Part shown: positions 1 through 64,000 of the stretch, piece by piece | How the letters are laid out: each line of letters opens with the position of its first letter | How positions within the stretch are numbered: the first letter of the stretch is position 1 | Virus record (IMG/VR): IMGVR_UViG_3300013104_000001 | Location: 62,001 to 126,000 of that record | Strand: one strand, 5' to 3' | DNA length: 64,000 nt | Program-made: the position numbers and the translations under genes | The notes under the pieces: model-generated | The model's input: only the letters and a program-made list of their open reading frames with translations | What the model was told of the DNA's origin: nothing | Databases searched by the model: none

Positions 1-47
1 CCTTCTCGTGTTCTATCCTGGTATATTTGTGGTTATGGAGATCATTA

Positions 48-371
48 ATGCCCAGCAATGTAATCGAACCTTTTCATGTAAATGAAGAACGTGCTGTCGC
101 GTGGTATATCGCAAATGATGCCGATCATGCTCGCGAACAGTATTTGCACTTCGTTGAAGATTTCAGCCATCGTGGTGTTTCTGAAGGCGAAGACCAGTGG
201 GATACCGTGCACGAAGAAGCAGAACTGGCTGATCAAGAATACCCGTTGATCATTGCGTTCTATCTTAACTTTGATCACGCTGATCGGCATGAAGCATTGG
301 TCGCTCCGCTTGGTGCGGCTATCGGCATCACCCCTCCTGAGCTTGTCGCTCATTATCAATTAACCAAGTAA
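48..371 (+). CDS. hypothetical acidic protein
   Basis: ORF track 27..371; better start ATG 48 after GGAG RBS. Confidence 0.7.
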   Translation: MPSNVIEPFHVNEERAVAWYIANDADHAREQYLHFVEDFSHRGVSEGEDQWDTVHEEAELADQEYPLIIAFYLNFDHADRHEALVAPLGAAIGITPPELVAHYQLTK

Positions 372-381
372 GGATAATATC

Positions 382-672
382 ATGGCCTTTGCCCTTGATG
401 CAAAACTCGTTCCATTCCTGTTCAAAACAAAAGATGGTCGTCTGTACGCTAATGTGTCTGGCGGTAACAAAACCAAACTGGTCATCTCAATGGACCAGGG
501 CCTGACTCAAGAGTTAGGTGCGCCTGCACAGGACGTTCCACTCGAAGCGCGTGTCAATGGCACGAAGCTGTACTTCAGTCCACAAGGCGAAGTGACAGGC
601 TGGGATATCCCTGAGAAGAAAGTAGCTGACGCAGCTACTGCCGGTTCGATGAACATGCGTCGTCCAGGCTAA
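382..672 (+). CDS. hypothetical phage protein
   Basis: AAGGA RBS, 96-aa ORF ending just before a hairpin. Confidence 0.75.
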   Translation: MAFALDAKLVPFLFKTKDGRLYANVSGGNKTKLVISMDQGLTQELGAPAQDVPLEARVNGTKLYFSPQGEVTGWDIPEKKVADAATAGSMNMRRPG

Positions 673-680
673 TCCATGCG

Positions 681-706
681 GGGAGGGGAAACCCTCCCTT
701 ATGCCG
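681..706 (+). terminator. 3'-end hairpin + TTATGCCG tag
   Basis: GGGAGGG-GAAA-CCCTCCC then TTATGCCG (699-706). Confidence 0.75.
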
Positions 707-718
707 TTTGGGGGTTAT

Positions 719-1246
719 ATGAGTTTAGTGATTTACAAAGACGGGTTATTAGTCGGGGACAGACATGGCTCACGTTATGTTGCCTCTTTTGACATGGTGC
801 GTGATGTCGTGAAGCTCTATAAGTCTAAGTGTGGCAGGATAGCACTAGCGGTTACCGGGCAAGTGTTGACTGATGAAGATCTACAAAAAGCATTTGATTT
901 CTTCATTAACTCGGTTACTGACTATCATTACCGTCATCTGGATTTGGACTACAGCAACAGATACGCCGAGGAAGATGCACTACGTATGGGGATGACGGGT
1001 CGTCACTTCATGATCATGACCCGCTCGCATATCTTCGCAGTTGAAGCAGGTATGTTGATCGATCTCAGTAATGAACCTTGGTACGCGACGGGTAGCGGGC
1101 AAGTAATGGCAGATATTTTCTTAACTGCGGGTTACTCGCCACAAAAGACCGTTGAGAATGTATCTAAAATTAACCAAGAAGTCAGCAAGCGTTTTACCCT
1201 TATCAATCAGGCTACGTTGAAGCCGCTTATTAAAGAGGTGGTATAA
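719..1246 (+). CDS. HslV/proteasome-like Ntn-hydrolase fold protein
   Basis: N-terminus MSLVIYKDGLLVGDR and ATGSG…AGYSPQKTV resemble phage HslV-like (MTTIA…AIGSG) proteins; start moved to 719. Confidence 0.55.
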   Translation: MSLVIYKDGLLVGDRHGSRYVASFDMVRDVVKLYKSKCGRIALAVTGQVLTDEDLQKAFDFFINSVTDYHYRHLDLDYSNRYAEEDALRMGMTGRHFMIMTRSHIFAVEAGMLIDLSNEPWYATGSGQVMADIFLTAGYSPQKTVENVSKINQEVSKRFTLINQATLKPLIKEVV

Positions 1247-1762
1247 ATGAGTAGTATCTTTGCCATCTCAGGCGATAACGTGGTTTACGCGCATCAACTG
1301 CTTAAGCTGAATGGCTTGCCGTTCACACCGGGTGAAGGTTCGTTATGGACACCGTGCGGTCGGTTCTTTCCTGTTTCACATCAGGGGCTGGCCTTGCTCG
1401 AGTATTTCCTTGAGCCGGGCAAACTGTCAGTTGATAGCTCCTACAACAACTACGTTTTAGGTATTCTGGCAACACCACATGGATTGTTGTACGAATACAC
1501 GTTGGTTGACAGTTGTGTTACTCGTCGTATTATCCCTCGTGGGAAAGGACTGCGCTACTGTCGTTCTAACGACCCTCAACTTGAGGAGTGCATGCAAGCC
1601 GCAATGGAAATCCATACCGAGCTTGTTGATGCCATGGACCTGGTTGCTAAATCTCGCAAGATCTTATTGAATGCGTACAAGTATACACTGTTGACTAATG
1701 TATATGCTGAAATGGCCGAGCGAAAGATCATCGGGAAACCGCCTTCGCTTATGCAAGCGTAA
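1247..1762 (+). CDS. hypothetical protein (possible degenerate partner/paralogue of the upstream Ntn-fold protein)
   Basis: GAGG RBS, abuts the previous stop. Confidence 0.65.
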   Translation: MSSIFAISGDNVVYAHQLLKLNGLPFTPGEGSLWTPCGRFFPVSHQGLALLEYFLEPGKLSVDSSYNNYVLGILATPHGLLYEYTLVDSCVTRRIIPRGKGLRYCRSNDPQLEECMQAAMEIHTELVDAMDLVAKSRKILLNAYKYTLLTNVYAEMAERKIIGKPPSLMQA

Positions 1763-1801
1763 AGAACCAATCTAACTTAACTTGTCCATAAAAGGAAATT
1801 T

Positions 1802-2254
1802 ATGAACACACGTATTGATGATGCACTAGATGTAATCGAGCTTGATGCTCAAAACGAACGTACTATGCTGTGCAGAAAGCAAGAAGCGACTCTGCCTGGT
1901 TATACAAGCAAAATGGCGGCTAAGCTTCAAAAGGTAATTGGGAAGGTTATTTGTAAGGCGAACAAATACAATGAAACTGTTGTTAGCAATACTCACTGTA
2001 CTGACCGTCTGTTTCTCTGTTTCGGTGATCGTATCACGCGTGTGCGCATTATGGCGTACGCAAAGGGCTCTGTTTATATTAGCGTTGACTGGGCTAGCTT
2101 CATTCGTGATCACAAACTACAGCACGTTGCCGGATATCAACTGGCAGGTCACCTTGGCGCAAGGATTGATGATTACACTGCTATTAGCCGTGGCGAAACG
2201 TTTAACCACGAATACGAATTCGTTTTAGTCAAAGCGTCTAAAGGGAAAGCCTGA
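1802..2254 (+). CDS. hypothetical protein
   Basis: AAGGA RBS; TGATG overlap with next gene. Confidence 0.7.
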   Translation: MNTRIDDALDVIELDAQNERTMLCRKQEATLPGYTSKMAAKLQKVIGKVICKANKYNETVVSNTHCTDRLFLCFGDRITRVRIMAYAKGSVYISVDWASFIRDHKLQHVAGYQLAGHLGARIDDYTAISRGETFNHEYEFVLVKASKGKA

Positions 2255-2676
2255 TGCCAAATCAAGGTATTATCACACACGTCCGGGAAATTGACAAAAA
2301 CCATGCTGCCGCCAAGGAGGTGGCAGTTTTACCTGATTACTGCAACGCGCTGGTAAGTACATTAATCAGCACGGCGTTTTATCACCGTAATGGTTTAGCT
2401 GATAAATCCATTCCACGTTTTGGTGAACACAAGTTCATCCAATACAACGACTTGGAAAAGGTCACTGACTGGTCTGTTGAGATCCGTAGTCACAGCTGCA
2501 TTGTTTACGAACTTGATATCCCACAATTCGTTCAGGATGCGGGTCTGATCAAATCGTTTATTGATATCGTCAGTTCTCACCTTGAGCTGTACTATCCTGA
2601 TTGTAAGGTCCTACTCGGAAATGTATTACCTCCGTGTCAGCTTACAATCCGTGTAGAGAAGAAAGAAGAAATATAA
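2254..2676 (+). CDS. hypothetical protein
   Basis: translationally coupled ORF. Confidence 0.7.
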   Translation: MPNQGIITHVREIDKNHAAAKEVAVLPDYCNALVSTLISTAFYHRNGLADKSIPRFGEHKFIQYNDLEKVTDWSVEIRSHSCIVYELDIPQFVQDAGLIKSFIDIVSSHLELYYPDCKVLLGNVLPPCQLTIRVEKKEEI

Positions 2677-2700
2677 TGCTTATTATATAGGTTGTAACTC

Positions 2701-2715
2701 TAAAGAGGTGATCCA
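2701..2715 (+). other. 14/15-nt complement of the 16S rRNA 3' end in an ORF-less spacer (candidate ncRNA element)
   Basis: TAAAGAGGTGATCCA versus TAAGGAGGTGATCCA; no ATG at RBS spacing. Confidence 0.45.
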
Positions 2716-2858
2716 TATCTCCCTTGGGTAAGGGTTAGAACCCGGCCGTGGCAGCATAGCCAAAGTCGTATAACTCAAGTCGACGGATTTTAGTTATTCG
2801 GCGAACTTTGCATTGTATATTGCTCTCCTTTTTCTACACAGCTCAAATCTCCATAGTC

Positions 2859-2891
2859 AAGGGGTAGGGATAACCTACCCCTTTTATGCCG
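2859..2891 (+). terminator. 3'-end hairpin + TTATGCCG tag
   Basis: AAGGGGTAGG-GATAA-CCTACCCCTT then TTATGCCG. Confidence 0.75.
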
Positions 2892-2907
2892 CATAGGGAC
2901 TTATTTC

Positions 2908-3228
2908 ATGTCAGAATTCTTTCACGCATATATATCGTACATCATCAATATTTTCATCTTTATCATGACATTCGCTTGGGTCTATTGCGGTAGTGGTGGC
3001 ACAAGTACTGCCAAAACTAAACTGGTGCGCTATGGTCTACCGACCGTCTTTGGTATTGGGATCTTATTAATGGTAGAGGGGATGGGTGCATTCGATGCTC
3101 ACCTGGAACGCGGTAAGTGTCGTGACCTACCTCCTGGTCAAGGGGTAATGTCAAACGACCGTTGTTACAAACGTATTGACGGGCCGGTGTACATACCTGC
3201 TAACACTGATGTATTTAAAGCGGAGTGA
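2908..3228 (+). CDS. hypothetical membrane protein
   Basis: two hydrophobic segments. Confidence 0.7.
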   Translation: MSEFFHAYISYIINIFIFIMTFAWVYCGSGGTSTAKTKLVRYGLPTVFGIGILLMVEGMGAFDAHLERGKCRDLPPGQGVMSNDRCYKRIDGPVYIPANTDVFKAE

Positions 3229-3232
3229 TCTC

Positions 3233-3433
3233 ATGCACGATGGATGGTTGTACATTGCATTATTCGTGCTGTGTTATATCTGGGGTTCGTACGGTCTACC
3301 TTATACCGGTAATCCATTGAAAGGTATATTGTACCCAGTATTATTTGCACTTGCTGTATGTTTTGCAGTAATGGGTATAAAGGCCTGTGTAGATGGTTCT
3401 ACTGGATATAAACCAAACTACCACGTCAGATAA
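3233..3433 (+). CDS. small hypothetical membrane protein
   Basis: GGAG RBS, ATG 3233, two hydrophobic segments. Confidence 0.65.
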   Translation: MHDGWLYIALFVLCYIWGSYGLPYTGNPLKGILYPVLFALAVCFAVMGIKACVDGSTGYKPNYHVR

Positions 3434-3438
3434 GTAAT

Positions 3439-3466
3439 AGGGAGGCTTCGGCCTCCCTTTATGCCG
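3439..3466 (+). terminator. 3'-end hairpin + TTATGCCG tag
   Basis: AGGGAGGC-TTCG-GCCTCCCT then TTATGCCG. Confidence 0.8.
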
Positions 3467-3534
3467 ATTTTTCTTTTTTGTTATTTCCGACATCATCTAA
3501 CCAATCATTTAGCCAAATATAAGAGGAATGCGTT

Positions 3535-4092
3535 ATGGGACGAATTACGAGCGATACCATCCTTGCTAAATTGCGGGAAGTATCGGAAGATAAGAAGGAA
3601 AGCCAATTTAGAGAGATTTGCTCTATCGCACAGACGGCAGCATTCAACGTCGAAGCGATTGTGGAACTCATCGCTTTATCTGGTGAGTTACATATCGACT
3701 TACTTAACCGAAAACATATTGATGCAATCATAGAGCCTCATTACGAAGGTAATATGAGATGCTACAGTCGGATTAGTCGCACCTCGTCTATACACACTGG
3801 CATGACACACCTTGCCGGTAATGCACACATCTACACCAACGACGCCGGTGAAGAGTCTGTCGGGATCGTGTGTGTCCTTAAATTTAAACGCGACTTCCTC
3901 CAGTCTTCACTATTGCCTGAAGTACGTTCTCACTTTATGAAAGCGATTCAAACTCGTATAGACACTCACGACTCAATCGTATTTCACTCTCACCCTGATT
4001 CGGAATGGGGTCCGGTTAGAGATATGCCGGGATGGCATGTGACCTCAGAAGTCCGTGATGACTCAATAATCGTTACTTTGAAATTCAAATAG
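3535..4092 (+). CDS. hypothetical protein
   Basis: GAGGA RBS, 185 aa. Confidence 0.7.
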   Translation: MGRITSDTILAKLREVSEDKKESQFREICSIAQTAAFNVEAIVELIALSGELHIDLLNRKHIDAIIEPHYEGNMRCYSRISRTSSIHTGMTHLAGNAHIYTNDAGEESVGIVCVLKFKRDFLQSSLLPEVRSHFMKAIQTRIDTHDSIVFHSHPDSEWGPVRDMPGWHVTSEVRDDSIIVTLKFK

Positions 4093-4119
4093 TTTTAACT
4101 TTAAGTTAAGGAAAGAAAA

Positions 4120-4821
4120 ATGCTTGTTGGTGTAGTCGATGCTGAATCCACAGACCTGGTTGATACTGCTGGTCTGTTTACCCTTTCAGGTATTATCCTG
4201 AATGTTACTGATCTGTCTGATATCGAAAAACAGATTGCTGATTATAAAGCAAAGAAAAAACCAGAAGGGTCGTTCCATGTGGTGTTTAACATCACGGAGC
4301 AATACCTGCTGGGTCGTACGTTCCTGGCGAGCACACAAGCGTGGTGGGTGAAGAAGACGACTAAGGCTGCACAAGCAGCGATTCTGGAACCGTCCACGCC
4401 ATTGAAAGCTGCCATGGAACAGTATGCCGAATGGATCCAATCTCTGATCGATCTTTCTAAAGAAGAACGCGGCCCGGATTCTTTGGTTAACATTTATTAC
4501 CGTGGTGATTTCGACGGTCGTGCTGTGGCTTCTCTGGCACGTGCCATTGATGTCAAACTGCCTTCTAATTATCGCTCTAATAAAGAAGTGCGTACGTACA
4601 TCGATGCCAAGCTGGATACCGATATTGGCTATATTCCGTGGCTCGGTTATCCCGCCGGTCTGGAGCGCCACAACTCTTTGGAAGACGTATTAATCGACGG
4701 CTTCGAGATGGCAGTGGCGTATCACATCAACCAACTGCAAAAGACCGCATCTAAAACAGTTGATGCCGAAATGCAAAGACTCTCGAAGAAATATCCTCCT
4801 AAGGAGATTCGTCATGGGTAA
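4120..4821 (+). CDS. DEDD(h)-type 3'-5' exonuclease/exoribonuclease
   Basis: ExoI VVDAEST, ExoII RGDFDG, ExoIII HNSLEDV. Confidence 0.75.
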   Translation: MLVGVVDAESTDLVDTAGLFTLSGIILNVTDLSDIEKQIADYKAKKKPEGSFHVVFNITEQYLLGRTFLASTQAWWVKKTTKAAQAAILEPSTPLKAAMEQYAEWIQSLIDLSKEERGPDSLVNIYYRGDFDGRAVASLARAIDVKLPSNYRSNKEVRTYIDAKLDTDIGYIPWLGYPAGLERHNSLEDVLIDGFEMAVAYHINQLQKTASKTVDAEMQRLSKKYPPKEIRHG

Positions 4822-5614
4822 AGAACTATCACCAGAAGATCTTAAAGCGCAACGTCAGGCACGTTTGGCGTACGTAGATAATAGCCGGTCGGAACTGCGG
4901 AAAAAGATCTTCGACAACGGTCAGTACGACAATTACCTGGAAGCGGCCAACGCGCATTTCAAATCGACCAATCGTTTGATCATGGCCGAGCAGGTGTTCT
5001 CTGAAGATAACCTGGCGCACTTGTACAGTCGTTTGGACCATCATGCGGTACCGGGAAATGGCGCGGTGTATTTGGTGGAGCTCGAAGCTGACCCATCGAA
5101 CTATCATCCGGCGCAGGATGAAATGCGGGTTTATATTGCCCTGGGTGTCTTTGACCGTACTTTCACACCAGACACCCCGTGGGAGATGCGGGTACAGAAC
5201 CGTTATTATCCCGACAACGTGTCTGTGTCATTGATCATGACTGACCTTGATGGACGTATTGCTTCTGACGCTATCCTTACTGGATTCCGTTCATTCGACC
5301 GTGGTGCGATCTATGACCGCTATGACGGTAAGCCACGTGAGCATAACCACCACCACAGTATCATGACGGGTATTGTCAACTATAATCGTCAGGTTATCTT
5401 TAATGTTTATAACAAGATCCGTGAGTACGGTGAAGCAGCAATCTTGTTGTTGGCTAAACGTCAGATCGCTCAGCAGGACCCAGAGCTCGGCGCAGTGTGG
5501 TTGCTTGCCGGGTTAAGAATGGGTGTTAACTGGAAACTGGAGAATCACATCGTGCTTAAAGAAGCGATGGATGCCATCATTGCCGAGGAGTGTGATCATG
5601 CTGACCATGTTTAG
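4814..5614 (+). CDS. hypothetical protein
   Basis: AAGGAG RBS, ATG 4814. Confidence 0.75.
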   Translation: MGKELSPEDLKAQRQARLAYVDNSRSELRKKIFDNGQYDNYLEAANAHFKSTNRLIMAEQVFSEDNLAHLYSRLDHHAVPGNGAVYLVELEADPSNYHPAQDEMRVYIALGVFDRTFTPDTPWEMRVQNRYYPDNVSVSLIMTDLDGRIASDAILTGFRSFDRGAIYDRYDGKPREHNHHHSIMTGIVNYNRQVIFNVYNKIREYGEAAILLLAKRQIAQQDPELGAVWLLAGLRMGVNWKLENHIVLKEAMDAIIAEECDHADHV

Positions 5615-6359
5615 AAAGTGGATTGGTGCATCCAGGTCTTTTAAAGAAGACGACGGATCTACTCGGGTAACCGGCGATCAATTCGAACTGACCTACGGGC
5701 GTTCTTTTCACAAGAAGCTTAACCGTAAAGTCGGTCACGGGTTTGGTTGTCATGTCGAAAACGGTGAGAAACTCTCGCTGGTACTGCGTTTGTATTTCTT
5801 TGTGCTGATTACCTGGACGAAGAAGCGTAAGGACCTGACCTGGGAGCAGGACGATAACTGTCCGAGTTACGGGTTTAATTACATGGACAACTCCATCTAC
5901 TTTTACCTGGGTAACGAGTCAGCTAAATCTGGCAAACACATCAGTATGCGTAAACGCATCAAAGAACTGAAGATGCCGTGGGCCCGTACGTTTCATAAAC
6001 GTGAGATTATGACAACGGGTGGGAAGTGGGTCAATAGCAATGATAATCCATCCAATGTCAATCAATGGGCATTCCCAGCGACCTACACCACTAAACACGG
6101 CGAAGTCCAGGAGCTGATGATCTCTGCTATCATCGAACGTATGACCTGGCGTTTGTCCTGGTTCCCGTGGCTACCTTTGTTTGCCAAACGTGTCCGTAGT
6201 GTTGATTTTAAATACGAAGGAAACGGCGGCAATGGAATTGGTCATGATCGCAGCGGTTGGAAAGGTGGAGTGATCGGCGGGAGCGTTAGCATGCTGGATA
6301 ACGAGCACAGTCCACAGGATACGATGGATCGTCTGATCAAAGAACAACACTACGGCTAA
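5598..6359 (+). CDS. hypothetical protein
   Basis: GAGGAG RBS, ATG 5598. Confidence 0.75.
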   Translation: MLTMFRKWIGASRSFKEDDGSTRVTGDQFELTYGRSFHKKLNRKVGHGFGCHVENGEKLSLVLRLYFFVLITWTKKRKDLTWEQDDNCPSYGFNYMDNSIYFYLGNESAKSGKHISMRKRIKELKMPWARTFHKREIMTTGGKWVNSNDNPSNVNQWAFPATYTTKHGEVQELMISAIIERMTWRLSWFPWLPLFAKRVRSVDFKYEGNGGNGIGHDRSGWKGGVIGGSVSMLDNEHSPQDTMDRLIKEQHYG

Positions 6360-6373
6360 TAAGGAAAAGTAAC

Positions 6374-7525
6374 ATGCGTCAATATTTAGACGGGGTTCGT
6401 TATATCTTTGAAAACGGATCTCAACGCGGTGACCGTACTGGCGTGGGTACGTTATCTGTCTTCTCCATGAAACAGACTTACGACCTGCGCCAAGGCTTCC
6501 CGTTGGTTACCAGTAAAAAGGTTCGTATGGATTACATCCTTCATGAGCTCATTTCATTCCTGTCAGGTAATCCTGATATGCCGGGTATCAGTATCTGGGA
6601 TGACTGGCGTGTGAAGGAAGAGATTTCTCGCGAAATCCCGATGGATAATCCCGAGCGACTTACTGCCTGGTGCGAACTGTCTGATCTCAAACGTCCGATC
6701 GCTGAAGCACAGCTCAATGGCATGGGTTCTGTGAAAGCGGCTCATGCTTTCCTGGATCAACAGGGAGTGCCACGTAATAAGAAAGTTGTCCTGGTACCAG
6801 AAGGTGCACTCAATGCACCATACGGGCCAGCCTGGCGCGCGTGGAAGGGTCGTAATGGCGAAGTGCATGATCAGATCGGTTATCTGCTAAACATGCTTAA
6901 AACGAATCCTACGAGCCGTCGTATGGTGTTGTCTGCATGGGATCCCGGTAACATGCCAGATGAATCCATCAGCCCGCAGGATAATGTCATTGCTGGTAAG
7001 CCATGCCTGACTCCATGTCACTGGGCGTTCGAGCTGTACACCGATGAGATCCCGGTTGAAGATCGTATCAATTGGATCGAGGCTAACGCACCTAGCGTCT
7101 GGGATGACTACAACGAATGGTCCCATCGGGGTCACTGGCTAGGTGATACGGATAATAAACGTCTGAATGAGTTTATGGATGATGCTAACGTACCTAAGTA
7201 TTACCTGGATCTGAAATACCATCAGCGTTCATGCGACTACATGGTTGGCGTACCGTATAACATCGCAAGCTATGCCGCACTGCAGCACATGTTTGCCAAC
7301 TCGGTGAACATGATCCCACGTATGTTAGAAGCGGACATGACTAACGTGCATATTTACAATTTCCATAAGGAGAATGCAATTATGCAAGCGAGTCGTACCC
7401 CGCGTGAGTTACCACAACTCACTCTTCTTACTCACTGTGAAAAGCTGGAGGATTACAAGCTGGAAGACTTTAAGTTGGAAGGCTATGACCCACATCCATT
7501 TATTAAATATGAGAGAGCTGTGTAA
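6374..7525 (+). CDS. thyA: thymidylate synthase (with insertions)
   Basis: DRTGVGT, FPLVTSKK, SRRMVLSAW, catalytic PCH, QRSCD, PYNIASY, HIY. Confidence 0.95.
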   Translation: MRQYLDGVRYIFENGSQRGDRTGVGTLSVFSMKQTYDLRQGFPLVTSKKVRMDYILHELISFLSGNPDMPGISIWDDWRVKEEISREIPMDNPERLTAWCELSDLKRPIAEAQLNGMGSVKAAHAFLDQQGVPRNKKVVLVPEGALNAPYGPAWRAWKGRNGEVHDQIGYLLNMLKTNPTSRRMVLSAWDPGNMPDESISPQDNVIAGKPCLTPCHWAFELYTDEIPVEDRINWIEANAPSVWDDYNEWSHRGHWLGDTDNKRLNEFMDDANVPKYYLDLKYHQRSCDYMVGVPYNIASYAALQHMFANSVNMIPRMLEADMTNVHIYNFHKENAIMQASRTPRELPQLTLLTHCEKLEDYKLEDFKLEGYDPHPFIKYERAV

Positions 7526-7582
7526 TCCTACCTCGTAGTAGGAAGGGGTAGGAACCCTGGACTAAATTGATGGAGCAATAAC

Positions 7583-7975
7583 ATGACCTGCAATGAAGAC
7601 TGTACTTTAGTGTTTGGTGAAGTGACGGGTAATCGAGATATCCTTACCTTAAAACAATTCTTTGCTAAGATGCGTGCTGGGCTCTCTAAAACGGATCGTC
7701 GCAGATACCGGATAGACGTAGTTCATTATAAGTTCGTCTCCAGGAATGGTGACATTGTTGTTGATAAAGTCAAGACAGTAGATATCTCAGTCCTGTTTGA
7801 TTTTAACTCACGTGAATCAAGTTGCTCGACTCTGTATACTCATCATGGCTTGGTGGCATCCGATCTTCTCTTACTATTAAAAGAAGAGCAAAAATGGGAT
7901 GGGTATTGTTTAGAGGTTGGGTTGCAAGGTGTGGTGTTAGAGGGGACTGATGAAGGGTTGTTAGAAGTCGCATGA
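7583..7975 (+). CDS. hypothetical protein
   Basis: GGAG RBS. Confidence 0.65.
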   Translation: MTCNEDCTLVFGEVTGNRDILTLKQFFAKMRAGLSKTDRRRYRIDVVHYKFVSRNGDIVVDKVKTVDISVLFDFNSRESSCSTLYTHHGLVASDLLLLLKEEQKWDGYCLEVGLQGVVLEGTDEGLLEVA

Positions 7976-7979
7976 ATTA

Positions 7980-8012
7980 GGGGAGGAGGGGAAACCTTCC
8001 TCCCTTATGCCG
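7980..8012 (+). terminator. 3'-end hairpin + TTATGCCG tag
   Basis: GGGGAGGAGGG-GAAA-CCTTCCTCCC then TTATGCCG. Confidence 0.75.
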
Positions 8013-8033
8013 ATAATAATGAAAGAAGTGAAC

Positions 8034-8067
8034 TGCAGAAAATCTCAGACCTACATGACACACGTGA
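8034..8067 (+). promoter_or_regulatory. putative phage-RNAP (early) promoter
   Basis: TGCAGAAAATCTCAGA-CCTACATGAC-acac-GTGA; one of nine copies. Confidence 0.7.
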
Positions 8068-8106
8068 ATTAACCAATCCAATTTAACCCTTGTAAGGAGC
8101 TTTATC

Positions 8107-9498
8107 ATGGCAGCATTAAAATCTAAAACAGCTTTGTTCGACTGGTACATGGGCCTGAAAACAAATCTGAAGTCCAATAAAATTACGGTGATTGAGTTTG
8201 AGAAAGAAATCATCGATACCCTCGGTGCTTTCTTTGAAGGCCATAAAGAAATCACTCCGACTAAAGCCGGGCTCATTGCTGACATTCTGAATGCAGTGGG
8301 TTATGACCATATCTTCACACAACCTGCAGCTGTACAGATCGCTTATGTACTGGGCGAAAGTGGCGCTACTACAGAAGAAGTGGTCAGAACAGCGTTGGAC
8401 AACTTCACTGCGGTTCAGGTAGCTGCACAGCTTGACCGTGAAAAGAAACAAGCTGCGAAAGCTGAAGAGAAAAAGACTTTCGCTAAGTTCCCGTCCAGAG
8501 CTGATATCCAGCAATGGGTCAGCATGAACAAACCGACCTCAGTGACCAATAACGTTCGTGATGCATTTAGCGCAATTAGTACCACGAGAGAATATCAAAA
8601 TACCTGTAAATTCTTCGCTGATGCTGAGAAACAAATTTCAGGACTAATAATGGAGCTGAACCAGACTGATCCTAAATATGTCGATAACCTCTTGCTTATC
8701 GACTATTTCGTCTCTTTGATCAGTGCAGTTGACACTATTCCCGATAGCGAGCGCGAACACCTACAGGACACGCTACGAAGTGTGCACGCCAGTCCTGTCA
8801 AAACACCGCACACCGATGCCTTCATGAAGATCGGTGAACCGACTGTTGGTAATGACCGGGTCACCATTGCTAAGCAAGCATTGGAAGAACGTGTGAATAG
8901 CTCCAGATTCAACGGTAATCCTGATGGCCGTGACCGTAGCAGTCTATTACAACGATTCAGTGAAGGTTACTGTCCGGTAACCACAGCGCGGCATCTGGCA
9001 CGTACAGAGCTGATGGACTTCGTGAAAGATACTACGGCGTCTGTACTGCTGGCTATCGCTAACCCTGTTGAAAAGGCGCATGCGGATTTCTTAATAAAGT
9101 TTACCCGCACCGATACTCTGGAACTAGAAAACGGCGTGCTGGCAATCACTACCGATATCCTGCGTAACGGCTTAGTGGAAATGCGCATCTACCATGAACT
9201 GTTCAGCAACATTGGTGCTAACCAAATGGGCTACGCCAAATACCCTCAGCGAGTTACTGGTTACACGCCTATGGGTGCACTGCTGCAACAGTTCATCTCG
9301 CTGTGGCCGATCCCTAATGTGGCGCCACGTTTCAATCGTACTAACGGTGGTTATAACGGCGGGGATGCTTTCGATGGTCCAGTTTCTCTGGAAGAGTCAT
9401 TGTTGTCTGCACTGCATCAGTCTGCGGCTCAGTATGACGTTACACCAACTTTCGGTGTTGACCTGACTGGTAACTGCTTACTGGTTGTGCTGCACTAA
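8107..9498 (+). CDS. hypothetical protein (shares modules with 9557 and 9882 ORFs)
   Basis: AAGGAG RBS; WY..LK..L and LIDYF.S motifs shared with neighbours. Confidence 0.8.
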   Translation: MAALKSKTALFDWYMGLKTNLKSNKITVIEFEKEIIDTLGAFFEGHKEITPTKAGLIADILNAVGYDHIFTQPAAVQIAYVLGESGATTEEVVRTALDNFTAVQVAAQLDREKKQAAKAEEKKTFAKFPSRADIQQWVSMNKPTSVTNNVRDAFSAISTTREYQNTCKFFADAEKQISGLIMELNQTDPKYVDNLLLIDYFVSLISAVDTIPDSEREHLQDTLRSVHASPVKTPHTDAFMKIGEPTVGNDRVTIAKQALEERVNSSRFNGNPDGRDRSSLLQRFSEGYCPVTTARHLARTELMDFVKDTTASVLLAIANPVEKAHADFLIKFTRTDTLELENGVLAITTDILRNGLVEMRIYHELFSNIGANQMGYAKYPQRVTGYTPMGALLQQFISLWPIPNVAPRFNRTNGGYNGGDAFDGPVSLEESLLSALHQSAAQYDVTPTFGVDLTGNCLLVVLH

Positions 9499-9507
9499 TC
9501 TGTATCT

Positions 9508-9537
9508 GGGGAGGATTACCTCCCCTTTTCTTTTTTG
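9508..9537 (+). terminator. intrinsic terminator
   Basis: GGGGAGG-ATTA-CCTCCCC + T tract. Confidence 0.75.
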
Positions 9538-9556
9538 TTTGCATGGTAGGTGGAAT

Positions 9557-9880
9557 ATGCTCGGTACGGTAGAGGAAGTAGATAAGTGGTTTGATCAGAT
9601 GGTGAAGCCTGCTGACGAAGGGGTGTTCTGGATGGGAGGTCGTTTAACCGAAGTTCTGATCCCCATGGTTCGGGAACTGGATGCAATCTTGTTCTCAATG
9701 GACGAGCGTGAACACTTGGCATTGATCGATTACTTCATCAGTCGTTGTTACAACTGTCGGCTGCATACCTCATCGGGTCTGCGTATAAAAGAGATCATCG
9801 AGCCGTTACAAAGCGATCGGGTCTTTCCGGTTTACATCAATCTTTTTGTTAAGAAATATACCCTAACTCAGGAGAAGTAA
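9557..9880 (+). CDS. hypothetical protein
   Basis: AGGTGG RBS, ATG 9557; LIDYFIS motif. Confidence 0.65.
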   Translation: MLGTVEEVDKWFDQMVKPADEGVFWMGGRLTEVLIPMVRELDAILFSMDEREHLALIDYFISRCYNCRLHTSSGLRIKEIIEPLQSDRVFPVYINLFVKKYTLTQEK

Positions 9881-9881
9881 A

Positions 9882-10607
9882 ATGAACAAAGAAACGTACA
9901 CCAATTGGTACGGCAGTTTGAAAAGTCGTTTAGCTGAAGGGCATATCGATCAGAAAGGATTTGAATCCCTCCTTATCGGTAACCTGCTATCGTTAATCAC
10001 CCGTATTTATAATACCCGCTATGACCTGGAGACCATGGCGCGGGAAAATATCCTTGAAATAATCAATCATTACTTTGAACTGATCGCAGATGTCGAGATA
10101 TCGAACCAGACAGCATTAAAATTGATTCGCACTGTAGCCAGTAATATCAAGAAATTACCGGCGGCGAAGACGTTTGCAGAGAAACACAACGTACCCATGC
10201 CTCCACTTGCATTTCTCATAAGCAAACCCTCTCGTACGAATCCTTTTCCTAAGGAAGGTATGATACGTAAGAAAGTTGCCAGTACTACCGATGCAATGGT
10301 AGGTCGTCCAGTAATTACTCAAGTCAACAAAGAAAGTAATGAAGTGACTATTGAGCTGCCGTGGAATGTTGCGCTGCATGTCTACAAAGGTTTCCTGGTG
10401 AAACACCTGATGTCAAAACACGGCTATAGTTTCAATGATGCGTATAAATGTATCGAGGATCATCGGAACAAATATAATTCAATCTTAGAAGAGGAGCTCA
10501 ACAGCATCATTGCGCACAAAGAATCGCATCTGGTATCAGCAGGTGGGGGTATCACTGCTGCGGGCACGGGTCTGGTTGTAGGCGGGATTGTTAAACCGGA
10601 GGAATAA
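9882..10607 (+). CDS. hypothetical protein carrying an RNA polymerase beta'-like segment
   Basis: GRPVIT…ELPWNVALHVYKGFLVKHLMSKHGYS…YNSILEEELNSII resembles the beta' segment between the GRSVI and NRAPTLH motifs. Confidence 0.6.
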   Translation: MNKETYTNWYGSLKSRLAEGHIDQKGFESLLIGNLLSLITRIYNTRYDLETMARENILEIINHYFELIADVEISNQTALKLIRTVASNIKKLPAAKTFAEKHNVPMPPLAFLISKPSRTNPFPKEGMIRKKVASTTDAMVGRPVITQVNKESNEVTIELPWNVALHVYKGFLVKHLMSKHGYSFNDAYKCIEDHRNKYNSILEEELNSIIAHKESHLVSAGGGITAAGTGLVVGGIVKPEE

Positions 10608-11170
10608 TGGATACCGATATCCAGCAATTGTTCAAAGCACGTTATGGGGATTGTGTTAAACGGGGGAATGAAATCACTGTTCCTTTATACCACATTAGTT
10701 TCCATGGTGATCGCGAAGGTATCTGGGTGCCTAAAATACCCGACTCACCTTTTGATACACCGAAGAACCCAAACAGTTCTTTTGGTGAGATGCCAATCCC
10801 ACGGATCTGTGTGGCACCTTCTATTGAACAATGCTTCTGGGCGATCTATCCAAACATCTCTCATTATTTCGAGGAGGAAAATTACGATGCTATGTGCTTT
10901 ACAGTATACCGACCTATACTGAATGCAAGTATTGGTGTCGTGGATACTGCAGCGTTAACGCAACAAGAACTGGTTCATGATGCACATGTCACAGGGGAAC
11001 ATTGGTTACTCGGTGATACCTTCATGGAAGCTATCGATCAAATACGTATCAAGAACACCGCCGCTGGCGAGTTCGTCAGATTTCAACCGTATAACGGTGA
11101 ACGTGCCGAATGGTGGGATCTTGCACCCAAACACGTTGACTATCAATCTCTTAAATTAACTACTGAATAA
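10607..11170 (+). CDS. hypothetical protein, possible ADP-ribosyltransferase fold
   Basis: LYHIS…PRICVAPS…TGEHW strand pattern. Confidence 0.45.
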   Translation: MDTDIQQLFKARYGDCVKRGNEITVPLYHISFHGDREGIWVPKIPDSPFDTPKNPNSSFGEMPIPRICVAPSIEQCFWAIYPNISHYFEEENYDAMCFTVYRPILNASIGVVDTAALTQQELVHDAHVTGEHWLLGDTFMEAIDQIRIKNTAAGEFVRFQPYNGERAEWWDLAPKHVDYQSLKLTTE

Positions 11171-11189
11171 CTAACGGAGTCGTAATCAA

Positions 11190-11855
11190 ATGGTAACTGC
11201 TAGAAAAGCTAATAAGACCTTAGGTGAGCATGCAGCAGCTCATGAGGCAGTAACACGCTTAGGTAGCAACAAGAAACCGTCTACTACCAAACCAGAGTGG
11301 ACGCTTGAGAACATCGAGGATAACCTGGTAGCTCAGGGCATCATTGCGTATCTCAAAGCACATAAAACCATCTCTGTGCGTGATATCAACACAGCGGCGA
11401 ACCGTCTAACAAAAATCGCTGGAGCAGATATAAAGGAAGGAAAGGCCCGTGACTATGTCGCGCGTTTGGTAGGTTACAATAATTACGATTCATTGAATGT
11501 TACTGTGCGTGCTGCTATTCCAGTGCGCAATGATGTACAACGCAGAAAGGCCAATCGCCCGATAATGGTAGAGATGTCGATTGAAACTGACACTCCTCTT
11601 AAACTCTACGGCACGGATCGTGCTTACAACCCGTTGATTGAGGTGGTGTTGTTAGATTGTATTTCAAAACGTGCGTTTCGTACGCTGGGTAAAAGATACC
11701 GCGCCTGGTATAACACCGGGCAAGCTGAGATACCTGAACACCCGCTGACACTGATGCAGGCATATAACCATATCGCCAAACAGATGGGTTATCCTGACTA
11801 TCATTCAATGCCACGTCAGTACCCGATCATTAACCTCAAATACGTTCACGATTAA
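11190..11855 (+). CDS. hypothetical protein (paralogue of 20889..21632)
   Basis: MVTARK…LGEH N-terminus; repeated A+..GY..Y..L helical motif. Confidence 0.7.
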   Translation: MVTARKANKTLGEHAAAHEAVTRLGSNKKPSTTKPEWTLENIEDNLVAQGIIAYLKAHKTISVRDINTAANRLTKIAGADIKEGKARDYVARLVGYNNYDSLNVTVRAAIPVRNDVQRRKANRPIMVEMSIETDTPLKLYGTDRAYNPLIEVVLLDCISKRAFRTLGKRYRAWYNTGQAEIPEHPLTLMQAYNHIAKQMGYPDYHSMPRQYPIINLKYVHD

Positions 11856-11867
11856 GGAACCAATATC

Positions 11868-12308
11868 ATGACTGATGTGAAAATTGGTTCTGGGCAGAAC
11901 GCTGTCGTTTATGTCCTCAACGACACCATGGTAAAACGTGTAGGTCGCGAGACAGATGGTTTCCGGTTGTTGGCTGATCTCACTGATAGTCAGTGTGCGC
12001 ACTACAAGTTACCTGTAATACACAGCTATGACGACGATACCTACACCGCTATCGTTGAGAAGCTTTACCCAGCAGACCCTGATCGCTTTGAAGGTATTAA
12101 TTGGACATACATTAACGACTGCTTCGATACTCTCGAGGATGTAGACGATGAGGAACTCGCCCTGGTTATCAGGCGCGGTATTGAGCTTCATCACTATTTC
12201 GTGGAACAAGGCGCTGTAGTCGATTTAGATCTTCACCCGAGTAATATCATGCAGCGTTTAACAGGCGAGCTGGTTCTATCAGATCCTTTAGGGTATCTCG
12301 ATATTTAA
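11868..12308 (+). CDS. minimal protein-kinase-like enzyme
   Basis: IGSGQNAVVY Gly loop, VK lysine, DLHPSNIM catalytic loop, LSDP. Confidence 0.75.
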   Translation: MTDVKIGSGQNAVVYVLNDTMVKRVGRETDGFRLLADLTDSQCAHYKLPVIHSYDDDTYTAIVEKLYPADPDRFEGINWTYINDCFDTLEDVDDEELALVIRRGIELHHYFVEQGAVVDLDLHPSNIMQRLTGELVLSDPLGYLDI

Positions 12309-12334
12309 TTAACTTATTGTAAGGAGCACCGACC

Positions 12335-13084
12335 ATGGTGGTAACTTTCCCAAAAGAGATGGACGCAGCTTTCCATCCTAATAATGAACACACGACTCAG
12401 CTGTGCAAACAGATTGAACGTATTGCAGGTTTCGAGATCAAACGTCTGCATGTCGTCATCGCCATGCATCACTACAAACTGAACGATGCAGCGCATCAGC
12501 CTGATCATGCACTGATTGTCATGGCGGAAGCCAGTGACATCATCGATCATTATCCAGAGCTTGAGAAGTGGCGTAAACAGATCATGCTGGGTTGTCTGTT
12601 CCATGACACTCACTGTCACGTTGATCGTGACATGCATCATCTGCTGGGTGCTGAACACGCGATAGAGGCACTGTCCCCACATGCCAGTGATTATGGTTTG
12701 TCCCGTGCAGATATCTATCTGATCGGACAGGCAATCCTTGAACATCGGGCATCGTGGAAATACCCTCGTATCAACCCTGTGTCAAACGCTGTGGCTTCTG
12801 CTGATCGCGGATATCCTGACCTACAGAAATACATCCGGCGTGCTGTACAGTACCGCTACAAGCGTATGACAACGATCAACATCAACACAGTGATCGATGA
12901 ATCTATCGAACACATGGTCGAGAAATTCGGTGAAGGCGGTTACGCCTGGGAAAGCTATCCAACCTATGCTGCGAAAATGCACGGCGATTGTATCGCTAAG
13001 GTGAAGGAACAACTGGGTAGTAAGAAGGGCAGGGCCGAGCTGAAGGACTACGCAGAGCTCAACTTTGATGAGTGGGTAGAATGA
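12335..13084 (+). CDS. HD-domain metal-dependent phosphohydrolase
   Basis: HQPDH…LFHDT…HH…EHRAS…ASADR. Confidence 0.8.
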   Translation: MVVTFPKEMDAAFHPNNEHTTQLCKQIERIAGFEIKRLHVVIAMHHYKLNDAAHQPDHALIVMAEASDIIDHYPELEKWRKQIMLGCLFHDTHCHVDRDMHHLLGAEHAIEALSPHASDYGLSRADIYLIGQAILEHRASWKYPRINPVSNAVASADRGYPDLQKYIRRAVQYRYKRMTTININTVIDESIEHMVEKFGEGGYAWESYPTYAAKMHGDCIAKVKEQLGSKKGRAELKDYAELNFDEWVE

Positions 13085-13203
13085 TCTGGGCAACACTTGG
13101 CATGATTGTTTTCGCAGTAGCGCTTTGGTTCGGTATGAAAGCTGTTGAGGCTGAAGATGTTAGACGTGTTGAACGTCTTCGCCGGAAGCGTACCCGGCCC
13201 TAA
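13081..13203 (+). CDS. 40-aa membrane peptide with basic tail (not in ORF track)
   Basis: MIWATLGMIVFAVALWFGMKAVEAEDVRRVERLRRKRTRP; ATGA overlap with the HD gene stop. Confidence 0.7.
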   Translation: MIWATLGMIVFAVALWFGMKAVEAEDVRRVERLRRKRTRP

Positions 13204-13219
13204 CTGAATAGGTAAAGTA

Positions 13220-13336
13220 ATGAATGGATTAGTTGTGTTAGTCGTTGCATTAGTGGTTGTTGTCGTGGTTGCAACAGGCATGCATTTGAAGGAACGTAAA
13301 CGTCGCAAGTACATTACTCGCCGGGTAAAACGTTAA
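13220..13336 (+). CDS. 38-aa membrane peptide with basic tail (not in ORF track)
   Basis: MNGLVVLVVALVVVVVVATGMHLKERKRRKYITRRVKR; AGGT RBS; ends before a hairpin. Confidence 0.7.
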   Translation: MNGLVVLVVALVVVVVVATGMHLKERKRRKYITRRVKR

Positions 13337-13343
13337 TGATGAC

Positions 13344-13371
13344 GGCCGGTGTCATGCCGGCCTTTATGCCG
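13344..13371 (+). terminator. 3'-end hairpin + TTATGCCG tag
   Basis: GGCCGGT…GCCGGCC then TTATGCCG. Confidence 0.7.
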
Positions 13372-13493
13372 ACTTCTCATCTTTTTGTAATTTCCTACAA
13401 TCTTGGTATTTGTTATACAAAGATTATAAACTTTGTCCCGAGCTAAGGGTAACGTGAAGAGTTATGCTGGCTAAAATTAACTAAGGGTGTTTT

Positions 13494-13982
13494 ATGAATT
13501 TTACTGACCTCTTTACTGGTGCTGTTATCGGTCTATTTGTCTGGTACATGATCTCAGTTACCCGTGCTTACAATCGCAAGGACAAGCTTCTGGCCAATCA
13601 AGGTTCTGAGCAGGTCATCCACTCAATGTTCCGTGTGTTGAACGACCCGACCGGCACTATGCCGTTACAGTTCATCCCTGAGACTATGGAGTCTACGATA
13701 TCCGTGCCGTTGCTGGATGACGTCATTGACGGTATTCGTGGTATTCTCGAGCGTTGGGCGGACGTAAACGACTTCCAGCTATTCAGCACCACTATCTCAC
13801 GTAAAGGTAGTTGGATTAACCACGTTGGGCATCGCAGTCATTTCATTTTGATAGTGACCTATCAATGTGACGATAAACCGGTCGTGGCGCATGAACTTAA
13901 TCTCGATGTCCATAGACTGGGCAGGCATACGGTTCATCAAGACGTTTACCTCGATATACTCAACGGTATGACCACTAAATAA
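13494..13982 (+). CDS. N-terminally anchored membrane protein
   Basis: N-terminal hydrophobic helix plus soluble domain. Confidence 0.7.
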   Translation: MNFTDLFTGAVIGLFVWYMISVTRAYNRKDKLLANQGSEQVIHSMFRVLNDPTGTMPLQFIPETMESTISVPLLDDVIDGIRGILERWADVNDFQLFSTTISRKGSWINHVGHRSHFILIVTYQCDDKPVVAHELNLDVHRLGRHTVHQDVYLDILNGMTTK

Positions 13983-13993
13983 AAGAGGGCACT

Positions 13994-14509
13994 ATGGACA
14001 ACATCTCTATCTGGACAATCCTGATTCCTGCTTTATCACTTATTGCAATCATGGCAGGGGGTCATTGGTTGCATAAACGTGCAACGCGGAATGTAGAAGC
14101 GTATAAACAGCAAGTGGGGCAGAACGTTTTGGCGATGTCACGCATTCTGCTTTCTACCCTGGCGGCACAGGTTGCTGTGACTCACAAGGAATTGCGGTTC
14201 TTGCGAGATGATCGGTTCTCATTTGGTCATGATCGTGGTGCAGCGGTTGCGACAGTCAATATTTTCACTAACTACTATAACCTAGCCGTTGCGCCTGCGA
14301 TTGCTTTATCCCCTGCGTTCGAGGATATTATGGTAACCAAAGTTGACAGTCAGGATACTGCTGACGGAATATGGCTGCAAATCCATCTAGGTCAGGGTAA
14401 TGATGTGGTTAAGCATTTTCTGCCTGACCATGGACTACAGTCCTTTATAACAGGCATACGCGCTATTAGCAGTTATATGCAAATAGGAGTCGATGCCGGC
14501 AAACAATAA
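13994..14509 (+). CDS. N-terminally anchored membrane protein
   Basis: GAGG RBS; N-terminal TM. Confidence 0.7.
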   Translation: MDNISIWTILIPALSLIAIMAGGHWLHKRATRNVEAYKQQVGQNVLAMSRILLSTLAAQVAVTHKELRFLRDDRFSFGHDRGAAVATVNIFTNYYNLAVAPAIALSPAFEDIMVTKVDSQDTADGIWLQIHLGQGNDVVKHFLPDHGLQSFITGIRAISSYMQIGVDAGKQ

Positions 14510-14525
14510 CCTGCTGAGGTGATAC

Positions 14526-15053
14526 ATGGAATACGGATTCCTTCTCAATACCCTGCTGCTAATCGCGGCGCTTTTCGTGTTGTTCAGATTCCACAAACTC
14601 GTTAACAACAACGAGCGTGCGGTAATTGCATCGGCGCATGACGCCAAACTGCGTTTCCTCGTGTACATCAGTCGTAAGATGATGGCTGACCTTTATAGTG
14701 CAGTTGATTTGGCGACGCTGACCGCGTGTCCAAAGACATACCTGCGGGCTGATGGGTCAGTTGAAAACATACAAGTCATCATGAAGCGATTCCACAAAGA
14801 GTATAATGAAGTTATTGATAAACTCTCTGTCGGTCTACAACTCGAATACATGAAGATTAGCAGGGTCGTGGTGGTTGAATCACCCGACGGGAAAGAAGTG
14901 ACCATCAGTGTGCATTGGGCTAACAAATATACCGACGTACTGGTGTTCAGTCATAACCACATGGCACAAGCGGTTTACCAGTTGGATCGTCTCGCCCATC
15001 GGCTTTCAACCTTTGGGTACACGGCACCAGCTAAAGACATGTATCAACTCTAA
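14526..15053 (+). CDS. N-terminally anchored membrane protein
   Basis: GAGGTG RBS; N-terminal TM. Confidence 0.7.
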   Translation: MEYGFLLNTLLLIAALFVLFRFHKLVNNNERAVIASAHDAKLRFLVYISRKMMADLYSAVDLATLTACPKTYLRADGSVENIQVIMKRFHKEYNEVIDKLSVGLQLEYMKISRVVVVESPDGKEVTISVHWANKYTDVLVFSHNHMAQAVYQLDRLAHRLSTFGYTAPAKDMYQL

Positions 15054-15058
15054 ACTTA

Positions 15059-15102
15059 GGGGAGGGCTTCGGCTCTCCCTTATGCTGCCTTATTTTTTTT
15101 TT
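15059..15102 (+). terminator. 3'-end hairpin + TTATGCTG variant + T tract
   Basis: GGGAGGGC-TTCG-GCTCTCCC-TTATGCTG. Confidence 0.75.
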
Positions 15103-15164
15103 GATTGATAATATGATTTGCAAGAAATCACCGAGTAGTATCTTTCAATTAATTAGGAGTTATC

Positions 15165-17066
15165 ATGGCAGCTACAACTGATGTATTATCGCCCCTGCAA
15201 AGACTTCTCGCAAGTGCAAAGGATAATACCCGTGTTGTCACTATCAATAATGGCGAGATGTCCTATTTCCCATTAAGTGATTTAACCGAACAGCTCACCA
15301 ACCTCCTGAGTGTTGATGTGTTGAAAGCCAATGATGCGCTGTGCTTAATTGGCCAAATCCAATCTTTCGATGAACTGCGTAAAACCAAACCACGGATGGA
15401 AGGTGCCCGTATCTCTCTGCGTGGCTGGAATGCCAACACCTGTTGTGGTGGCGGTGAGTTCATCGGTCATCTTAGCAAAGGGAAAGATGATGGCGGTACG
15501 ATTGCCGCAGGTAATGGGTTCTACTGGGAACGTGTAATGACTGACCCGGCTGAGCTCAACGTAACACATTGGGGCGCGGTACCTGACTCGAAAACCGATG
15601 CTGTTCCGGCAATGCTGAATATGTACAACTGGTCACAGGCTAACTACCAAGGTGTCGGTGTACGTTTCCCAGCAGGAACATTCTTTGTCTCTTCCTTTAA
15701 ACCAGGCAGAGAGCTCAACATTATCCGCATTACTGGCAACCCGACCAACTTTGGTTATCATGGTTCGACAATCCTCGTGTCGAATGAAGATGATAACTTC
15801 ATGATTGATCTGACAGCCCGTAAAGTAGAATTGGCTAACTTCATTTTCCGCGGTACAACAACTGTTGATAAACCGACTAAGAAAAGTGTCTACAACAACG
15901 ACATCATCGGCGGTCAGTTCTTTAACGGTAGCTGTCTGCGTTTTGAAAACATCGGTGGTAAAAGTATCAAGCTGGTCGATACCCTCGATACCCGTATCAA
16001 TCAGTGGTATGTCTCACAGTGTACCGGTGATGTGATTACCTCGACATGGTCTGGTCGGGCTGCCGGAGTATGGGATCACAGTACTGCAATCGAACTGTCT
16101 AACTTCAACGTACAGAACGTTCGTGGCGCAATGGTCTTTAATCTCCCACGCTGTACTCAGTCGATGATGTACAATGGCTGGATTGAACACTGTGATGATC
16201 CAGGCGATCTGAACAACGGTCAATGGGTGGTTACCGCGCTTAGCATCGAAGAGTGTAAGAAACCACTGCGTGTGGCATACGCACGTCTTATTGAGACGGC
16301 TCGTAGTCTGCAGTCTGGTTCAAGCATCGATTACACACCAGATCCGAACATCACCGAATGGTTAAGCGAATGGGAACGTGGTCGTGTTGACTTACAGAAC
16401 TACGGGGTTTACACCGATGGTTCTCTTGAGTTCGGCGCCATGATGTCCCGTAACAAACTGAGCAACTCTGGTGTCTCACCGAAGTGGTTCCGTGTTGGTA
16501 AGTTCTTCTCACCTGCTGAAGGTGATCAGATCGATGTCAATCTGGTTGGTACTGGTAACTTCCTCTCAGCCAGCGCTGTACTGAACGATGTCGATGATAC
16601 CCGTCAAGGCGGTGGTAACACACTGATTCGTATTCAGTACAAGAAAGACGGTGCAATTGGCGGTACTTTAATGCCGATGGGTTCCTCACCTATCCAGGCT
16701 GCTAAGATCGTTAAAGATGGATCACGCTGTGTTCTTTATGTACAGCTGAAAGGTTACACCCGTAACGTTATCCCAATCATCACAGCAACGGGTAGCACGC
16801 ACTTTGAGAAAGGCGTGTCGTTCTACTTCCGTGCAGATGTCTCGCCGGTAACCGATGCTGAAGTCACAGCGCTGGTCAACTCGACAGATATCAGCGAGCA
16901 GTGGTCTATTGGTCAGAAAGCAGGTGTCGGCGCTACTAATGAAGGCGACCTGATTCTGAAGGGCAAGATTGTAGGTGACTTCCTGCAGGTGCGGGTTCAG
17001 GTTAACCAAGCCCAGTGGTCGAAGTCCGAGCTGCGCTATATCGAGCTCAAGAAAGAAGCAAAATAA
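15165..17066 (+). CDS. AmsF/WceF-like tailspike-fold (beta-helix) exopolysaccharide-modifying enzyme
   Basis: GGGEF…DDGGTI…WERV…LNVTHWGAVPD, WDHSTAIELSNFN, NGWIEH motifs typical of AmsF/WceF-type proteins. Confidence 0.75.
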   Translation: MAATTDVLSPLQRLLASAKDNTRVVTINNGEMSYFPLSDLTEQLTNLLSVDVLKANDALCLIGQIQSFDELRKTKPRMEGARISLRGWNANTCCGGGEFIGHLSKGKDDGGTIAAGNGFYWERVMTDPAELNVTHWGAVPDSKTDAVPAMLNMYNWSQANYQGVGVRFPAGTFFVSSFKPGRELNIIRITGNPTNFGYHGSTILVSNEDDNFMIDLTARKVELANFIFRGTTTVDKPTKKSVYNNDIIGGQFFNGSCLRFENIGGKSIKLVDTLDTRINQWYVSQCTGDVITSTWSGRAAGVWDHSTAIELSNFNVQNVRGAMVFNLPRCTQSMMYNGWIEHCDDPGDLNNGQWVVTALSIEECKKPLRVAYARLIETARSLQSGSSIDYTPDPNITEWLSEWERGRVDLQNYGVYTDGSLEFGAMMSRNKLSNSGVSPKWFRVGKFFSPAEGDQIDVNLVGTGNFLSASAVLNDVDDTRQGGGNTLIRIQYKKDGAIGGTLMPMGSSPIQAAKIVKDGSRCVLYVQLKGYTRNVIPIITATGSTHFEKGVSFYFRADVSPVTDAEVTALVNSTDISEQWSIGQKAGVGATNEGDLILKGKIVGDFLQVRVQVNQAQWSKSELRYIELKKEAK

Positions 17067-17072
17067 GAACAC

Positions 17073-17099
17073 GGGTCCCTTCGGGGGCCCTTTATGCCG
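17073..17099 (+). terminator. 3'-end hairpin + TTATGCCG tag
   Basis: GGGTCCC-TTCG-GGGGCCC then TTTATGCCG. Confidence 0.75.
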
Positions 17100-17121
17100 C
17101 CCTAATTTTAATTCATCTATA

Positions 17122-17146
17122 TTTCATGTCTATATTACCAGTATGG
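17122..17146 (+). promoter_or_regulatory. putative phage-RNAP (early) promoter
   Basis: TTTCATG-TCTATATTAC; downstream GTGA box degenerate. Confidence 0.6.
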
Positions 17147-17222
17147 TGAATCAAGGAATATCGAGTCACTACACATGTGCAGTCAATCAATATTCAACAA
17201 TACCTCCAGGAACATACCGACC

Positions 17223-19478
17223 ATGAAATTAAAATCGCTTGCCGTTTCCGTTATTCTGTTTACAGCCGGAGCGAACGCTTCTCTGATCAATCTCGATCTG
17301 GGAATCCTGAACTCCACCGTCAACAAAACTACCGGTGACGTTACCGCCCTGAAAGAAACTACCGCGCTGCACACGCAGCAGATCGGTCAGCTGAATACCG
17401 GCCTGAACAACCTGAACACCAAAGTCGACACCTCTGTCAGTTACTTCAATGGTGAACTGGGTAAAACCAACTCGGCGCTGAACAACACCAACCTCAAAGC
17501 TGGCCAGGCATTCGACATCGCAGTCGAAGGTCGTGCAACGGCTAACAACGCACTGGCTACCTCTTACGGTAACGTTGCGGCAATCAACAACCTGGGCGCA
17601 AAGCTCAATGGCGAAATCGATGCGCGTGTTAGCGCTGATGACGCACTGAACGGTCGCATTGACAATCTGTCCACGTCTACGGCGAATGCCACCACAGCGC
17701 TGGATGGTAAGATCGACGCATTGTCTGCCGCAGGGACCGCGGCGATCGGGGCGGTTGACGGTAAAGTCGATACCCTGAATGGTAAAGTCAATGACCTGGC
17801 TGCAACCGGCGTGAAAGTTGCCGGTCAGCTGAATGACAAAATTGACGCTGGCGATAAAGCGCTGAGCACCCGTCTGGATTCGGCCATTGCTAATGCGCAA
17901 GCAGATAGCAAAGCGCTGGGTAACCGTGTTGATGTCGCACAAGCAACTGGCACTGCAGGCGTGGTACTCGGTACTGTCGCTAACCTGAAAGTAGATGCGC
18001 TGGGCGCAAAAGTGGATGCAACCACTAAAGCGCAAGCGGGCGTGAACAAATCTGTTGATGGTCGTCTGACTTCTGTTGAAGGCAAAACTGCACAAAACAG
18101 CAAAGATATCAGCGGTCTGAAAACTGGTCTGGCGACCACCAATACCAACGTGGGTAATCTGAACACCAAAGTGGACGGTGCGATTGCTACTCAGGCAGGT
18201 ATCAATAATCAGGTTCAACGGCAGTTCGGTGAAACAGGTGAGCGTATCGGTCGTACCGAAACTCGCCTGGATACAGCTGAAGGCGCGCTGCGTGATCAGG
18301 GTGATCATCTGAATGCAGTTGATGCACGTTCACAAAACAACGCCGTGCGTTTAGACGGTGTTGAAGGTGGTCTGCGTGAAACTAACGATCAGATGACCAA
18401 AGATCGTACCAACATCAATAACCGTGTAGACGGTGTTCAGTCACAGGTTGACAAAAACACCAACGACATTGTTAACGTTGGTAACGTTGCGAACGAAGGC
18501 TACAACAAAGCAGTGAACGCACAGAACACTGCTGACGTTGCAGTCGGTCTGGGTCAGAAGGGTATCAACGACGCCTACAATGCGCAGCAGACTGCTAACG
18601 CAGGTGTTGCCATCGGCCAGGATGCGAAGAACACAGCAATCAATGCGCAGAACACCGCGGATGTCGCTGTAGGCATGGGCCAGAAAAATGGCAATGACAT
18701 TGTCAATCTCGACAATCGCGTAACCACGAATACTGGTGCGATTCAAAAGAACAGCAATGACATCGTTAATCTGGATAACCGTACCACATCCAATACCCAG
18801 CAGATCCAGCAAACGCGGAACGATCTGGTTAACACGAACAATGTGCTGACTCAGAACGTGAAGCAGACTCAGTCTAACACCAACCGCATCACCACGGCTG
18901 AAGGCACCATCGCAACGCATACCTCGCAGATTGCGAACCACGAAGGTCGTATCACAACCAATGAAAACAATATCACTAAGAACACCAGTGATATCAAAGA
19001 AACTCAGACGGTTGTGAACAATCAGGGTAAAGTGATTAACAATCACGAGACGCGTATCACTAACAATGAAACGAACATCTCTAACCTGAGCAACGACTAC
19101 TACCAGTTCCAGGATATCTACAACCAGAACAACCAGATCATCAACAACAACATCAATAACTCTTCTGCCCGCACTCTGCAGCAGTCTAAGAGCTATACTG
19201 ATCAGCAAGTTGGTAACCTGCGTAACGAAGTGAACCGTAACAAAGATGAAGCGCGTTCCGGCGTGGCTTCTGTTGCGGCGATGGCTAACATTCCACAGGT
19301 GGCTGGACAGACGTTTACTGTTGGTGCAGGTATTGGTCAGTATAAAGACAAGACTGCATTGGCCGTCGGTGGCGTGTGGGCAGTAAGCCCTAACGTTGCT
19401 GCTAAGACTTCTATCGGCTTCTCTTCTGGCAGTGGTTCTGATGTAGTTGCTGGCGCCGGTCTTGGCTTCGGCTTCTAA
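17223..19478 (+). CDS. YadA-family trimeric autotransporter adhesin
   Basis: signal peptide MKLKSLAVSVILFTAGANA, long Asn/Thr-rich coiled-coil stalk, anchor GVASVAAMANIPQ…GAGLGFGF with terminal Phe. Confidence 0.9.
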   Translation: MKLKSLAVSVILFTAGANASLINLDLGILNSTVNKTTGDVTALKETTALHTQQIGQLNTGLNNLNTKVDTSVSYFNGELGKTNSALNNTNLKAGQAFDIAVEGRATANNALATSYGNVAAINNLGAKLNGEIDARVSADDALNGRIDNLSTSTANATTALDGKIDALSAAGTAAIGAVDGKVDTLNGKVNDLAATGVKVAGQLNDKIDAGDKALSTRLDSAIANAQADSKALGNRVDVAQATGTAGVVLGTVANLKVDALGAKVDATTKAQAGVNKSVDGRLTSVEGKTAQNSKDISGLKTGLATTNTNVGNLNTKVDGAIATQAGINNQVQRQFGETGERIGRTETRLDTAEGALRDQGDHLNAVDARSQNNAVRLDGVEGGLRETNDQMTKDRTNINNRVDGVQSQVDKNTNDIVNVGNVANEGYNKAVNAQNTADVAVGLGQKGINDAYNAQQTANAGVAIGQDAKNTAINAQNTADVAVGMGQKNGNDIVNLDNRVTTNTGAIQKNSNDIVNLDNRTTSNTQQIQQTRNDLVNTNNVLTQNVKQTQSNTNRITTAEGTIATHTSQIANHEGRITTNENNITKNTSDIKETQTVVNNQGKVINNHETRITNNETNISNLSNDYYQFQDIYNQNNQIINNNINNSSARTLQQSKSYTDQQVGNLRNEVNRNKDEARSGVASVAAMANIPQVAGQTFTVGAGIGQYKDKTALAVGGVWAVSPNVAAKTSIGFSSGSGSDVVAGAGLGFGF

Positions 19479-19489
19479 GTTATAAAGTC

Positions 19490-19522
19490 AGGGACCTTCG
19501 GGTCCCTTTCTTTTTTATGTCT
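19490..19522 (+). terminator. intrinsic terminator (TTATGTC variant tag)
   Basis: AGGGACC-TTCG-GGTCCCT + T tract. Confidence 0.8.
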
Positions 19523-19606
19523 ATTTGTAGAAGTGGACAGAATAAAGAAGTTCTATACTCCCGCTGACCAAACAAAGTGTCGGCTAAACAAAGAAGAGGT
19601 AGTATC

Positions 19607-20320
19607 ATGCATATCGTAGAATCCAAAGTTGTACGTCTGGATAAACTCGCTGAATTCGCTAACGCCAATTTTGATCGCGAACCTGGCCAGCAATTTAATC
19701 TACCGTATAGCGTTGAGATTGATTATTACGAAGATCTTAAGACGGGTCATCAGTACACGCTGGCACTGAGACAGATTGGTAGTGACGGCCTTGTAAAAAC
19801 CCTGTACAGGACAGCTAAATTACCGAACGCCTTTGCCCGTGATAAGTTTGTCAAAATTGAAAACAGTATGGCGGGATATGGTCCTGGTATTGAACTTCTC
19901 GGTATGGCTGCGTGGTATTGGTTGCTGACTAAAGATAACCAGAACGGTCGTGAGCTTGGTATCGAGATCGCTACAAAAGCATGGGATGCTTGGACATTGG
20001 TCACTGCTATCATTGATGGTTCTAAAGCACGCGACAAATTCCAGCAACATGGTTTTCTGTGCCCTGGTGTTATTTTTGACCAAGCCATTCTGTGCGCGTC
20101 TATTCCTGGCGATCCATCCGTTTGGTTAAAGCGCATGACCGTAAGAAGTCTCGGTAATGTAAATATCGTATCGCGTTGGACATTCGTCAAAGTGTACCAA
20201 GGTAATCATGATCTCTTCCATGAAGAGAAACATGCAATAATGCAAACAACTAGTTTGCATCAGGAACCGGCTTCTGCTGAAAAGATTTTGAAAGCCAAGG
20301 CCTTCCCTTTTAATCCGTGA
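19607..20320 (+). CDS. hypothetical protein
   Basis: GAGGT RBS, ATG 19607. Confidence 0.7.
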   Translation: MHIVESKVVRLDKLAEFANANFDREPGQQFNLPYSVEIDYYEDLKTGHQYTLALRQIGSDGLVKTLYRTAKLPNAFARDKFVKIENSMAGYGPGIELLGMAAWYWLLTKDNQNGRELGIEIATKAWDAWTLVTAIIDGSKARDKFQQHGFLCPGVIFDQAILCASIPGDPSVWLKRMTVRSLGNVNIVSRWTFVKVYQGNHDLFHEEKHAIMQTTSLHQEPASAEKILKAKAFPFNP

Positions 20321-20327
20321 GGTTGTT

Positions 20328-20759
20328 ATGGTCATCCCTGTAAATCCATTACAGTTGTATTGGTGCGGATGGCAACATCCTAACACCGTTGTAGTGCCGT
20401 TGCAGTATCCTCCTAATCCGAACATCCTGGCATACTGGACTACCGGTGCAGGTGAGCTCTGTGACGCGACCACACATTGGCAGCATATCCCGTTCAGTAC
20501 TTATACGGGGATTATTGCAGCTGAGAATGAAATCGCAGCGCAGATGGTAATCCAGGCAGAGTTCCCAAGTATGGGCTTGCGGTTCATCCGAGTATTCACT
20601 CCAAGTGATATTCAAAATGAACAGTTCGCATTGTCTGATATGTCGTGGTCATCTATGCGAGTTAACCACTTCATGCAGACTCGTCAGTTACTTGATCGCC
20701 ATGCCGCCGGATTCTACGGGAATGGTTGGTTCGCTGTCACCTATTTGAAAGGACAGTAA
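20328..20759 (+). CDS. hypothetical protein
   Basis: GAGGT RBS. Confidence 0.7.
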   Translation: MVIPVNPLQLYWCGWQHPNTVVVPLQYPPNPNILAYWTTGAGELCDATTHWQHIPFSTYTGIIAAENEIAAQMVIQAEFPSMGLRFIRVFTPSDIQNEQFALSDMSWSSMRVNHFMQTRQLLDRHAAGFYGNGWFAVTYLKGQ

Positions 20760-20766
20760 CATGCTC

Positions 20767-20800
20767 AAGAGGGAGGCTTCGGCTTCCCTCTTTTATTCCG
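20767..20800 (+). terminator. 3'-end hairpin + TTATTCCG variant
   Basis: AAGAGGGAGGC-TTCG-GCTTCCCTCTT. Confidence 0.75.
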
Positions 20801-20833
20801 ATCTTTTATTTTTTGATTGCAATAAAAGTTAAA

Positions 20834-20851
20834 CCTACATTACCAATGTGA
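20834..20851 (+). promoter_or_regulatory. putative phage-RNAP (early) promoter
   Basis: CCTACATTAC-caat-GTGA. Confidence 0.7.
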
Positions 20852-20888
20852 TAGGCCTGATCAATTAAACTTACCTAGGAATGTAATC

Positions 20889-21632
20889 ATGGTTACAGCA
20901 CGTAAGCAATCCGAATCACTCGGTGAACATCGTGAGGCATTTGATGCCCGTAACAAAGACCTCAAACCGAATGAACATGAGAAAGGATGGAGTGAGCAAA
21001 TTCGTCCCGTTGATAATGCAAGAGTTCAGGAAATTGCCGAATGGTTCGCGAACAGCGAATCGCAGTATCACCTCAGTACGCTGAAGAACTATGCGATTGG
21101 TATCACCAAATCAACTGATCCGCGTTGGAAGCTACAAACTGCTTTCAATAAGTTGTCTAAAGCGATTGGTTATCAGAGTTACAACGATTTGCTTGATTAT
21201 GCTAAAGCTAATAGCCATGTAATAACCAATCGCTTATTTGACCCTAAAAAGAAAGATAAGCGACAGTTAGTATTTTGGAAAAATAACTCGGGAACATATT
21301 GCGCAACATTAGTTGACCAAGGTGTTAGTATCGAAGGGGTAGTTGTATTTGCCCGCAATAAGACGGCAAAGAAAACTAATAGAAGAAACAAAATTGCAGA
21401 GCATAATCTTAGCATACAAGAACTAGAGCGCTTGGTCGGCGCTACCCCCAGTTATAGTCGTAAAGAATTTAATCTGGTACGTAATGAGCTCGTAAGAGCA
21501 ATGACTATTGCTAAATACCCCGACAGATCTCCTGGACTGGCAATTAAAATGGTATTGCAATGGATCGGTCAACCGAGTATTGATCTATTTGATCAATACG
21601 AAATATTACCTAATCGTAACTTCAAAAAGTGA
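20889..21632 (+). CDS. hypothetical protein (paralogue of 11190..11855)
   Basis: MVTARKQSESLGEH; IGYQSYNDL motif. Confidence 0.75.
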   Translation: MVTARKQSESLGEHREAFDARNKDLKPNEHEKGWSEQIRPVDNARVQEIAEWFANSESQYHLSTLKNYAIGITKSTDPRWKLQTAFNKLSKAIGYQSYNDLLDYAKANSHVITNRLFDPKKKDKRQLVFWKNNSGTYCATLVDQGVSIEGVVVFARNKTAKKTNRRNKIAEHNLSIQELERLVGATPSYSRKEFNLVRNELVRAMTIAKYPDRSPGLAIKMVLQWIGQPSIDLFDQYEILPNRNFKK

Positions 21633-21639
21633 GTATACA

Positions 21640-22110
21640 ATGAGCGAAATTAAATTTAAAGATGTGCGTTATTACGATGTTATCAGTCAGGGGCAATTAG
21701 CCGCAGGTAAAGTAATCCTGTTAACACTTAAAGGTCACCAGGCTGGCGTAATGACACCGGTGGTGCAGTGGGCGAAAGATAACCTGCTGGGCGCGTTCGT
21801 GGTGTACGGCACTGTTGACGATATGACCACCATCCTTGATGACCTGCCGGCGACCAATCAATCTATCGCCGTAGTACTGACCGGTGCAACATTCCCTGTC
21901 ACTGAAATCATGCATTGGGCACGCACTAACAACGTAACTGTGTTCCTGGCCCATGACGCGAATACAATACTGCCACGGTATCAAATACTGTTACCAAGCT
22001 GCGTCGTTCAGTTGACTTATGATCACACTGGGCGTGTTGCTAACGCAACGACTATTCGTAATCAGGAACTGGCAACAGGTTGGGTAGTTGACTTTACTGA
22101 GGATAAGTAA
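21640..22110 (+). CDS. hypothetical protein
   Basis: ATG 21640 in ORF 21508..22110. Confidence 0.65.
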   Translation: MSEIKFKDVRYYDVISQGQLAAGKVILLTLKGHQAGVMTPVVQWAKDNLLGAFVVYGTVDDMTTILDDLPATNQSIAVVLTGATFPVTEIMHWARTNNVTVFLAHDANTILPRYQILLPSCVVQLTYDHTGRVANATTIRNQELATGWVVDFTEDK

Positions 22111-22593
22111 ATGCCTGGTATAAAAGGAGGGGATGATATCGCAGGCCTTGCTGAATTAAAGCTTGGTCTCGTGACAATCATCGATCGATTGGAAAGTCTG
22201 TACTTGCAGGCTAAGCACGATCATACGTACCACACTGATGCAGGGCGTTTGCTTGAGGGCACGCCAGGTATCATGCTGGAGATCTGGGATGCGATCATTA
22301 CCGCTTATGACGAAGGTCCAACTGATTTCAGTAATGGCTGGCCTGATCGGTCATTAGCAGAAGCGACTAAAGAATGCATCGAACGCATGCGCAGCGAGTT
22401 CGGTCCATTCGGTTACGCCTCATCAAATATCGTTGAGCGTGATGGTGTGACACTCAAACCTAAGGCGTTTAATGACTTACGTTTGAAGATCATTGAAGAT
22501 CATCGTCCGGTTGACATGCCTATTCAGTTAGACATGTTTGTAGAACAGGTCGTTAAGTCGATCACTCATTTCAGCAGCATCAATCCAATTTAA
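22111..22593 (+). CDS. hypothetical protein
   Basis: GAGGA RBS. Confidence 0.7.
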   Translation: MPGIKGGDDIAGLAELKLGLVTIIDRLESLYLQAKHDHTYHTDAGRLLEGTPGIMLEIWDAIITAYDEGPTDFSNGWPDRSLAEATKECIERMRSEFGPFGYASSNIVERDGVTLKPKAFNDLRLKIIEDHRPVDMPIQLDMFVEQVVKSITHFSSINPI

Positions 22594-22614
22594 CCAATTT
22601 GTAGGAGTATCATC

Positions 22615-23223
22615 ATGGAACCACGTCACCTCGCAGCAATCGTTGTTGGTATCGGCGCACTGTTATTCAGCACGATTATGATCATCGGCGCTGTAATCGC
22701 CCGTAACCAGTTCCGTTACGAAAGCTTTAACAAAACGCGTTATGAGAACATGCTCAAAATGCACATGGTCGATCACCACAACCAGGTGATGTCTGACCTC
22801 AGTGATATCTTCACTCGTTATCTGCTGTTGCGCAAAGGTAACTACCATGACACTGGTATTGTTATCGAAGCAATGACCGGGACAGTGAAAGGTCAGTTAG
22901 AATCAATCATTGCTCACTTCAACCACGAGCTGACGAACTTTGAACTGTATGACCAGATCAAAGGCCTTGCTTTCGTACCTGATGTAACTGCACATATCCA
23001 GAGCGATCGTGTTGCCTTTACATTGAACCGTACTAACGGCAGTGATCTTCAGTTCACACTGTGCAACCCGAATTACTTCGGTCCAATGTTAGCCGCGGAG
23101 CTTGATCAGTATCGCAGCAAAATGGGTTGTCGTGTTTATACTCGCAGTCATCGTAAGTTCGAATCACTACCACAGACTTATTTGACTATGGTAGGCGCTG
23201 GATTCGGCAAAGGCGCGCGTTAA
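22615..23223 (+). CDS. N-terminally anchored membrane protein
   Basis: AGGAG RBS; N-terminal TM. Confidence 0.75.
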   Translation: MEPRHLAAIVVGIGALLFSTIMIIGAVIARNQFRYESFNKTRYENMLKMHMVDHHNQVMSDLSDIFTRYLLLRKGNYHDTGIVIEAMTGTVKGQLESIIAHFNHELTNFELYDQIKGLAFVPDVTAHIQSDRVAFTLNRTNGSDLQFTLCNPNYFGPMLAAELDQYRSKMGCRVYTRSHRKFESLPQTYLTMVGAGFGKGAR

Positions 23224-23237
23224 TAAACCAGATCAAT

Positions 23238-23269
23238 AAGGGGGCTTCGGTCCCCTTTATTTTTTGCCG
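23238..23269 (+). terminator. intrinsic terminator (TTTTGCCG variant tag)
   Basis: AAGGGGGC-TTCG-GTCCCCTT + T tract. Confidence 0.75.
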
Positions 23270-23328
23270 TAACAGTAAATACGTACAGATCGACTAAATC
23301 TTTTAGTAACCACATATCAGGAACTATC

Positions 23329-23637
23329 ATGCCAAAACCTAAGCCAAACCCAGTTGTTCATCATGCCTTACAAGTCATCGCAACGACGTACCCTAAAGTT
23401 GAGGTGGTTTCTATTGATGGGCTTGTTGCCTGCTTTGGCACGTTAAAAGATGGTAAGATTGAAACGACCCATTTTGGCGACCTTCCTGAATACACGGAAG
23501 GTAATATTAAAAAGCTGTATAATGCCAAATGGTCACAGCGTCAACTTGCATACCTTTACGGTACCTCTCAACCTCAGATCGCGAAGATGTTAAAATCTCG
23601 TGAAACTACCGTTCCTCATCGACTGAAAGGTTATTAA
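23329..23637 (+). CDS. putative HTH DNA-binding protein
   Basis: WSQRQLAYLYGTSQPQIAKML HTH pattern. Confidence 0.65.
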   Translation: MPKPKPNPVVHHALQVIATTYPKVEVVSIDGLVACFGTLKDGKIETTHFGDLPEYTEGNIKKLYNAKWSQRQLAYLYGTSQPQIAKMLKSRETTVPHRLKGY

Positions 23638-23638
23638 C

Positions 23639-23929
23639 ATGAAATGGCACGAACGCATATTGGAAAGTTGGGTACTGCGTGGGATGTTTACTGGCATGGT
23701 CACTATGTTCATATCGGGCATGTTGATTAAGTTCTGGTCTCTTGCGTTAAACCTGACGTTGTTCATCTTTGCGTGTGTGATCGTTTTCAATCTGCGTGAG
23801 TTCATTAGCGACTCCCATGCAGGTACAACTAACAAACATGATTTCGTCGGCTGGGTAGTCTGGACTGTCGCTATGGCGTTAGCATTATCATCCGGCGTAA
23901 TCTCCCTTTATATGCAGGGTAAACTTTAA
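23639..23929 (+). CDS. small multi-pass membrane protein
   Basis: three hydrophobic segments. Confidence 0.65.
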   Translation: MKWHERILESWVLRGMFTGMVTMFISGMLIKFWSLALNLTLFIFACVIVFNLREFISDSHAGTTNKHDFVGWVVWTVAMALALSSGVISLYMQGKL

Positions 23930-23938
23930 GAGGCATTT

Positions 23939-24526
23939 ATGTTAAGTAAAAAGCTCTCGACCCAATTAAGTATTTATCTTTCTTTGGTTTTACGTCACAA
24001 GCCAGAAGAGCTCGAAATCATTCTTGATGAGAATGGTTGGACGTACGTACCAACACTGATTGACAAACTCAATGCAACCGGTCGTGTCTGTGAACTGGCC
24101 GACCTTCAGCAGATCGTTGAAGAAGATGAAAAGGGCCGTTATCAGTTCGATGACGCCTTCATGTACATCCGTGCAGTGCAGGGGCATTCCCATGACAGTG
24201 TGAAGGGCATGCAGCATGAGCTCGCTACACCGCCTGCAATCCTCTATCACGGCACGCCGGCTTCTAACAGGGAATCAATCGACCGTAAAGGGATCTCTCG
24301 TCAGCAGCGTTTATACGTCCATTTAACCGATGATCGTGAACAGGCGTGGAAGTCTGCCACTCGTCGCAAAACAGACGGTATCGTGTATGCGGTTGATACA
24401 GCTAAAATGATGCGCGTGGGCATTGTGTTCTACCGTGCAGAAAACGGGGTATGGTTAACCAAACGTGTTCCTTATTCTGCGTTGCGGGTTGTTGGTTTAG
24501 ATGAAACTCCATTCCTTACTCATTAA
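23939..24526 (+). CDS. kptA: RNA 2'-phosphotransferase (Tpt1/KptA family)
   Basis: LRH.PE, DEKGRY, IRAVQGHS, LYHGT, RLYVHLT, NGVWLT. Confidence 0.92.
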   Translation: MLSKKLSTQLSIYLSLVLRHKPEELEIILDENGWTYVPTLIDKLNATGRVCELADLQQIVEEDEKGRYQFDDAFMYIRAVQGHSHDSVKGMQHELATPPAILYHGTPASNRESIDRKGISRQQRLYVHLTDDREQAWKSATRRKTDGIVYAVDTAKMMRVGIVFYRAENGVWLTKRVPYSALRVVGLDETPFLTH

Positions 24527-24542
24527 CTAAAGGTCGTAGTAC

Positions 24543-24812
24543 GTGAAACGTAAATCTGGTAGTAGATTCATTCGTGTTACTCTTATTTGCCTGTGCATTT
24601 ATTCAGTGGGTATGTTTGGTTTAATGGCGATGTTATCCGGTACCGATGTCCATGCGGTTGCTGCTGATAACTTTGACAAAACCAGCGTCGACAATACCCC
24701 TGAGTTTATTTTAACAAATAAGAGTAATGGATGTAGATACGTCTATGATTCGGTTAAAAAGACTTCCCATGTCGAGATGGGTTACGATAACTGTACACCA
24801 TTGTCACACTAA
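24543..24812 (+). CDS. small exported/membrane protein
   Basis: basic N-terminus, hydrophobic helix, Cys pair. Confidence 0.6.
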   Translation: MKRKSGSRFIRVTLICLCIYSVGMFGLMAMLSGTDVHAVAADNFDKTSVDNTPEFILTNKSNGCRYVYDSVKKTSHVEMGYDNCTPLSH

Positions 24813-24892
24813 GGTTATTATGCATCGTGCACATCGACACTCCGAGCTGCTACGCTTGCCGCATCCCGCGGCCTGCACTCGGAGAACGAAAT

Positions 24893-25120
24893 ATGTCAAT
24901 TGCAATGAATCGTCATCACATGAAACGTTTGAAGGCTAAACGCAAGCATTACCATAACGTCGGATTGAAGCGTGCGAGCGCTAAGGCTGTAGGGCGGGTG
25001 TTACATACGCCTTGCATCTGCAGTTGTACGATGTGTGGTAATCAACGCTGGCACTGGGGTCGTCCTATTCAGGAGATCAAACAAGCAGCCCGTTTCAGTG
25101 ATACTGCAATGGATATCTAA
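24893..25120 (+). CDS. small basic Cys-rich (Zn-binding?) protein
   Basis: GGAG RBS, ATG 24893; HTPCICSCTMCGNQR. Confidence 0.7.
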   Translation: MSIAMNRHHMKRLKAKRKHYHNVGLKRASAKAVGRVLHTPCICSCTMCGNQRWHWGRPIQEIKQAARFSDTAMDI

Positions 25121-25171
25121 TCTATCGAGGGGTCATTGACCCCTCCCTAACAATCTGGGATATGTAGCGCT

Positions 25172-25534
25172 ATGAAACATACCTTTCCCCTTAATGAACC
25201 GATTGACGTTTATGTCAAAGGTGTGATGTATAAGTTCGAACCGGTATTAGGTGAGACTAAAGATCTGGCACATGACCGTTTGATTATCGTAGCCATGAAT
25301 AAAAAGGCTAAGCGAGTTGAATTCATCTGGCAGTGTCATGCTGAAGTCAGTTATGAAACTCAACGTCAGATCGAGCATAAGCTAATCAATGACGTGAGTA
25401 AATTTACTAAAGACTACGGTATGATTCGTGTGATTGACAGCGATGATCGTTCTCTTAGTCTGGCCGGCCCTGATCGTAAGGTCCATTCCATGGTCAAAAT
25501 GAATGGCCGTTATTACATGGTCAATGCTAACTAA
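25172..25534 (+). CDS. hypothetical protein
   Basis: ORF track, gene spacing. Confidence 0.65.
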   Translation: MKHTFPLNEPIDVYVKGVMYKFEPVLGETKDLAHDRLIIVAMNKKAKRVEFIWQCHAEVSYETQRQIEHKLINDVSKFTKDYGMIRVIDSDDRSLSLAGPDRKVHSMVKMNGRYYMVNAN

Positions 25535-25544
25535 AGAGGCGGAC

Positions 25545-26033
25545 ATGACTAACGACTTGAGCAGTTTCATGAAGAACACCATGAGCACGTTAACCGTTGT
25601 TCATCAGCGTATGGGTGGTTGGTTCTGTGCGTTCTTATCAGCCGAACATCATGCCGAAGCGATGGCAGACGATGCCGGCGGAAAACATGGTGATCATGAC
25701 AATTTGGAAGAAGGTCTCTTTCGCACCGATTGGTACCCGGTAGGTTTCGGTAAAACGATCCAGGACGCTATCCGTGATCTTGATGAACGTGTTACTAACC
25801 ACACCAACGCCCCGGATGATCCAAAGGGAAGTATTTATAATTACCTCTTCGATATGTTGGCCCGTCGCGCTTATCGTGAAACAGGTACTGGTCATTACAC
25901 CCTGCAGCCCGGTTTCTTCCCCGATGCTATCCCCGACTGGCTGAAGTCGTTTGATAAGATCGATGAAACCCTTATTGACAGCTATGTAGAACAAGTACCG
26001 ATTAAGCAGGATAGCGACCTGCCGGGATCATGA
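25545..26033 (+). CDS. hypothetical protein
   Basis: GAGG RBS, ATG 25545. Confidence 0.7.
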   Translation: MTNDLSSFMKNTMSTLTVVHQRMGGWFCAFLSAEHHAEAMADDAGGKHGDHDNLEEGLFRTDWYPVGFGKTIQDAIRDLDERVTNHTNAPDDPKGSIYNYLFDMLARRAYRETGTGHYTLQPGFFPDAIPDWLKSFDKIDETLIDSYVEQVPIKQDSDLPGS

Positions 26034-26131
26034 ACAATCTATGGCTTGTAGTAATGGCAGTTATCTATACAGTCGGATTGTTAACTGCCTGTGTGCTGGC
26101 GCGTATGGCTGTTTTCCATCACCTTATTTAA
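26030..26131 (+). CDS. 33-aa hydrophobic peptide (not in ORF track)
   Basis: MNNLWLVVMAVIYTVGLLTACVLARMAVFHHLI; ATGA overlap, fills the gap exactly. Confidence 0.6.
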   Translation: MNNLWLVVMAVIYTVGLLTACVLARMAVFHHLI

Positions 26132-26143
26132 GTTGGGAGGTTT

Positions 26144-26416
26144 ATGAGCAAAGGTACATTGAAAGGACTTAGCCTGGTATTAGGCTGCCTGTTAGTCGGT
26201 GCGCTAATCCTCACATTTACAAACATGGCAATGGCTGAAGAGAGACCACCTAGCTGTACATCAGCAATCACAGATAACACACTGATCACTCAGTGTAATG
26301 ACGGTACAGTCACTGTGGTCAATCAAGCAACTAACACAGTTATGGTGTGCAATTCTGCCAGGAGTTCTGACGGTACTCCGAAATGCACTACGCAATCTTT
26401 AGTTCGACCTAATTAA
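26144..26416 (+). CDS. small exported protein
   Basis: GGAGG RBS; signal-like N-terminus (AMA), four Cys in mature part. Confidence 0.7.
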
Positions 26417-26442
26417 CGTTATTCTCTTTTGGAGTAGACTAC

Positions 26443-27576
26443 ATGCAGTATAGTACTTTTAATACCAATAAAAACGATCAGATGGCTGAACCAATGTTTC
26501 TGGGTCAGTCGGTCAACGTTTCGCGTTATGACCAGCAGAAGTACGACATCTTTGAAAAGCTGATCGAAAAGCAGTTGAGCTTCTTCTGGCGTCCCGAAGA
26601 AGTTGATGTGTCTCAGGACCGCATCGACTTCAATGGTCTGCCGGATCATGAGAAGCACATCTTTATCAGCAACCTGAAATACCAGACACTGCTGGACTCT
26701 ATTCAGGGTCGTTCGCCAAACGTGGCGCTGCTACCAATCACGTCTCTGCCAGAACTCGAAACCTGGATTGAGACCTGGGCATTCTCTGAAACCATCCACT
26801 CGCGTTCGTATACCCACATCATCCGTAACATCTTTACGGAGCCGGGCATTATCTTTGATGACATCGTCACCAACGAACACATCAAGGCGCGTGCTGAGTC
26901 CGTATCTGAATACTACGATCAGCTGATCGAAGAGTGCATGTACTACAACCTGCTGGGCGCTGGCACACACAGCATCAACGGCAAGAAGGTTGAAGTTTCA
27001 CTGCGTTCAATCAAACGTCTGGTGTATCTGTGCATTGTGTCAGTTAACGTACTGGAAGCGATTCGTTTCTATGTTTCGTTCGCTTGCTCGTTTGCGTTTG
27101 CAGAACGCGAGCTGATGGAAGGTAACGCGAAGATCATCAAACTGATCGCACGTGATGAAGCATTGCACCTGACCGGCACACAGCACATGATCATGCTAAT
27201 GCGTAGCGGCGCTGATGACCCAGAAATGGCTGACATCGCGAAAGAGTGTGAAGGTGAAGTCTACGCGATCTTCAAAGATGCAGCAGAGCAGGAAAAGGAT
27301 TGGGCAGAATATCTGTTCAGTGGCGGTTCAATGATCGGTCTGAACAAAGAGATCGTTTGCCAGTACATTGAATACATCACTAACATCCGTATCCGTGCGA
27401 TTGGTTATAACGACATCTATACTGGCGTTAAAGCTAACCCAATCCCATGGATCAATTCCTGGTTGGTTTCTGACAACGTGCAGGTTGCACCGCAGGAAGT
27501 AGAAGTATCCTCTTACCTGGTCGGTCAGATCGACTCGAAGGTAGATACCAACGACTTCGACGACTTCCAGCTGTAA
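26443..27576 (+). CDS. nrdB: class Ia ribonucleotide reductase beta subunit
   Basis: [51 protein letters not shown]; enterobacterial-type. Confidence 0.97.
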
Positions 27577-27625
27577 GGACCACCGCCCATCCTTCGGGGT
27601 GGGCTTTCTTTAATAAGGAGAGACC

Positions 27626-28222
27626 ATGGAACTTGACGTCGGACAAGGTTGTATTCGTGTATCGGATACCCAAGAGATCATCGGGATGGCGGGAGTGAAC
27701 TACCTTCCATTGAAACCCGCACCGGATGGTACTTTTGAAGTGCTGCTGTGTCGGTTAGATGGTCTTACTATCCACAACTGTATTTCTCACTATCAGTTCG
27801 ATGATTGCATCGGCGATCACATGAGGATGGTCTACAGCAAAACACCCTTTGGTGAACTTGGTGGGAATGCCCGTGTTAACATGTTGATTAGTCAACATGG
27901 TGTCGCGCCAATCGCTGCGATCAAGACCGTTGAGATTGCCAAATGTCTTTTCACTCTGCAGAACGTAACAATCCGTGAGGGGATGGTGTTTGGGGTTGTA
28001 AAACCAAATACTAGTCTGGACACCCTGCGTTTCATCGGCACCTTACGAAGACCATCAGGTGAGCATAAACCTGCTGCTGTTATCTTCACCTGGCGAGTGT
28101 TGAATAAAATAGCGAGGTTTGACGGCATTAATTTTGAGGATGTCTCTGAACTGATTAACTATGATGTCGCCTTATTAACTGAACAAGAAATACAAGAACG
28201 GCGGAATCGTTTAAACCGATAA
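27626..28222 (+). CDS. hypothetical protein
   Basis: AAGGAG RBS. Confidence 0.7.
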   Translation: MELDVGQGCIRVSDTQEIIGMAGVNYLPLKPAPDGTFEVLLCRLDGLTIHNCISHYQFDDCIGDHMRMVYSKTPFGELGGNARVNMLISQHGVAPIAAIKTVEIAKCLFTLQNVTIREGMVFGVVKPNTSLDTLRFIGTLRRPSGEHKPAAVIFTWRVLNKIARFDGINFEDVSELINYDVALLTEQEIQERRNRLNR

Positions 28223-28252
28223 TCCGTAACCATTCCCTAGGGGATAAGTCAA

Positions 28253-28885
28253 GTGAAAAGAACAAAAAATATAAAGCAAGATCGTTTTCGCAAGGCATGG
28301 AAATTTAGTCAGGTCTCGATGGCATTAATGGTTGTATCGGGATCGTTTTATCTGGTTGGTTGTGATGAAGTTGCCGATCAACAAGTAGCGATGTATCAGA
28401 ATGCCGATGATTGTTCTCGTGCTAATCCGCAAGAGAAAGATCAGTGTAGCAAATCGTATCAAACTGCAATGGCTGATGCAGGGCGTACAGGCCCTAAATA
28501 TAACAGCCTTGCTGATTGTCAGAAAGACTTTAATTCAGACCAATGCCATTTAGATCAGGTGCCTGGTCCGAATGGATCCTCTAGCGCGCACTGGGTACCT
28601 TACCCGTATGGTTTTATGTATGGATCTCATGGATCCTACAGCCAGCCTCTGTATTCCTCAAGTCGTCCGGGCAGCTCGATGTATAAGCAAGCCTTTGATG
28701 CAGCAGGTAACAAATACGGTAGTGCGGTATCAGGGCGTAACTTTGCTACGACTCGCAGTAACCTTGCTCCTAAGCCTACGATCTCTACGGTGACCCGTGG
28801 TGGTTTCGGTGCAACAGTTGCTCGTATGAGTAGTTCACATTCATCGTCCAGTCACAGCAGTGGCGGACATTCATCTGGTGGTTAA
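28253..28885 (+). CDS. ygiB: DUF1190/YgiB-like protein
   Basis: MKRTKNI…FRKAW, LVGC, YQNADDC…PKY…C, TRGGFG…S-rich…GG end. Confidence 0.85.
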   Translation: MKRTKNIKQDRFRKAWKFSQVSMALMVVSGSFYLVGCDEVADQQVAMYQNADDCSRANPQEKDQCSKSYQTAMADAGRTGPKYNSLADCQKDFNSDQCHLDQVPGPNGSSSAHWVPYPYGFMYGSHGSYSQPLYSSSRPGSSMYKQAFDAAGNKYGSAVSGRNFATTRSNLAPKPTISTVTRGGFGATVARMSSSHSSSSHSSGGHSSGG

Positions 28886-28894
28886 GGATCAGTA

Positions 28895-29413
28895 ATGCAA
28901 ATCCCTGGTATGCCCGAGAAGTTTGAAGACCTTTGTGAAATCATTATCAATTTAGGTTTCATCAAAGAGAACGTCACGAAGACCGCTGAGTTACTCGGTA
29001 TCTCAATCGAAGATCACGGGTTCACTCATCGCTGGGATGATCCAGATCAGGAACTGTGCTCAACTGATCGCTGGTTCAACCATGTGTCGCAACTCGGGAT
29101 CGAGTACACTGGTGATGTTATCGCCATGTTGGTTGACTGGTCGATCATGACCGGGCGCATGGATGCATACACGCACGCCGAAGATTATAAGCAACACTGC
29201 CGTAATTGGTTGGCATCAAGTATTAGCGTTAGCCTACAACTCGATGGCGAAGGCGTCACTGAAACAACACTGCATCCGCCAGTGTATCGCTATCTGCAAG
29301 GCGGAAAGATCTTTATCGTCAACACTGCTACCTCTGGGAATGGTGGCGGTATCAATTACCACACTATCTCATTAGAGGAGTTTGTGACCTATGGACAAAA
29401 AGTACATCCCTGA
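28895..29413 (+). CDS. hypothetical protein
   Basis: AAGGA RBS. Confidence 0.7.
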   Translation: MQIPGMPEKFEDLCEIIINLGFIKENVTKTAELLGISIEDHGFTHRWDDPDQELCSTDRWFNHVSQLGIEYTGDVIAMLVDWSIMTGRMDAYTHAEDYKQHCRNWLASSISVSLQLDGEGVTETTLHPPVYRYLQGGKIFIVNTATSGNGGGINYHTISLEEFVTYGQKVHP

Positions 29414-29681
29414 GAAACTACGGATCGGCACAGCCGGTCATGTCCTGTATCATGATTTCATTTTGAAACAGGATCTTACGTTCGCTGAAACTGCACGTCG
29501 TATGGTGGTTCATCCATCAGCTGTCGGTGACATCATCGATAACTGTCGTAACATCACCAACGATATGGCAGAGAAGCTTGCTCGTGCTTTTCCAGAGACC
29601 ACTGCTCAGTTCTGGAAAGATCTGAAGCCGAATAAGCTGCGTCACCATAAAGGTAAAGCGAAAGCTGACCGGTACTGGTAA
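29391..29681 (+). CDS. HigA-like (Xre HTH) protein, orphan
   Basis: TAGHVL…ITNDMAEKLARAFPETTAQFW. Confidence 0.7.
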   Translation: MDKKYIPEKLRIGTAGHVLYHDFILKQDLTFAETARRMVVHPSAVGDIIDNCRNITNDMAEKLARAFPETTAQFWKDLKPNKLRHHKGKAKADRYW

Positions 29682-29691
29682 TCACAAAAGC

Positions 29692-29702
29692 GGGGGGGGG
29701 GG
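29692..29702. repeat. G11 homopolymer
   Basis: 11 consecutive G upstream of ORF 29713. Confidence 0.9.
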
Positions 29703-29712
29703 TGCAAAGATC

Positions 29713-29901
29713 ATGCCAATAGTTCCCAATGCTGAAATTAAAGCGGTTGATATCCCAATTTTTATAAAAGCCCTTGAAGCACGTCGTCGTGAACGCGAAC
29801 GCTTTAAGATCGTCACTTATAAGTTGACTATCGAGTCGCTGCCTGAAATGTTGTTAACCCATCAACAAAAACAATCGGAGAAATCCCATGGGAAAAGTTA
29901 A
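29713..29901 (+). CDS. small hypothetical protein
   Basis: fills the gap between the two HTH genes. Confidence 0.45.
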   Translation: MPIVPNAEIKAVDIPIFIKALEARRRERERFKIVTYKLTIESLPEMLLTHQQKQSEKSHGKS

Positions 29902-30166
29902 AGAGCAGTTGTATCGCAAACGCAGTACCGCAGGTGAAGTCCTGAAGCATGAGTACATGGTTCCACTTAACCTTTCTGTGCGTGAATGTGCAAAGAAAGT
30001 TGGCGTGGGTATCGGTACGATTTCTCGGGTAGTTAATGGTCGCAACAGTCTTTCATTGCATACTGCAACGAAGCTGGGTAAAGCCTTTGACACCTCTGCG
30101 GATTTCTGGATGGGCTTTGCTGATAACAAGACCAATCCGTACCCGCCACAATACGGCGGTTATTAA
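29888..30166 (+). CDS. HigA-like (Xre HTH) protein, orphan
   Basis: TAGEVLKHEYMVPLNLS…ISRVVNGR…KLGKAFDTSADFWMG. Confidence 0.8.
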   Translation: MGKVKEQLYRKRSTAGEVLKHEYMVPLNLSVRECAKKVGVGIGTISRVVNGRNSLSLHTATKLGKAFDTSADFWMGFADNKTNPYPPQYGGY

Positions 30167-30420
30167 TGTTCGGCCAAGACCTTACCCAACCCATCTATGA
30201 GGTAGAGGAAGGTCAGATCTACTTGTCGCCTAGTCGACTCCCTTTTAAGGTCCTTCACCGAGGTTCTCACGGGCAGGACTGCTCACAGTCAATGATCGTC
30301 TACACTAATGTTACCCCGACTTACGATACGCCTGCAGGGCATATCTGGGTCATGTGTGAATCACTGTTTTTAAAATTGTTCAGGGCGTCGGTCGATGGTA
30401 TGGCGGTAAATAACCGTTAA
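30166..30420 (+). CDS. hypothetical protein (DUF1653-like SH3 fold?)
   Basis: GQIY…FKVL…MIVY…IWV…FLKLF pattern. Confidence 0.5.
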   Translation: MFGQDLTQPIYEVEEGQIYLSPSRLPFKVLHRGSHGQDCSQSMIVYTNVTPTYDTPAGHIWVMCESLFLKLFRASVDGMAVNNR

Positions 30421-30438
30421 CCCATAAAGGAGTAGCCC

Positions 30439-30708
30439 ATGAACGGTCCATTAACAATATCCGATCAGGCTATTATCGACGCTATACTTGATTACACCCG
30501 TAAGCATTACGAAGACTGTCCTGTTGCGTATGACCCGGCGGCTGATGAAACTGCCAGGAAAAATCAAGAGGAGAGAATTGTGCGGTGGTTTCAAGACACA
30601 CGCCTCATTGTTGACATGGTTTGTCAACGTGAAGGTTTCTCTGGTTTGAATGTATTAAAGATTGCAGTCCAGGCTATCGAATCAGAAATCGGTGGTCAGG
30701 CTAGTTAA
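30439..30708 (+). CDS. hypothetical protein
   Basis: AAGGAG RBS. Confidence 0.7.
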   Translation: MNGPLTISDQAIIDAILDYTRKHYEDCPVAYDPAADETARKNQEERIVRWFQDTRLIVDMVCQREGFSGLNVLKIAVQAIESEIGGQAS

Positions 30709-30737
30709 TCTTTGTAAAAAATAATAGAAGACTACAC

Positions 30738-30947
30738 ATGCAATTAAGTGAACTGGTTAATCGCGTACGCGCAGGTGATGTGATTACCAATACTTCCTGG
30801 CCAAAGAATAAAACTTTCACAGTCTCCACTGAGTTTATGAAGCATCATACCGGTCGTGGTTTTGAGGTGGTTGCTCGTAACTCATGTCCTGATGGATTGT
30901 GGAATGGATGGGAAGTGGCTAATCGCTACCCTAGCGGTACGGACTAA
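30738..30947 (+). CDS. hypothetical protein
   Basis: ORF track, gene spacing. Confidence 0.55.
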   Translation: MQLSELVNRVRAGDVITNTSWPKNKTFTVSTEFMKHHTGRGFEVVARNSCPDGLWNGWEVANRYPSGTD

Positions 30948-30977
30948 CTGTAACCCTGAAGTGCAAGAGGAAATAAA

Positions 30978-31385
30978 ATGATCTCCATTACTGATGCTAA
31001 GGAAAATGACAAATTTAACGATGATATTCGTGAAGATGTTGTCAATCGGTTACCTAAAGACGATGACGGGGTTGCCCACGTCTACGAGTTTACCGACAAT
31101 GCTGAAAAAGACCCATTTACGGGTTATCTGGTAATCGGATCACCGTCGTTGAAATACCACATGGTTCGTTCTGAAACAAACGAATATGGCGATACGTCCT
31201 ATAACTACATGGGCGCGTATATTCCAACTGTGGATGGTGGGGTTATCCCTGAAGGTGGTCTGGGCCAGAATCTGAGCGACGTCATTGGCGATCGTATCAG
31301 TGAAGTCGAAACACTTATGCGTGCATTCCATCGCAGAGTGCTCGAACGTCTGGGTCAGCCAGTGCCAGGTAGTGGACCGCTCTAA
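30978..31385 (+). CDS. hypothetical protein (paralogue of 32466..32864)
   Basis: PFTGYLVIGSPSLKY versus PFNGFLVVTGPILQY. Confidence 0.75.
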   Translation: MISITDAKENDKFNDDIREDVVNRLPKDDDGVAHVYEFTDNAEKDPFTGYLVIGSPSLKYHMVRSETNEYGDTSYNYMGAYIPTVDGGVIPEGGLGQNLSDVIGDRISEVETLMRAFHRRVLERLGQPVPGSGPL

Positions 31386-31391
31386 GTAACT

Positions 31392-31421
31392 GAGGAGGGG
31401 GATCCCCCTCCTCTTATGCCG
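31392..31421 (+). terminator. 3'-end hairpin + TTATGCCG tag
   Basis: GAGGAGGGG…CCCCTCCTC then TTATGCCG. Confidence 0.75.
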
Positions 31422-31493
31422 TGTCTTTTATTCTTTGTTGAAAGATACATAACCGCTCGTTTATATACACCACGTTAAATAAGGAAGAACAAG

Positions 31494-32465
31494 ATGTCTG
31501 ATCAAGTTGAAGGTAAAGTATATCCGTCTCAGTTGTTTGTGACCGTCGCGGGTAATCACCCAATGGCAGAAGCGGCACTGGGCTCAGTTCTGTCCACGTT
31601 CTTCAATGACCGCGGTATCGCTGGTCGTCGTCAGGCAAATGAAGTGTTCGATGCTCAGTTTGCAATTGACACTGTCAATGGCCTGGCGTCCAATCAGGAG
31701 AACACGGTTAACATCATGACCTCTCCACTTACCCTGGCGGCGATGCGTGGCGAATACCAAGTGTGGGACTGGCCGACCTGGGGTGATGAATCACAACCAT
31801 GGACCGCGTTGGTAAATGACGAACTGCGTAACATGTGGACGACATTTACCAGTCAGCAGAAGCGCGCTATCTATAATAGCTTCAATGCGCTGAACATCGA
31901 AGTGGAAGGCGAAGACGAACCGTTGAGTTTTGAACATGCACGGCGCATTATTCTGGATGAATCAGGAACGTTCGTTCGTTTCAACCCTAACAAAGATCGC
32001 ACTGCCTTTGGCGGCATTACGGTAGCTGAATCATTACTTGATACTGCCGAGATCCAAGCGATCCTGTTCTTACTGAACAATACCGTTCCTGGTAAAGATG
32101 AAGGCGATGACGAACCGCGTCTGCGTGAGCAGCCAGTAGTAGAAGATACTGACGCACAGCCAACACCTGAACTGACCGCCGGTGAAAACCCAGCAAGCAA
32201 TGGCGCACATGCCGCACCAGAACTCCCTGATGGCCGTGAAGTATCTGACACCGATGCACCGGTCGCTGATGTAGCCAGCCCTGAGCACAACCCAGAGAAG
32301 ATCGATCTGACCGAAGGCGTACCAGCCGTTAAATCAACCGACCCTGTGCTGGCGCCGGTCTCTGGAAATATCGTATCGAACGACCCGTCTGATGCAGCGA
32401 CACTCGCTTCACCGCCAGCGTCTGGCTCAGTAGTAGAACCATCACGTGACCATTTAGAGGATTAA
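31494..32465 (+). CDS. hypothetical protein with acidic Pro-rich disordered C-terminus
   Basis: AAGGA RBS; low-complexity tail. Confidence 0.75.
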   Translation: MSDQVEGKVYPSQLFVTVAGNHPMAEAALGSVLSTFFNDRGIAGRRQANEVFDAQFAIDTVNGLASNQENTVNIMTSPLTLAAMRGEYQVWDWPTWGDESQPWTALVNDELRNMWTTFTSQQKRAIYNSFNALNIEVEGEDEPLSFEHARRIILDESGTFVRFNPNKDRTAFGGITVAESLLDTAEIQAILFLLNNTVPGKDEGDDEPRLREQPVVEDTDAQPTPELTAGENPASNGAHAAPELPDGREVSDTDAPVADVASPEHNPEKIDLTEGVPAVKSTDPVLAPVSGNIVSNDPSDAATLASPPASGSVVEPSRDHLED

Positions 32466-32864
32466 TTGATGCTGCCCATCTCTGAACCTATCTCTATCTT
32501 TGACGTACAGAGTGTGCGTTTGACAGAAGAACTGCAAGAGCACTTTCGTAAGGACCTCAACGAAGCAGATAAGATCCATTCGGTCTATGCGTTCAAAGAT
32601 GGGTCTCGCTTCATTAAACCATTTAATGGGTTTCTGGTTGTAACAGGTCCCATCCTGCAATATCAGTTGTACCGTGGTAACGAAGCGGTAACAGCTGAGT
32701 GGGCTGGGGTCTTTACTTACGATGGCGAAGGCAATGCAATCATCCCTGATGAGATGCGTACGGTATTCACTGACGTGGACCGTAATCGTGTTACACAGTG
32801 GAAGACACTTGCGCAGGCATTACACTTCGCTGTGTTGCAGGATATCAAACGGGGATCGTTCTGA
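32466..32864 (+). CDS. hypothetical protein (paralogue of 30978..31385)
   Basis: shared motif; GAGG RBS. Confidence 0.7.
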   Translation: MMLPISEPISIFDVQSVRLTEELQEHFRKDLNEADKIHSVYAFKDGSRFIKPFNGFLVVTGPILQYQLYRGNEAVTAEWAGVFTYDGEGNAIIPDEMRTVFTDVDRNRVTQWKTLAQALHFAVLQDIKRGSF

Positions 32865-33592
32865 TGAAAGATTCGCTGTACAGTGATTTACCAGAGGGGT
32901 GTCATCCACCCCTTCCTATCGCCAAAGGTGGGATCTTCTTACGAGAAGGTAGTAAAGAAGCCGTTGAGCTGGTTGTGTGGAATCATGTTTTCGAGACCAC
33001 TCACCAACTACCATCTGAAGCCATTCCTGGCGAACGAGCGTTCATTGCGATAGCTCATGTAGTATACGTCTGGAAAGACAATATGTGGTGTGAGGACAAA
33101 GATGCCAAGCCGCACATCGATCGTTGTGTTCTGGCGGGTAATTTTAACGTCATGGACTTTAACTACATCACTGTGTCATCTGCATCCGAAGAAGCAGGCA
33201 TTGCCTTTAGTAGTAAAGAACGGCGTGAGTGGACTATCGGTAATTGGATTGCTCACTTAGGCGGTCGCATCAACGACGCTGGCTATCTGGAGTTTGGCAG
33301 TGTCTATGCCTTCAACATGATGTTAAGACAGATGATACGTGCAGACTTCAAAGGCAGCGAAGAGAAAATGCGGGTTACCGTTGACGGGGGTGGTGACAAC
33401 ATGAAGGTAGCACTTGCTTCCATGTTGCTTGGCTCTATCAATAAAGCAAACTGCAAACCTGGGGATAACCTTGCTGAGTTAGTTACTCAGGTCAATGCCC
33501 GTAGTACCGATGCCGACGCGGTTGAACGTCTATTGCGCAGCATCGAAGATGTAGAAGTGACCATTGATGTTCTGCCGTCATTGCGGAGATAG
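32864..33592 (+). CDS. hypothetical protein
   Basis: TGATG coupling, ATG 32864. Confidence 0.7.
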   Translation: MKDSLYSDLPEGCHPPLPIAKGGIFLREGSKEAVELVVWNHVFETTHQLPSEAIPGERAFIAIAHVVYVWKDNMWCEDKDAKPHIDRCVLAGNFNVMDFNYITVSSASEEAGIAFSSKERREWTIGNWIAHLGGRINDAGYLEFGSVYAFNMMLRQMIRADFKGSEEKMRVTVDGGGDNMKVALASMLLGSINKANCKPGDNLAELVTQVNARSTDADAVERLLRSIEDVEVTIDVLPSLRR

Positions 33593-33594
33593 TC

Positions 33595-34614
33595 ATGAGC
33601 GATTATAAACCGTTATCACCCATCGTCAGTGATAAGGTAGGTAAAGATGCGTATACCGGTCAACCTACTGTCGATTACATGGCGTTTGAAAAGAGCGGTC
33701 TTGATGAACTGTTAGCCATGCATCCTTCGCATGCGCTGTTTATCCGAGACCGTCAGGCGCCACCATTGTACTATTCTTCAATACCACTGGATGAGCTGGA
33801 AGCGAAAGAGTTTCCACTGGTATTGTCTATCATCGGCCCTGTTGACCAAGAGACGAAGCATATCGTTCTTGAAGCAGCGGGGCTTACTGAAATTCAAGCG
33901 CTTAGCGCAATTCTTAAACAGAATGAGCAAGATGCTAAACAGGGCAAATTCTTAATGACTACCGATACCACCAACGTTAACTACTTCGAACTGATTCGTG
34001 ACTGGGGTAAAGCTCGCAACATCATCGGTGGCGGTTCTACACCAATCGATCAGTTTATCAAAGGCATGACCGAAGCCTCTGAAGCCTGGGGTAACATCCT
34101 CGGCAACCAGACCGATAACCTGAAAGACGATATCGGCGATGTGCTGGTTTGTCTGACACAGTCCTTCGGCATCATCGATAGCATTAAGATCGAAGACGCT
34201 GCTACTGACCTTGGCCCGTGGCTGCGTGAAGCACGTATCGAATATCAGAACCACGGTGTGTGGGGCGACAAACGTCTGGCGCTGTCTGTCCTGCGTAAAC
34301 TCGGTAATATCTCTCGTGAAGTTGAGCTGGCGCAGTTTGAACCAGACCATCACCGTCCAGACGAGATGATGGACTGCACTGCAGACCTGGTAGCTGACCT
34401 GGTTGTGCTGGCCGAGTCTAAAGGCTGGACACTGCAGGAATGTCTGGAAGAAGCCTACAACGATATCAAAGATCGTAAAGGCGTGATGTACAATGGCGGT
34501 TTCGTGAAAGAAGCGAGCCTGTCGGTTGAGCGCGCTAAAGAGATGTTAGCATCTGGTACTGTTGGTGGTGTCGGCGCAGAATACCTGAACGGCTATATCG
34601 CAGCTAATAGCTGA
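33595..34614 (+). CDS. MazG-like nucleotide pyrophosphohydrolase with N-terminal extension
   Basis: WGKARNI…EASE…KDDIGDVLV…ECLEEAYNDIKDRKG…FVKE. Confidence 0.8.
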   Translation: MSDYKPLSPIVSDKVGKDAYTGQPTVDYMAFEKSGLDELLAMHPSHALFIRDRQAPPLYYSSIPLDELEAKEFPLVLSIIGPVDQETKHIVLEAAGLTEIQALSAILKQNEQDAKQGKFLMTTDTTNVNYFELIRDWGKARNIIGGGSTPIDQFIKGMTEASEAWGNILGNQTDNLKDDIGDVLVCLTQSFGIIDSIKIEDAATDLGPWLREARIEYQNHGVWGDKRLALSVLRKLGNISREVELAQFEPDHHRPDEMMDCTADLVADLVVLAESKGWTLQECLEEAYNDIKDRKGVMYNGGFVKEASLSVERAKEMLASGTVGGVGAEYLNGYIAANS

Positions 34615-34631
34615 TTCTAAAACATCTGTCA

Positions 34632-34649
34632 CCTACATTACTAAAGGGA
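34632..34649 (+). promoter_or_regulatory. putative phage-RNAP (early) promoter
   Basis: CCTACATTAC-taaa-GGGA, overlapping a hairpin followed by CTATGCCC. Confidence 0.55.
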
Positions 34650-34696
34650 TAGTGAAAGCTATCCCTTCTATGCCCATTATAAATTGAGGATTAGAA

Positions 34697-35077
34697 ATGA
34701 AACAAGTCGCTCCTAACGTCAATGTGTTATCTGTGAACTTACGTTTCTCTGTTAAGCAGATGGAGATCTATGCGAAGTTTATTACTGATGCAGCTACTGC
34801 CGGTAAGAAGATCTTTATCTTTGCTGACAGAGAAGCCCGTGTGAAAGTGAAAGAACTCTTTCCTAAGTTCATGGGTATCGAAGTGTTGGAAAAGATAAAC
34901 GTCAACGCATATCCCACTAATGAACTGACTGCACTTAACGTCGGTCGTGGTGTCTCCAACATGGCAGCTATTTTCATCAGCGAAACCGGTCGGTATAACG
35001 ACCAGATCGCGAAGACTGTCGCGGCTACCAAAGACCACGATGTACTGATCGTCGATTGCAATACGGCAGTAGCGTAA
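34697..35077 (+). CDS. hypothetical protein
   Basis: GAGGA RBS. Confidence 0.7.
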   Translation: MKQVAPNVNVLSVNLRFSVKQMEIYAKFITDAATAGKKIFIFADREARVKVKELFPKFMGIEVLEKINVNAYPTNELTALNVGRGVSNMAAIFISETGRYNDQIAKTVAATKDHDVLIVDCNTAVA

Positions 35078-35436
35078 TGTTCAACGTCAAACGCGGCATA
35101 TGGCGCGGTGTGTTGTTTGACCTGTGGATGACCATCCTGGTACTGGGTAGCTGGTTATTATACATCCTCTGTGTAGGATGGCATGGCTACTTCTTTCCAA
35201 AAGAAACTATCATCAACAATGACGCTGAATTAGCTGAACTGAAAAATAACCTTTACAACCGTTATGCTTTCGAAGTATTGGATACCGTAATTGCTAATAC
35301 CGAATGTCTGTATCCAATCACCTTCAAAGAAGGCACGCACTGGTTATATGCTGTGGATCTCTTTTCAGCTGAAAACGCGAAGTGTCGTTCTAAGTCTTGT
35401 CTGAAAGATAAGGTCAAGACAACCGAATTAACTTAA
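35077..35436 (+). CDS. hypothetical membrane protein
   Basis: TAATG coupling; hydrophobic N-terminal segment. Confidence 0.65.
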   Translation: MFNVKRGIWRGVLFDLWMTILVLGSWLLYILCVGWHGYFFPKETIINNDAELAELKNNLYNRYAFEVLDTVIANTECLYPITFKEGTHWLYAVDLFSAENAKCRSKSCLKDKVKTTELT

Positions 35437-35461
35437 TTAACTAACTTGTGGGGTAATCACC

Positions 35462-35875
35462 GTGCATCGTACTCGAGCTCAACTCATCGCTGATCGTATC
35501 AAAGAAGTCCTGGCTGGTAAGCCTGTTGCAATTAGCGATATCCAATTCGAAGATACAAAAGAAGCTTCGTTTGGTCCTGTTAAGATTGTCATGTTTAATT
35601 GGAAGGTTGCAGACAATGACCTGACCGCTGAAATGACAGAACGCGATGTTCTGGCCATTCTTGCACAGGACAACATCTATGTCGCTTTTCACAAGACACG
35701 CCGTCTTGAAGGGGAGCGCTTGATTACTGCCACAAAACCACTCCAGCCAGGACATCCTAACTTCACTCTGGGTAATCTCCGGGGTTTCACTCGTATGTGG
35801 TTGATTGAAGCAACTGGCGCTGACAAAAGCAAGCGTCCTTCTCACCACGATGTTACCGCAACCGTTCGTCGCTAG
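35462..35875 (+). CDS. hypothetical protein
   Basis: GGGG RBS, GTG start. Confidence 0.6.
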   Translation: MHRTRAQLIADRIKEVLAGKPVAISDIQFEDTKEASFGPVKIVMFNWKVADNDLTAEMTERDVLAILAQDNIYVAFHKTRRLEGERLITATKPLQPGHPNFTLGNLRGFTRMWLIEATGADKSKRPSHHDVTATVRR

Positions 35876-35883
35876 GAGCAACG

Positions 35884-36609
35884 ATGACTATTAATAAACA
35901 TCAGTTACTCGGTGTGCTGTTAAACGACTTCACCGACATGTACATGTTACAGCTGAACAACCGCAACCGTGACGTCTGCATCGATGAGATGAACTCAGGA
36001 ATGTGCGGTGTAGTTGCCATGTGTGTTGGTAATGTCATGCGTGAGCGCTATGGGGTTACTGATATTGATTGGGAGTCGCACTGTCTGCACATGTGGTTGG
36101 TGCTAGACGGTAAACGCTACGACACGTTGTACCCAGAAGGGTATAGCGAGGAAGTCGTTGATGCGTGGTTACTGAAGATGCAGCACTACAACAGTAACGT
36201 CATGACTAATGACACTGGTATTGGGCTGGAAGATAATACTGGTTATGTTGCCGGCGGTTGGTGGGATTGTCTCTATCTCATCAAAGGCTGGTATGAACGC
36301 TACGGTATGACGCCTCCAGCGTACGTTAAACGCATGATGGCTAACTTACGTGGCAATCATCGCCATCGTCAGGAACGTCGTGCAGAGCGCCGTTATCAGC
36401 TCGTATTGAAAGCCCCACTTCCTTCACCTACCGATGAAGTGCGCACCAACGACGTCTTACCGATGACCCATTACTGGCACGGTGAGTTCGAAGGTAATCA
36501 GGACCGGGTATTATCACGCCGCCCTGGCATGCCGTCCGTAAACGTCTATAAAAGCTTATTGAAGTATTACCGTGAAAAGGGTGTTCCTGTCACGCAGTAC
36601 TTCTGTTAA
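35884..36609 (+). CDS. putative Cys-His-Asp (transglutaminase/papain-like) protein, paralogue of 43347..43889
   Basis: NSGMCG…HMWL…YDTLYPEGY. Confidence 0.6.
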   Translation: MTINKHQLLGVLLNDFTDMYMLQLNNRNRDVCIDEMNSGMCGVVAMCVGNVMRERYGVTDIDWESHCLHMWLVLDGKRYDTLYPEGYSEEVVDAWLLKMQHYNSNVMTNDTGIGLEDNTGYVAGGWWDCLYLIKGWYERYGMTPPAYVKRMMANLRGNHRHRQERRAERRYQLVLKAPLPSPTDEVRTNDVLPMTHYWHGEFEGNQDRVLSRRPGMPSVNVYKSLLKYYREKGVPVTQYFC

Positions 36610-36637
36610 TCCACCGTTTGTTAAGAAGGAAAACGTT

Positions 36638-37426
36638 ATGACGCTGAAGAGCAACGAGCAACTCAATGCTGAGACCCCTGAACTGCGCGATGTCATTGTG
36701 ACTGTCGATGGACTGAATGTCCTTGATATCAATGTCGCTCCTGGCGCGCGTGCACCACGCTACAGTGTGCAGTTATCCGGTGATGCGGGTATGACCCCCA
36801 AAGGGATGCGTGCGGTATACGGCCATGCAGCACAGATACTGAATCACCTTGTTGAAAAGGGTTTCTCAGCGCATGCCAATGTATCCCGCGATGACCTGGA
36901 TAACGACGTTGTTAGCGCAACTTCACTCATGAAGCAAGCGATTGCCGCACTGACCGTTGGCGGCGAAGATATCTCACTGCATTGTCACTCATTATCTATC
37001 TGGGTAACGTCATGTGATTTTGATCTGACTGAGCTGCGTCTGCTCGGCGATGAAGCAATGGATAAGGTAGAGTTCCTGCTGGAACAACCTGCCGAACCAT
37101 CTGAAGCGCTAACAGAGTTGATGACACGTAAGCGTAAGAACCTGATACGTGAAGATCTGGGTGAAACTGCGCCGGTAACGACATCACTGGGTACCACCAC
37201 GACTATCATGATTGGTGATGAACTGCATGTGCGTCGCGAGTTCAATGATGAAGACGGCGAAGCTCTCATCGTCTGGATTCCATCTGACCTCAACCAGGAC
37301 ATCAACACCTTGAGCGATGTGGATAAACACAAGCTCAGTTTCCACGGCGGTGCGTCAGAAGGTCATCCAACCTTTATTCTGAACCGTCACGTGGTTAAAG
37401 GTGACGCCGACCAATCTCCAGCTTAG
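36638..37426 (+). CDS. hypothetical protein with DUF1778/TacA-like segment
   Basis: AAGGA RBS; FLLEQPAEPSEALTELMTRK. Confidence 0.6.
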   Translation: MTLKSNEQLNAETPELRDVIVTVDGLNVLDINVAPGARAPRYSVQLSGDAGMTPKGMRAVYGHAAQILNHLVEKGFSAHANVSRDDLDNDVVSATSLMKQAIAALTVGGEDISLHCHSLSIWVTSCDFDLTELRLLGDEAMDKVEFLLEQPAEPSEALTELMTRKRKNLIREDLGETAPVTTSLGTTTTIMIGDELHVRREFNDEDGEALIVWIPSDLNQDINTLSDVDKHKLSFHGGASEGHPTFILNRHVVKGDADQSPA

Positions 37427-37462
37427 TAATTAAAAACTAGACAGCGTAATATTATGTCCATT

Positions 37463-37513
37463 AGGGGGTCTGGTGAAAGCCATATCCCCTTAGGTTATGC
37501 TGTCTTTTTTTTT
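37463..37513 (+). terminator. imperfect hairpin + TTATGCTG + T tract
   Basis: AGGGGGT…ATCCCCT, TTATGCTG 37495-37502. Confidence 0.6.
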
Positions 37514-37595
37514 GGTTAAGAAATACTACCCTTCTCCATTATATGTCATTTAGTTTACACATTGTAAAACTTCACACAAAGCAAGCGAGAGTCAT

Positions 37596-37739
37596 ATGTC
37601 AAAACCTGAAGAATTCGATATGAACGGTCTGGAAGATCTGGACCTGGAAGGCGCTGAGAAAGCAGCAGAAGTAAAAGCAGCAGGTGGCGGCGAAGCGCTG
37701 TCTGACGCTGAATCAGATTGCGAAGGTTGCAAGATCTAA
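37596..37739 (+). CDS. 47-aa acidic peptide resembling the C-terminal redox-shuttle tail of ribonucleotide reductase alpha (not in ORF track)
   Basis: MSKPEEFDMNGLEDLDLEGAEKAAEVKAAGGGEALSDAESDCEGCKI*; GAGAG RBS; all Leu codons CTG; sits alone in a gene-sized gap. Confidence 0.8.
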   Translation: MSKPEEFDMNGLEDLDLEGAEKAAEVKAAGGGEALSDAESDCEGCKI

Positions 37740-37792
37740 ATGTCGTGATGTGAACCGGGGTTGATAAGGGATCAACTAACCGAGGAAACATC

Positions 37793-38092
37793 ATGAACAT
37801 CTATCTTGTCAAACTTAAGTCTGAAACGCGGTATACGCCAGATTCATTTATCGCTGCTGCAACATCAACCGAACAAGCGTTGTCAATTCACCCTGGGTAT
37901 TATAAGGGCCGACACACACCTGTGAAGTTCGATGAGGAGATGGCATCACTCTGGGCGGTTGAATCGTCTGACCGTCCTATGGATCATACGTGGACAACTG
38001 ACAGGAACGATATTGAGGTTACCTATTTAGGGCAAGCCGCGATTGAATTCACTGGGCCCACGATCATCTCCATAAGCTATGAATCTTGCTAA
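37793..38092 (+). CDS. hypothetical phage protein
   Basis: GAGGA RBS; MNIYLV…DSFIAAA…HP…EVTYLG pattern. Confidence 0.75.
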   Translation: MNIYLVKLKSETRYTPDSFIAAATSTEQALSIHPGYYKGRHTPVKFDEEMASLWAVESSDRPMDHTWTTDRNDIEVTYLGQAAIEFTGPTIISISYESC

Positions 38093-38100
38093 CCATATCT

Positions 38101-38127
38101 GGCGTCCTTCGGGACGCCTTTATGCCG
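38101..38127 (+). terminator. 3'-end hairpin + TTATGCCG tag
   Basis: GGCGTCC-TTCG-GGACGCC then TTTATGCCG. Confidence 0.8.
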
Positions 38128-38230
38128 GCTATCTTATGACTTGTCTGTAACAGGTCTGAGGAAGCTTATGTTCAAGCGATTAGCATTTCTTTTGTTTAGA
38201 AAATTCTTTGATCCTAAAGGGGAGTACAAA

Positions 38231-38839
38231 ATGTCAGAGCAGTCTAAAGATCAAGTTGCTGTAGAAGAGAATGCATCTCCAGAATCGGAGCAGCCTACTC
38301 CTGCTTCATCTGATCCGATTGCAGAGACATCTACCGCAAGCGATACGTTCGTGGTTGCACAAGACGGTGGGCCTTCACGCCCGGTTGTTGAAGACGTAGT
38401 AGATGATACTCCTGTCGCCGACGAACCCGTTCAACCTGCAGCACCGGCTATCCCAGCAGTAGAAGATGCGCCCGCTCCTGTTGTTGTAGAACCTATTGCG
38501 GTAGAACCGGCTGAACCAGTTGAACCGGTAGCTGTACCCGTAGAAGCCCCTGCTGTTTCTCCAGCACCGGCAGTAGTACCTTCGACCGACAGCGATAAGA
38601 CTGAAGGCGAACCAGATACCTATCGTTTCGACCTGCTGGCCAGTGCACTGAAGAGTTTACTTCAGGAAGCCGGTCATGACCTGGACGAAGCATTTGACGA
38701 TGCAGTACCTTTGGCAAAAGAGATCGCTTCAAGTGATGAAGACTTTGGGCATAAGCTCAAAGGCATTCTGGTAGTGGTTGGTCGTGAATACGGCGAAGCA
38801 TTCCATAAGTTCTTCAATTACGCGAAGAAACATATCTAA
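38231..38839 (+). CDS. acidic Pro/Ala/Val-rich protein
   Basis: GGGGAG RBS, ATG 38231; VEPxA repeats. Confidence 0.75.
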   Translation: MSEQSKDQVAVEENASPESEQPTPASSDPIAETSTASDTFVVAQDGGPSRPVVEDVVDDTPVADEPVQPAAPAIPAVEDAPAPVVVEPIAVEPAEPVEPVAVPVEAPAVSPAPAVVPSTDSDKTEGEPDTYRFDLLASALKSLLQEAGHDLDEAFDDAVPLAKEIASSDEDFGHKLKGILVVVGREYGEAFHKFFNYAKKHI

Positions 38840-38846
38840 CGAAAAC

Positions 38847-38878
38847 AGGGGTAAGGAATCCTTACCCCTTTTATGCCG
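38847..38878 (+). terminator. 3'-end hairpin + TTATGCCG tag
   Basis: AGGGGTAAGG-AAT-CCTTACCCCT then TTTATGCCG. Confidence 0.75.
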
Positions 38879-38921
38879 TCTAAATCTTATAGCTCCTTGT
38901 TATTCACTAATAGGTGGTTTC

Positions 38922-39704
38922 ATGTTTGAATTATTCATGGGTGGCAATCCGAATGGAAGTCTTCCTGTTGGTCAAAAACTCTTCACAGTGGCTTCAACCG
39001 ATTGGACGGTTCCTGACGGCGTAACCGATATCTCGGCAGTCTGTGTGGGTTCAGGTGGTGGTAACACCTCTAACCGATTTGGTGGTAGCGGTGGCGATCT
39101 CCGTTGGCGTAATCACATTTCCGTCACACCTGGTGAAGTTCTGACAATTACAGTCGGGATAGCTGCGGCTGGAAAGGTTGGGGTCAGTACTAAAATTGTT
39201 CGTAAGTCTAACGGACAAGTTCTGTTACTTGCTAAAGGCGGCGATGCTACCGATACTTCTACAGCTATGGATGGAAGTACAATAGGCGGTGGTAACGGCG
39301 GGGCCGGCAGCGGGACTACCGGTGGCGGTGCAGGCGGCTACGCAGGCAATGGTGGTACCGGTATTGGCAAACCTGCTGATACGGGTTCCGGTGGCGGCGG
39401 TACAGGTAGTGGGTATAGCTTTAACGGTAACGGGTTCGGTACCGGTGGCGGTGGTGTCGGTGTGTTGGGTAAAGGCGCTGATGGCTTAGCCGGACCTAAT
39501 AACACCGGGTCTCAGGCAATTGGCGGGGGCGGTGGTTCTGGCGGCGTTAGAGGTGATCATACCACTGGTGGTAACTACGGTGGTGGTTGCGGTGCACCGG
39601 CATCGATTACCAGCGCGAGTTTAGGTGGTAATGGAGCCTGTCGTCTTATCTGGGGTTCTGGTCGTGCATTCCCCGCAACCAAAACAGCTGATATTATCAC
39701 TTAA
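38922..39704 (+). CDS. glycine-rich putative virion/tail-associated protein
   Basis: WTVPDGVT.ISAVCVG…GGGG…VTPGE…GNGACRLIWG. Confidence 0.7.
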   Translation: MFELFMGGNPNGSLPVGQKLFTVASTDWTVPDGVTDISAVCVGSGGGNTSNRFGGSGGDLRWRNHISVTPGEVLTITVGIAAAGKVGVSTKIVRKSNGQVLLLAKGGDATDTSTAMDGSTIGGGNGGAGSGTTGGGAGGYAGNGGTGIGKPADTGSGGGGTGSGYSFNGNGFGTGGGGVGVLGKGADGLAGPNNTGSQAIGGGGGSGGVRGDHTTGGNYGGGCGAPASITSASLGGNGACRLIWGSGRAFPATKTADIIT

Positions 39705-39772
39705 CAATTAAATATGTAAATAAGGAAATACTTGTATTCTTATATGGACTATTACTTAATGAGATTAACATC

Positions 39773-40351
39773 ATGGCAAAACTTACATTCTATTATGCTT
39801 CAATGAACGCAGGAAAATCCACAGCGTGTATTCAAGCAGGTTACAACTATATTGAACGTGGCATGCATGCGCTCATGATTAAACCTGAAGTCGATGACCG
39901 TGATGACAAAAATAGAGTCAGCTCACGTGTCGGCTTATCGGCCAAAGCTATGGTGTTTGATGCCGAGGCTAATCTGTACGAATTAGTCTTGCTGCAAATG
40001 AAAACCTCGAAAGTCTCTGTCGTGTTAGTTGATGAAGCGCAGTTCCTCACCAAAGAACAGGTCACTGAACTTAGCGACATTGCTGATTTCAATGACGTGC
40101 CAGTTGTGTGTTATGGATTGCGCACTGACTTCCAGGGCGAACCTTTCCCAGGCTCTGCCGCACTCATGGCCCGTGCTGATCGTCTTAATGAATTGATCGG
40201 TGTATGTCACTGTGGTTCAAAAGCCCACTTTGTATTGCGTCGTGACGAAAAAGGTCATGTTGTAAAAGAAGGCGAGCAAATTCTCATTGGCGGGAATGAT
40301 CGTTACGAAGCCGTCTGTCGTAAACATCACCGCCTTGCAATGCTTAGTTAA
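39773..40351 (+). CDS. tdk: thymidine kinase
   Basis: SMNAGKST, VDEAQFL, YGLRTDF, CHCG, IGGNDRY…CRKH. Confidence 0.96.
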   Translation: MAKLTFYYASMNAGKSTACIQAGYNYIERGMHALMIKPEVDDRDDKNRVSSRVGLSAKAMVFDAEANLYELVLLQMKTSKVSVVLVDEAQFLTKEQVTELSDIADFNDVPVVCYGLRTDFQGEPFPGSAALMARADRLNELIGVCHCGSKAHFVLRRDEKGHVVKEGEQILIGGNDRYEAVCRKHHRLAMLS

Positions 40352-40366
40352 TAAGTAAGGGCACGT

Positions 40367-41083
40367 ATGTTAGAAATGATGATGGCGTCAAGATCAACTG
40401 TACCAAAAGCCGGACAGCCGTTACTTGGGTATAACTTTGATCAGGGTAAGAGTATCAGTGCGCCTAGCGTAACAGGTTATACCGGCGGGACCATTGAAAC
40501 GCTTGGTAGCAGGGTTTCAGCTCTTAGTGGGTATACCAAAAGCCTGCGTGTTACAAGTCCGGTGGCTAGCATCACTCCGTTGTCTGCGCTGTCAACATTG
40601 GGCCTCGGTGATTTCACGTTAGAGTGTTATGCTTGGATAACCACTCTTCCTGGTGACTATTACCAGCTGTTCCTGGCAACATTTGCTAACGGCAAATACC
40701 TGACAATCCGCGCCGGTAATGGTTCGTTTAACCAACGTATGCAAGTAGGTATCGATCTGGGTAATGGCGCTAACTTCTGCAGTAGTCAGACTGGCCCCTC
40801 TTTACGTAACGGATGGCATCATTATGCATTTGTTCGTAAGGCAGGTAAATGTCGCTTCTTTATTGACGGCCAGTTACAGATGCTTGCGCAAGGAATTGGT
40901 ACGACTTACAACCTTACTGAGTTTGATGCTAACTTTGATCTGTCGGGTAACATGAGCTCATTCGTAATTGGTAAGGCTAACTCCGGTACAGGTGATTTAA
41001 CGATGCCTGAATTCCTGTTGTCCAAAACAGCAAGATACCAGGCAAGCTTTACACCGCCTTCTCGACCTATCTACCAACCATGA
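40367..41083 (+). CDS. LamG/concanavalin-A-like putative virion protein
   Basis: DFTLECYAW, WHHYAFVRKAG…FFIDG, ARY…FTPP. Confidence 0.75.
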   Translation: MLEMMMASRSTVPKAGQPLLGYNFDQGKSISAPSVTGYTGGTIETLGSRVSALSGYTKSLRVTSPVASITPLSALSTLGLGDFTLECYAWITTLPGDYYQLFLATFANGKYLTIRAGNGSFNQRMQVGIDLGNGANFCSSQTGPSLRNGWHHYAFVRKAGKCRFFIDGQLQMLAQGIGTTYNLTEFDANFDLSGNMSSFVIGKANSGTGDLTMPEFLLSKTARYQASFTPPSRPIYQP

Positions 41084-41090
41084 TAACGAT

Positions 41091-41118
41091 GCCAGGGTTA
41101 GCCCTGGCTCTTATGCCG
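41091..41118 (+). terminator. 3'-end hairpin + TTATGCCG tag
   Basis: GCCAGGG-TTAG-CCCTGGC then TCTTATGCCG. Confidence 0.75.
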
Positions 41119-41128
41119 TGCTAAATCA

Positions 41129-41153
41129 TTTCATACCTACATTACCCATGTGT
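41129..41153 (+). promoter_or_regulatory. putative phage-RNAP (early) promoter
   Basis: TTTCATA-CCTACATTAC-ccat-GTGT. Confidence 0.7.
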
Positions 41154-41206
41154 AGAACCAAACATTGTTAACTTAACCTATAGTGTTTTTGTTGCGAGAT
41201 TAATTA

Positions 41207-41566
41207 ATGAACAGTTTAATTCTGGATGTAACCCCTAACGTGATATCCGTCACGCGCAGATTCACTAATGCAAACTGGGAAGGTATTTTACGTGATATCA
41301 GTTTGCGTGTTCTAAAACAATACGAGGAAGTGCGGGCAACTAACCGTGTTCCTTATTTGGATACTGTTTACTTGCAGGAGCTACAGTGGCGTTATGGTTT
41401 TGAAAGGAATGACCAAGCGGTGCTGACCCAATTTACCGAACTGTATAACAACTTATACTCAGCCATTGCCGGGTATGTCAATTCGATTAACCCCACCAAC
41501 CTGTTGACCGTTGTTCAAGTAACGACAGCCAACAATGTCTTCCAATTGCATTTAGGGTATGCCTAA
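41207..41566 (+). CDS. hypothetical protein
   Basis: first gene after promoter motif; TAATG coupling to hslU. Confidence 0.7.
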   Translation: MNSLILDVTPNVISVTRRFTNANWEGILRDISLRVLKQYEEVRATNRVPYLDTVYLQELQWRYGFERNDQAVLTQFTELYNNLYSAIAGYVNSINPTNLLTVVQVTTANNVFQLHLGYA

Positions 41567-43299
41567 TGTCTACCATGACCACTAATGAAGTTGTTGAACA
41601 CTTAGACCAGTATGTAATTGGTCAGATGGAACCTAAACGTGCCATTGCACTGGCGTATCGTGAACGTATGCTCAAAGCCGAAAACACCGGCGCTGAATGG
41701 AAATACATTACGCCTTCTAACATCCTCATGGTCGGACCTTCAGGTTCCGGTAAAACTGAATTAGCCAGGCAGCTGGCTGAGATGACGAACAGTCCTTTCG
41801 TTAAATGCGAAATCACCGAATTCACTCAGGTGGGTTATCACGGTCGTGACGTTAAAGCAATCCTGACTGACTTAGTCAATGACGCGGTACGTATTGCACC
41901 TGCCATCTGGGCCAAAGAGAATAAGCCGAAACTCTCTAAGTCGGCACGTGACATGTTATCCCTGATACTCAAGGATAAAGCGGAACGGGAAATGTTCTCA
42001 AAGGTAATGAACATTCCTGATGACAAACTCACCTTGACATCATTAGAGGAGGCGCTACTTAGCAAGAACTCTGTGTACCGTAAAATCAATATAAGCTATC
42101 GCTGGTATAGCGACATGATCATCGCGGCAGCAACAAAGAAGAAACGCGATGAAGAACCCGCTGAACCCGAACCTAACATCCTTGAGGACAGTGCAGCCTG
42201 GTCGCAATGGTACATCCGCAACAAACTTAATCCCCGCAGCTTTGGTATTCGGGCTAACGATGAAGTGCAACATATTCGTCATGCCGCCATGTTGCTGGAT
42301 TCAGTTGGTGCGAAAGATACTAAGCTTGAAGAAGCCCTGGTCGAGAACATCGGTGCGCCTTTTAATGAAGCACGTAAAAAGATCAGCTCTAAAGGCCGAG
42401 GTATCGGCAAGATCATCAAGTTCTTAATGGATCATAAACTTGAGGGTGATAAGGACGCGTCGATTGAAGTCCTTAAAGCATTGGCGCCGTTTAAGAAAGT
42501 GCAGTTGGATAATGTCATTGATATCAGTGATGCCCTGCGTACCAGTTCTGAACCACCTGCTGACTTCATCGTCAAATTGGTAGAAGAGCGTGGCATTGTC
42601 TTCATCGATGAATTCGATAAGATCTTTGTCGACTTGCGTGGGTCCAACGTGGGTAACATGGGTGTGGTGCGTGACTTGATGCCTTACCTGGATGGTGTCA
42701 TTGCTGACGTTCCTACAATCACTGACCGTGACCGTAGTGGTGGTATGTTTGGTACTCGCAGTGAAACGTATCAGATCAATACCGCTAATATCCTCTGGAT
42801 CGCATCAGGTGCGTTTCATCTGGCTAAGGTCTCAGATGTACCTGCCGAGATCTTAGGACGTCTCCCAGTGCATGTCACGCTCAATCAGCTGAAAGCAGAT
42901 GACCTGGAAAAAGTATTGATTAAACCACATGGCTCGTTAATCAATGCAATCACCACGGTACTGAAAGCAGAAGGCGTTGATTTCGTTATTGAACCTACTG
43001 CCATTCGTGCTATTGCTGAACTTGCTTTTGAAGCTAACACTTACGGTGAAGATACCGGTGCTCGTCGGTTGAAGACCGTTTGTCGTGAACTGTTCGGTGA
43101 CTTACTGTATACCGCCTCTAACTTACCACCTGACCAACGTAAGGTACGTTTCACCGCCGCACAAGTGAACGCAGCTCACGACCGCATTATGGCGAACGTT
43201 ACTAAACGTAAAGAGAAGAAAGAGCCGGGTCAGAAAGAACGCGAAGACTTCAAACAAATGCTTGATGCCATTCGCGGCAAAGTTACCCAACCCGATTAA
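41566..43299 (+). CDS. hslU: HslU/ClpY-like AAA+ ATPase
   Basis: LDQYVIGQ, GPSGSGKTELAR, GIVFIDEFDKI, GAFH, GRLP, GARRL. Confidence 0.88.
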   Translation: MSTMTTNEVVEHLDQYVIGQMEPKRAIALAYRERMLKAENTGAEWKYITPSNILMVGPSGSGKTELARQLAEMTNSPFVKCEITEFTQVGYHGRDVKAILTDLVNDAVRIAPAIWAKENKPKLSKSARDMLSLILKDKAEREMFSKVMNIPDDKLTLTSLEEALLSKNSVYRKINISYRWYSDMIIAAATKKKRDEEPAEPEPNILEDSAAWSQWYIRNKLNPRSFGIRANDEVQHIRHAAMLLDSVGAKDTKLEEALVENIGAPFNEARKKISSKGRGIGKIIKFLMDHKLEGDKDASIEVLKALAPFKKVQLDNVIDISDALRTSSEPPADFIVKLVEERGIVFIDEFDKIFVDLRGSNVGNMGVVRDLMPYLDGVIADVPTITDRDRSGGMFGTRSETYQINTANILWIASGAFHLAKVSDVPAEILGRLPVHVTLNQLKADDLEKVLIKPHGSLINAITTVLKAEGVDFVIEPTAIRAIAELAFEANTYGEDTGARRLKTVCRELFGDLLYTASNLPPDQRKVRFTAAQVNAAHDRIMANVTKRKEKKEPGQKEREDFKQMLDAIRGKVTQPD

Positions 43300-43346
43300 T
43301 TAATTACCGGGGGTCTAATCACCCCCGCTTATTCAAGGAAACATGC

Positions 43347-43889
43347 ATGCAATTCGAATACATTGAAATCAGTAAACTCAATCCGCAGGCAATCATCAAA
43401 ACGGCGTTGAACAATTTCGTTCGTCTTTATTCGGCGTTTAACCAATTAGGTGAAATGTCTAATGAAGAGGTTGTTGCGGAGATCAATCGGGGTGACTGTG
43501 GCGTGACGGCGATCGCGGTTCATCATGTTCTCAAAGAGAAGTACAAAATTGAGACCACTGTCGTCGTCTGTCGCAACCATTGCTGGCTGTGCTACGAAGG
43601 CATTGACTACGACACACTGTATCCAGAGGGCTATGAAGGCTCAGCCGCAGCGCATTGGGAAAAAGACATCAATGCACCACGCTGCCCAATAACCTTCAAA
43701 GAAGCGTGCGACGAATGGATGCCGTGTGATGTAAAAGGCGCAGTCATGGTCAAAGGGTTCTGCGATAAGCTCTGGGTTAAGTTCCCGCCTGAGCTCCAGC
43801 ACTGCTTTGACAATGCCGATGAATACGAACGGCCTGGCGAGCTTGCTAAGTACGAAGCACAACTTCAATCTGCGTTAGAGAAAATCTAA
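43347..43889 (+). CDS. putative Cys-His-Asp protein, paralogue of 35884..36609
   Basis: INRGDCG…HCWL…YDTLYPEGY. Confidence 0.6.
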   Translation: MQFEYIEISKLNPQAIIKTALNNFVRLYSAFNQLGEMSNEEVVAEINRGDCGVTAIAVHHVLKEKYKIETTVVVCRNHCWLCYEGIDYDTLYPEGYEGSAAAHWEKDINAPRCPITFKEACDEWMPCDVKGAVMVKGFCDKLWVKFPPELQHCFDNADEYERPGELAKYEAQLQSALEKI

Positions 43890-43897
43890 GGTGACAC

Positions 43898-44446
43898 ATG
43901 TCTACTGTCGATAGTGAAAAACGTTTAAGCGTATTCAGTGGTGGTAGTTTTCAAGGTCTGACGATCAGCGTGATGACTGGGTTACGTGAGCTTCTTACGC
44001 CCGGTATCCGTAAAGTTAACCTGTATGGCCTGCGCCGTGAATACTACAAAGTGTTGATTGCGTCGTTACGTGCAGAGTACGAACCCTACGGTGCAGTCGT
44101 CACGGTTAACACGTCCCCTATGTATGATTCTGTGGATATCTCCTGGCCGGCGTCAGATAGCGTGACTATCCTCGTCATGGATCCCAGTGACCTTAAGTTA
44201 GCCCATCTGCAGGGATGTGCGCATGACACACGGGTCATTGGTATCACGGCACAGCCAATGACGACCACGTGGTTGTTTGACCTCTATGATATCTCTCGTC
44301 AGTCGGGTATTCATACCCGCATCTACACCACGGGATATGTACCAGAGCCGGGTCCATTGAGTCTGTTGGAATCGTTTGAACTCATCCATTATGTCTCGTC
44401 AGCGAAGTCCGAACCGCAAGTAACTGCCGACATAAATGGCGCTTAA
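43898..44446 (+). CDS. hypothetical protein
   Basis: AAGGTG RBS. Confidence 0.7.
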   Translation: MSTVDSEKRLSVFSGGSFQGLTISVMTGLRELLTPGIRKVNLYGLRREYYKVLIASLRAEYEPYGAVVTVNTSPMYDSVDISWPASDSVTILVMDPSDLKLAHLQGCAHDTRVIGITAQPMTTTWLFDLYDISRQSGIHTRIYTTGYVPEPGPLSLLESFELIHYVSSAKSEPQVTADINGA

Positions 44447-44515
44447 TATGTTACCTGCCTCCTGGGTAATTCCGGGAGGCTTTTTATACGGTCTTCATTT
44501 TTTGTTGAGGGTAGC

Positions 44516-44869
44516 ATGACACCTGTTGGATTAACTGTCTGTTTTAGATTGCAGGCGACTGACGTGGTGCCGTTCTTGGTTGGTGTCTGCACCTACGATG
44601 TGGATGTAACTGTTGAACGCGCATCCGGTTTATTGGGTGAGCTCGAAGGATTGTGTAAACGGATTATGTATCGCTACGATCACAACGCCTGTGAATACCA
44701 AATAAAGGAAAAACAACTAGACATCACCTTACCTTTTATCCCTAATCTATTCGAAGGGAAAATTGAACCTCCTATTACTACACGCATTCCGAAAGGTGTT
44801 AACTACGCAATTAATGGGTGTATGAAAGAAACTCATGAAGTGCTGTATCCGTTAAGATCTAAGGTGTAA
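44516..44869 (+). CDS. hypothetical protein
   Basis: GAGGG RBS. Confidence 0.65.
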   Translation: MTPVGLTVCFRLQATDVVPFLVGVCTYDVDVTVERASGLLGELEGLCKRIMYRYDHNACEYQIKEKQLDITLPFIPNLFEGKIEPPITTRIPKGVNYAINGCMKETHEVLYPLRSKV

Positions 44870-44873
44870 AGTT

Positions 44874-44898
44874 TTTCAAGTCTACATTACTACCGTGA
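44874..44898 (+). promoter_or_regulatory. putative phage-RNAP (early) promoter
   Basis: TTTCAAG-TCTACATTAC-tacc-GTGA. Confidence 0.7.
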
Positions 44899-44924
44899 TG
44901 TATGATAATTAAGAAAGGTGACCT

Positions 44925-45509
44925 ATGGCCTGGAAAGGTTATGTTATCGAATTCCTGCACGTTAAACCACCTCGGTACTATTACGGTGCAGCGGTAGGCG
45001 ATGTGTTTGAAACGGTAAACGCATTGTTAGCACGTGCACGTAACAAAGACGTCAGTGTAGCGAATGGACTTATTGAGTTAGTGGCTTATCCGCAGGAAGG
45101 ATTAGGTGAGCCTGTCTATAAGGTCATTGAACTACCGAAAGGGAAAGAGAAAGATCCTGAGATCTGGCTTGACGAACTGATGCACTCAGATGTTCAGCAG
45201 GGGAATCAGGCAAGCAGCATTAACATCAATCACCTTAAACGTCGTATCCGTCGTTTACGTTCTGTTGTTACTGTCAATGCTGGATTGTATTACGATAATG
45301 ACGAGCCGATGATTACAGACCAACAGTGGGATGAGTTTGCGTATAAACTTGTTGAGCTGCAGAAACGGTATCATTGGTTGTTACCCCACATCGACTTCTT
45401 CGATAATTACTTCTACGACTTCGATGGCAGTACCGGTATGCATCTACCGTATCGAGATGCCTACTTCATGGGGATCATGAAAGTAGTGACCACACCTAAG
45501 GACAAATAA
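44925..45509 (+). CDS. protein with stand-alone NAD+-dependent DNA ligase domain Ia-like module
   Basis: LYYDNDEPMITDQQWDEFAYKLVELQ resembles LigA Ia YY…P.ISD.EYD; no ligase KxDG core. Confidence 0.65.
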   Translation: MAWKGYVIEFLHVKPPRYYYGAAVGDVFETVNALLARARNKDVSVANGLIELVAYPQEGLGEPVYKVIELPKGKEKDPEIWLDELMHSDVQQGNQASSININHLKRRIRRLRSVVTVNAGLYYDNDEPMITDQQWDEFAYKLVELQKRYHWLLPHIDFFDNYFYDFDGSTGMHLPYRDAYFMGIMKVVTTPKDK

Positions 45510-45557
45510 TTCCTCATATGCCTATCATGGCGCTTATTAAAAGCAAGAGAGAAAACA

Positions 45558-46175
45558 ATGAACATCGTCAACAGTATTATCAAACTTGGCTCAGGTAACG
45601 AGCCGTGCACAATAACCATTGATCACGATCAAGAAACCGGCGACGCGAATGCTAAACTCCAATACATGAGTGCCGATATCATCGACATCACCTGGGGTAT
45701 TAAGAAACGTAAGGACACGAAGTTCCGGTTAGGCGCAACAGCACATGGGTTAACCCAGCTCTATTTGTACGTGCATCACAATCTGATCAAAACAGACAGT
45801 CCGTTGGTGCGCGACTACTTCACATGGAAGCGTGAAGAGATCTTAGAGAATATCAAAACACTCGGGATCATCTACAACGGTGATGAGTGGTGGGATAAGC
45901 TCAAACAATCTTTCTTCCGTCTGGCGATTGTTGAACAGAAGTCAGAAACGTTAAAAGCAGTGATGGTCTTAACTAGCGATGCCAAAGAGCATAAAGCTTT
46001 TTACACCATCAGTGCTGATTCCAAACTGACGGGCAGAGAAAATAGTGGCCGGACACAATTACTGGGTGTGAGCACCCGTATCGTCAGTTATTACAATCTG
46101 ACAGAATCACCTGAATCAATTGATTCTATTTTGGCGAAGTACACCCCTGAACACGTTACAGCAAAAGCTGTTTAA
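45558..46175 (+). CDS. hypothetical protein
   Basis: ORF track. Confidence 0.7.
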   Translation: MNIVNSIIKLGSGNEPCTITIDHDQETGDANAKLQYMSADIIDITWGIKKRKDTKFRLGATAHGLTQLYLYVHHNLIKTDSPLVRDYFTWKREEILENIKTLGIIYNGDEWWDKLKQSFFRLAIVEQKSETLKAVMVLTSDAKEHKAFYTISADSKLTGRENSGRTQLLGVSTRIVSYYNLTESPESIDSILAKYTPEHVTAKAV

Positions 46176-46188
46176 AAAGGAACGTAGT

Positions 46189-47817
46189 ATGACTAAGCAG
46201 ATTCAAGATATGGTTTTCGCTATTCGACTCGGCGACAGTACACCTGGTGTTGATTATCGGATGATAAGCCTGGTCAATGACGATGGGCATTTGGTAATCG
46301 AACATCCCGTTCCAACCAATATGTCCAACTACTTACTCAGCCTGCCGACTGACGAGAGCAATAAGAAGTGTGCAGCCTATCTGGCCATTGCTTATAACTA
46401 CACGCGTGACTATCGTGAAGGGTGTGGTGCAGCAGCGGCTGAGTTCGCACGTTCTGCCTGGGCATGTCTTGAGCAGTATGTTGTTGAAAAGGGCCTGGGC
46501 GAATTCACTAACGAAGACTTTACCGATATCACGGTTGTTGACTACATCGATGGATTGCCATCCGCGATGATCACCAGTCCTAACGGCTCTGAAGTTGTTA
46601 TCACATTACGTCGTCAGAATGGTCAGCTGTGGACTGAACACGTTCGTCACTTTACTGATGAAGATGTCATTCCAACAATTGCTGAGCTGTACGAAGAATG
46701 GGGGCAGGCTGATAGCGCACGTCAACAGATCGAACCTGCAGCGGTAATGAGCTTTGGTGAAGTGAACTTCGTCTACGCTGTCGATGTCTCTGAAGCGGCA
46801 CGGGTGCGCCGTGAAGCAGTACTGCAGATCACAGTTGGTGATCGTGTGGTTGTTGAGCAGCGTATCTTTGAAGGTAGCAAACCACTGCTGTACTTCATCC
46901 TGGAAGTATTCAACATGTTGGCGCTGCGTTTTCGTATCGGCAGTGTTGCGACAATCCAGGAAGATGATCGTGTCCTTATCCTGAACGCCATCATCGGTAT
47001 TCTCAGTAACCACATGCGCATGGGCGAGCACGTCCAAATGGAAGCGGGTCTCGTGTACGCGTACGAAGGCAGCATTGATGATCAGGTGACGTATTCGGTC
47101 AGTCATGAACTCACTGCTGAGAATCGCATCAAGGCCATCTATCGCTTCATGCGTATGTCTGATGACACCATGCGTCGCAGTGTGGAAATGGTTGACGAGG
47201 TCGAGTATCTCGAATCACCTATGACCCCAATGGAATTCTACAACGCGTTCCAGGAAAACATTGCGCGTGAGCTCGGTGTTGCACGTCGCTTTGATATCGC
47301 AATGATTGCTGCGGTAGATCAGCAAAATGGTCTGGGTAAAGATAATGAGCTGCTGTTCCGTATTAAAGAAGACATGCAGTACTTTAGAGAGAGTACTCTG
47401 CATTCTCCGGTAATCATGGGACGCAAGACTTATGACTCCTTGCCTAACCCGTTGGTTGATCGTCTGAACATCGTTATTACGTCTCAGCCAATCAAAGACC
47501 ATACTACCAAGTCAGGCGTTGTCTTTGTGAATAGCAAAGAAGAAGCTCTGGCCAAAGCAGTAGGGTATCTGACTGAGAATGGTGGCGATAAGATCTGGAT
47601 CATCGGTGGTGCACAGATCTATGCAATGTTCCTGCCAGATGCATCTGAGTTACATCTGACCATCATCTACGCAGAACGTGAAGATGCGGATACCTTCTTC
47701 CCTGAGTTTAACCACAGCGCGTATGATGCTGAGGCGCTGTTTGAGCAGCATCAGATCATCACACGTGAAGGTGAAGAGATCGCCTACAATCGTTTCATCC
47801 TGCGTCCTAAGTCGTAA
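46189..47817 (+). CDS. large unknown N-terminal region fused to dihydrofolate reductase
   Basis: C-terminal IAAVDQQNGLG…DMQYF…IMGRKTYDSL…LVDRLNIVIT…IIGGAQIY…ADTFFP. Confidence 0.85.
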   Translation: MTKQIQDMVFAIRLGDSTPGVDYRMISLVNDDGHLVIEHPVPTNMSNYLLSLPTDESNKKCAAYLAIAYNYTRDYREGCGAAAAEFARSAWACLEQYVVEKGLGEFTNEDFTDITVVDYIDGLPSAMITSPNGSEVVITLRRQNGQLWTEHVRHFTDEDVIPTIAELYEEWGQADSARQQIEPAAVMSFGEVNFVYAVDVSEAARVRREAVLQITVGDRVVVEQRIFEGSKPLLYFILEVFNMLALRFRIGSVATIQEDDRVLILNAIIGILSNHMRMGEHVQMEAGLVYAYEGSIDDQVTYSVSHELTAENRIKAIYRFMRMSDDTMRRSVEMVDEVEYLESPMTPMEFYNAFQENIARELGVARRFDIAMIAAVDQQNGLGKDNELLFRIKEDMQYFRESTLHSPVIMGRKTYDSLPNPLVDRLNIVITSQPIKDHTTKSGVVFVNSKEEALAKAVGYLTENGGDKIWIIGGAQIYAMFLPDASELHLTIIYAEREDADTFFPEFNHSAYDAEALFEQHQIITREGEEIAYNRFILRPKS

Positions 47818-47871
47818 TTAACTAACCAGGGGGATTAAACGCCCCCTTCTTGTTATATAAGGAAAATTATC

Positions 47872-48483
47872 GTGGCCAAATCATCAGCGTTAAAGAAAGC
47901 AACTGTTCCTGCTATTGTTGAGTTTGCAATGGGCACCAATGTATTCGACTTCGCAGCAACGAAACCGAATGCCGTTATCCTGCTCGATAGCAACACCATC
48001 AGCATTCAGTACACGCCTGCTTTTCATCAATTCAAACCAGAAGTTCAGAAAGCACTGCTGGCAGCAGAACTCACCTCACCCATCCTCAGTTTACAAAGCC
48101 CGTTGTTACCCAATGGTAAAGTCGATACAGAAAGCAACAGCATGGTTATTGCAGCGCTATCTGATAAGACTGAAGCGTACGACGGTAAGAAGCTTGGTCA
48201 CTTACGCGAGTTCCCGGGTGGTTACTTTATCCACACGCATTATCACGGCGGTGCAGGTAGCGACTTCAGCTATGCGCTTTTTGAAGAGTCACTGCGTAAC
48301 TACTGCGAAATGGCTTACCTGATGGGTGCCAAAGATCGTCCAGTTGTTATCAACTTACCTGGCCTGCAGTGTAATTGTGTTTATACTGAAGCCCGTGCAG
48401 TAAAACCACAACATATCGAACGTGTCAAAGAGATCATTGAAAACACCATGTTCGAAAACACCACTGTGTATCTGGTTCTGTAA
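47872..48483 (+). CDS. degenerate macro-domain-like protein
   Basis: FSYALFEESL…INLPGLQC…VKEIIE…VYLV resembles Poa1p-type macro C-half; Gly loops not conserved. Confidence 0.4.
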   Translation: MAKSSALKKATVPAIVEFAMGTNVFDFAATKPNAVILLDSNTISIQYTPAFHQFKPEVQKALLAAELTSPILSLQSPLLPNGKVDTESNSMVIAALSDKTEAYDGKKLGHLREFPGGYFIHTHYHGGAGSDFSYALFEESLRNYCEMAYLMGAKDRPVVINLPGLQCNCVYTEARAVKPQHIERVKEIIENTMFENTTVYLVL

Positions 48484-48484
48484 T

Positions 48485-48928
48485 ATGGTGGTGCTCAATT
48501 CAACGGTCAGCTTTACGGGTGCATTTGCCGTATTGCCTTTCATTAAAGGCCTCGATACTTACTATCCCGAAATCAGTCACTGGTTCATCAATACTGTCAT
48601 TCCAGGTTTATCACTTGGTAGTGACAAATTGATTGTTGCCCGTGACGGGGTAAATATCGCCGGGATCGCATTGGGCAAAATGGGCGATGAATCTAAATTA
48701 CGTTGTGTACGTGTGCATCCTGATTATCAGGGAACCGGGCTTGGGATTCGTTTGATCGATGAGATGTTGGAATTGATTGAAGATGGCAAGCCTGGGGCTA
48801 CGGTCTCAGAAGAGATGCTGCATTTATACAGTCGTCCGTTTATTAAGCGCTATGGGTTTGAGCTCAGCGATGTAAGTAAAGGTCAGTATCGTCGTGGTAA
48901 GCTCGAATACGTATTTAACGGAGCGTGA
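48485..48928 (+). CDS. GNAT acetyltransferase
   Basis: VRVHPDYQGTGLG acetyl-CoA motif A; YGF. Confidence 0.8.
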   Translation: MVVLNSTVSFTGAFAVLPFIKGLDTYYPEISHWFINTVIPGLSLGSDKLIVARDGVNIAGIALGKMGDESKLRCVRVHPDYQGTGLGIRLIDEMLELIEDGKPGATVSEEMLHLYSRPFIKRYGFELSDVSKGQYRRGKLEYVFNGA

Positions 48929-48929
48929 T

Positions 48930-49370
48930 ATGTTAACTGAAATAGTTACACACTGGGCGCACGTGCGTTTGACCTTGGGTGTAGACCCAGACAAACATAT
49001 TCATGTGTTGGTCCCGTGTCAGTTAGACGAACCCATTGACTTCGTCGAACGTTTTGCAAGTGATGCATTCATAAGCGTCATACCTTGCATCTGGTCCTGT
49101 CTTTATCGTCGTGAATTATCTCTGACAAGTTTGGAGTTGATTTACGACCGTGTCACACCTACCATCATCGACTTGATTGATGTCGTCCGTAACTCTTTAA
49201 AAGAAATGGATGATAAGCGCATTGTACTTCTCTCATCTGACGACGCTTTAATGGGCTGGTTAGAAGGCGGCACTAACAGAAATATTAAATGGTGCAACTC
49301 AACACAATTTATCCACAGTAAACAGCCCTACATGGTGTTTACAGTTACGGAGTATGCAGATGGTGATTGA
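48930..49370 (+). CDS. hypothetical protein
   Basis: GGAG RBS, ATG 48930. Confidence 0.6.
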   Translation: MLTEIVTHWAHVRLTLGVDPDKHIHVLVPCQLDEPIDFVERFASDAFISVIPCIWSCLYRRELSLTSLELIYDRVTPTIIDLIDVVRNSLKEMDDKRIVLLSSDDALMGWLEGGTNRNIKWCNSTQFIHSKQPYMVFTVTEYADGD

Positions 49371-49785
49371 ACCGTGTCCACTCTGCGCATCAAAAGCCCA
49401 TACGTTTAAGTTCGCGCTGGTATTCTGGGGTGTGAAGTGTAGCAGTTGCATGCTCGTGCTAAAAGATATGAACACGTCTGAAGCCAGTGCAATTAAGCAA
49501 TGGGACACGCGCATCTCACCGGAAGAGAAAGCCGCTAAGAAAGGGAAGAAAGCCAAAGCTAAAAGCAAAGGTGATTTCGTGTTCTATGTGGATGGTGAAC
49601 TGATCTCTGTTTGGTCGTATGAAGAACACATCCCGCACGAGCTAAGCCTGAAGCATAGTTTATTCATATCTGATACAATTACAGCGGAACGTGCGATTCG
49701 TCATAGCTGTGCCAGCCGACAGATGGTTACCTGGAATTGCAACGGTCATTGTAAGTTAGTGTTTAGACCAATTGAAAAGGAATGA
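49354..49785 (+). CDS. Lar-like zinc-ribbon protein
   Basis: PCPLC…CSSC…AIKQWDTR. Confidence 0.6.
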   Translation: MQMVIEPCPLCASKAHTFKFALVFWGVKCSSCMLVLKDMNTSEASAIKQWDTRISPEEKAAKKGKKAKAKSKGDFVFYVDGELISVWSYEEHIPHELSLKHSLFISDTITAERAIRHSCASRQMVTWNCNGHCKLVFRPIEKE

Positions 49786-50102
49786 TCATGTTGAAAAAAG
49801 TGTTATTGAGTCTGGTAGTCTGTACCGCACTCTCTGGTTGTAATTCAGCAGAATCAGACAACGTCCCGGTCAAGTCCGTCGAAGGCAAGATCATCAGCAA
49901 TGATGTCTGTCAAGCCGGTCGTAAGTGCGAAGCGGTTATTGCACGTGATGGCGAGGCCTGGACATACCAGTTGGTTGAAGGGCCTTTTAAGAAAGGTGAT
50001 AAAGTCTTTAAGGCTTGTGCGTACTACCCCAATCGAGAACGTTGCTCTACCGTTTGGTCATCGATACCTGACCAGTTTATCCCACCTGAATCAAAGAAAT
50101 AA
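49782..50102 (+). CDS. putative lipoprotein
   Basis: lipobox LSGC. Confidence 0.7.
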   Translation: MIMLKKVLLSLVVCTALSGCNSAESDNVPVKSVEGKIISNDVCQAGRKCEAVIARDGEAWTYQLVEGPFKKGDKVFKACAYYPNRERCSTVWSSIPDQFIPPESKK

Positions 50103-50168
50103 CTAACAGTCCGGCACGGGATAACCTGTGCCGTTTAATTTAATTAAATAAATGTAAGGTTACCTGCC

Positions 50169-51542
50169 ATGACATCCCACATCAAAGATACTACTGTTGA
50201 CACCTCTACGCAGTTCAGTGATGAACTGGCTGAACTTATTGAAACTTATGTTGCTGACCGTTTCACCGTTATGGATGATGCGGTTCTCGAAAAGCTTTAT
50301 GTCGACCTGCCCGATATTGCTTATCTGAAAGGGATGGTCAAAGGTCTGCGTCGTAACCTCGCACGTCAAGCTGCAGAGATCAATATTGAAGATGCTTATC
50401 CTAAAATTAATGCAGGATCAATGGCAGAAGCATTAGAGCAGGCTAAAACACAGATGCTCAATGTTGAAGAACAATACCCGAAAGTGCATACGGTCGGCAA
50501 TAAATCACTGACTGTTGAAAACGTGACGGAGATTCTGGGTAAAGACAATCCAGATAAATCGCCTGAACAAGTAACTGAAGAAGCAACCAAGCTCGTTGAA
50601 GCGCATCAGGCTGCTGAGAAGGCACCACTGTCAATGGCGGAATTGATGTTGCTTTCTTCTGGCATGAACTTTGATAAACCTCAGATTCATGAGAAGAGCC
50701 ATGAGGATGAGTGGGAGGATGAGAGTGTCCAGCCTGCACATCTACTGAATCAGGACCCGGCAGCCACTCATCGTGTGCAATCTACCCGTGAATTCCTGGA
50801 GCCCCACTTCAGTCGTATGTTACAGACACATTATCCTCAGCAGCAAAATGGTTTAAGTAATCGTGACATGCGTGCTCTGACTGTGACAAAAGAAGATCTG
50901 CAGAAACTGGCAGCGCCTGAAGTGAAATTCGAATCTCGGGTTAATGAAAACCGCGCACCGAAGATTGATCGTAACTTTCGTAGCAATCTGTCTCGTTACG
51001 GTATTGCTCAGGCAACCCTTGCTGACATTACCAGTAATGCACGGCCAGGCGGCATGTTCTCAGCGGATACACTGAAGCACTCTAAGAACAAAGATCTGCT
51101 CTTAGTGCGCTCTCCGGTGACTCGTCCTCGTGAACACCTGCAGTTATTGGAAAGTACTGATCCGCAGTATTACCAGTATATGTGGATGGCGTTCGAAGAA
51201 GCCTTGTCGATCATTCTGGCGGATACCACACTGCCTGATAACCAAGCACGTCGTTTAGATGATGAGCTGTTGATCGAACGCTTCGGTGTCGAGACTGCAT
51301 CTGCAGTACAAGTCATGACAGCTATTGGTAATCGCGACTTACTGCATGTTGAGAATGTCAATACGTGTATTCGTTTGCTTACTGACAAGTTTACCGGTGT
51401 GAAACTCTACACAGGTGACAAAGTCATGGTTGATGGTGTGTGGGCTAAGACGTGGACGCATGCTACATTGAAAACACCGAAAGGTCGTTTTGTATTTGGC
51501 GATGAAGGAGAAAACATCGTATGGCAAACTCCGGCGAATTGA
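50169..51542 (+). CDS. hypothetical protein
   Basis: 457-aa ORF with AAGG RBS. Confidence 0.75.
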   Translation: MTSHIKDTTVDTSTQFSDELAELIETYVADRFTVMDDAVLEKLYVDLPDIAYLKGMVKGLRRNLARQAAEINIEDAYPKINAGSMAEALEQAKTQMLNVEEQYPKVHTVGNKSLTVENVTEILGKDNPDKSPEQVTEEATKLVEAHQAAEKAPLSMAELMLLSSGMNFDKPQIHEKSHEDEWEDESVQPAHLLNQDPAATHRVQSTREFLEPHFSRMLQTHYPQQQNGLSNRDMRALTVTKEDLQKLAAPEVKFESRVNENRAPKIDRNFRSNLSRYGIAQATLADITSNARPGGMFSADTLKHSKNKDLLLVRSPVTRPREHLQLLESTDPQYYQYMWMAFEEALSIILADTTLPDNQARRLDDELLIERFGVETASAVQVMTAIGNRDLLHVENVNTCIRLLTDKFTGVKLYTGDKVMVDGVWAKTWTHATLKTPKGRFVFGDEGENIVWQTPAN

Positions 51543-51544
51543 TT

Positions 51545-51844
51545 ATGTGGGATAAACTACTGCGGGCCCTGACGTTAGTGGCTACGACGGATACCATCCC
51601 AGATAAAGAGACACGTTGCTTATCTGTACCACAGGTTCATCATCATTTAAAGTCCTGTGTACGCCGGGCCGTAACACGCATTGATGCTATCGTTGCTCAA
51701 CAGATCACGGGTGATGACACGTATGCTGAACTTGATCGCCTTATAAAGGAAGCGGGTTTAGAAGTGAAGGTGACACGTTTCACAGGCGGTAGTTTCAATC
51801 ATGGCAAAATAGCTACACCGAAGGGTTTTATTCTTTATGGTTAA
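51545..51844 (+). CDS. hypothetical protein
   Basis: C-terminus TPKGFILYG echoes TPKGRFVFG of the upstream ORF. Confidence 0.6.
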   Translation: MWDKLLRALTLVATTDTIPDKETRCLSVPQVHHHLKSCVRRAVTRIDAIVAQQITGDDTYAELDRLIKEAGLEVKVTRFTGGSFNHGKIATPKGFILYG

Positions 51845-52130
51845 TGATCCAGCAGTACTTCGGGCATTGATGTACATTGACGAACTCGAGCATACGTTAG
51901 TTGCATTGCAGCTTGCTAAAGCGAGTGCCGAGTATGATAACCGGTTGTATGGGTTATCGGTAAAAGACACGGATGAATTAATCAAGCGTTGTGCTCGTGC
52001 ACTTTATGTAAAAGCCAAGTTTGATCCGACCCGTGATCTGTTATTAAAAGTAATGGCTGATCGTACGCCATTAAAAGTAGTAATCGATAAGCAGGATGAG
52101 TACTACCGAGTAATCGGCAAAACGACATAA
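51837..52130 (+). CDS. hypothetical protein
   Basis: ends at the bidirectional hairpin. Confidence 0.6.
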   Translation: MVNDPAVLRALMYIDELEHTLVALQLAKASAEYDNRLYGLSVKDTDELIKRCARALYVKAKFDPTRDLLLKVMADRTPLKVVIDKQDEYYRVIGKTT

Positions 52131-52132
52131 GT

Positions 52133-52185
52133 CGGCATAGAGGAAGGCATGTGCCTTCCTCTAGCCTTTATGCCATCTTTTTTTT
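52133..52185. terminator. bidirectional hairpin carrying the TATGCC tag on both strands
   Basis: TAGAGGAAGGCA-TG-TGCCTTCCTCTA; TTATGCCA on + (52168-52175), CTATGCCG on - (52140-52133); between convergent genes. Confidence 0.8.
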
Positions 52186-54342
52186 TTACCAATCTAACGC
52201 TTTGTTACCGCGAGGTGATCCGACCGATACAGGCACGTCATCGCAAATAAGTTCTTGTGCTTCCAGGTCATCTAACCAGGCTTCCATTGAGGCGGACAGG
52301 AAACGGTGGTCAGTTTGGTCTGACTGTGAGAACAATGACTTATAATAGGTATCGTCTGCAAAGGCTTCTAGACCCACTGATTCAGCGATCTCAGTAACGT
52401 CGATAGTTGATCCATAACGATCAAGACCCATCAACTGATCAACCTGGGTTTTAGACCAGGCCATGATATCTTCAGAACGGGTTGAGATGTTCGGAAGGTT
52501 ACCGGTGTCCAATACAAAGTTGTAGATATACACATCGTCTTCTTGACCGATACGGTGCATACGAGATACCGCTTGTTCGTAGTGATGGAAACGCCAAGGT
52601 TTGTTAATCATCAACCCAGTGTTAGCCTCGACTATTGGAACAGCTTCAGCCAATGAGCGATAGGTTGCGACACCCGGATTAGCTGACTCGATGTTGCGCA
52701 GCTTTGCAACCATCTCCACAAGATCTTTGTTCGTCTCGCCGTAAACCACAACTGGACTGTATCCAAGCTGACGGCAGATATCTGCAGTTCTTTCCAGTGC
52801 AGGTACAAAGTCAGTGAAGATCAACGTCTTCTTCTTGGCGTTGTCGATGTATGTACCAAACGGAATGGCCTCAACGAGCTCTACGTGACACTGAGTGCGT
52901 TCTTTACCAAGTACCCTACCCAGACACTCCCCTTTGATCTTCAAGTCAACATACTTGATAACAGAGCGGGCATCTTTGAACGGCTTACGCATTGCCTCAG
53001 GGATGGTGGGGATAATCCGCTTGAGTTCGTAGTCGTTACAGTACTTGCTGTACGGACTCATCCATTCAGCCTGGAACCCCTGCTTGATAAACATCTCAAC
53101 ATACTCGTTGTACTTCTTGAAGTCCTCTTTCTCAGCAGGCGTCTTCAGCGTCCTTTCGAAGTAGTGGAGTGCGTCATCGTAGATCCGTTGATAAACAGGT
53201 TTGTTCTTGGTGTAGTACTCGAAGCGTTCTTTAATAAAGGCCATCATGATACGCTGGATGTTTTCCAAGGTATAATGCGCGCCATTCTTGATCTTCACCC
53301 TTACGGTAGTTTCGAAAGGTTTGGTATCCATGAAACGCGACTTCGGCACAGAGAAGCTTACAATACCCAAACGGTTCGCCAGGATGTCGTTCGCTTTGGT
53401 CGCTGTCTTACCCCAAATCTTACGCATGGCGAGTTCAACGCCGTCATTGAAACCTGGGATTATGCTACGGAACAACGGAACAGCTTCGGTGCCCATGGCG
53501 GTCATGGCGGTACCGGATGCCCAGACGATATCTTCAGACTTCGATTCGGTGCAGACGTCAATAAAGGTTTGGGTACGGATGGATTCTTTGGTTTTCTGGT
53601 TGAGGTTGTGTGACTCATCCAGGATGATCCCGACATTGGAGAAGCGATGTTCTTTTACCAATGCCAGTACTTCATCTAAACTTTCGTAATGTGCAACAAT
53701 CCACTTGGTACCTTTTACGTAAGGTTGCTTGTACTCAGCGACCCAAACCTGTTGCGGGGTAGTCAGCTCGGTTGTGATAGTCCTTTCCCAGACATCACGG
53801 GTGGCTTTCTTTGGCGCGATCACAATGACGTAATCTTTCTTACGACACAACATCGTCATGATTGAGCACAGGGTTTTACCCGCACCAGGTGCAGCAGCCA
53901 ACAACGCACCGCGTAGACGATACCGTGGCTTAGCGGTGTTGTAATAGTTCAGCCAGTTACGCTGTTCAGGTAATGGTGGCTTCTTAACGAACTTCAGCTG
54001 GGACAAATCGACGATGTCTTCGAAAGGTGCATCGATATCCCGCATCCAGGTATTCTTCTTTAACAGATCAAGGATCTTACCAAGACCGCGACGATCTGAA
54101 TACGTCTTATCGTGATCGTACAATCTTTGTAGAATGTACTGAACTTCGATTGCGAAGAAACTGTGGAAGACAATCTTACTTGAAGTAATTTCTTTAAAGA
54201 TCCAACCTGCGACTTTTGACGTCTTCCAGATCTTCTGAATGTCGCGTGTTACCAAAGGAGCATTGAAGCCGGTGATGGTAATTAGGTCGTTCTTTTCTTC
54301 GACATTAATAAGGCCTAATGCCTTACGTAAATAATCAAACAT
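52186..54342 (-). CDS. SF2 (SNF2/DEAD-like) helicase
   Basis: APGAGKT Walker A, LDESH motif II, SGT motif III, QAVSRMHRIGQ motif VI. Confidence 0.88.
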   Translation of the reverse strand: MFDYLRKALGLINVEEKNDLITITGFNAPLVTRDIQKIWKTSKVAGWIFKEITSSKIVFHSFFAIEVQYILQRLYDHDKTYSDRRGLGKILDLLKKNTWMRDIDAPFEDIVDLSQLKFVKKPPLPEQRNWLNYYNTAKPRYRLRGALLAAAPGAGKTLCSIMTMLCRKKDYVIVIAPKKATRDVWERTITTELTTPQQVWVAEYKQPYVKGTKWIVAHYESLDEVLALVKEHRFSNVGIILDESHNLNQKTKESIRTQTFIDVCTESKSEDIVWASGTAMTAMGTEAVPLFRSIIPGFNDGVELAMRKIWGKTATKANDILANRLGIVSFSVPKSRFMDTKPFETTVRVKIKNGAHYTLENIQRIMMAFIKERFEYYTKNKPVYQRIYDDALHYFERTLKTPAEKEDFKKYNEYVEMFIKQGFQAEWMSPYSKYCNDYELKRIIPTIPEAMRKPFKDARSVIKYVDLKIKGECLGRVLGKERTQCHVELVEAIPFGTYIDNAKKKTLIFTDFVPALERTADICRQLGYSPVVVYGETNKDLVEMVAKLRNIESANPGVATYRSLAEAVPIVEANTGLMINKPWRFHHYEQAVSRMHRIGQEDDVYIYNFVLDTGNLPNISTRSEDIMAWSKTQVDQLMGLDRYGSTIDVTEIAESVGLEAFADDTYYKSLFSQSDQTDHRFLSASMEAWLDDLEAQELICDDVPVSVGSPRGNKALDW

Positions 54343-54417
54343 AGCAAAGCCCCTTGGGAATGTTAAATCATACTAAACCGGCCTATAGAATAGCGATGTG
54401 GTTCTAATCTCAGTATT

Positions 54418-54442
54418 TCTCATGCCTACATTACATAGGTGA
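54418..54442 (+). promoter_or_regulatory. putative phage-RNAP (early) promoter
   Basis: TCTCATG-CCTACATTAC-atag-GTGA. Confidence 0.7.
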
Positions 54443-54538
54443 TATGTGGTGCAACACAATGTGCCATATTGAGTTGGGTATACTAAAACTTTATTCATTA
54501 TAGAGTTTTATTACGCTAACAACATGAGGGGGATCTGT

Positions 54539-54610
54539 ATGGATCGATTAGTTATCTTTATTTTAGTTATCGTTGCATTTGTAGTCACTGTGGTGACCAA
54601 TGTGACGTAA
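54539..54610 (+). CDS. 23-aa hydrophobic peptide (not in ORF track)
   Basis: GAGGGGG RBS; MDRLVIFILVIVAFVVTVVTNVT. Confidence 0.6.
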   Translation: MDRLVIFILVIVAFVVTVVTNVT

Positions 54611-54622
54611 AAGGAGCGGGGA

Positions 54623-55036
54623 ATGAACAGCCCTACAATGACTGTGCGAAGTATGGTAGATGACATGTTGTCACACGCCAAAAACAATTACCCAGATGTA
54701 ACGCAGCTAGCAATGAAGGTCGTCTATATTCAGAATGAGAATGCAAAATACATTGTGAATATCACAACGGCAGCTGGAGTGGTGCCATTCACTGATGAGT
54801 GTCAGATGGATGTTATGGGAGTTGTAGAAGCGGAAGTGGCAAAGATCACTACACGCGAACGCAACAGACCCAATGTAGGCGAGGTTGATATCGCCAGCAA
54901 TACCACGATCCAGCTGTATACAAAGTTTAGGCACATCTTTGGGCCTCGACCCATTATCACAGTGAAATTGGGTTATCTTGATCCACACAACTCTAACGTA
55001 AACAGAGTAACGGTGGAATTAGACTACACTTACTAA
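54623..55036 (+). CDS. hypothetical protein
   Basis: AAGGAG RBS. Confidence 0.7.
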   Translation: MNSPTMTVRSMVDDMLSHAKNNYPDVTQLAMKVVYIQNENAKYIVNITTAAGVVPFTDECQMDVMGVVEAEVAKITTRERNRPNVGEVDIASNTTIQLYTKFRHIFGPRPIITVKLGYLDPHNSNVNRVTVELDYTY

Positions 55037-55048
55037 GGGTTTGACTAC

Positions 55049-55624
55049 ATGTTAAACAAAATCATAAACGAAAACGTAGGGCGTCTAGGGCTAAAGTCCT
55101 GGGAAAATTGTGAGGAATATCTTCTGCGGTTAACGCAGGGGGTCAAACGTGACATCATGCGCGAAGTTAAGCAGTATGGTGGTCAACTCACATTCCGGGT
55201 TGCGATTCGTAATACTCTGGGCTACAACAAAACCGACGGCGTCTTTCATGACGTCCAGGTTGTCGTCACCTGTTCGGCAACCACTCGGGAATTGAAGGAA
55301 ACTGTACGTTTGCCAGTGGGTGTCACTAATCCACTAATTTCACTGCAAGGTACATTAAAGCACATTGCCATGCGTGCTAACATGATTCGTAACTATACTG
55401 CGCTTAAAAGTGGCGTAGATCAGTTACGTGTCCAGCTCACTGAGCAACTTAATGACATGATGAAAACACACCGCGCGGTCGTGTCGATTTATGCCAACAC
55501 AACAGGGCAGGCTGAAGTCTCTGCCGAATTTCTGCAAACCAGTGGTCCGACTATGGCTGCTCTGTTTGAGAAACTCTCCCAGCGTGCTCCATTAACCGGT
55601 CTGTCTGCTTCGCCGTCTGTGTAA
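55049..55624 (+). CDS. hypothetical protein
   Basis: AAGGG RBS. Confidence 0.7.
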   Translation: MLNKIINENVGRLGLKSWENCEEYLLRLTQGVKRDIMREVKQYGGQLTFRVAIRNTLGYNKTDGVFHDVQVVVTCSATTRELKETVRLPVGVTNPLISLQGTLKHIAMRANMIRNYTALKSGVDQLRVQLTEQLNDMMKTHRAVVSIYANTTGQAEVSAEFLQTSGPTMAALFEKLSQRAPLTGLSASPSV

Positions 55625-55682
55625 GCGCGTTTAATCAGTTAGGCGGGAGCGTTTAGCCCGCCTAACTTTATGGGTGCCTTAT

Positions 55683-56177
55683 ATGAGCTTAGCAGATTAT
55701 CTTTCATTACCGAATATACTCATGGGTGTGTTCATCGCTGTATGTACATGGTTGCTTGCTGTGAAATTAACGGATATGTCTAAACAACGCGCCATCAATC
55801 AAGTCGGGCATAAGCTCGTGATTGATATTGAGAACCTGTGTCGAGAACTCGCAAGTCCCTCTGACCATCGCCGCTATGTGAAGACTGATCTTCCAGCAGA
55901 AGCCGATATTGATAACTACCTGCGAAAACATATTGAAACCTACGTCAAGCTACGTGTAAGTAAATACATAACCGAAGCTTATTATAACGATTCAACCATC
56001 GGTATAATTCGATCGAAAGTCAAAGTGACTAAGATTGTTATTCCACAAATGGGCGATGCCATTCAGATTAGTTTTAAACTAGGATTCGGTTTCTTCTCCG
56101 ATTACATCACCTATTTTAAACCATCTCCGTTTGCGCACGCATCCTGGTTTTTCCAACAAGAAGTATTATCCAAGTAA
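55683..56177 (+). CDS. N-terminally anchored membrane protein
   Basis: N-terminal TM. Confidence 0.65.
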   Translation: MSLADYLSLPNILMGVFIAVCTWLLAVKLTDMSKQRAINQVGHKLVIDIENLCRELASPSDHRRYVKTDLPAEADIDNYLRKHIETYVKLRVSKYITEAYYNDSTIGIIRSKVKVTKIVIPQMGDAIQISFKLGFGFFSDYITYFKPSPFAHASWFFQQEVLSK

Positions 56178-56192
56178 AAGGAAATAAGTTCC

Positions 56193-57512
56193 ATGTCTAA
56201 GATCGCAGCCAAGAAACCAAAACTGAAAAAGCAACATCAGCAGGCTGTTGCACAGCAGATGCAACAGACCAACGCTGAATTGCAGTGGGCAGAACACAAT
56301 TTCAAAGCGATTGATAACTACTTTGTCAATCGTGTTAATAATGATGTGTATCGTCGCTATAAAGGAAGTGATAACTTCCCTAAACACTTTGGTGCACGTG
56401 TTGAGATCAATGAGCGTAATGGTCGCTACGACGTTCTGGAATTTGAAACACACAACGAAGGCGGTCCGCTGCTACCAGATGGTACACAAGCTGAAGGCAT
56501 CTATCGTCTGGGCTATGTCACTTTCGATCGTCTGAAACGTGTGCATGAAGATGCGCATCAGAATGGTCGTCAGACTGACATCGGTTGGGCCTATGTACCG
56601 CACGTACCATTTGACTTCAACGTCGAGCGTTCAATTGCCGCGCAGAAAGCTCAAGTGCAGCTGGAAGCGAAAGTCAGCGCGCACCTGAACAAAGCACTGG
56701 CGCTCTATAACGTGGTGCGTGACGAACTCAAAGCGGAATGGACCAGTGAGAACGCAGATGGTAAATACGTTGGTATCTGCTTCTTCTATAACCCAGAAAC
56801 CGCTAAGCTCGAATACGTAGTGCAAAAGCACGGCGTGACCGATCTGATTGATGGTAAGAACGCAGAGCGTGACTTCCGTGATCTGCCGGGTGATACCGCA
56901 ATTGCTGAACCATTGGCGATTGAAGGTGATGTTGACTTCATCAACTACAAGTCTTGCATCCAGCGTCTGGTTGCCGAATGCTCTGCATCTAAATGGGAGC
57001 GTATCAGTAAGCCAAACAAAGACTGCATGACCGATGCTGCAGCGCAGTTGGTTGATCGCATGATTGATAACGCCCATAAGGTGTTTGATATCGCTAAAGA
57101 GAAAGCAGCGGCTCAGGGTATCACTGCTGAACTGTCTATGCGCTTCAACGGCCTGCGTGGCCTGCTGGAAGTTGTCTACACCGATGAACACGGTAATCTG
57201 GCGCACATCGACCTGGGTGCAGATGCAGCTGCCGTACTGATGATCATGACTCGTATCGAACCAGACCTGGCTGTGTACACCACACCACGTTTCAACGATG
57301 CCTGTGTTCGTGAGTTCGGTGGTGGTGATCAGTTCGTGCGCACTGACGATGGTAAGATCATTGCCACTAATGTGCCGCGTCTGCCAGATGCAAGTTACGA
57401 ACGTGGTTGCATGCCATCACTGCAGATCGTCGATGAACTCGCTTACTTCGATGAGAATGAAGCGAAGGACGCAGAGCAGGCGGATGACGAGAACTACGCA
57501 CTGAAAGGTTAG
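56193..57512 (+). CDS. hypothetical protein
   Basis: AAGGA RBS, 439 aa, followed by hairpin. Confidence 0.8.
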   Translation: MSKIAAKKPKLKKQHQQAVAQQMQQTNAELQWAEHNFKAIDNYFVNRVNNDVYRRYKGSDNFPKHFGARVEINERNGRYDVLEFETHNEGGPLLPDGTQAEGIYRLGYVTFDRLKRVHEDAHQNGRQTDIGWAYVPHVPFDFNVERSIAAQKAQVQLEAKVSAHLNKALALYNVVRDELKAEWTSENADGKYVGICFFYNPETAKLEYVVQKHGVTDLIDGKNAERDFRDLPGDTAIAEPLAIEGDVDFINYKSCIQRLVAECSASKWERISKPNKDCMTDAAAQLVDRMIDNAHKVFDIAKEKAAAQGITAELSMRFNGLRGLLEVVYTDEHGNLAHIDLGADAAAVLMIMTRIEPDLAVYTTPRFNDACVREFGGGDQFVRTDDGKIIATNVPRLPDASYERGCMPSLQIVDELAYFDENEAKDAEQADDENYALKG

Positions 57513-57534
57513 TCCTGTTGTAAATTGTCGTAAA

Positions 57535-57561
57535 AGGAGGGGTTTCGGCCCCTCCTCTTTC
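57535..57561 (+). terminator. intrinsic terminator
   Basis: AGGAGGGGT-TTCG-GCCCCTCCT. Confidence 0.7.
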
Positions 57562-57594
57562 TAATTGGTTGTTTATTTTTTGTAAAAATTGTAA

Positions 57595-57628
57595 TGCAGA
57601 TTTTTTCAGACCTATATGACACAGGTGA
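57595..57628 (+). promoter_or_regulatory. putative phage-RNAP (early) promoter
   Basis: TGCAGATTTTTTCAGA-CCTATATGAC-acag-GTGA. Confidence 0.7.
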
Positions 57629-57684
57629 ATAGATCCACTAGTCTCAGTGGATTAAACTTTAAACTAAACCTGTGGGGTAATAAA

Positions 57685-58122
57685 ATGAAACTGTCTAAAC
57701 TGCGTTATGTACTTTCTAAAGACTTCATCAAGCTTTGTGCTGACAACATCGAAGCGATGGGTATGAAAACCGTCATCCGTATGGCTGAACGTCGCTTCAT
57801 CTTCTCTCATCCAAAAGCTGATGAAATCGAAATCAACGAATCTGATGTGCTGCGTGCACTGAGCATCGCTAAGAACAAAGATGCTCGTTATGACCGTATT
57901 GCTAACCTGTACTCTTGGTTAAGCAACAACCTGAATGGCGTTCGCGCTTCTACTAACCTCAGCCGTGAAGTTGTGAAAAGCCTTTGGGCCAGCTATCGTG
58001 GTTATGTTACTGCGAATGCTCTGGAAGAACTGTGGGTCGTGACCAAAGTCTACGATAGCAACACTGACGTCGAAGCTGAATTCGGTGAAGTTGTCGCTCT
58101 GATCACCAACAGTGAAGTATAA
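57685..58122 (+). CDS. hypothetical protein
   Basis: GGGG RBS, ATG 57685. Confidence 0.7.
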   Translation: MKLSKLRYVLSKDFIKLCADNIEAMGMKTVIRMAERRFIFSHPKADEIEINESDVLRALSIAKNKDARYDRIANLYSWLSNNLNGVRASTNLSREVVKSLWASYRGYVTANALEELWVVTKVYDSNTDVEAEFGEVVALITNSEV

Positions 58123-58132
58123 GGAGCACATT

Positions 58133-58615
58133 ATGTCTAACGGGGTAATGTGGATGATATTAGCAGGCTTTATAGCAATTGGCATGAAACTAGTCGGTAC
58201 AGCAATGTCATCACCGGCCTCGACTGTTGCAGATCTTAAACGCTGGGCTTCTATAAAGACACCAGATTTCATTGATGCGGCTTTCACCGGGGATGCCATG
58301 TTCAGTATCACTGAACGTACGGCTAGACGCCATCTTAACCAATTCGGTTCAAGTGGCATTGTACAAATGTATACAGAAGTATTTGCAGAACTAAAACAAT
58401 GTACGACCATGGATGAGTGGCTGGTATTAGGTAGCATTGAAGATACCAACAATGGAACTGTAAAGATCAACCTGACATTAATCAGAGAAGAAGTAACATT
58501 AGAACGTGAATACATTGTATCCTACTTGCACATCCTGCGAGTCACCGATACGTTCTCACCTGAAATGCTGCGTCGCTCTGTACGTGATGGACTGGTTATT
58601 AATGAAGCTGTATGA
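58133..58615 (+). CDS. N-terminally anchored membrane protein
   Basis: AAGGAG RBS, ATG 58133. Confidence 0.7.
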   Translation: MSNGVMWMILAGFIAIGMKLVGTAMSSPASTVADLKRWASIKTPDFIDAAFTGDAMFSITERTARRHLNQFGSSGIVQMYTEVFAELKQCTTMDEWLVLGSIEDTNNGTVKINLTLIREEVTLEREYIVSYLHILRVTDTFSPEMLRRSVRDGLVINEAV

Positions 58616-58634
58616 AAACTCCTCTACCTAATTC

Positions 58635-58664
58635 AGGCCAGGGTAATTCCTGGCCTTTATGCCG
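58635..58664 (+). terminator. 3'-end hairpin + TTATGCCG tag
   Basis: AGGCCAGG…CCTGGCCT then TTATGCCG. Confidence 0.75.
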
Positions 58665-58845
58665 GTTCATGGGGTAGGTACCTTTTATGCCACTACTAAT
58701 TAATCAAAATGTAAAAACAGTAGATTGGCTCGAATTAGGGCCAACTACCTAACCGACATAACTGCGCTGGGGATCCCAAGTGGTCCCCAGGCAATCCATT
58801 TAACAACATGTATTAACACCTTTATTTAAACCAGGACAACCAAAC

Positions 58846-59016
58846 ATGCTGCGAACTTTCGTACGCTTTATTAAATCAGCTACAGTGTTACCAGTCGATC
58901 AGACTGTAGCAAAACTTCAGCGGGAGGTTAAAGAACAACAAGAACTCATCGAACGTATTCGACGTCGTAATGAGGAACATGTCCGCGGTGAAAGACTGCG
59001 TGACTTTCGCGACTAA
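58846..59016 (+). CDS. 56-aa coiled-coil peptide (not in ORF track)
   Basis: AGGA RBS; MLRTFVRFIKSATVLPVDQTVAKLQREVKEQQELIERIRRRNEEHVRGERLRDFRD. Confidence 0.55.
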   Translation: MLRTFVRFIKSATVLPVDQTVAKLQREVKEQQELIERIRRRNEEHVRGERLRDFRD

Positions 59017-59031
59017 TTAGAAATTATTGAA

Positions 59032-59065
59032 TGCAGAAAATCTCACACCTATATGACCTAGGTGA
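59032..59065 (+). promoter_or_regulatory. putative phage-RNAP (early) promoter
   Basis: TGCAGAAAATCTCACA-CCTATATGAC-ctag-GTGA. Confidence 0.7.
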
Positions 59066-59128
59066 TATGCAGTAGTAAGCACATCAAGATCCAATCCAAT
59101 TTAACTATTCGTCTAGTGAGGTATTATC

Positions 59129-59725
59129 ATGTCAAACGTAAAATCAATCAATGGCAACATTCCAGCAAACCCGGTTATGGCTGAAGCTTTCCAGAAAGCA
59201 GCAGTGAAAGTATTACCGGGTATCGGTGGTGATACCTTGCAAGCCGAATCAATCAACATGACCGCTCGTAGTGAAACATCCACTCAGCATTATGCCAAAG
59301 TGATGGCAGAAATGACCAGCGACAAAGGAAGCAATATCATGCACGAAACTAACGGCGAAGATGCCGGCATGTTCACAGAAGTAAAAGAGATCGCCGAACC
59401 TGTCTTCACTGGCAAACACGGTACTCTCAAACGTCAGGCAATTGCAACCGCCGCATCCCTGGCCGGTACTGTAGCTGCCTATGCTGTCCTGACTGGTGAC
59501 ACCCGTCGTGTAAAAGCGGGTGCTGTTGGTAGCCTGTATGCCAGTGCTGCCATAATGAGCTATGGCGTTGCGAAGCGTGCAATCTTTAAACGCAAAGATC
59601 CGCTGGACAACAAGAAACTGACCTGGAAAGAAACTGCAGCCATCGTTGGTTGTAACCTGGCAGTCAGCGCTGGCCTGTGCAGCCTGAGCATCCTCCTCAA
59701 CAAGAAATTCTCTTCAGCCGAATAA
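59129..59725 (+). CDS. Ala-rich membrane protein, FxxVKxxxEP family
   Basis: MFTEVKEIAEP then three hydrophobic helices. Confidence 0.75.
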   Translation: MSNVKSINGNIPANPVMAEAFQKAAVKVLPGIGGDTLQAESINMTARSETSTQHYAKVMAEMTSDKGSNIMHETNGEDAGMFTEVKEIAEPVFTGKHGTLKRQAIATAASLAGTVAAYAVLTGDTRRVKAGAVGSLYASAAIMSYGVAKRAIFKRKDPLDNKKLTWKETAAIVGCNLAVSAGLCSLSILLNKKFSSAE

Positions 59726-59736
59726 GGTAACGCATC

Positions 59737-60117
59737 ATGGATCAGTTTGAAACTGTAAAAGAAGTACAGGAACCAATGGTCGATCGTGCAGTAGCCACTC
59801 GGGCTATCATGATGGGTTCAGCAATCCGTGCAGCCTCTGTGGCTGCCGGTGTTGCGGTCGGTGCAGCAGCTCTCAAGATCAAACCCAAAGCTGCGATCAA
59901 GGTAGCGCTTCTGCCGGCAGCAATCGAGCTGGCAGTTACCTATGCTTCAATCCGTGCAGCTGATGACGATCAACTGGAAGAGATCGCATTAGAGCGCGAC
60001 AACAAAAAGAACTTCAATGACGCTGCGAAGAACTTCGTGTTCGGCAGTGTCGCTCTCGTGGTGGGCGTATTGATCGCTCGCCAAATCTCAGTGCCGGAGA
60101 AACCGGCTGCAGAATAA
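59737..60117 (+). CDS. Ala-rich membrane protein, FxxVKxxxEP family
   Basis: QFETVKEVQEP then hydrophobic helices. Confidence 0.75.
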   Translation: MDQFETVKEVQEPMVDRAVATRAIMMGSAIRAASVAAGVAVGAAALKIKPKAAIKVALLPAAIELAVTYASIRAADDDQLEEIALERDNKKNFNDAAKNFVFGSVALVVGVLIARQISVPEKPAAE

Positions 60118-60130
60118 AAAGGTAATAGCC

Positions 60131-60319
60131 ATGTTTAACAACAAGAAATGTGTAGAAGAACCAACCTGTGAAGTTGAACTGCGCGTTGGTGTGCAAATCG
60201 TTGGCATGGCTATGGGCTGTGTTCTCGCTCAAAGTGAGAACACCTGGACCAAGGCCTGTGGCGTAGGTTTGACTACTGCGTCATTCCTGTCCCTGATTAA
60301 GAAACTGTCTAAGATCTAA
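60131..60319 (+). CDS. small membrane protein, FxxVKxxxEP family
   Basis: MFNNKKCVEEP then two hydrophobic segments. Confidence 0.65.
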   Translation: MFNNKKCVEEPTCEVELRVGVQIVGMAMGCVLAQSENTWTKACGVGLTTASFLSLIKKLSKI

Positions 60320-60387
60320 GCAATACCTGCATCACAAACAAACCAAACATACTTTAATTAACCTAACTGTAAATAAGCGAGATTACC

Positions 60388-60678
60388 ATGAAAACCGAAA
60401 CTATCACTTCAATCAACGAAACTGCTAAAACTGCTGGCGCAACTGTTGAGAACGCGGTAAAGAACGAAATGTTCGACGCTGTTAAAACTGTGGCTGAGCC
60501 AACCGTTGCAAAGAAAATCGTTAAACGCACTCTGATCGGTGCTGGCGTTCTGGCGCTGGTAGCCGGTGGCTTCTACGGCTACAAAGCCCTGAAGAAAACC
60601 AAATCGATCACTGTCGTCACTGACGAAACATCAAACGACCCAGCAGTCGATGTCGTGGTTGAAGAAACCGCAGCATAA
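60388..60678 (+). CDS. single-pass membrane protein, FxxVKxxxEP family
   Basis: MFDAVKTVAEP then TM LIGAGVLALVAGGFYG. Confidence 0.75.
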   Translation: MKTETITSINETAKTAGATVENAVKNEMFDAVKTVAEPTVAKKIVKRTLIGAGVLALVAGGFYGYKALKKTKSITVVTDETSNDPAVDVVVEETAA

Positions 60679-60686
60679 TTTTGTGA

Positions 60687-60731
60687 GGGCTAGGGAATCC
60701 TAGCCCCACTCTTTCCTCTTTCTTTTTTTTT
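60687..60731 (+). terminator. intrinsic terminator
   Basis: GGGCTAGG-GAAT-CCTAGCCC followed by pyrimidine/T tract. Confidence 0.7.
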
Positions 60732-60745
60732 GTTTCGAGGTGCGT

Positions 60746-61216
60746 ATGCACGTTATTACTACCGGTGCAATTTCTATCCTGCTGTTCATCACGTTTCTGG
60801 CTTTATCAGAATGGCGGTTACGTGCCAGCAAAAACTTAATCTTTCGCGAGATCACCAAGATTGCTTATTCAGTGTTACGCTACACGGAAATAAAAGAAGT
60901 CACACCAGAGATCTATCTCATCTGTGCTGAGCTACAATCACGCATGATCAAGATGGGTAACTTTGCAGTGACACCCCGTGATAAAGAAATTGCCATGACC
61001 ATTGCTAAGTACATTGCTGTGTTTGGTAATCAGCGTGTACGTGATCCCGTTGTGTTGTTAACGGTTATCGCCAGACGCTTAAATGAGTTTGATGGTATAT
61101 CAGCTAAGTCACTTACAACCACCAATGGACGCATGGAACTCGTTATAGGACACGACGATGCAACTGACTATGATCGTATCATCTTTCGCTTCAACTCTAC
61201 GCAGACTTTATTCTAG
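60746..61216 (+). CDS. N-terminally anchored membrane protein
   Basis: GAGGTG RBS; N-terminal TM. Confidence 0.7.
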   Translation: MHVITTGAISILLFITFLALSEWRLRASKNLIFREITKIAYSVLRYTEIKEVTPEIYLICAELQSRMIKMGNFAVTPRDKEIAMTIAKYIAVFGNQRVRDPVVLLTVIARRLNEFDGISAKSLTTTNGRMELVIGHDDATDYDRIIFRFNSTQTLF

Positions 61217-61217
61217 G

Positions 61218-61250
61218 CGGCATAAAGGGCAGGGTTTCCCCCGCCCTCTT
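61218..61250 (-). terminator. 3'-end hairpin + TTATGCCG tag (minus strand)
   Basis: minus strand reads AGGGCGGGG-GAAA-CCCTGCCCT-TTATGCCG right after the stop of 61251..61895. Confidence 0.75.
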
Positions 61251-61895
61251 TTATTTACTGGTCAGTCGCTTTTCGTAGTCAGCAATGATTGTGCGTAACT
61301 GTGCATTCTCAGCCGTCAATGACAGAACTTGTGCGTGTTCAGTCTGACGACGTTTAATCGCGTTTAGACGATTGATCTCATTCAGTCGATATTGTTCAGC
61401 AGTCACTGCATTAGTAGAAGGCGCGACAGCAATAGCAATTGTCGGCTCCACACCAATGAGGTCACTGATATCGGCTTTGATGACATCCTGCACTTGGGTC
61501 AGTTGCGACACGATAGAAGAAGGCAGCGCACCAAGCGACATGGACATCACGATGTACTCGTATTGAATTGCTGAGTCATCAGGGAACTGTGTGATGTACG
61601 TGCTTGGAATATATACCGGTGGAACACCTGTGCCTTGGAGTGTGATGATATTAGCGTTAGCCAATATATCGCTATCCATATTCGCCTGGCTTAATCCAAC
61701 CGGTGTATAGACACGTCCTAAGATATCTACATTTAATGCTTGCAGATCTTGGAACGTACGAATACCTTCTACTTCGTAAATAATACCTGGGTCAATTCTG
61801 GTGGTATCGCCTGATCCCGCAGTGGTCTGATAAGGCGGGTTAACCTTAAACAGACCTTTGGTATTAATCGGGGGCGTTAAAGAGGTAACCGCCAT
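61251..61895 (-). CDS. conserved phiKZ-like protein (putative virion protein)
   Basis: TPPINTKGLF…YIPSTYITQFPD…LGALP pattern; core-gene neighbourhood near RNase H. Confidence 0.6.
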   Translation of the reverse strand: MAVTSLTPPINTKGLFKVNPPYQTTAGSGDTTRIDPGIIYEVEGIRTFQDLQALNVDILGRVYTPVGLSQANMDSDILANANIITLQGTGVPPVYIPSTYITQFPDDSAIQYEYIVMSMSLGALPSSIVSQLTQVQDVIKADISDLIGVEPTIAIAVAPSTNAVTAEQYRLNEINRLNAIKRRQTEHAQVLSLTAENAQLRTIIADYEKRLTSK

Positions 61896-61905
61896 GTACT
61901 ACTCC

Positions 61906-63228
61906 TTATGCATACAGTGACTCAACATAAGGTTTCGCCACTACCAGGAACTTAATCCCGTTAACTGATTTCGCTGCACAGATCACATCGTCACGCACAA
62001 CACGTGAAACACCTTCCGGTAGTTCAGAGAACTCAGTCATGGTTTCTGCTGCTTTGAGCATTACCTGGATCTGGTAAATGAAATCCTGGGTGTCTGGTGA
62101 GATGCGGTCAAACTCAACGTCCTGTGAGCTGATTAATGCATAATCAGGATACAGTTCTTTAAGCTTGATCTGACCATTACGGTTGGTTGGTTTAGCAACA
62201 GCATACAGCGCCAGTGACTTAGTCAGCGACGGGAACACTTGCAGTGATGCTTTGATGTGGTCAGCCGGATACCACTTCATGACTTTGGTCGGCATGTCCA
62301 GCATCGTTTCAAAGTCGATTACCGGCGAGTTAATGCCAGTCTCGGTGGTTTTGTTAGGAATGCTATAGGACCGCCAGTCTGGTGCAATCACATATTCGAT
62401 TGGGTTAAACAGGTCAGGAATCACCAGTGCCCATTCTTCTTCTGTGAACTTTGAGTTAGCCAGAATATCAGCTTTCAGCAGTTCATAGATCGCATCATCG
62501 TTATTGCCGTTCTTACCATAACCAACAATGGGGAAGTAACCCAACTGCCAGCGCGACGTGTTTTCTTTATCGTAGATCTTAAACGAGATCTGTCGCACGA
62601 AGGTTGGCGGGTTAACACCCATAAGCTTGTTGATGTTGTTTGCTACGTCACCTTTAGTGACACCATCAATAGCTGCTTTTGCTGTTGCGTAGTCTTCATG
62701 CAACACGTCGATATTCGACAACGGGACAGGATAGTCCGCAAAGAGTTCATAGCGCGGATAACTAAGCTCAAATGACTCGTCACTCAGCCACACCTTGACA
62801 ATATTGTCAGTGGCGTCGGTTCCGATGCTACCAGAAATCCATTCAGGCGCCCAATTTTTACCATCAGTGATCATGTCACCAATAGTCAGGTTAAACCAAC
62901 TTGAACTGAAGTCGGCTTTGATCTGTTGCAGTGCAACGGTCTTGTCGTTGGTGAATCGACCATCTACAATACGTGGCAGCATCCAAGCTTGTAGCTTGAG
63001 AATTGCCAACTGGTAGGCGGTCATCTGAGAAGTGCTAATGGGTGCGTTGTTCTCATCTACCGCAGTGAAAGCTAAAAAAGCTGTGCCTGCCTGATCCGTG
63101 TTAGTGTACGTCCCAACTTCCCGTGAGAAAGAGATTGAGAGTTGCGATAATTCGCCAATGGGGTTTGTAACACCTTTCTGGTTGTTATTCAGTGACGGAT
63201 ACACCGAAAACCCTAGAATCGTTTTCAT
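61906..63228 (-). CDS. putative virion structural protein (phiKZ-like core gene)
   Basis: NN..GVTNPIGELS, PDLFNPIEY…PDW, LYPDY motifs recalled from phiKZ-like virion proteins. Confidence 0.6.
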   Translation of the reverse strand: MKTILGFSVYPSLNNNQKGVTNPIGELSQLSISFSREVGTYTNTDQAGTAFLAFTAVDENNAPISTSQMTAYQLAILKLQAWMLPRIVDGRFTNDKTVALQQIKADFSSSWFNLTIGDMITDGKNWAPEWISGSIGTDATDNIVKVWLSDESFELSYPRYELFADYPVPLSNIDVLHEDYATAKAAIDGVTKGDVANNINKLMGVNPPTFVRQISFKIYDKENTSRWQLGYFPIVGYGKNGNNDDAIYELLKADILANSKFTEEEWALVIPDLFNPIEYVIAPDWRSYSIPNKTTETGINSPVIDFETMLDMPTKVMKWYPADHIKASLQVFPSLTKSLALYAVAKPTNRNGQIKLKELYPDYALISSQDVEFDRISPDTQDFIYQIQVMLKAAETMTEFSELPEGVSRVVRDDVICAAKSVNGIKFLVVAKPYVESLYA

Positions 63229-63306
63229 AGCTCGCCCTTTACATGGGATGGGATTAAATACATAACATTTAACACAGCGATATGAGTGCCTGTAGGGAGA
63301 CCAGAC

Positions 63307-63717
63307 GTGTTATGGTTAAAGCTATTCTTTTGGAGTCTGCCCTTCATTAAGAAACGTTCTAAAACGTTTATGGCCGATGGCGCGACTCGTTACAATGCAT
63401 CGAAAAAAGCACGCGGTTGGTTTTACGCTATTGCGATTGCATTCTTTCTATTCCTTGGGGTTATTACGTGGGGTTATCGTCAGTACGATTTTCTGACAAA
63501 GCAAAACCGCCAGATGACTGTGGAGATATCTCAGCTCAAAGGCCGTATCGATGTTTACCCAACCCTATCTGACACAATTGAGCAAAACCGTCTCCTATTA
63601 TCGCAAAACCGTGATCTTGCTGACGAATTGATTAAAACTCGTCAAAGTAATCGTGAATTGTATTCCGACAACGTAAAACTGCAAGATCAGATCGATAAGT
63701 TGAAACTTAAGAGATAA
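63307..63717 (+). CDS. membrane-anchored coiled-coil protein
   Basis: GGGAG RBS, GTG start; TM followed by heptad coil. Confidence 0.65.
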   Translation: MLWLKLFFWSLPFIKKRSKTFMADGATRYNASKKARGWFYAIAIAFFLFLGVITWGYRQYDFLTKQNRQMTVEISQLKGRIDVYPTLSDTIEQNRLLLSQNRDLADELIKTRQSNRELYSDNVKLQDQIDKLKLKR

Positions 63718-63785
63718 CGCCCGTTTTGGTAATTTATTACGTGGTTGATCAATTATAAGAGAGATATTGTTTATTCGAGGGCGTT

Positions 63786-64000
63786 ATGGATAAGTTACCT
63801 ACTACTTCGCTGCCAAAGGTATCGATGGTTCTTTATACCGATGGTGGATGTCGTCAGAAGGTCGGCGGATGGGGTATTCACGGATACACCTGGTTGCTGG
63901 AAGATGATGACAAAAAGAAAAAGAAGAAGCCGGCACGTGACGTCCCGTCGACGACTGGCTATATCGTAAAGGATGACCCTAAGCTTGAGCAGCGTGAAGT
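63786..64000 (+). CDS. rnhA: ribonuclease HI (5' part, runs off the window; not in ORF track)
   Basis: GAGGG RBS; MDKLPTTSLPKVSMVLYTDGGCRQKVGGWGIHGY matches the RNase H motif YTDG.C…GGWG. Confidence 0.8.
   Translation, partial: MDKLPTTSLPKVSMVLYTDGGCRQKVGGWGIHGYTWLLEDDDKKKKKKPARDVPSTTGYIVKDDPKLEQRE

What the first reader, a model, noticed from the sequence alone, without database searches (positions are those of the whole stretch)
681..61250. Dispersed 3'-end element: variable GC hairpin followed by an invariant TTATGCCG tag
Seen: 12 exact copies of TTATGCCG directly after a hairpin in intergenic gaps, almost always right at a gene end (699, 2884, 3459, 8005, 13364, 17092, 31414, 38120, 38871, 41111, 58657, and 61225-61218 on the minus strand). 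Variants occur at 15080 and 37495 (TTATGCTG), 52168 (TTATGCCA), 34668, 20793, 23262, 19515 and 44484. Stem sequences differ while the tag is conserved, and many copies have only 2-4 T before ATGCCG, unlike classic U-tract terminators. The tag follows transcript direction: the minus-strand gene has it on the minus strand, and the convergent junction at 52133-52175 has it on both strands. Established: phiKZ-like phages use their own RNAPs, late promoters contain TATG, and mRNA must leave the phage nucleus. Inference: a sequence-specific termination signal for phage RNAP, a fused terminator/late promoter, or a protein-bound mRNA 3' tag for processing, stability or nuclear export.
Basis: partly seen in the sequence, partly recalled or inferred. 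Interest (0 to 1): 0.75.

Follow-up and report, generated by a model that had tools for sequence, protein, structure and literature searches.

The report
Jumbo-phage terminator hairpin with conserved tail
The repeated "hairpin + TTATGCCG" element is this nucleus-forming jumbo phage's version of a transcription terminator already described in phiKZ and 201phi2-1, in which the RNA ends inside the conserved tail; how the tail works is still untested.

Summary
TTATGCCG occurs 12 times in the window (1.8 expected) and 35 times in the 287-kb genome, about 30 of them directly after a GC-rich hairpin.

A motif search on hairpins alone recovers YTTATGCC. With variants there are 76 hairpin+tag elements at gene ends: 46 between same-direction genes and 30 on the 38 sides of convergent junctions. 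None lies in the 19 divergent junctions. Without a hairpin the tag occurs at chance frequency.

The phage is an uncultivated chimallivirus related to Erwinia phage RAY. In 17 orthologous pairs the stems drift or are replaced (65% identity) while the tag stays (93%, partly inflated by how I located it).

The element matches the published phiKZ terminator motif (hairpin-YTTATKYYGT) and 201phi2-1 motif A. Published 3' ends fall inside the tag, 4-8 nt after the stem, in 8 of 8 sites in 201phi2-1 and about 10 in phiKZ. No phiKZ start site maps to the tag's G.

So this is a terminator whose short U stretch is followed by a conserved termination-point box. It is not a fused late promoter. A role as an RNA 3' tag is not excluded. 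It is a new member of a known kind, and the mechanism of the box is open.

The parts
680..706 (+). hairpin GGGGAGGGG-AAA-CCCTCCC(T) + tag TTATGCCG (699-706)
   Evidence: MFE -16.3; 26 nt after the stop of ORF 382-672; ortholog in RAY keeps the tag while the stem changes
2859..2891 (+). hairpin + tag TTATGCCG (2884-2891)
   Evidence: MFE -18.2; RAY ortholog has compensatory stem changes and the same tag
3439..3466 (+). hairpin (UUCG loop) + tag TTATGCCG (3459-3466)
   Evidence: MFE -15.8; RAY ortholog has a different stem and the same tag
7978..8012 (+). hairpin + tag TTATGCCG (8005-8012)
   Evidence: MFE -23.8; follows ORF 7583-7975
13340..13371 (+). hairpin + tag TTATGCCG (13364-13371)
   Evidence: MFE -14.2
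15057..15087 (+). hairpin + variant tag TTATGCTG (15080-15087)
   Evidence: MFE -18.5; 26 nt after the stop of ORF 14526-15053; RAY has TTATGCCA here
17073..17099 (+). hairpin + tag TTATGCCG (17092-17099), behind the EPS-depolymerase/tail gene 15165-17066
   Evidence: the RAY ortholog has an unrelated stem and an identical TTTATGCCGCCCTA
19490..19522 (+). hairpin + T-run + variant tag TTATGTCT (19515-19522)
   Evidence: the only tag element in window 1-20000 that also meets the canonical T-run rule
20767..20800 (+). hairpin + variant tag TTATTCCG (20793-20800)
   Evidence: followed at 20834 by the promoter-like CCTACATTAC
23235..23269 (+). hairpin + variant tag TTTTGCCG (23262-23269)
31392..31421 (+). 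hairpin + tag TTATGCCG (31414-31421)
   Evidence: MFE -19.3; the RAY ortholog has an unrelated stem and the same TTATGCCGT
34644..34675 (+). hairpin + variant tag CTATGCCC (34668-34675), directly behind a promoter-like CCTACATTAC (34632-34641)
   Evidence: conserved in RAY
37463..37502 (+). hairpin, 4-nt spacer, variant tag TTATGCTG (37495-37502), then a T-run
38101..38127 (+). hairpin + tag TTATGCCG (38120-38127)
   Evidence: RAY stem differs, tag TTTATGCCGG is identical
38847..38878 (+). hairpin + tag TTATGCCG (38871-38878)
   Evidence: RAY has compensatory stem changes and the same tag
41091..41118 (+). hairpin + tag TTATGCCG (41111-41118), followed at 41136 by the promoter-like CCTACATTAC
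44457..44491 (+). hairpin + weak variant TTATACGG (44484-44491)
   Evidence: below the PWM threshold used for the counts
52123..52175 (.). bidirectional terminator at a convergent junction. One hairpin (52138-52163). Tag TTATGCCA on the plus strand (52168-52175). Tags CTATGCCG (52133-52140) and TTATGTCG (52123-52130) on the minus strand.
   Evidence: lies between ORF 51837-52130 (+) and the helicase gene 52186-54342 (-)
58635..58664 (+). hairpin + tag TTATGCCG (58657-58664)
   Evidence: RAY ortholog keeps TTTATGCCGG
61218..61249 (-). hairpin + tag TTATGCCG (61218-61225) on the minus strand, behind minus-strand gene 61251-61895. On the plus strand the same hairpin is followed by a plain T-rich tail.
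   Evidence: RAY ortholog at L001:21990

Best explanation
The hairpin and tag together form one unit: the standard factor-independent terminator of this chimallivirus.

Proposed mechanism:
- The GC-rich hairpin forms in the nascent RNA.
- The first part of the tag (UUAU) is a short substitute for the usual U-tract.
- The rest (G-C-C | G, then W-Y-Y) marks where the polymerase stops.
- The RNA ends inside the tag, about 6-8 nt past the stem, as ...UUAUG(C)(C).
- The last conserved letters (G and the following W-Y-Y) lie at or beyond the RNA end. They would then act on the transcribing polymerase or on the DNA, as a pause or arrest signal of the pyrimidine-then-G type, rather than on the finished RNA.

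Shown here: the enrichment, the coupling to hairpins, the restriction to gene 3' ends, the conservation against drifting stems, and the match to the published phiKZ and 201phi2-1 motifs.

Shown in relatives by published mapping: the 3' ends lie inside the tag.

Inferred: the same 3' end in this phage, and the pause mechanism.
For: - Enrichment: 12 copies against 1.8 expected. 37 hairpin-adjacent TAT[GA]YYG against 2.1 expected. Unsupervised EM recovers the motif.
- Location: 46 tandem and 30 convergent-side elements, 0 in 19 divergent junctions. Tags without a hairpin are at chance, 296 hits against 307 +/- 20 in shuffles.
- Spacing: in 47 of 76 elements the second C lies 6-9 nt from the stem end.
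- Conservation: in 17 pairs with Erwinia phage RAY the tag is 93% identical, the stem region 65% and the downstream sequence 54%. Three stems are entirely replaced.
- The G after TTATGCC, which was not used for selection, is present in 57 of 76 elements, followed by W-Y-Y.
- Literature: the phiKZ motif BCCYCCCCHWWDGGGRRGGBYTTATKYYGT was found in 61 mapped terminators (PMC10914365). 201phi2-1 motif A was found in 59 (PMC11512511).
- All 8 published 201phi2-1 termination coordinates fall at TTTATGY[Y]G.
- phiKZ Table S4 coordinates fall between TA[T]G and TATGY[Y].
- Weak direct hint: in run X25, a probable RNA library of a relative about 90% alike, a 3.2-kb contig over the capsid gene (depth 18) ends on the last base of the tag. 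Depth then drops to 5-7.
- The genome encodes homologues of the nvRNAP beta-like subunit, chimallin and the phiKZ-type capsid protein. Sigma-70-like sites are at chance.
Against: - There are no RNA data for this phage. The 3' end is transferred from phages of other genera.
- ONT-cappable-seq ends are good to about +/-2 nt, so it is not settled whether the final G is in the RNA.
- The mapped 3' ends could come from processing rather than release.
- The tag is not universal in the family. SPN3US uses plain T-runs, and EL and Goslar show it only weakly.
- This phage also has about 10-15 tagless terminators, so the box is not obligatory.
- 201phi2-1 terminators of this type stop the host polymerase too, so the box need not be read by a phage-specific feature.
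Confidence: 0.8

Rival explanations
1. Fused terminator and late promoter: after release, the non-virion RNA polymerase restarts at the G of the tag's TATG, the phiKZ late-promoter core.
For: TATG with G as +1 is necessary for phiKZ late promoters, and the beta-like subunit gp123 binds it in the non-template strand (PMC4666361; PMC12809450). Most pocket residues are kept or conservatively replaced in this phage's homologue. In many tandem junctions the next gene starts 10-100 nt after the tag.
Against: No element lies in 19 divergent junctions, where promoters must be, yet 30 of 38 convergent sides carry one. The tag without a hairpin is at chance. No phiKZ start site maps to a tag's G; start sites lie 25-50 nt downstream at separate early, middle or late promoters. 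P119L has no hairpin. In this phage a separate promoter-like CCTACATTAC motif follows several tags. TATG is necessary but not sufficient.
Confidence: 0.08
2. RNA 3' tag: the terminal ...hairpin-UUAUGCC is bound by a phage protein that protects the mRNA or hands it to the export route of the phage nucleus.
For: Published 3' ends leave most of the tag on the RNA. The phage encodes chimallin, so its mRNAs must leave a protein shell. The tag is conserved across several genera.
Against: Conservation continues 1-4 nt beyond the mapped end, as G, W, Y, Y. SPN3US, which also encodes phiKZ-type RNA polymerase subunits, lacks the tag. The only nucleus-associated RNA-binding protein studied by eCLIP (ChmC, PhiPA3) binds near start codons with no motif (PMC11077065). 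Polycistronic read-through RNAs would carry the tag internally.
Confidence: 0.1
3. Processing site: the polymerase reads through, and an endonuclease cuts at YY|G or an exonuclease trims back to the hairpin, producing the mapped ends.
For: 3' end mapping cannot tell release from processing. phiKZ ends scatter over 4-8 nt.
Against: The same elements reduce downstream reporter expression in uninfected P. chlororaphis. Ends 6-8 nt past a stem match normal terminator geometry. Exonuclease trimming would not need a conserved sequence.
Confidence: 0.07
4. Dispersed mobile or REP-like repeat, or a compositional accident.
For: Many copies lie in intergenic DNA.
Against: Stems differ between copies and between orthologs, and only the 8-nt tail is fixed. 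Shuffles give 1.8 copies against 12 observed. The strand follows transcription. No Rfam family matches.
Confidence: 0.01

Closest known systems
phiKZ conserved intrinsic-terminator motif, 5'-BCCYCCCCHWWDGGGRRGGBYTTATKYYGT-3' (Putzeys et al. 2024, PMC10914365)
   Same: A GC-rich stem-loop directly followed by (Y)TTAT, then K-Y-Y-G(-T). TTATGCCG(T) fits TTATKYYG(T) letter for letter. It lies at the ends of transcription units, occurs as bidirectional copies at convergent genes, and the phage has its own RNA polymerases.
   Different: This phage fixes GCC where phiKZ mostly has GTT, GTC or GCT, in line with 47% against 37% GC. The T after the G is weak here. The stems are mostly purine-rich in the 5' arm (GGGAGG...CCTCCC), the reverse of the phiKZ consensus. 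No RNA mapping exists for this phage.
201phi2-1 terminator motif A, alone or with motif B (PMC11512511)
   Same: The same hairpin + TTTATGYYG. The eight published termination coordinates fall on the second Y. Bidirectional, stem-extended versions exist in both phages.
   Different: Different genus and host. In 201phi2-1 the function was tested in a reporter assay with the host polymerase; nothing has been tested for this phage.
Canonical bacterial intrinsic terminator (GC hairpin + U-tract of 7-9 nt)
   Same: A GC-rich hairpin, a U-rich start to the tail, an RNA end about 7-8 nt past the stem, and no factor needed. The 201phi2-1 copies work with the host polymerase.
   Different: There are only 2-4 U, and the distal half of the tail is an invariant, GC-rich GCCG. 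Only 1 of 8 elements passes the usual T-run rule. From my own knowledge: terminators with imperfect distal U-tracts, such as t500, are thought to release by forward translocation.
phiKZ late promoter core TATG, with G as +1 (Yakunina et al. 2015; de Martin Garrido et al. 2026)
   Same: It contains the same four letters. The protein pocket that reads them is partly conserved in this phage.
   Different: The genomic positions are opposite: 3' ends against 5' ends of genes. It is preceded by a GC hairpin, not AT-rich DNA. No start sites were mapped at tags in phiKZ.
Elemental pause consensus of bacterial RNA polymerase, G-10 Y-1 G+1 (recalled from memory: Larson et al. 2014, Vvedenskaya et al. 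2014; not checked here)
   Same: The mapped 3' end is a pyrimidine and the next template-encoded base is G, whether read as TAT|G or as TATGCC|G.
   Different: No pausing data exist for phage multisubunit polymerases. The G-10 position falls in the pyrimidine-rich 3' arm here.

Membership tests
phiKZ-type (chimallivirus) conserved terminator motif | GC-rich stem-loop immediately upstream | tested here: met
   All 12 exact window copies and 76 elements genome-wide have one. MFE is -12 to -24 kcal/mol.
phiKZ-type (chimallivirus) conserved terminator motif | Tail (Y)TTAT-K-Y-Y-G(-T) right after the stem | tested here: met
   EM consensus is YTTATGCC. G follows in 57 of 76 elements. The T after G is only weakly preferred: 30 of 76 are T and 28 are A.
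phiKZ-type (chimallivirus) conserved terminator motif | Sits at 3' ends of transcription units, with bidirectional copies at convergent genes | tested here: met
   46 tandem, 30 of 38 convergent sides, 0 of 19 divergent junctions. This rests on my own rough gene map.
phiKZ-type (chimallivirus) conserved terminator motif | RNA 3' ends map at the motif | tested here: inconclusive
   No RNA run holds this phage. One contig of a relative in a probable RNA library ends on the tag. In 201phi2-1 and phiKZ the published ends fall in the tag.
phiKZ-type (chimallivirus) conserved terminator motif | Host genome is a phiKZ-like phage with its own multisubunit RNA polymerases | tested here: met
   Homologues of nvRNAP gp123 (E 2e-46), chimallin (E 2e-25) and the capsid protein gp120 (E 1e-65) are present. 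The closest relatives are Erwinia Agricanvirus phages.
Canonical bacterial intrinsic terminator | U-tract: at least 5 T in the 8 nt after the stem | tested here: not met
   Only 1 of 8 tag elements in window 1-20000 passes on the right strand. Tags carry 2-4 T.
Canonical bacterial intrinsic terminator | Factor-independent release by bacterial RNA polymerase | not testable with these tools
   Reported for eight 201phi2-1 elements in P. chlororaphis. Not tested for this phage.
phiKZ late promoter (TATG, G = +1) | TATG present | tested here: met
   Present in 70 of 76 elements.
phiKZ late promoter (TATG, G = +1) | Lies upstream of genes, including divergent junctions, and works without a hairpin | tested here: not met
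   0 of 19 divergent junctions carry it. Hairpin-less tags are at chance.
phiKZ late promoter (TATG, G = +1) | Transcripts start at the G | tested here: not met
   For phiKZ only: none of the listed start sites (Table S3, P008-P066) lies at the G of a terminator tag. Not testable for this phage.
REP/MITE-like dispersed repeat | Copies share the whole sequence, stem included | tested here: not met
   Stems differ between copies and orthologs; only the tail is fixed.

The most novel reading that the evidence does not exclude
The tag is a polymerase-level signal that reuses the late-promoter code. The non-template TATG would be caught by the same beta-lobe pocket of the non-virion RNA polymerase that selects late start sites. 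That would halt the elongating enzyme a few nucleotides past a hairpin, so it releases without a long U-tract. The four letters would then mean 'start' without a hairpin and 'stop' behind one. This would be the first sequence-specific termination box described for a phage multisubunit RNA polymerase.
Probability: 0.15. Interest if true: 0.7.

Novelty: new member of a known kind. Interest (0 to 1): 0.35.

Why it matters
For annotation, hairpin + YTATGYYR gives a reliable, strand-specific marker of transcription-unit ends in Agricanvirus-like and phiKZ-like jumbo phages. Standard terminator finders miss most copies. The ATG inside the tag can also mislead gene callers.

For biology, the tail is held fixed across phage genera while the stems drift, and its conservation runs past the mapped RNA end. 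That makes a specific question testable: how do the unusual split RNA polymerases of nucleus-forming phages terminate, and does that involve the TATG-binding pocket? The published descriptions I read (phiKZ, 201phi2-1) noted the motif but did not address the mechanism.

Tried and rejected
- RNA evidence for this phage. Two run searches found only DNA or metagenome holders, plus probable RNA libraries of relatives with 6-11% of words. The single read-laying run gave only contigs, with one suggestive contig end and no read ends.
- Supplementary tables of the two journal papers are not held. Ceyssens 2014 is not held. The bioRxiv supplement supplied the phiKZ tables instead. I read only phiKZ T001-T033 and P008-P066.
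- The tag as a stand-alone motif. An 8-mer PWM at 8 bits or more gives 296 hits against 307 in shuffles, so it has no meaning without the hairpin.
- Universality in the family is rejected. SPN3US (40 kb) has many hairpins with plain T-runs and no tag. AR9 and T4 also have none.
- Link between tag presence and the gp123 TATG pocket. Tag-bearing phages keep F151, K158, H331, S334 and Q466, with conservative aromatic swaps, and SPN3US is the most divergent. With 7 sequences at about 28% identity and phylogeny confounded, this is only suggestive.
- Rfam has no family in the window.
- Division of labour between tag and T-run terminators by polymerase class. Units behind early-promoter-like motifs end in both kinds, and late structural genes end in tags. 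No clean split emerges.
- Near-identical DNA search in the phage collection found nothing useful, because the phage's own record is masked.

Full report
**1. What is in the sequence**

TTATGCCG occurs 12 times in the window, at exactly the coordinates given. Shuffles give 1.77 +/- 1.16 copies and never more than 4. The window is bases 62001-126000 of a single 287,406-bp contig with 46.8% GC. It is an IMG/VR virus record with direct terminal repeats, judged complete.

Genome-wide there are 35 copies, 27 on the plus strand and 8 on the minus strand. About 30 sit directly behind a GC-rich hairpin. The five without a hairpin lie in coding sequence.

To avoid circularity I took the best hairpin within 60 nt after each predicted gene end (114 hairpins) and ran an unsupervised EM motif search on the 22 nt around the hairpin's 3' edge. 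It returned YTTATGCC.

With a hairpin score of at least 17 and a motif score of at least 8 bits there are 87 elements, 76 of them outside genes. The commonest words are:
- TTATGCCG: 31
- CTATGCCG: 7
- TTATGCTG: 7
- TTATGCCA: 5
- TTATGCCC: 4

The base after TTATGCC was not used for selection. It is G in 57 of 76 elements, followed by W, Y, Y.

The 8-mer motif on its own is not enriched: 296 hits against 307 +/- 20 in shuffled genomes. Only the combination of hairpin and tag is special. TAT[GA]YYG lies within -4..+9 of a hairpin end 37 times against 2.1 expected.

**2. Where the element sits**

My rough gene map has 290 genes, mostly on the plus strand. Among the intergenic elements:
- 46 lie between two genes of the same direction.
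- 30 lie on the 38 sides of the 19 convergent junctions.
- None lies in the 19 divergent junctions.
- One is antisense.

The element always points away from the gene it follows. It therefore marks 3' ends, not 5' ends.

The second C of the tag lies 6-9 nt from the stem end in 47 of 76 cases, the usual distance between a terminator stem and the release point.

The tool's canonical terminator rule (at least 5 T in 8 nt) finds only one of the eight tag elements in window 1-20000 on the right strand. Sigma-70-like promoter matches are at chance, 31 against 32.5. No Rfam family matches the window.

**3. What the phage is**

A virion protein in the window is 83% identical to those of Erwinia Agricanvirus phages (RAY, Ea35-70, Simmy50 and others), 61% to Salmonella phage SA002, and about 35% to Goslar.

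The genome encodes homologues of three phiKZ proteins:
- nvRNAP beta-like subunit gp123, at 10315-11913
- major capsid protein gp120, at 6874-8991
- the nuclear-shell protein chimallin, at 206382-207905

It is therefore an uncultivated chimallivirus. The best DNA holder is a rhizosphere metagenome.

**4. Conservation**

RAY carries the same hairpin+tag at orthologous sites. I anchored 17 orthologous pairs through the upstream coding sequence, which is 67-92% identical.
- The eight tag positions are 93% identical, the 20 nt of hairpin before them 65%, and the 11 nt after them 54%.
- The tag was located by a pattern, which inflates that first figure. Even so, 11 of 17 pairs share the full TTATGCCG.
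- Three pairs (genome 79091, 93413, 100119) have entirely different stems in front of an identical tail.

Across other phages, tags after hairpins are enriched in RAY (9 against 0.4 expected), SA002 (11 against 0.4), phiKZ (17 against 1.2) and 201phi2-1 (8 against 0.5).
- They are weak in Goslar and EL, although Goslar's annotated terminators show TTATGCTGT and TATATCGT.
- They are absent in SPN3US, which uses long T-runs, and in AR9 and T4.

**5. What is already published**

Putzeys et al. 2024 mapped phiKZ transcript ends by ONT-cappable-seq. They reported that 61 intrinsic terminators share 5'-BCCYCCCCHWWDGGGRRGGBYTTATKYYGT-3', a stem-loop followed by TTAT (PMC10914365). TTATGCCG(T) is an exact instance of TTATKYYG(T).

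The 201phi2-1 study found the same motif (motif A) in 59 of 132 terminators. It also showed that eight terminators work in uninfected P. chlororaphis (PMC11512511).

That paper gives eight termination coordinates. Laid on the genome record, all eight fall inside the tag, at hairpin-TTTATGY[Y]G.

From the preprint's Table S4 I took the phiKZ coordinates in the first 50 kb. For the tag-bearing terminators the end lies between TA[T]G and TATGY[Y], 4-8 nt after the stem.

Table S3 lists the phiKZ start sites. None of those I read (P008-P066) is at the G of a terminator tag. The next starts lie 25-50 nt downstream, at separate early (..TATATTAC..), middle or late promoters. The model late promoter P119L has no hairpin in front.

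**6. Direct evidence for this lineage**

No RNA run holds this phage.

In run X25, a probable RNA library with a relative about 90% alike, a 3,219-nt contig covering the capsid gene at depth 18 ends at L024:3845. That is the last base of the TTATGCCG behind the capsid gene (genome 9211-9218). The next contigs have depth 5-7.

This is one contig of uncertain library type, so it is a hint and not proof.

**7. How it most likely works**

The element is a factor-independent terminator. The hairpin is followed by a short U-rich start (UUAU) and a fixed, GC-rich termination-point box.

By homology the RNA ends as ...UUAUG(C)(C). The mapped end is a pyrimidine and the next base is G. From my own knowledge, this is the signature of the elemental pause of bacterial multisubunit polymerases.

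Conservation of the G and of the W-Y-Y beyond it argues that part of the signal is read on the DNA or by the transcribing enzyme, not on the finished RNA.

Both polymerase classes probably use it. Late structural genes end in tags (capsid, the tail/depolymerase gene at 15165-17066, the virion protein operon at 61251-63228). So do several units that begin at early-promoter-like motifs.

**8. A speculative link**

- In this phage's homologue F151, K158, H331, S334, Q466 and S144 are kept.
- H185, Y399 and Y406 are replaced by Y, H and F.
- SPN3US, which lacks the tag, is the most divergent.

The same pocket could therefore catch the tag's TATG during elongation. Against this, the authors describe the pocket as incomplete in the transcribing complex, and my comparison rests on 7 sequences at about 28% identity. 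I give this reading about 15%.

**9. Verdict**

The element is not new as a kind. It is the phiKZ/201phi2-1 terminator motif, here in an Agricanvirus-like phage with its own fixed version of the tail.

What remains open, and moderately interesting, is why the tail is conserved and how the phage polymerases use it.

Noticed in passing
window 20834-20843, 34632-34641, 41136-41145, 44881-44890, 54425-54434 (+); about 15 intergenic copies genome-wide: The motif CCTACATTAC-N4-GTGAT recurs in an A/T-rich context, often 20-30 nt after a hairpin+tag. It resembles the phiKZ early (virion RNA polymerase) promoter ...TATATTAC... listed in Table S3 of the phiKZ preprint. It is probably this phage's early promoter.
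   Followed up: partly
window 34632-34675 (+): A promoter-like CCTACATTAC sits directly against a hairpin + CTATGCCC, just upstream of the gene starting at 34697. The arrangement is conserved in RAY. It could be a very short leader RNA or an attenuator.
   Followed up: partly
window 699-721 (+); four cases genome-wide: The ATG inside the tag opens mechanical ORFs such as 701..1246. An in-frame ATG at 719, behind GGGGG, is the likelier true start. Gene callers may start genes inside terminators here.
   Followed up: partly
window 9508-9535, and the plus strand of 61228-61260: Some terminator hairpins have a plain T-rich tail and no tag, for example GGGGAGGATTACCTCCCC TTTTCTTTTTT. There are about 10-15 genome-wide, so two terminator styles coexist. 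At 61218-61249 one hairpin has a tag on the minus strand and a T-rich tail on the plus strand.
   Followed up: partly
window 52123-52140 (-): Two tags lie in tandem behind one hairpin on the minus strand: CTATGCCG, then TTATGTCG 10 nt further on.
   Followed up: no
window 1-20000: Sigma-70-like promoter matches are at chance level, 31 found against 32.5 expected. This fits a phage that does not rely on the host polymerase.
   Followed up: no
L024:3790-3898 (genome 9163-9271): In run X25, a probable RNA library of a relative about 90% alike, the contig over the capsid gene ends exactly at the end of the tag. The next contig starts about 53 nt later, roughly 28 nt after the CCTACATTAC motif.
   Followed up: partly
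window 15165-17066 and 17175-19478 (+): An EPS-depolymerase-like tail protein (phrog_4250, E 1e-218) and an adhesin-like tail protein sit side by side, each closed by its own hairpin+tag. The host is probably an exopolysaccharide-producing Erwinia- or Pantoea-like bacterium of plants or soil.
   Followed up: no

What the first reader, a model, noticed from the sequence alone, without database searches (positions are those of the whole stretch)
2677..2891. ORF-less spacer with a 14/15-nt complement of the 16S rRNA 3' end: candidate ribosome-binding or anti-SD ncRNA
Seen: 2701-2715 TAAAGAGGTGATCCA matches TAAGGAGGTGATCCA (reverse complement of the enterobacterial 16S 3' end) at 14 of 15 nt. That is far longer than the RBSs elsewhere in the window, yet no ATG ORF follows. 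The ~230-nt gap is unusually large for this dense genome. It also holds three anti-SD-like tracts (CTCCCTT, CTCCTTT, CTCCAT) and ends in a hairpin+TTATGCCG element as if it were a transcript. Inference: a small RNA that binds or sequesters 30S subunits, or (if the minus strand is transcribed) a 16S-tail mimic that masks RBSs.
Basis: partly seen in the sequence, partly recalled or inferred. Interest (0 to 1): 0.6.

Follow-up and report, generated by a model that had tools for sequence, protein, structure and literature searches.

The report
New structured RNA of jumbo phages
The "empty" spacer encodes a strongly conserved, previously undescribed folded RNA of nucleus-forming Erwinia/Salmonella jumbo phages, and the oversized ribosome-binding-site look-alike is one strand of a small hairpin inside it that could still dock on the ribosome's 16S tail.

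Summary
TAAAGAGGTGATCCA sits at 2701-2715 and is the only match with one mismatch or fewer in the window (0 in 100 shuffles). No conserved ORF follows it.

The spacer is a gene for a structured RNA on the + strand, about 155 nt from 2690 to 2843. It ends at a hairpin (2859-2883) followed by TTATGCCG.

I found it at the same genomic position in 17 distinct sequences: Agricanvirus phages, Salmonella phage SA002, Erwinia pEa_SNUABM_37 and metagenomic jumbo phages. The flanking genes are not homologous between the clades.

Helices P0 to P4 are supported by covariation: 93-95% of cells paired and 14-17 pairs with compensatory changes. There is no Rfam, tRNA, E. coli or plasmid match, and there is one copy per locus.

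The SD-like tract forms the 5' strand and loop of hairpin P1.

Every lineage keeps strong complementarity to the 16S 3' tail (-16.7 to -22.2 kcal/mol). That is far stronger than real ribosome-binding sites here (median -6.8), and binding stays favourable after the cost of opening P1.

My best mechanistic guess, at about 0.4, is 30S docking without initiation through a masked SD. This is untested. The minus-strand reading is rejected.

The parts
2690..2883 (+). Whole RNA unit as inferred: a folded body (2690-2843) plus a 3' terminator hairpin.
   Evidence: Conserved at the syntenic site in 17 distinct sequences. The covariance model finds a single copy per locus. The transcript ends are inferred, not mapped.
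2681..2689 (+). AT-rich box TATTATATA directly upstream of P0. It could be a promoter or an unpaired AU-rich 5' leader.
   Evidence: Variants (TATTGTATA, TATTAATATA, TATTGTATGA) are kept in all lineages that lack the HNH insertion. It occurs once on the + strand of the 64 kb window, so it is not a repeated promoter motif. The HNH insertion in Ea35-70 splits it.
2690..2695 (+). P0 5' strand (GGUUGU), half of the helix that closes the whole fold.
   Evidence: It pairs with 2838-2843. The L221/L223 clade shows compensatory changes relative to the SA002 clade at 4-5 positions around a conserved A/A mismatch. RNAalifold predicts it, and so do the single-sequence folds of the 10 lineages that retain the P0 5' strand.
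2701..2715 (+). The 16S 3'-tail complement (the finding). It spans the purine-rich junction, the P1 5' strand and the P1 loop.
   Evidence: The core GRGGUGRUC is kept in all lineages; exceptions are GC in L234 and an AU insertion in the RAY type. The duplex with the 16S tail is -16.7 to -22.2 kcal/mol.
2705..2710 (+). P1 5' strand (GAGGUG).
   Evidence: It pairs with 2716-2721. 93.8% of cells are paired. Pair 7-53 has GC:9, AU:4, GU:3, and there is an invariant G-U pair. The loop varies from 4 to 8 nt and carries an inserted hairpin in SA002 and L219.
2716..2721 (+).
2725..2744 (+). P2: stem 2725-2729 with 2740-2744, and an invariant 10-nt loop RAGGGUUAGA (2730-2739).
   Evidence: Pair UA:10 / GC:5 and pair GC:10 / GU:5 / AU:1, with 98.8% of cells paired. 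The loop is identical in all sequences apart from the R position.
2749..2762 (+). P3: stem 2749-2753 with 2758-2762, loop GCAU.
   Evidence: 4 of 5 pairs show changes on both sides.
2765..2802 (+). P4 long hairpin: 2765-2775 pairs with 2792-2802; the inner stem P4b pairs 2777-2781 with 2786-2790.
   Evidence: 9-10 of 16 pairs show changes on both sides, and there is an invariant U-G pair.
2804..2837 (+). Variable pyrimidine-rich linker that contains CTCCTTT (2825-2831).
   Evidence: Poorly conserved and shorter in the SA002 clade. Its pairing with AAAGAGG appears in the window's minimum-energy fold but not in the consensus.
2838..2843 (+). P0 3' strand (ACAGCU).
2859..2883 (+). GC-rich hairpin, the likely terminator and 3' end of the RNA.
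   Evidence: 10-bp stem. A compensatory pair occurs among relatives. It belongs to a 12-copy class in the window.
2884..2891 (+). TTATGCCG. It contains TATG, the phiKZ-type late promoter and start site for the non-virion RNA polymerase, and serves the next gene (2908-3228). It is not part of the RNA.
   Evidence: 12 copies against 1.8 expected. The TATG consensus with G as +1 is from PMC4666361. Assigning that role here is an inference.

Best explanation
What it is (about 0.9 confident). The spacer is the gene for a folded non-coding RNA on the + strand. It is either co-transcribed with the upstream operon or made from its own AT-rich box, and it ends at the hairpin at 2859-2883. A closing helix, P0, holds a multi-helix junction. 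That junction comprises P1, P2 with an invariant 10-nt loop, P3 and a long P4. The RNA is an autonomous, single-copy unit of one clade of nucleus-forming jumbo phages of Enterobacterales.

How it most likely works (inferred, about 0.4; the confidence value given refers to this mechanistic part). P1 is a weak, G-U-rich masked-SD hairpin. Once the RNA reaches the cytoplasm, the 16S 3' tail displaces the P1 3' strand and pairs with 9-13 nt of the tract. A 30S subunit then docks on the RNA without initiating, because no start codon is in reach.

The docking could protect the RNA, as a STAB-SD does. It could instead place the conserved body on the 30S platform, or occupy anti-SD tails. Which of these consequences applies is not determined.
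For: Shown:
- The spacer is conserved at 75-77% DNA identity where the flanks barely align. The immediate flanking genes are not homologous between the clades.
- 47 of 105 window positions in the 123-column core alignment are invariant.
- Structure: 95.3% of cells are paired against 85% in shuffles and 32-50% when partners are slid, with 14 compensatory pairs in 11 sequences. With 17 distinct sequences the figures are 93-94% and 16-17 pairs.
- P0 covaries.
- Strand: the covariance model gives 87-110 bits on + and 25 or fewer on -.
- No Rfam or tRNA match.

For docking on the 30S:
- The only 14/15 match in the window lies inside this RNA.
- All 16 distinct lineages keep -16.7 to -22.2 kcal/mol against the 16S tail, and the tract is the best site in 9 of 10 loci.
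- The A-to-G changes in the core fall only opposite U of 16S.
- L234 changed its P1 register yet carries a perfect UAAGGAGG.
- The G of an invariant P1 G-U pair would pair with C of 16S.
- The loop bases RUC are invariant and extend the 16S pairing.
- P1 alone is only -3.2 to -12 kcal/mol. Duplex energy plus the cost of opening stays at -8.6 to -17, stronger than real RBSs here.
- There is no conserved start codon or ORF.
- Precedent: a STAB-SD binds 30S without initiation (PMC4113751). Chimalliviruses already target ribosomes with phiKZ014, as cited in PMC12908238.
Against: - There is no expression or binding data of any kind.
- The tract is base-paired in a conserved hairpin, which shows one compensatory pair, a variable loop and hairpin insertions in the loop. 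Intramolecular structure alone can therefore explain much of its conservation.
- A-to-G changes are equally neutral for P1, because the partner is U there too.
- The palindromic loop GAUC/GGUC could mediate loop-loop contacts instead.
- SD docking does not explain the near-invariant P2 loop, the junctions or P4.
- Two other sites in the window reach the same duplex energy by chance.
- The lineages are related, so counts of 'lineages' overstate independence.
- The RAY-type tract needs a bulge to pair with 16S.
Confidence: 0.4

Rival explanations
1. Ribosome-independent structured RNA. It would be a scaffold, decoy or aptamer for a phage or host protein or a small ligand (for example in anti-defence or host takeover), or a ribozyme. 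P1 would be purely architectural and its likeness to an SD a by-product of a purine/pyrimidine helix.
For: Most of the conservation lies outside the tract: the invariant P2 loop, the junction nucleotides CC, G..G and GCG, and the AAGUCG motif. P1 behaves like an ordinary helix, with a compensatory pair, a variable loop and insertions. The neighbourhood holds an Acb3-like CBASS inhibitor and an Rv2179c-like exoribonuclease. The unit is autonomous because its flanks are not conserved.
Against: It does not explain why 9-13 nt spanning the junction, stem and loop match the 16S tail in one fixed register in every lineage while the P1 register itself shifts. It also does not explain why two P1 positions stay G-U rather than A-U or G-C. 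No partner gene co-varies in the loci I examined.
Confidence: 0.3
2. Cis-acting element at a transcript boundary. It would be a 3'-UTR structure that stabilises or processes the upstream operon mRNA, or that modulates termination or read-through at the following hairpin by the phage RNA polymerase (put-like).
For: There is no hairpin or TATG element between the upstream stop codon (2676) and the RNA, so co-transcription with genes 701-2676 is likely. The RNA always sits directly before a hairpin plus TTATGCCG. In the SA002 clade the P0 3' strand abuts the terminator stem. Conditional termination that yields short RNAs is reported in phiKZ (PMC10914365). In Ea35-70 the RNA would lie in the 3' UTR of the HNH gene.
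Against: It is one copy per locus, although the window has 12 such terminators. The upstream and downstream genes differ between clades. I found no alternative pairing between the fold and the terminator. This much sequence invariance is unusual for a stabiliser.
Confidence: 0.2
3. An ordinary small ORF, or an unusual one with a non-AUG start, that uses the tract as its RBS.
For: The RAY-type phages have a 51-codon ATG ORF that starts in the tract (read directly from the sequence). L036 and L221 have AUU five nt after GAGGUGAUCC.
Against: Frames differ even between the closest relatives: the window and L036 differ by a 1-nt indel, and the spacer between GATC and ATC is 2 to 5 nt. There is no conserved start codon, and stop codons fall at different places. 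Substitutions follow base-pairing rather than codon periodicity.
Confidence: 0.03
4. A DNA-level element, such as a homing-endonuclease target, an origin or a packaging signal, or a transcript from the minus strand that mimics the 16S tail.
For: In Ea35-70-type phages an HNH_3 endonuclease gene is inserted exactly here. The minus strand would read like the 16S 3' end.
Against: The covariation includes many G-U pairs that would be A-C on the other strand or in DNA. The minus-strand covariance model score is 25 bits or lower. All local genes are on the + strand. A target site does not need five covarying helices.
Confidence: 0.05

Closest known systems
STAB-SD / polypurine 5' mRNA stabilisers (Bacillus thuringiensis cry3A; by recall, also phage SP82)
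   Same: An SD-like sequence complementary to the 16S 3' end. It is not followed by a start codon and is proposed to bind a 30S subunit without initiation (PMC4113751).
   Different: A STAB-SD is a short unstructured tract near the 5' end of an mRNA in Gram-positive bacteria, and it blocks RNase J1. Here the tract is embedded and masked in a roughly 155-nt covarying multi-helix RNA of phages of Enterobacterales. It lies after an operon rather than before a gene, and its 5' end is unknown.
SD-sequestering expression platforms (translational riboswitches such as SAM-II and preQ1-II; RNA thermometers ROSE and fourU). This comparison rests on recall.
   Same: A conserved structured RNA in which an SD is paired to a pyrimidine anti-SD-like strand through a weak, G-U-containing helix that can open.
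   Different: Those control an ORF that starts a few nucleotides downstream. Here there is no start codon. A terminator and a new promoter separate the RNA from the next gene, and the flanking genes are not conserved.
Terminator-delimited small RNA candidates of chimalliviruses (phiKZ 5'UTR or intergenic RNAs; 201phi2-1 sRNA005)
   Same: Short structured transcripts of nucleus-forming jumbo phages that end at intrinsic-type terminators. Some are conserved between genera, and their function is unknown (PMC10914365; PMC11512511).
   Different: Those were found by transcriptomics in Pseudomonas phages and sit upstream of specific genes, such as the tail gene gp182. This RNA was found by sequence and covariation in Erwinia/Salmonella phages. 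No sequence relation was tested, and no 16S-tail complement appears in the passages of those papers that I read.
Structured RNAs that host homing-endonuclease ORFs (group I introns)
   Same: In Ea35-70-type phages an HNH gene sits inside the RNA, between the P0 5' strand and P1. A new AGCUGU at the 5' junction can still pair with the P0 3' strand.
   Different: There is no group I core and no Rfam intron hit even at E up to 10. The element has no exons and is intergenic in every lineage. At about 155 nt it is too small.

Membership tests
tRNA / tmRNA | Cloverleaf or tmRNA fold recognised by ARAGORN | tested here: not met
   0 genes in the whole window.
Any Rfam 15 family (riboswitches, ribozymes, group I/II introns, 6S, HEARO and others) | Covariance-model hit at the gathering score, or at least a suggestive E-value | tested here: not met
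   No hit at gathering score in the window. At E up to 10 on 2600-2950 the only hits are two chance miRNA hits on the terminator hairpin. No hit at E up to 1 in L216, L221 or L003.
Canonical ribosome-binding site of a gene | A start codon about 4-12 nt downstream and an ORF conserved among relatives | tested here: not met
   No ATG/GTG/TTG in a conserved frame. Frame-shifting indels occur between close relatives. ORFs are 34 aa or shorter and not conserved.
STAB-SD-type stabiliser | An SD-like tract complementary to the 16S 3' end with no initiation codon | tested here: met
   -16.7 to -22.2 kcal/mol in all lineages, with no conserved start codon.
STAB-SD-type stabiliser | Located near the 5' end of the transcript it protects, binds 30S and raises RNA half-life | not testable with these tools
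   Transcript ends and binding are unknown. The hosts are Gram-negative and, by recall, lack RNase J1.
Translational riboswitch / RNA thermometer | An SD masked by pairing within a conserved fold | tested here: met
   P1 pairs GAGGUG with UAUCUC; 93.8% of cells are paired and one pair is compensatory.
Translational riboswitch / RNA thermometer | The masked SD serves the adjacent downstream ORF, and the element is associated with one gene family | tested here: not met
   The next start codon is about 195 nt away, beyond a terminator and TATG element. Downstream genes are not homologous between clades.
Transcriptional (terminator/antiterminator) riboswitch | Mutually exclusive pairing between the aptamer 3' strand and the terminator | tested here: inconclusive
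   By inspection there is no complementarity between the fold and the terminator 5' half. The terminator belongs to a generic 12-copy class. No systematic search was run.
New structured RNA family (claimed here) | Conserved secondary structure supported by compensatory changes beyond the controls | tested here: met
   14-17 pairs with changes on both sides, against 9.5-11.7 in shuffles (0 of 500 shuffles as high) and 0-5 when partners are slid.
New structured RNA family (claimed here) | It is transcribed as a discrete RNA | not testable with these tools
   No transcriptome of these phages is available. A literature search found none for RAY.

The most novel reading that the evidence does not exclude
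A nucleus-forming jumbo phage makes a dedicated folded RNA that docks on the anti-Shine-Dalgarno tail of host 30S subunits without being translated. It would use a masked 'super-SD' as an anchor and its conserved body as a platform-binding module. The effect would be to sequester or re-programme ribosomes in favour of phage messages. This would be an RNA counterpart of ribosome-binding phage proteins such as phiKZ014.
Probability: 0.25. Interest if true: 0.9.

Novelty: new variant of a known kind. Interest (0 to 1): 0.68.

Why it matters
Non-coding RNAs of nucleus-forming jumbo phages are almost unexplored. A 2025 review of their biology has no hit for any of the ncRNA search terms I used, and none has a known function.

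This RNA is unusually well supported from sequence alone. It has five covarying helices, near-invariant loops and deep conservation, while its neighbouring genes have been replaced.

It occurs in cultivable phage-host pairs: RAY and Ea35-70 on Erwinia amylovora, and SA002 on Salmonella. The question can therefore be tested directly.

If the masked 16S-tail complement is functional, this would be the first phage RNA shown to engage the ribosome's anti-SD outside translation initiation. If it is not, the RNA is still a new family to add to Rfam and a candidate RNP, aptamer or anti-defence RNA.

Tried and rejected
- tRNA/tmRNA scan: none found.
- Rfam at gathering and permissive thresholds, on three clades: nothing.
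- Megablast against phages: nothing. Only blastn found the Agricanvirus homologues, and blastn did not bridge the two clades. Pattern searches did.
- The three 14-15-nt pattern scans gave almost entirely chance hits. Relaxed patterns in genome contigs and viral contigs gave two chance hits, in a Planctomycetota MAG and in L225.
- Exonuclease-anchored scan of IMG/VR: no new jumbo relatives.
- Host or plasmid homologue: none in 5,426 E. coli genomes or in PLSDB.
- Paralogues in the window: none.
- The first RNAalifold model, on 5 close sequences, mis-drew P2 and P3. Cross-clade covariation replaced it.
That pairing is absent from the clade consensus, so I dropped it.
- AT-rich box as a repeated early promoter: it occurs only once on the + strand of the window, and once per related locus at the element.
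- Small ORF: rejected (see rival explanations).
- Considered by inspection and not supported: a CsrA-sponge reading, because GGA in loops is not conserved; a tRNA-like or T-loop reading; mimicry of the 16S A site or helix 45; and a pseudoknot between ACUC and the P2 loop, which is possible in some clades but not conserved.
- A sigma-70 promoter and terminator scan was uninformative.
- Complex prediction, structure prediction and fold searches were not used because no protein claim is made.

Full report
1. The observation. The window reads TAAAGAGGTGATCCA at 2701-2715. This is 14 of 15 against the complement of the enterobacterial 16S 3' end. It is the only match with one mismatch or fewer on either strand, and no such match appeared in 100 dinucleotide shuffles.

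Its predicted duplex with GGAUCACCUCCUUA is -19.9 kcal/mol. The best upstream site of 80 long + strand ORFs has a median of -6.8. Two other sites that are not RBSs reach the same energy.

The gap between the stop codon at 2676 and the ATG at 2908 is 231 nt. It holds only ORFs of 34 aa or fewer.

The hairpin at 2859-2883 followed by TTATGCCG is real but generic. There are 12 copies in the window against 1.8 expected, and each directly follows a GC-rich hairpin.

2. Where the window comes from. The window is identical at this locus to a 287-kb metagenomic viral contig (L006/L222).

Its nearest cultured relatives are Erwinia jumbo phages of the genus Agricanvirus: AH06, RAY, Ea35-70, Deimos-Minion and others. 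RAY is a nucleus-forming chimallivirus (PMC10299810).

In phiKZ the non-virion RNA polymerase starts at the G of a TATG motif (PMC4666361). I therefore read hairpin plus TTATGCCG as a terminator followed by the promoter of the next unit. That reading is an inference.

3. The spacer is conserved better than the genes around it. blastn aligns the spacer at 75-77% identity in all 17 Agricanvirus records, while the upstream coding sequence does not align at all.

A pattern built from the most conserved stretch found the element in a deeper clade, at the same position about 1.3-1.6 kb upstream of an Rv2179c-like exonuclease gene. This clade includes Salmonella phage SA002, Erwinia pEa_SNUABM_37 and three metagenomic jumbo-phage contigs.

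Homologues of the exonuclease led to six more loci. In total there are 17 distinct sequences.

Between the clades the exonuclease is only 27-32% identical. The genes immediately upstream and downstream of the element are not detectably homologous. Yet 47 of the 105 window positions in the core alignment are invariant. The element is therefore an autonomous functional unit, not an appendage of one gene.

4. It is a structured RNA on the + strand. I drew the structure from cross-clade comparison. In window coordinates:
- P1: 2705-2710 with 2716-2721
- P2: 2725-2729 with 2740-2744, loop RAGGGUUAGA
- P3: 2749-2753 with 2758-2762
- P4: 2765-2775 with 2792-2802
- P4b: 2777-2781 with 2786-2790

On 11 sequences, 95.3% of cells form standard pairs. 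The figure is 85.2% in shuffles and 32-50% when partners are slid. Fourteen pairs change on both sides.

On 17 distinct sequences aligned by a covariance model, the values are 93-94% and 16-17 pairs, and none of 500 shuffles did as well. That alignment is fitted to the model, so it leans towards the structure.

A closing helix, P0 (2690-2695 with 2838-2843), is found by RNAalifold and by the single-sequence folds of the 10 lineages that retain its 5' strand. It shows A-U to G-C, G-C to A-U and U-A to C-G exchanges between the L221/L223 clade and the SA002 clade, around a conserved A/A mismatch.

The many G-U pairs, including an invariant U-G in P4 and an invariant G-U in P1, fix the strand. 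So do the model scores: 87-110 bits on the + strand against 25 or fewer on the minus strand.

There is one copy per locus and no paralogue in the window. There is no tRNA or tmRNA and no Rfam family even at permissive thresholds. Nothing similar occurs in complete E. coli genomes or in plasmids.

No ORF is conserved. The window and its closest relative differ by a 1-nt indel just after the tract. The spacer between GATC and ATC is 2 to 5 nt in different phages.

5. What the SD-like tract is. Its core forms the 5' strand of P1, and its next bases form the P1 loop.

P1 can form in every sequence. Its loop ranges from 4 to 8 nt and holds an extra hairpin in SA002 and L219. One of its pairs switches from G-C to A-U in the RAY-type sequences.

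The second tract (2825-2831) lies in a variable linker. The third (2849-2854) lies between P0 and the terminator. Neither is conserved across clades.

6. Is the 16S complementarity itself selected? Points in favour:
- All 16 distinct lineages keep -16.7 to -22.2 kcal/mol against the 16S tail.
- In 9 of 10 related loci of 5-13 kb the tract is the single best site on either strand.
- Within the 9-nt core the recurrent changes are A to G, at the two positions that face U of 16S.
- The RAY type keeps 11 pairs with one bulge.
- L234 has lost one pair and shifted its P1 register, but carries a perfect UAAGGAGG.
- The loop bases RUC are invariant and extend the pairing.
- Two P1 pairs stay G-U, where the G would pair with C of 16S.
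- P1 is weak, at -3.2 to -12 kcal/mol. Duplex energy plus the cost of opening the tract in the full RNA is still -8.6 to -17 kcal/mol.

Points against:
- Each of these substitutions is also neutral for P1.
- The GAUC/GGUC loop is self-complementary.
- The lineages are related.
- Nothing in SD docking explains the invariant P2 loop or the junctions.

I therefore rate 30S docking without initiation as the most likely single mechanism, at about 0.4. A ribosome-independent RNP or aptamer role is about 0.3. A cis-acting role at the transcript boundary is about 0.2.

7. Comparison with known systems. The nearest mechanistic precedent is the STAB-SD, an SD-like tract that binds 30S without initiating and stabilises an mRNA (PMC4113751). 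A STAB-SD, however, is a short 5' tract in Gram-positive bacteria.

SD-masking riboswitches and thermometers share the masked-SD hairpin, but they serve an adjacent ORF, which is absent here.

phiKZ and 201phi2-1 have terminator-delimited small RNA candidates of unknown function (PMC10914365; PMC11512511).

A recent review of nucleus-forming phages has no hit for any of the ncRNA search terms I used. It does record that phiKZ014, a protein, binds ribosomes (PMC12908238).

This RNA fits no described family. As far as these libraries show, it is a new family.

8. The HNH insertion. In Ea35-70-type phages an HNH_3 endonuclease gene (L002 1920-2510) is inserted inside the RNA gene, between the P0 5' strand and P1. 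Its TGA stop codon lies within GGTGATC. The new 5' junction carries AGCTGT (L002 1912-1917), a perfect complement of the P0 3' strand. This suggests P0 is kept even across a 600-nt insertion. It also shows that the RNA can be made as part of a longer transcript.

9. Verdict. The solid result is a new, well-supported structured RNA family of chimallivirus-type jumbo phages of Enterobacterales. Its function awaits experiment.

Noticed in passing
window 699, 2884, 3459, 8005, 13364, 17092, 31414, 38120, 38871, 41111, 58657 (+) and 61218-61225 (-): A GC-rich hairpin directly followed by TTATGCCG occurs 12 times against 1.8 expected. It is probably a combined terminator and TATG-type promoter that punctuates transcription units. 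The same element follows the RNA in all related phages; L234 has TTATGCCC.
   Followed up: partly
L002 (Ea35-70) 1903-2510; the same sequence is unannotated in L218 (Desertfox): An HNH_3 homing-endonuclease gene is inserted inside the RNA gene, between the P0 5' strand and P1. Its stop codon lies in GGTGATC. The junction sequence AGCTGT (1912-1917) restores pairing with the P0 3' strand.
   Followed up: partly
window 5523-6356: This ORF matches Pfam Acb3, a CBASS inhibitor (E 1e-47). The same gene is kept in relatives L237 and L240-L243, so an anti-defence gene lies about 2.7 kb downstream of the RNA.
   Followed up: no
window 4120-4818 and 701-1243: The syntenic 'exonuclease' carries an Rv2179c-like 3'-5' exoribonuclease domain (Pfam PF16473). 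The first gene of the upstream operon is HslV-peptidase-like (PHROG 1040).
   Followed up: no
L242 1602-1706: This RNA is a mosaic. Its 5' half is RAY/AH06-type (GGGATGGTGATC tract, ATCTTCC, G in the P2 loop), while P4 and the flanks are window-type. That suggests recombination within the RNA gene.
   Followed up: no
L216 ~3300-3322, L217 ~3655-3685, L221 ~840-872; also L216 3340-3356 and L219 ~6524-6534: The SA002 and L221 clades carry an extra covarying hairpin between P0 and the tract. SA002 and L219 also carry a hairpin inserted in the P1 loop. pEa_SNUABM_37 has a second GGUGAUC in the extra hairpin.
   Followed up: partly
window 2908-3228 and ~3234-3433: Two small hydrophobic, membrane-like proteins follow the RNA in the Agricanvirus clade only. 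In the SA002 clade an unrelated gene of about 210 aa follows instead.
   Followed up: no
window 13315-13493, 29682-29853, 54343-54622, 58516-58845: A crude gene map shows other intergenic gaps of 170-330 nt. The last holds two tandem hairpin plus TTATGCC elements at 58657 and 58684. None was examined for further RNAs.
   Followed up: no
L234 1619-2035, L236 2106-2531: In the deeper clade, a gene with a Lar restriction-alleviation domain (PF14354) lies in the operon upstream of the RNA.
   Followed up: no
window 15165-17063: This ORF strongly matches an EPS-depolymerase tail-spike family (PHROG 4250, E 1e-218), consistent with a capsule- or amylovoran-producing Erwinia-like host.
   Followed up: no

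Follow-up and report, generated by a model that had tools for sequence, protein, structure and literature searches.

The genome of an Agricanvirus-like jumbo phage encodes, in addition to complete N-terminal β' subunits (β'N) for both of its RNA polymerases, a 241-aa protein (P0001) that is a third, supernumerary, and catalytically dead relative of β'N. P0001 is a chimera comprised of an N-terminal helical module, a segment of β', and a Gly-rich tail. It is a real, selected, clade-restricted, non-catalytic three-part protein. In the reading that we favor, to which we assign slightly less than an even chance, it would act by binding, through mimicry of a β'N surface, and would thereby tune the phage polymerase. 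Nucleus-forming jumbo phages run their whole gene program with two self-encoded split polymerases, and to our knowledge little is known of the regulation of these enzymes beyond the sigma-like fifth subunit; a conserved, dead polymerase-derived protein would be a natural candidate for a regulator or competitor of jumbo-phage polymerases.

Genomic Context and Distribution of P0001

The window analyzed here (the whole 64,000-nt stretch of DNA) spans bases 62001-126000 of a virus record that is 287,406 bp long and carries direct terminal repeats. By both DNA and protein similarity, the record is akin to the Erwinia jumbo phages RAY, Deimos-Minion, Ea35-70, and AH06 (genus Agricanvirus), relatives that form a nucleus and encode two split multisubunit RNA polymerases (bioRxiv 10.1101/2023.02.24.529968). 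Public sequencing runs containing this region are rhizosphere, plant, and phyllosphere metagenomes, with zero RNA runs among them. The features of the locus are listed in Table 1.

Table 1. Features of the P0001 locus, in window coordinates.
Feature	Position	Strand	Description
Upstream 463-aa gene	8107..9498	+	RAY gp069 ortholog, phrog_11106; first ~40 residues like P0001 start
Terminator-like hairpin	9508..9535	+	GGGGAGG-ATTA-CCTCCCC then T run, just past 463-aa gene
Small ORF, 107 aa from ATG at 9557	9557..9880	+	Between hairpin and P0001; L012 ortholog
P0001 CDS, 241 aa	9882..10607	+	RAY gp070 / AH06_78 ortholog; phrog_11276
N-terminal helical module, aa 1-110	9882..10211	+	Six helices, block-mean pLDDT mostly 79-93
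nvRNAP β'N-homologous segment, aa 118-212	10233..10517	+	Profile, hhalign, and structural matches
Gly-rich tail, aa 213-241	10518..10604	+	SHLVS-GGGITAAGTGLVV-G-I-KPEE, near-invariant across orthologs
Downstream 187-aa gene	10607..11170	+	RAY gp071 ortholog; start overlaps P0001 stop (TAATG)

P0001 is the translation of window positions 9882-10604 (+), with no alternative genetic code, and its ATG has a strong Shine-Dalgarno sequence (AGGAG) 8 nt upstream. The protein matches phrog_11276, the RAY gp070 family, over residues 1-241 (E 4.5e-106), with synteny in five genomes. We found full-length orthologs (52-74% identity) in 17 records of Agricanvirus and on several metagenomic contigs, and the reading frame is intact in all eleven of the orthologs that were compared (52-74% identity). 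The family is confined to this Agricanvirus-like clade.

Short fragments of four genes of the same cluster also occur in an assembly labeled as the social amoeba Dictyostelium citrinum (GCA_054859325.1; contig JBTAPL010000082.1, 4.7 Mb; here L013), at positions 7100-8050 and 12920-13110. In phage order, these are pieces of the 463-aa gene, of P0001 (its C-terminal 53 aa, tail included; 74% identity), of a 221-aa gene, and of the HD hydrolase. They sit among retroelement genes, and one of them is crossed by a spliced gene model (P0014). Either a chimeric assembly or a patchy transfer of old date could account for them.

Homology and Extent of the β' Segment

A sequence-only reading of this DNA had singled out a β'-like peptide, and this peptide is real: it comprises residues 140-213 of P0001, exactly window positions 10299-10520. 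Its resemblance to β' is far above chance. P0001 matches phrog_2987, a jumbo-phage polymerase family described as 'RNA polymerase beta subunit' (E 4.6e-20), and a profile built from 11 orthologs and compared with PDB sequences matches both phiKZ gp55 (7OGP_A; E 5.7e-10, query residues 113-208 on chain residues 290-385) and the AR9 non-virion RNA polymerase (nvRNAP) β' (E 8e-5). With a custom HMM of 115 nvRNAP β'N representatives, HMM positions 286-382 correspond to P0001 residues 118-221 (E 4e-26), a match that takes in just 97 of the 505 profile positions; hhalign comparison of the segment with β'N gives a probability of 99.6% (E 4e-24). The equivalent residues are 296-385 in phiKZ gp55, 311-397 in the resident nvRNAP β'N (P0002), and about 334-420 in E. 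coli β', the last of these mapped also via P0002, which aligns to E. coli β' 328-473 at E 4e-8.

The AlphaFold model of P0001 has a mean pLDDT of 67, in which the helices at residues 160-211 are confident and residues 111-158 and 213-241 fall below 50. Foldseek with the whole model returned no match at E <= 0.001, and only local VIA re-alignment was informative. Against gp55, VIA-align gave Z scores of 9.9, 9.6, and 9.5 over 58 residues (1.2 Å rmsd), placing the helices on gp55 311-372, and model residues 150-221 aligned to many bacterial β' chains (~357-473) at Z 7.0-7.6. By these sequence and structural alignments, the segment comprises conserved region C (KxGxxRK...GRPVIT), the first β-β-α unit of the double-psi β-barrel (LPW...), and the helical insertion of the barrel. 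Of the two β-β-α-β units that close such a barrel, P0001 encodes only the first, and possibly one further strand. Region C retains its basic residues only in part: 'GtR' is missing, and the position of the Arg in GRPVIT is R, C, or Q among orthologs. A Pfam search over all members of the P0001 and downstream 187-aa families gave no match.

The LPW and YNP motifs that the earlier reading gave for phiKZ-type subunits are roughly right, as gp55 has IPW and QYNQ at these places and the family consensus is 'iPW ... kYdpl'. One correction is needed: the likeness to β' holds for the phage-type nvRNAP β'N, but not for host β', to which direct comparison (bacterial and cyanobacterial chains) gives E 0.16-0.5. 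Since the segment is of phage type, any mimicry would therefore involve the partners of a phage polymerase, and not a host β'-binding factor.

Loss of Catalytic Features and Resident Polymerase Genes

The catalytic parts that the sequence-only reading had reported missing are indeed absent, and P0001 has neither NRxPSL nor NADFDGD. The NRxPSL strand-loop is replaced by SHLVS-GGGITAAGTG, and the protein ends 29 residues beyond the homologous segment with no DxDGD, the Mg-holding catalytic loop that P0002 and a second resident protein, P0003, both have. Furthermore, P0001 has no N-terminal Zn-clamp or four-Cys site and no Cys cluster, and its length is 241 aa, vs. ~400-550 aa for β'N.

The claim that P0001 has no stand-alone counterpart is one from absence, and a word search is blind to proteins that differ greatly in length; a profile search of 1.84 billion protein representatives was run for this reason. 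It returned 231 matches, among which only P0001's own cluster was full length. The other proteins examined among these matches are β'N of 400-550 aa (matched at ~260-380), or contig fragments thereof. NRNPSL is present in every other match examined, and most also show the start of NADFDGD where the contig reaches it.

The resident genes provide the complete counterparts. P0002 is a full-length gp55 ortholog of 509 aa that aligns to 7OGP_A from end to end (E 8e-67), and it carries the Cys cluster/Zn motif, QRNPTL, and NADFDGDE, while P0003 is the β'N of the virion RNAP, with GGDYDGD, and its neighbor is 1527 aa. The genome also encodes the nvRNAP β-C (705 aa; record positions 227825-229942) and β'-C (655 aa; 229953-231920) subunits, as well as a homolog of gp68, the sigma-like fifth subunit (514 aa; 222815-224359; E 3.8e-24 to 7OGP_B). 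The nvRNAP β-N subunit was not located in the genome, which has no bearing on P0001 being supernumerary, and the β'N HMM found no further matching fragment among genome ORFs of at least 40 aa. Given intact β'N genes for both polymerases elsewhere in the genome, the P0001 copy is therefore supernumerary; and because the Zn-clamp, NRxP, and NADFDGD are missing while a complete β'N exists for each polymerase, P0001 cannot be a working catalytic subunit. It probably acts through binding rather than through RNA synthesis.

Origin of the Segment

The closest β'N proteins to the segment are metagenomic sequences. The resident P0002 is a poor match (24% identity and 17 bits, vs. 47-54 bits for the best metagenomic β'N), a low rank that is biased by a comparison set picked as the best matches to the query profile. 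We also analyzed phylogeny by a quick maximum-likelihood search over 97 shared columns. The gp070 family is recovered as a single clade (SH-aLRT 100) with a long stem, placed inside an unresolved polytomy and not as the sister of P0002. As P0002 is not the closest relative and the long stem falls in a polytomy, co-evolution with the phage's own polymerase is not evident, and this 97-column tree points to no donor lineage, nor does it show that the resident gene was recently duplicated.

Chimeric Architecture and Selection

By hhalign, the N-terminal module resembles two other N-termini: that of AH06 gene 76, including an NHYF motif (probability 92%, E 5e-7), and that of the upstream 463-aa protein over some 40 residues (87%, E 4e-6). 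Residues 1-117 have no match to β'N (hhalign probability 0.5%), and a structure search with the module alone returned generic helical bundles only. Because the module recurs in other accessory genes of the cluster and has no β'N match, the earlier description of a β' fragment 'grafted into an accessory protein' is a fair one. We also considered residues 1-117 as the clamp-helix region of β'N, since PHROG and AR9 alignments run from residue 50-54; the same hhalign comparison did not confirm this assignment. Copies of the module stand at the start of AH06 gene 76 (L004 6702-7277) and at window positions 8107-8230, and the C-terminal parts of these proteins are unrelated. This arrangement points to a common leader or adaptor domain whose cargo can be exchanged.

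The 29-residue tail occupies the place of the GIP...NRNPSL strand-loop of β'N, there is no second copy of its motif in the genome, and its last codons contain the Shine-Dalgarno sequence of the next gene. In a codon comparison of five orthologs, pN/pS is 0.03-0.18 for the tail, 0.27-0.38 for the β' segment, and 0.27-0.57 for the N-terminal module, and the tail codons have many synonymous changes and few amino-acid changes. Since pN/pS lies far below 1 in each of these parts, purifying selection acts on the entire gene and is strongest on the tail. We also evaluated a membrane-anchor role for the tail and rejected it, as the best 19-residue hydropathy of the tail is 1.36-1.50, below the usual mark of 1.6. 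AlphaFold places no helix in this part of P0001.

One ortholog from a metagenomic relative (P0004; L011 5727-5813) has a 29-residue extension beyond the Gly-rich tail, which contains 'IPDFDGAAV'. This string recalls the lost catalytic DFDGD loop, but may have arisen by chance.

Neighboring Genes and Transcription Unit

The terminator-like hairpin at 9508-9535 sets the upstream boundary of the P0001 transcription unit. The stop/start overlap between P0001 and the downstream gene (TAATG or TGATG) is kept in four of five genomes (the window, RAY, AH06, and L011); in the metagenomic relative L012, the P0001 and gp071 orthologs are separated by that of the small ORF. A scan for sigma-70 promoters was at or below chance (10 found vs. 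14.9 expected). The small ORF was considered as a carrier of the N-terminal module and proved unrelated on comparison. The upstream 463-aa and downstream 187-aa proteins were suspected of being further β' pieces owing to a by-eye likeness ('RICVAPSIEQC' to the strand before NADFDGD), and neither matches the β'N HMM.

The GC-rich hairpin (GGGAGG-loop-CCTCCC and a T run) is a recurring element, present in the window at 7978-8015 and 9508-9535, and elsewhere in the record at 14681, 33242, 40091, 58432, 65440, 181593, and 221767. At most sites, ATG(C/T)CG follows directly, giving TTTATG; the copy upstream of P0001 is without ATGCCG. The TATG core in these sites recalls the late-promoter motif reported for the phiKZ non-virion polymerase, and the recurring hairpins may be combined terminator-promoter cassettes.

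Several other genes of the region are of interest in their own right. An HD phosphohydrolase gene is part of the P0001 cluster. A 146-aa ORF at window 11868-12308 (+), present in only some of the relatives, encodes a Gly-rich loop and DLHPSNI. The best PHROG hit of this kinase-like ORF, a weak one (E 1.6e-6), is the protein-kinase family of T7 gp0.7, which PHROG lists as a host-transcription inhibitor. Upstream of the cluster in AH06 lies thymidylate synthase, whose annotation is split in two by an HNH homing endonuclease gene (genes 70-73; L004 2775-4769). In the metagenomic relatives L011 (337-1104) and L012 (1082-1843), a gene with a Pfam Acb3 match precedes that for thymidylate synthase.

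The model of the downstream 187-aa protein is confident (pLDDT 85, pTM 0.81), and its structural neighbors belong almost entirely to the ADP-ribosyltransferase (ART) superfamily, including pertussis S1, Scabin, Arr, RES, cholera/LT, MbcT, NatT, ParT, and Tpt1. The individual scores are all weak: the best Foldseek E is 0.012 (pertussis S1) and the VIA Z is at most 5.9 (Scabin), with no Foldseek E <= 0.001, no Z >= 8, and no Pfam match. Atlas features give 0.95 for Arr-ms, and the atlas shape TM is 0.49-0.52 to the PT-S1/Scabin and RES clusters. The invariant residues of the family include H29, S31, R66, Y81, S85, Y101, and E131, some of which may form an NAD-binding constellation of the H-Y-E or R-S-E type. 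On the basis of this model, the protein likely has an ART fold. Its distant homologs (32-41% identity) are found by themselves on small contigs of phages, with no β' fragment alongside.

Possible Function and Alternative Explanations

The data establish the anatomy of P0001, its homology, the loss of its catalytic motifs, its supernumerary status, the purifying selection on it, and the gene coupling; the binding, the mimicry, and the target are what we infer from these observations. P0001 would display a β'N surface to one of its usual contacts, namely the sigma-like gp68 homolog, the β-C subunit, or nucleic acid, and the displayed surface would tune how the phage polymerase assembles or how active it is, perhaps jointly with the ART-fold gene downstream, to which P0001 is translationally coupled. 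The gp68 protein of phiKZ co-purifies with both gp55 and gp71-73, and has to join early for the enzyme to be active (PMC8287921); a gp55-like fragment could therefore compete for such partners. The N-terminal domain of gp68 contacts the clamp helices of gp55 (PMC7618050). These helices are N-terminal to the clearly homologous part and outside the segment, which speaks against mimicry directed at gp68. In a more elaborate version, which we regard as very unlikely, P0001 would be a 'poison' or decoy pseudo-subunit that titrates gp68 or β-C, and it may also deliver the ART-fold enzyme. The target could be the phage's own polymerase, in which case the decoy would serve as a timing switch. Alternatively, given that the segment lies closer to the general β'N consensus than to the more divergent resident β'N, the polymerase of co-infecting rival jumbo phages could be the target.

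The main rival to tuning by β'N-surface mimicry is a two-gene module in which the β' fragment is an adaptor, substrate mimic, or inhibitor of the downstream ART-fold enzyme, an explanation we consider rather unlikely. Its layout is akin to pairs with the antitoxin upstream and the toxin downstream (Xre-RES and MbcA-MbcT), and the invariant tail could engage the enzyme. The stop/start overlap conserved in the window, RAY, AH06, and L011 fits such a module, as do the occurrence of both families on the same contigs across the clade, the confident downstream model with neighbors almost only from the ART superfamily, and the kinase-like gene and HD hydrolase in the same cluster. However, all of the ART fold matches are weak and Pfam gives none, another gene intervenes in L012, and the distant ART-fold homologs lack the adjoining fragment. 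A reused scaffold with a function unrelated to transcription, whose tail works as a localization signal, membrane anchor, or oligomerization strand, seems to us distinctly improbable: the sub-threshold hydropathy of the tail (1.36-1.50, vs. 1.6) and its helix-free AlphaFold model count against it, as does the purifying selection on the β' segment itself, which has many family-invariant surface residues. These stand against the strongest constraint being on the tail (pN/pS 0.03-0.18), the partial retention of basic residues in region C, and the long stem of the family, a sign of rapid change after its origin, all of which a scaffold would accommodate.

The remaining two explanations are both contradicted by the data. 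Further splitting of β and β' genes is known in jumbo phages, and the annotators of AH06 gave the ortholog a β' name, but we give almost no credence to the idea that P0001 is one part of a truly split, functional polymerase subunit and is needed for catalysis: the resident β'N genes hold this region in full, no ORF provides the missing second half of the barrel, and the neighboring ORFs have no β'N HMM match. The chance that P0001 is instead a decaying, functionless remnant of a duplicated polymerase gene is similarly negligible, since truncation at both ends relative to β'N and the loss of motifs, which would suit a remnant, are accompanied by a reading frame intact in 11/11 orthologs at 52-74% identity, pN/pS well below 1 in all three parts, and a good Shine-Dalgarno sequence.

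Tagging and imaging tools exist for Erwinia phage RAY, and direct tests are feasible there. If P0001 works with the ART-like enzyme, polymerase mimicry would be linked to NAD-dependent modification; if the segment is merely a reused scaffold, it would be a modest example of domain exaptation.

Comparison With Known Systems

The nearest characterized relative of the segment is phiKZ gp55 (PDB 7OGP/7OGR/8QUE; PHROG 2987), which has the KxGxxRK, R-VIT, (I/L)PW, and Y-N/D motifs in common with P0001. P0001 retains about a fifth of this subunit, without the Zn clamp, NRxPSL, or DFDGD, and, unlike gp55, has an unrelated N-terminal module and a Gly-rich tail added; the true gp55 ortholog in this genome is P0002. 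The N-terminal part of the AR9 nvRNAP β' (PDB 7S00/7S01) is similar to P0001 both in sequence (E 8e-5) and in structure (Z 9.1, P0001 model residues 150-221), and the same truncations apply; hhalign did not confirm the extension of this match to residue 54. In bacterial RpoC, regions C-D and the helical insertion occupy the same fold position as P0001 model residues 150-221 (Z 7.0-7.6), while direct sequence likeness is not significant (E 0.16-0.5). This insertion in regions C-D is usually named the dock.

RAY gp070 and AH06 gene 78 are 61% and 51% identical to P0001 over the full length, lie in the same neighborhood, and have no difference in kind from it. The RAY literature mentions gp070 in a figure legend, as homologous to phiKZ gp055 (bioRxiv 10.1101/2023.02.24.529968), and assigns it no function; gp070 is missing from the mass-spectrometry table and from the tagged proteins of that literature, which holds no localization or proteomic data for it. 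The AH06 genome annotation names the ortholog 'DNA-directed RNA polymerase subunit beta''. The β' homology had thus already been mentioned in passing, in one figure legend and one genome annotation, and what is new here is the extent of this homology, the loss of the catalytic and clamp features, the chimeric build, the selected tail, the restriction to one clade, and the coupling to an ART-like gene.
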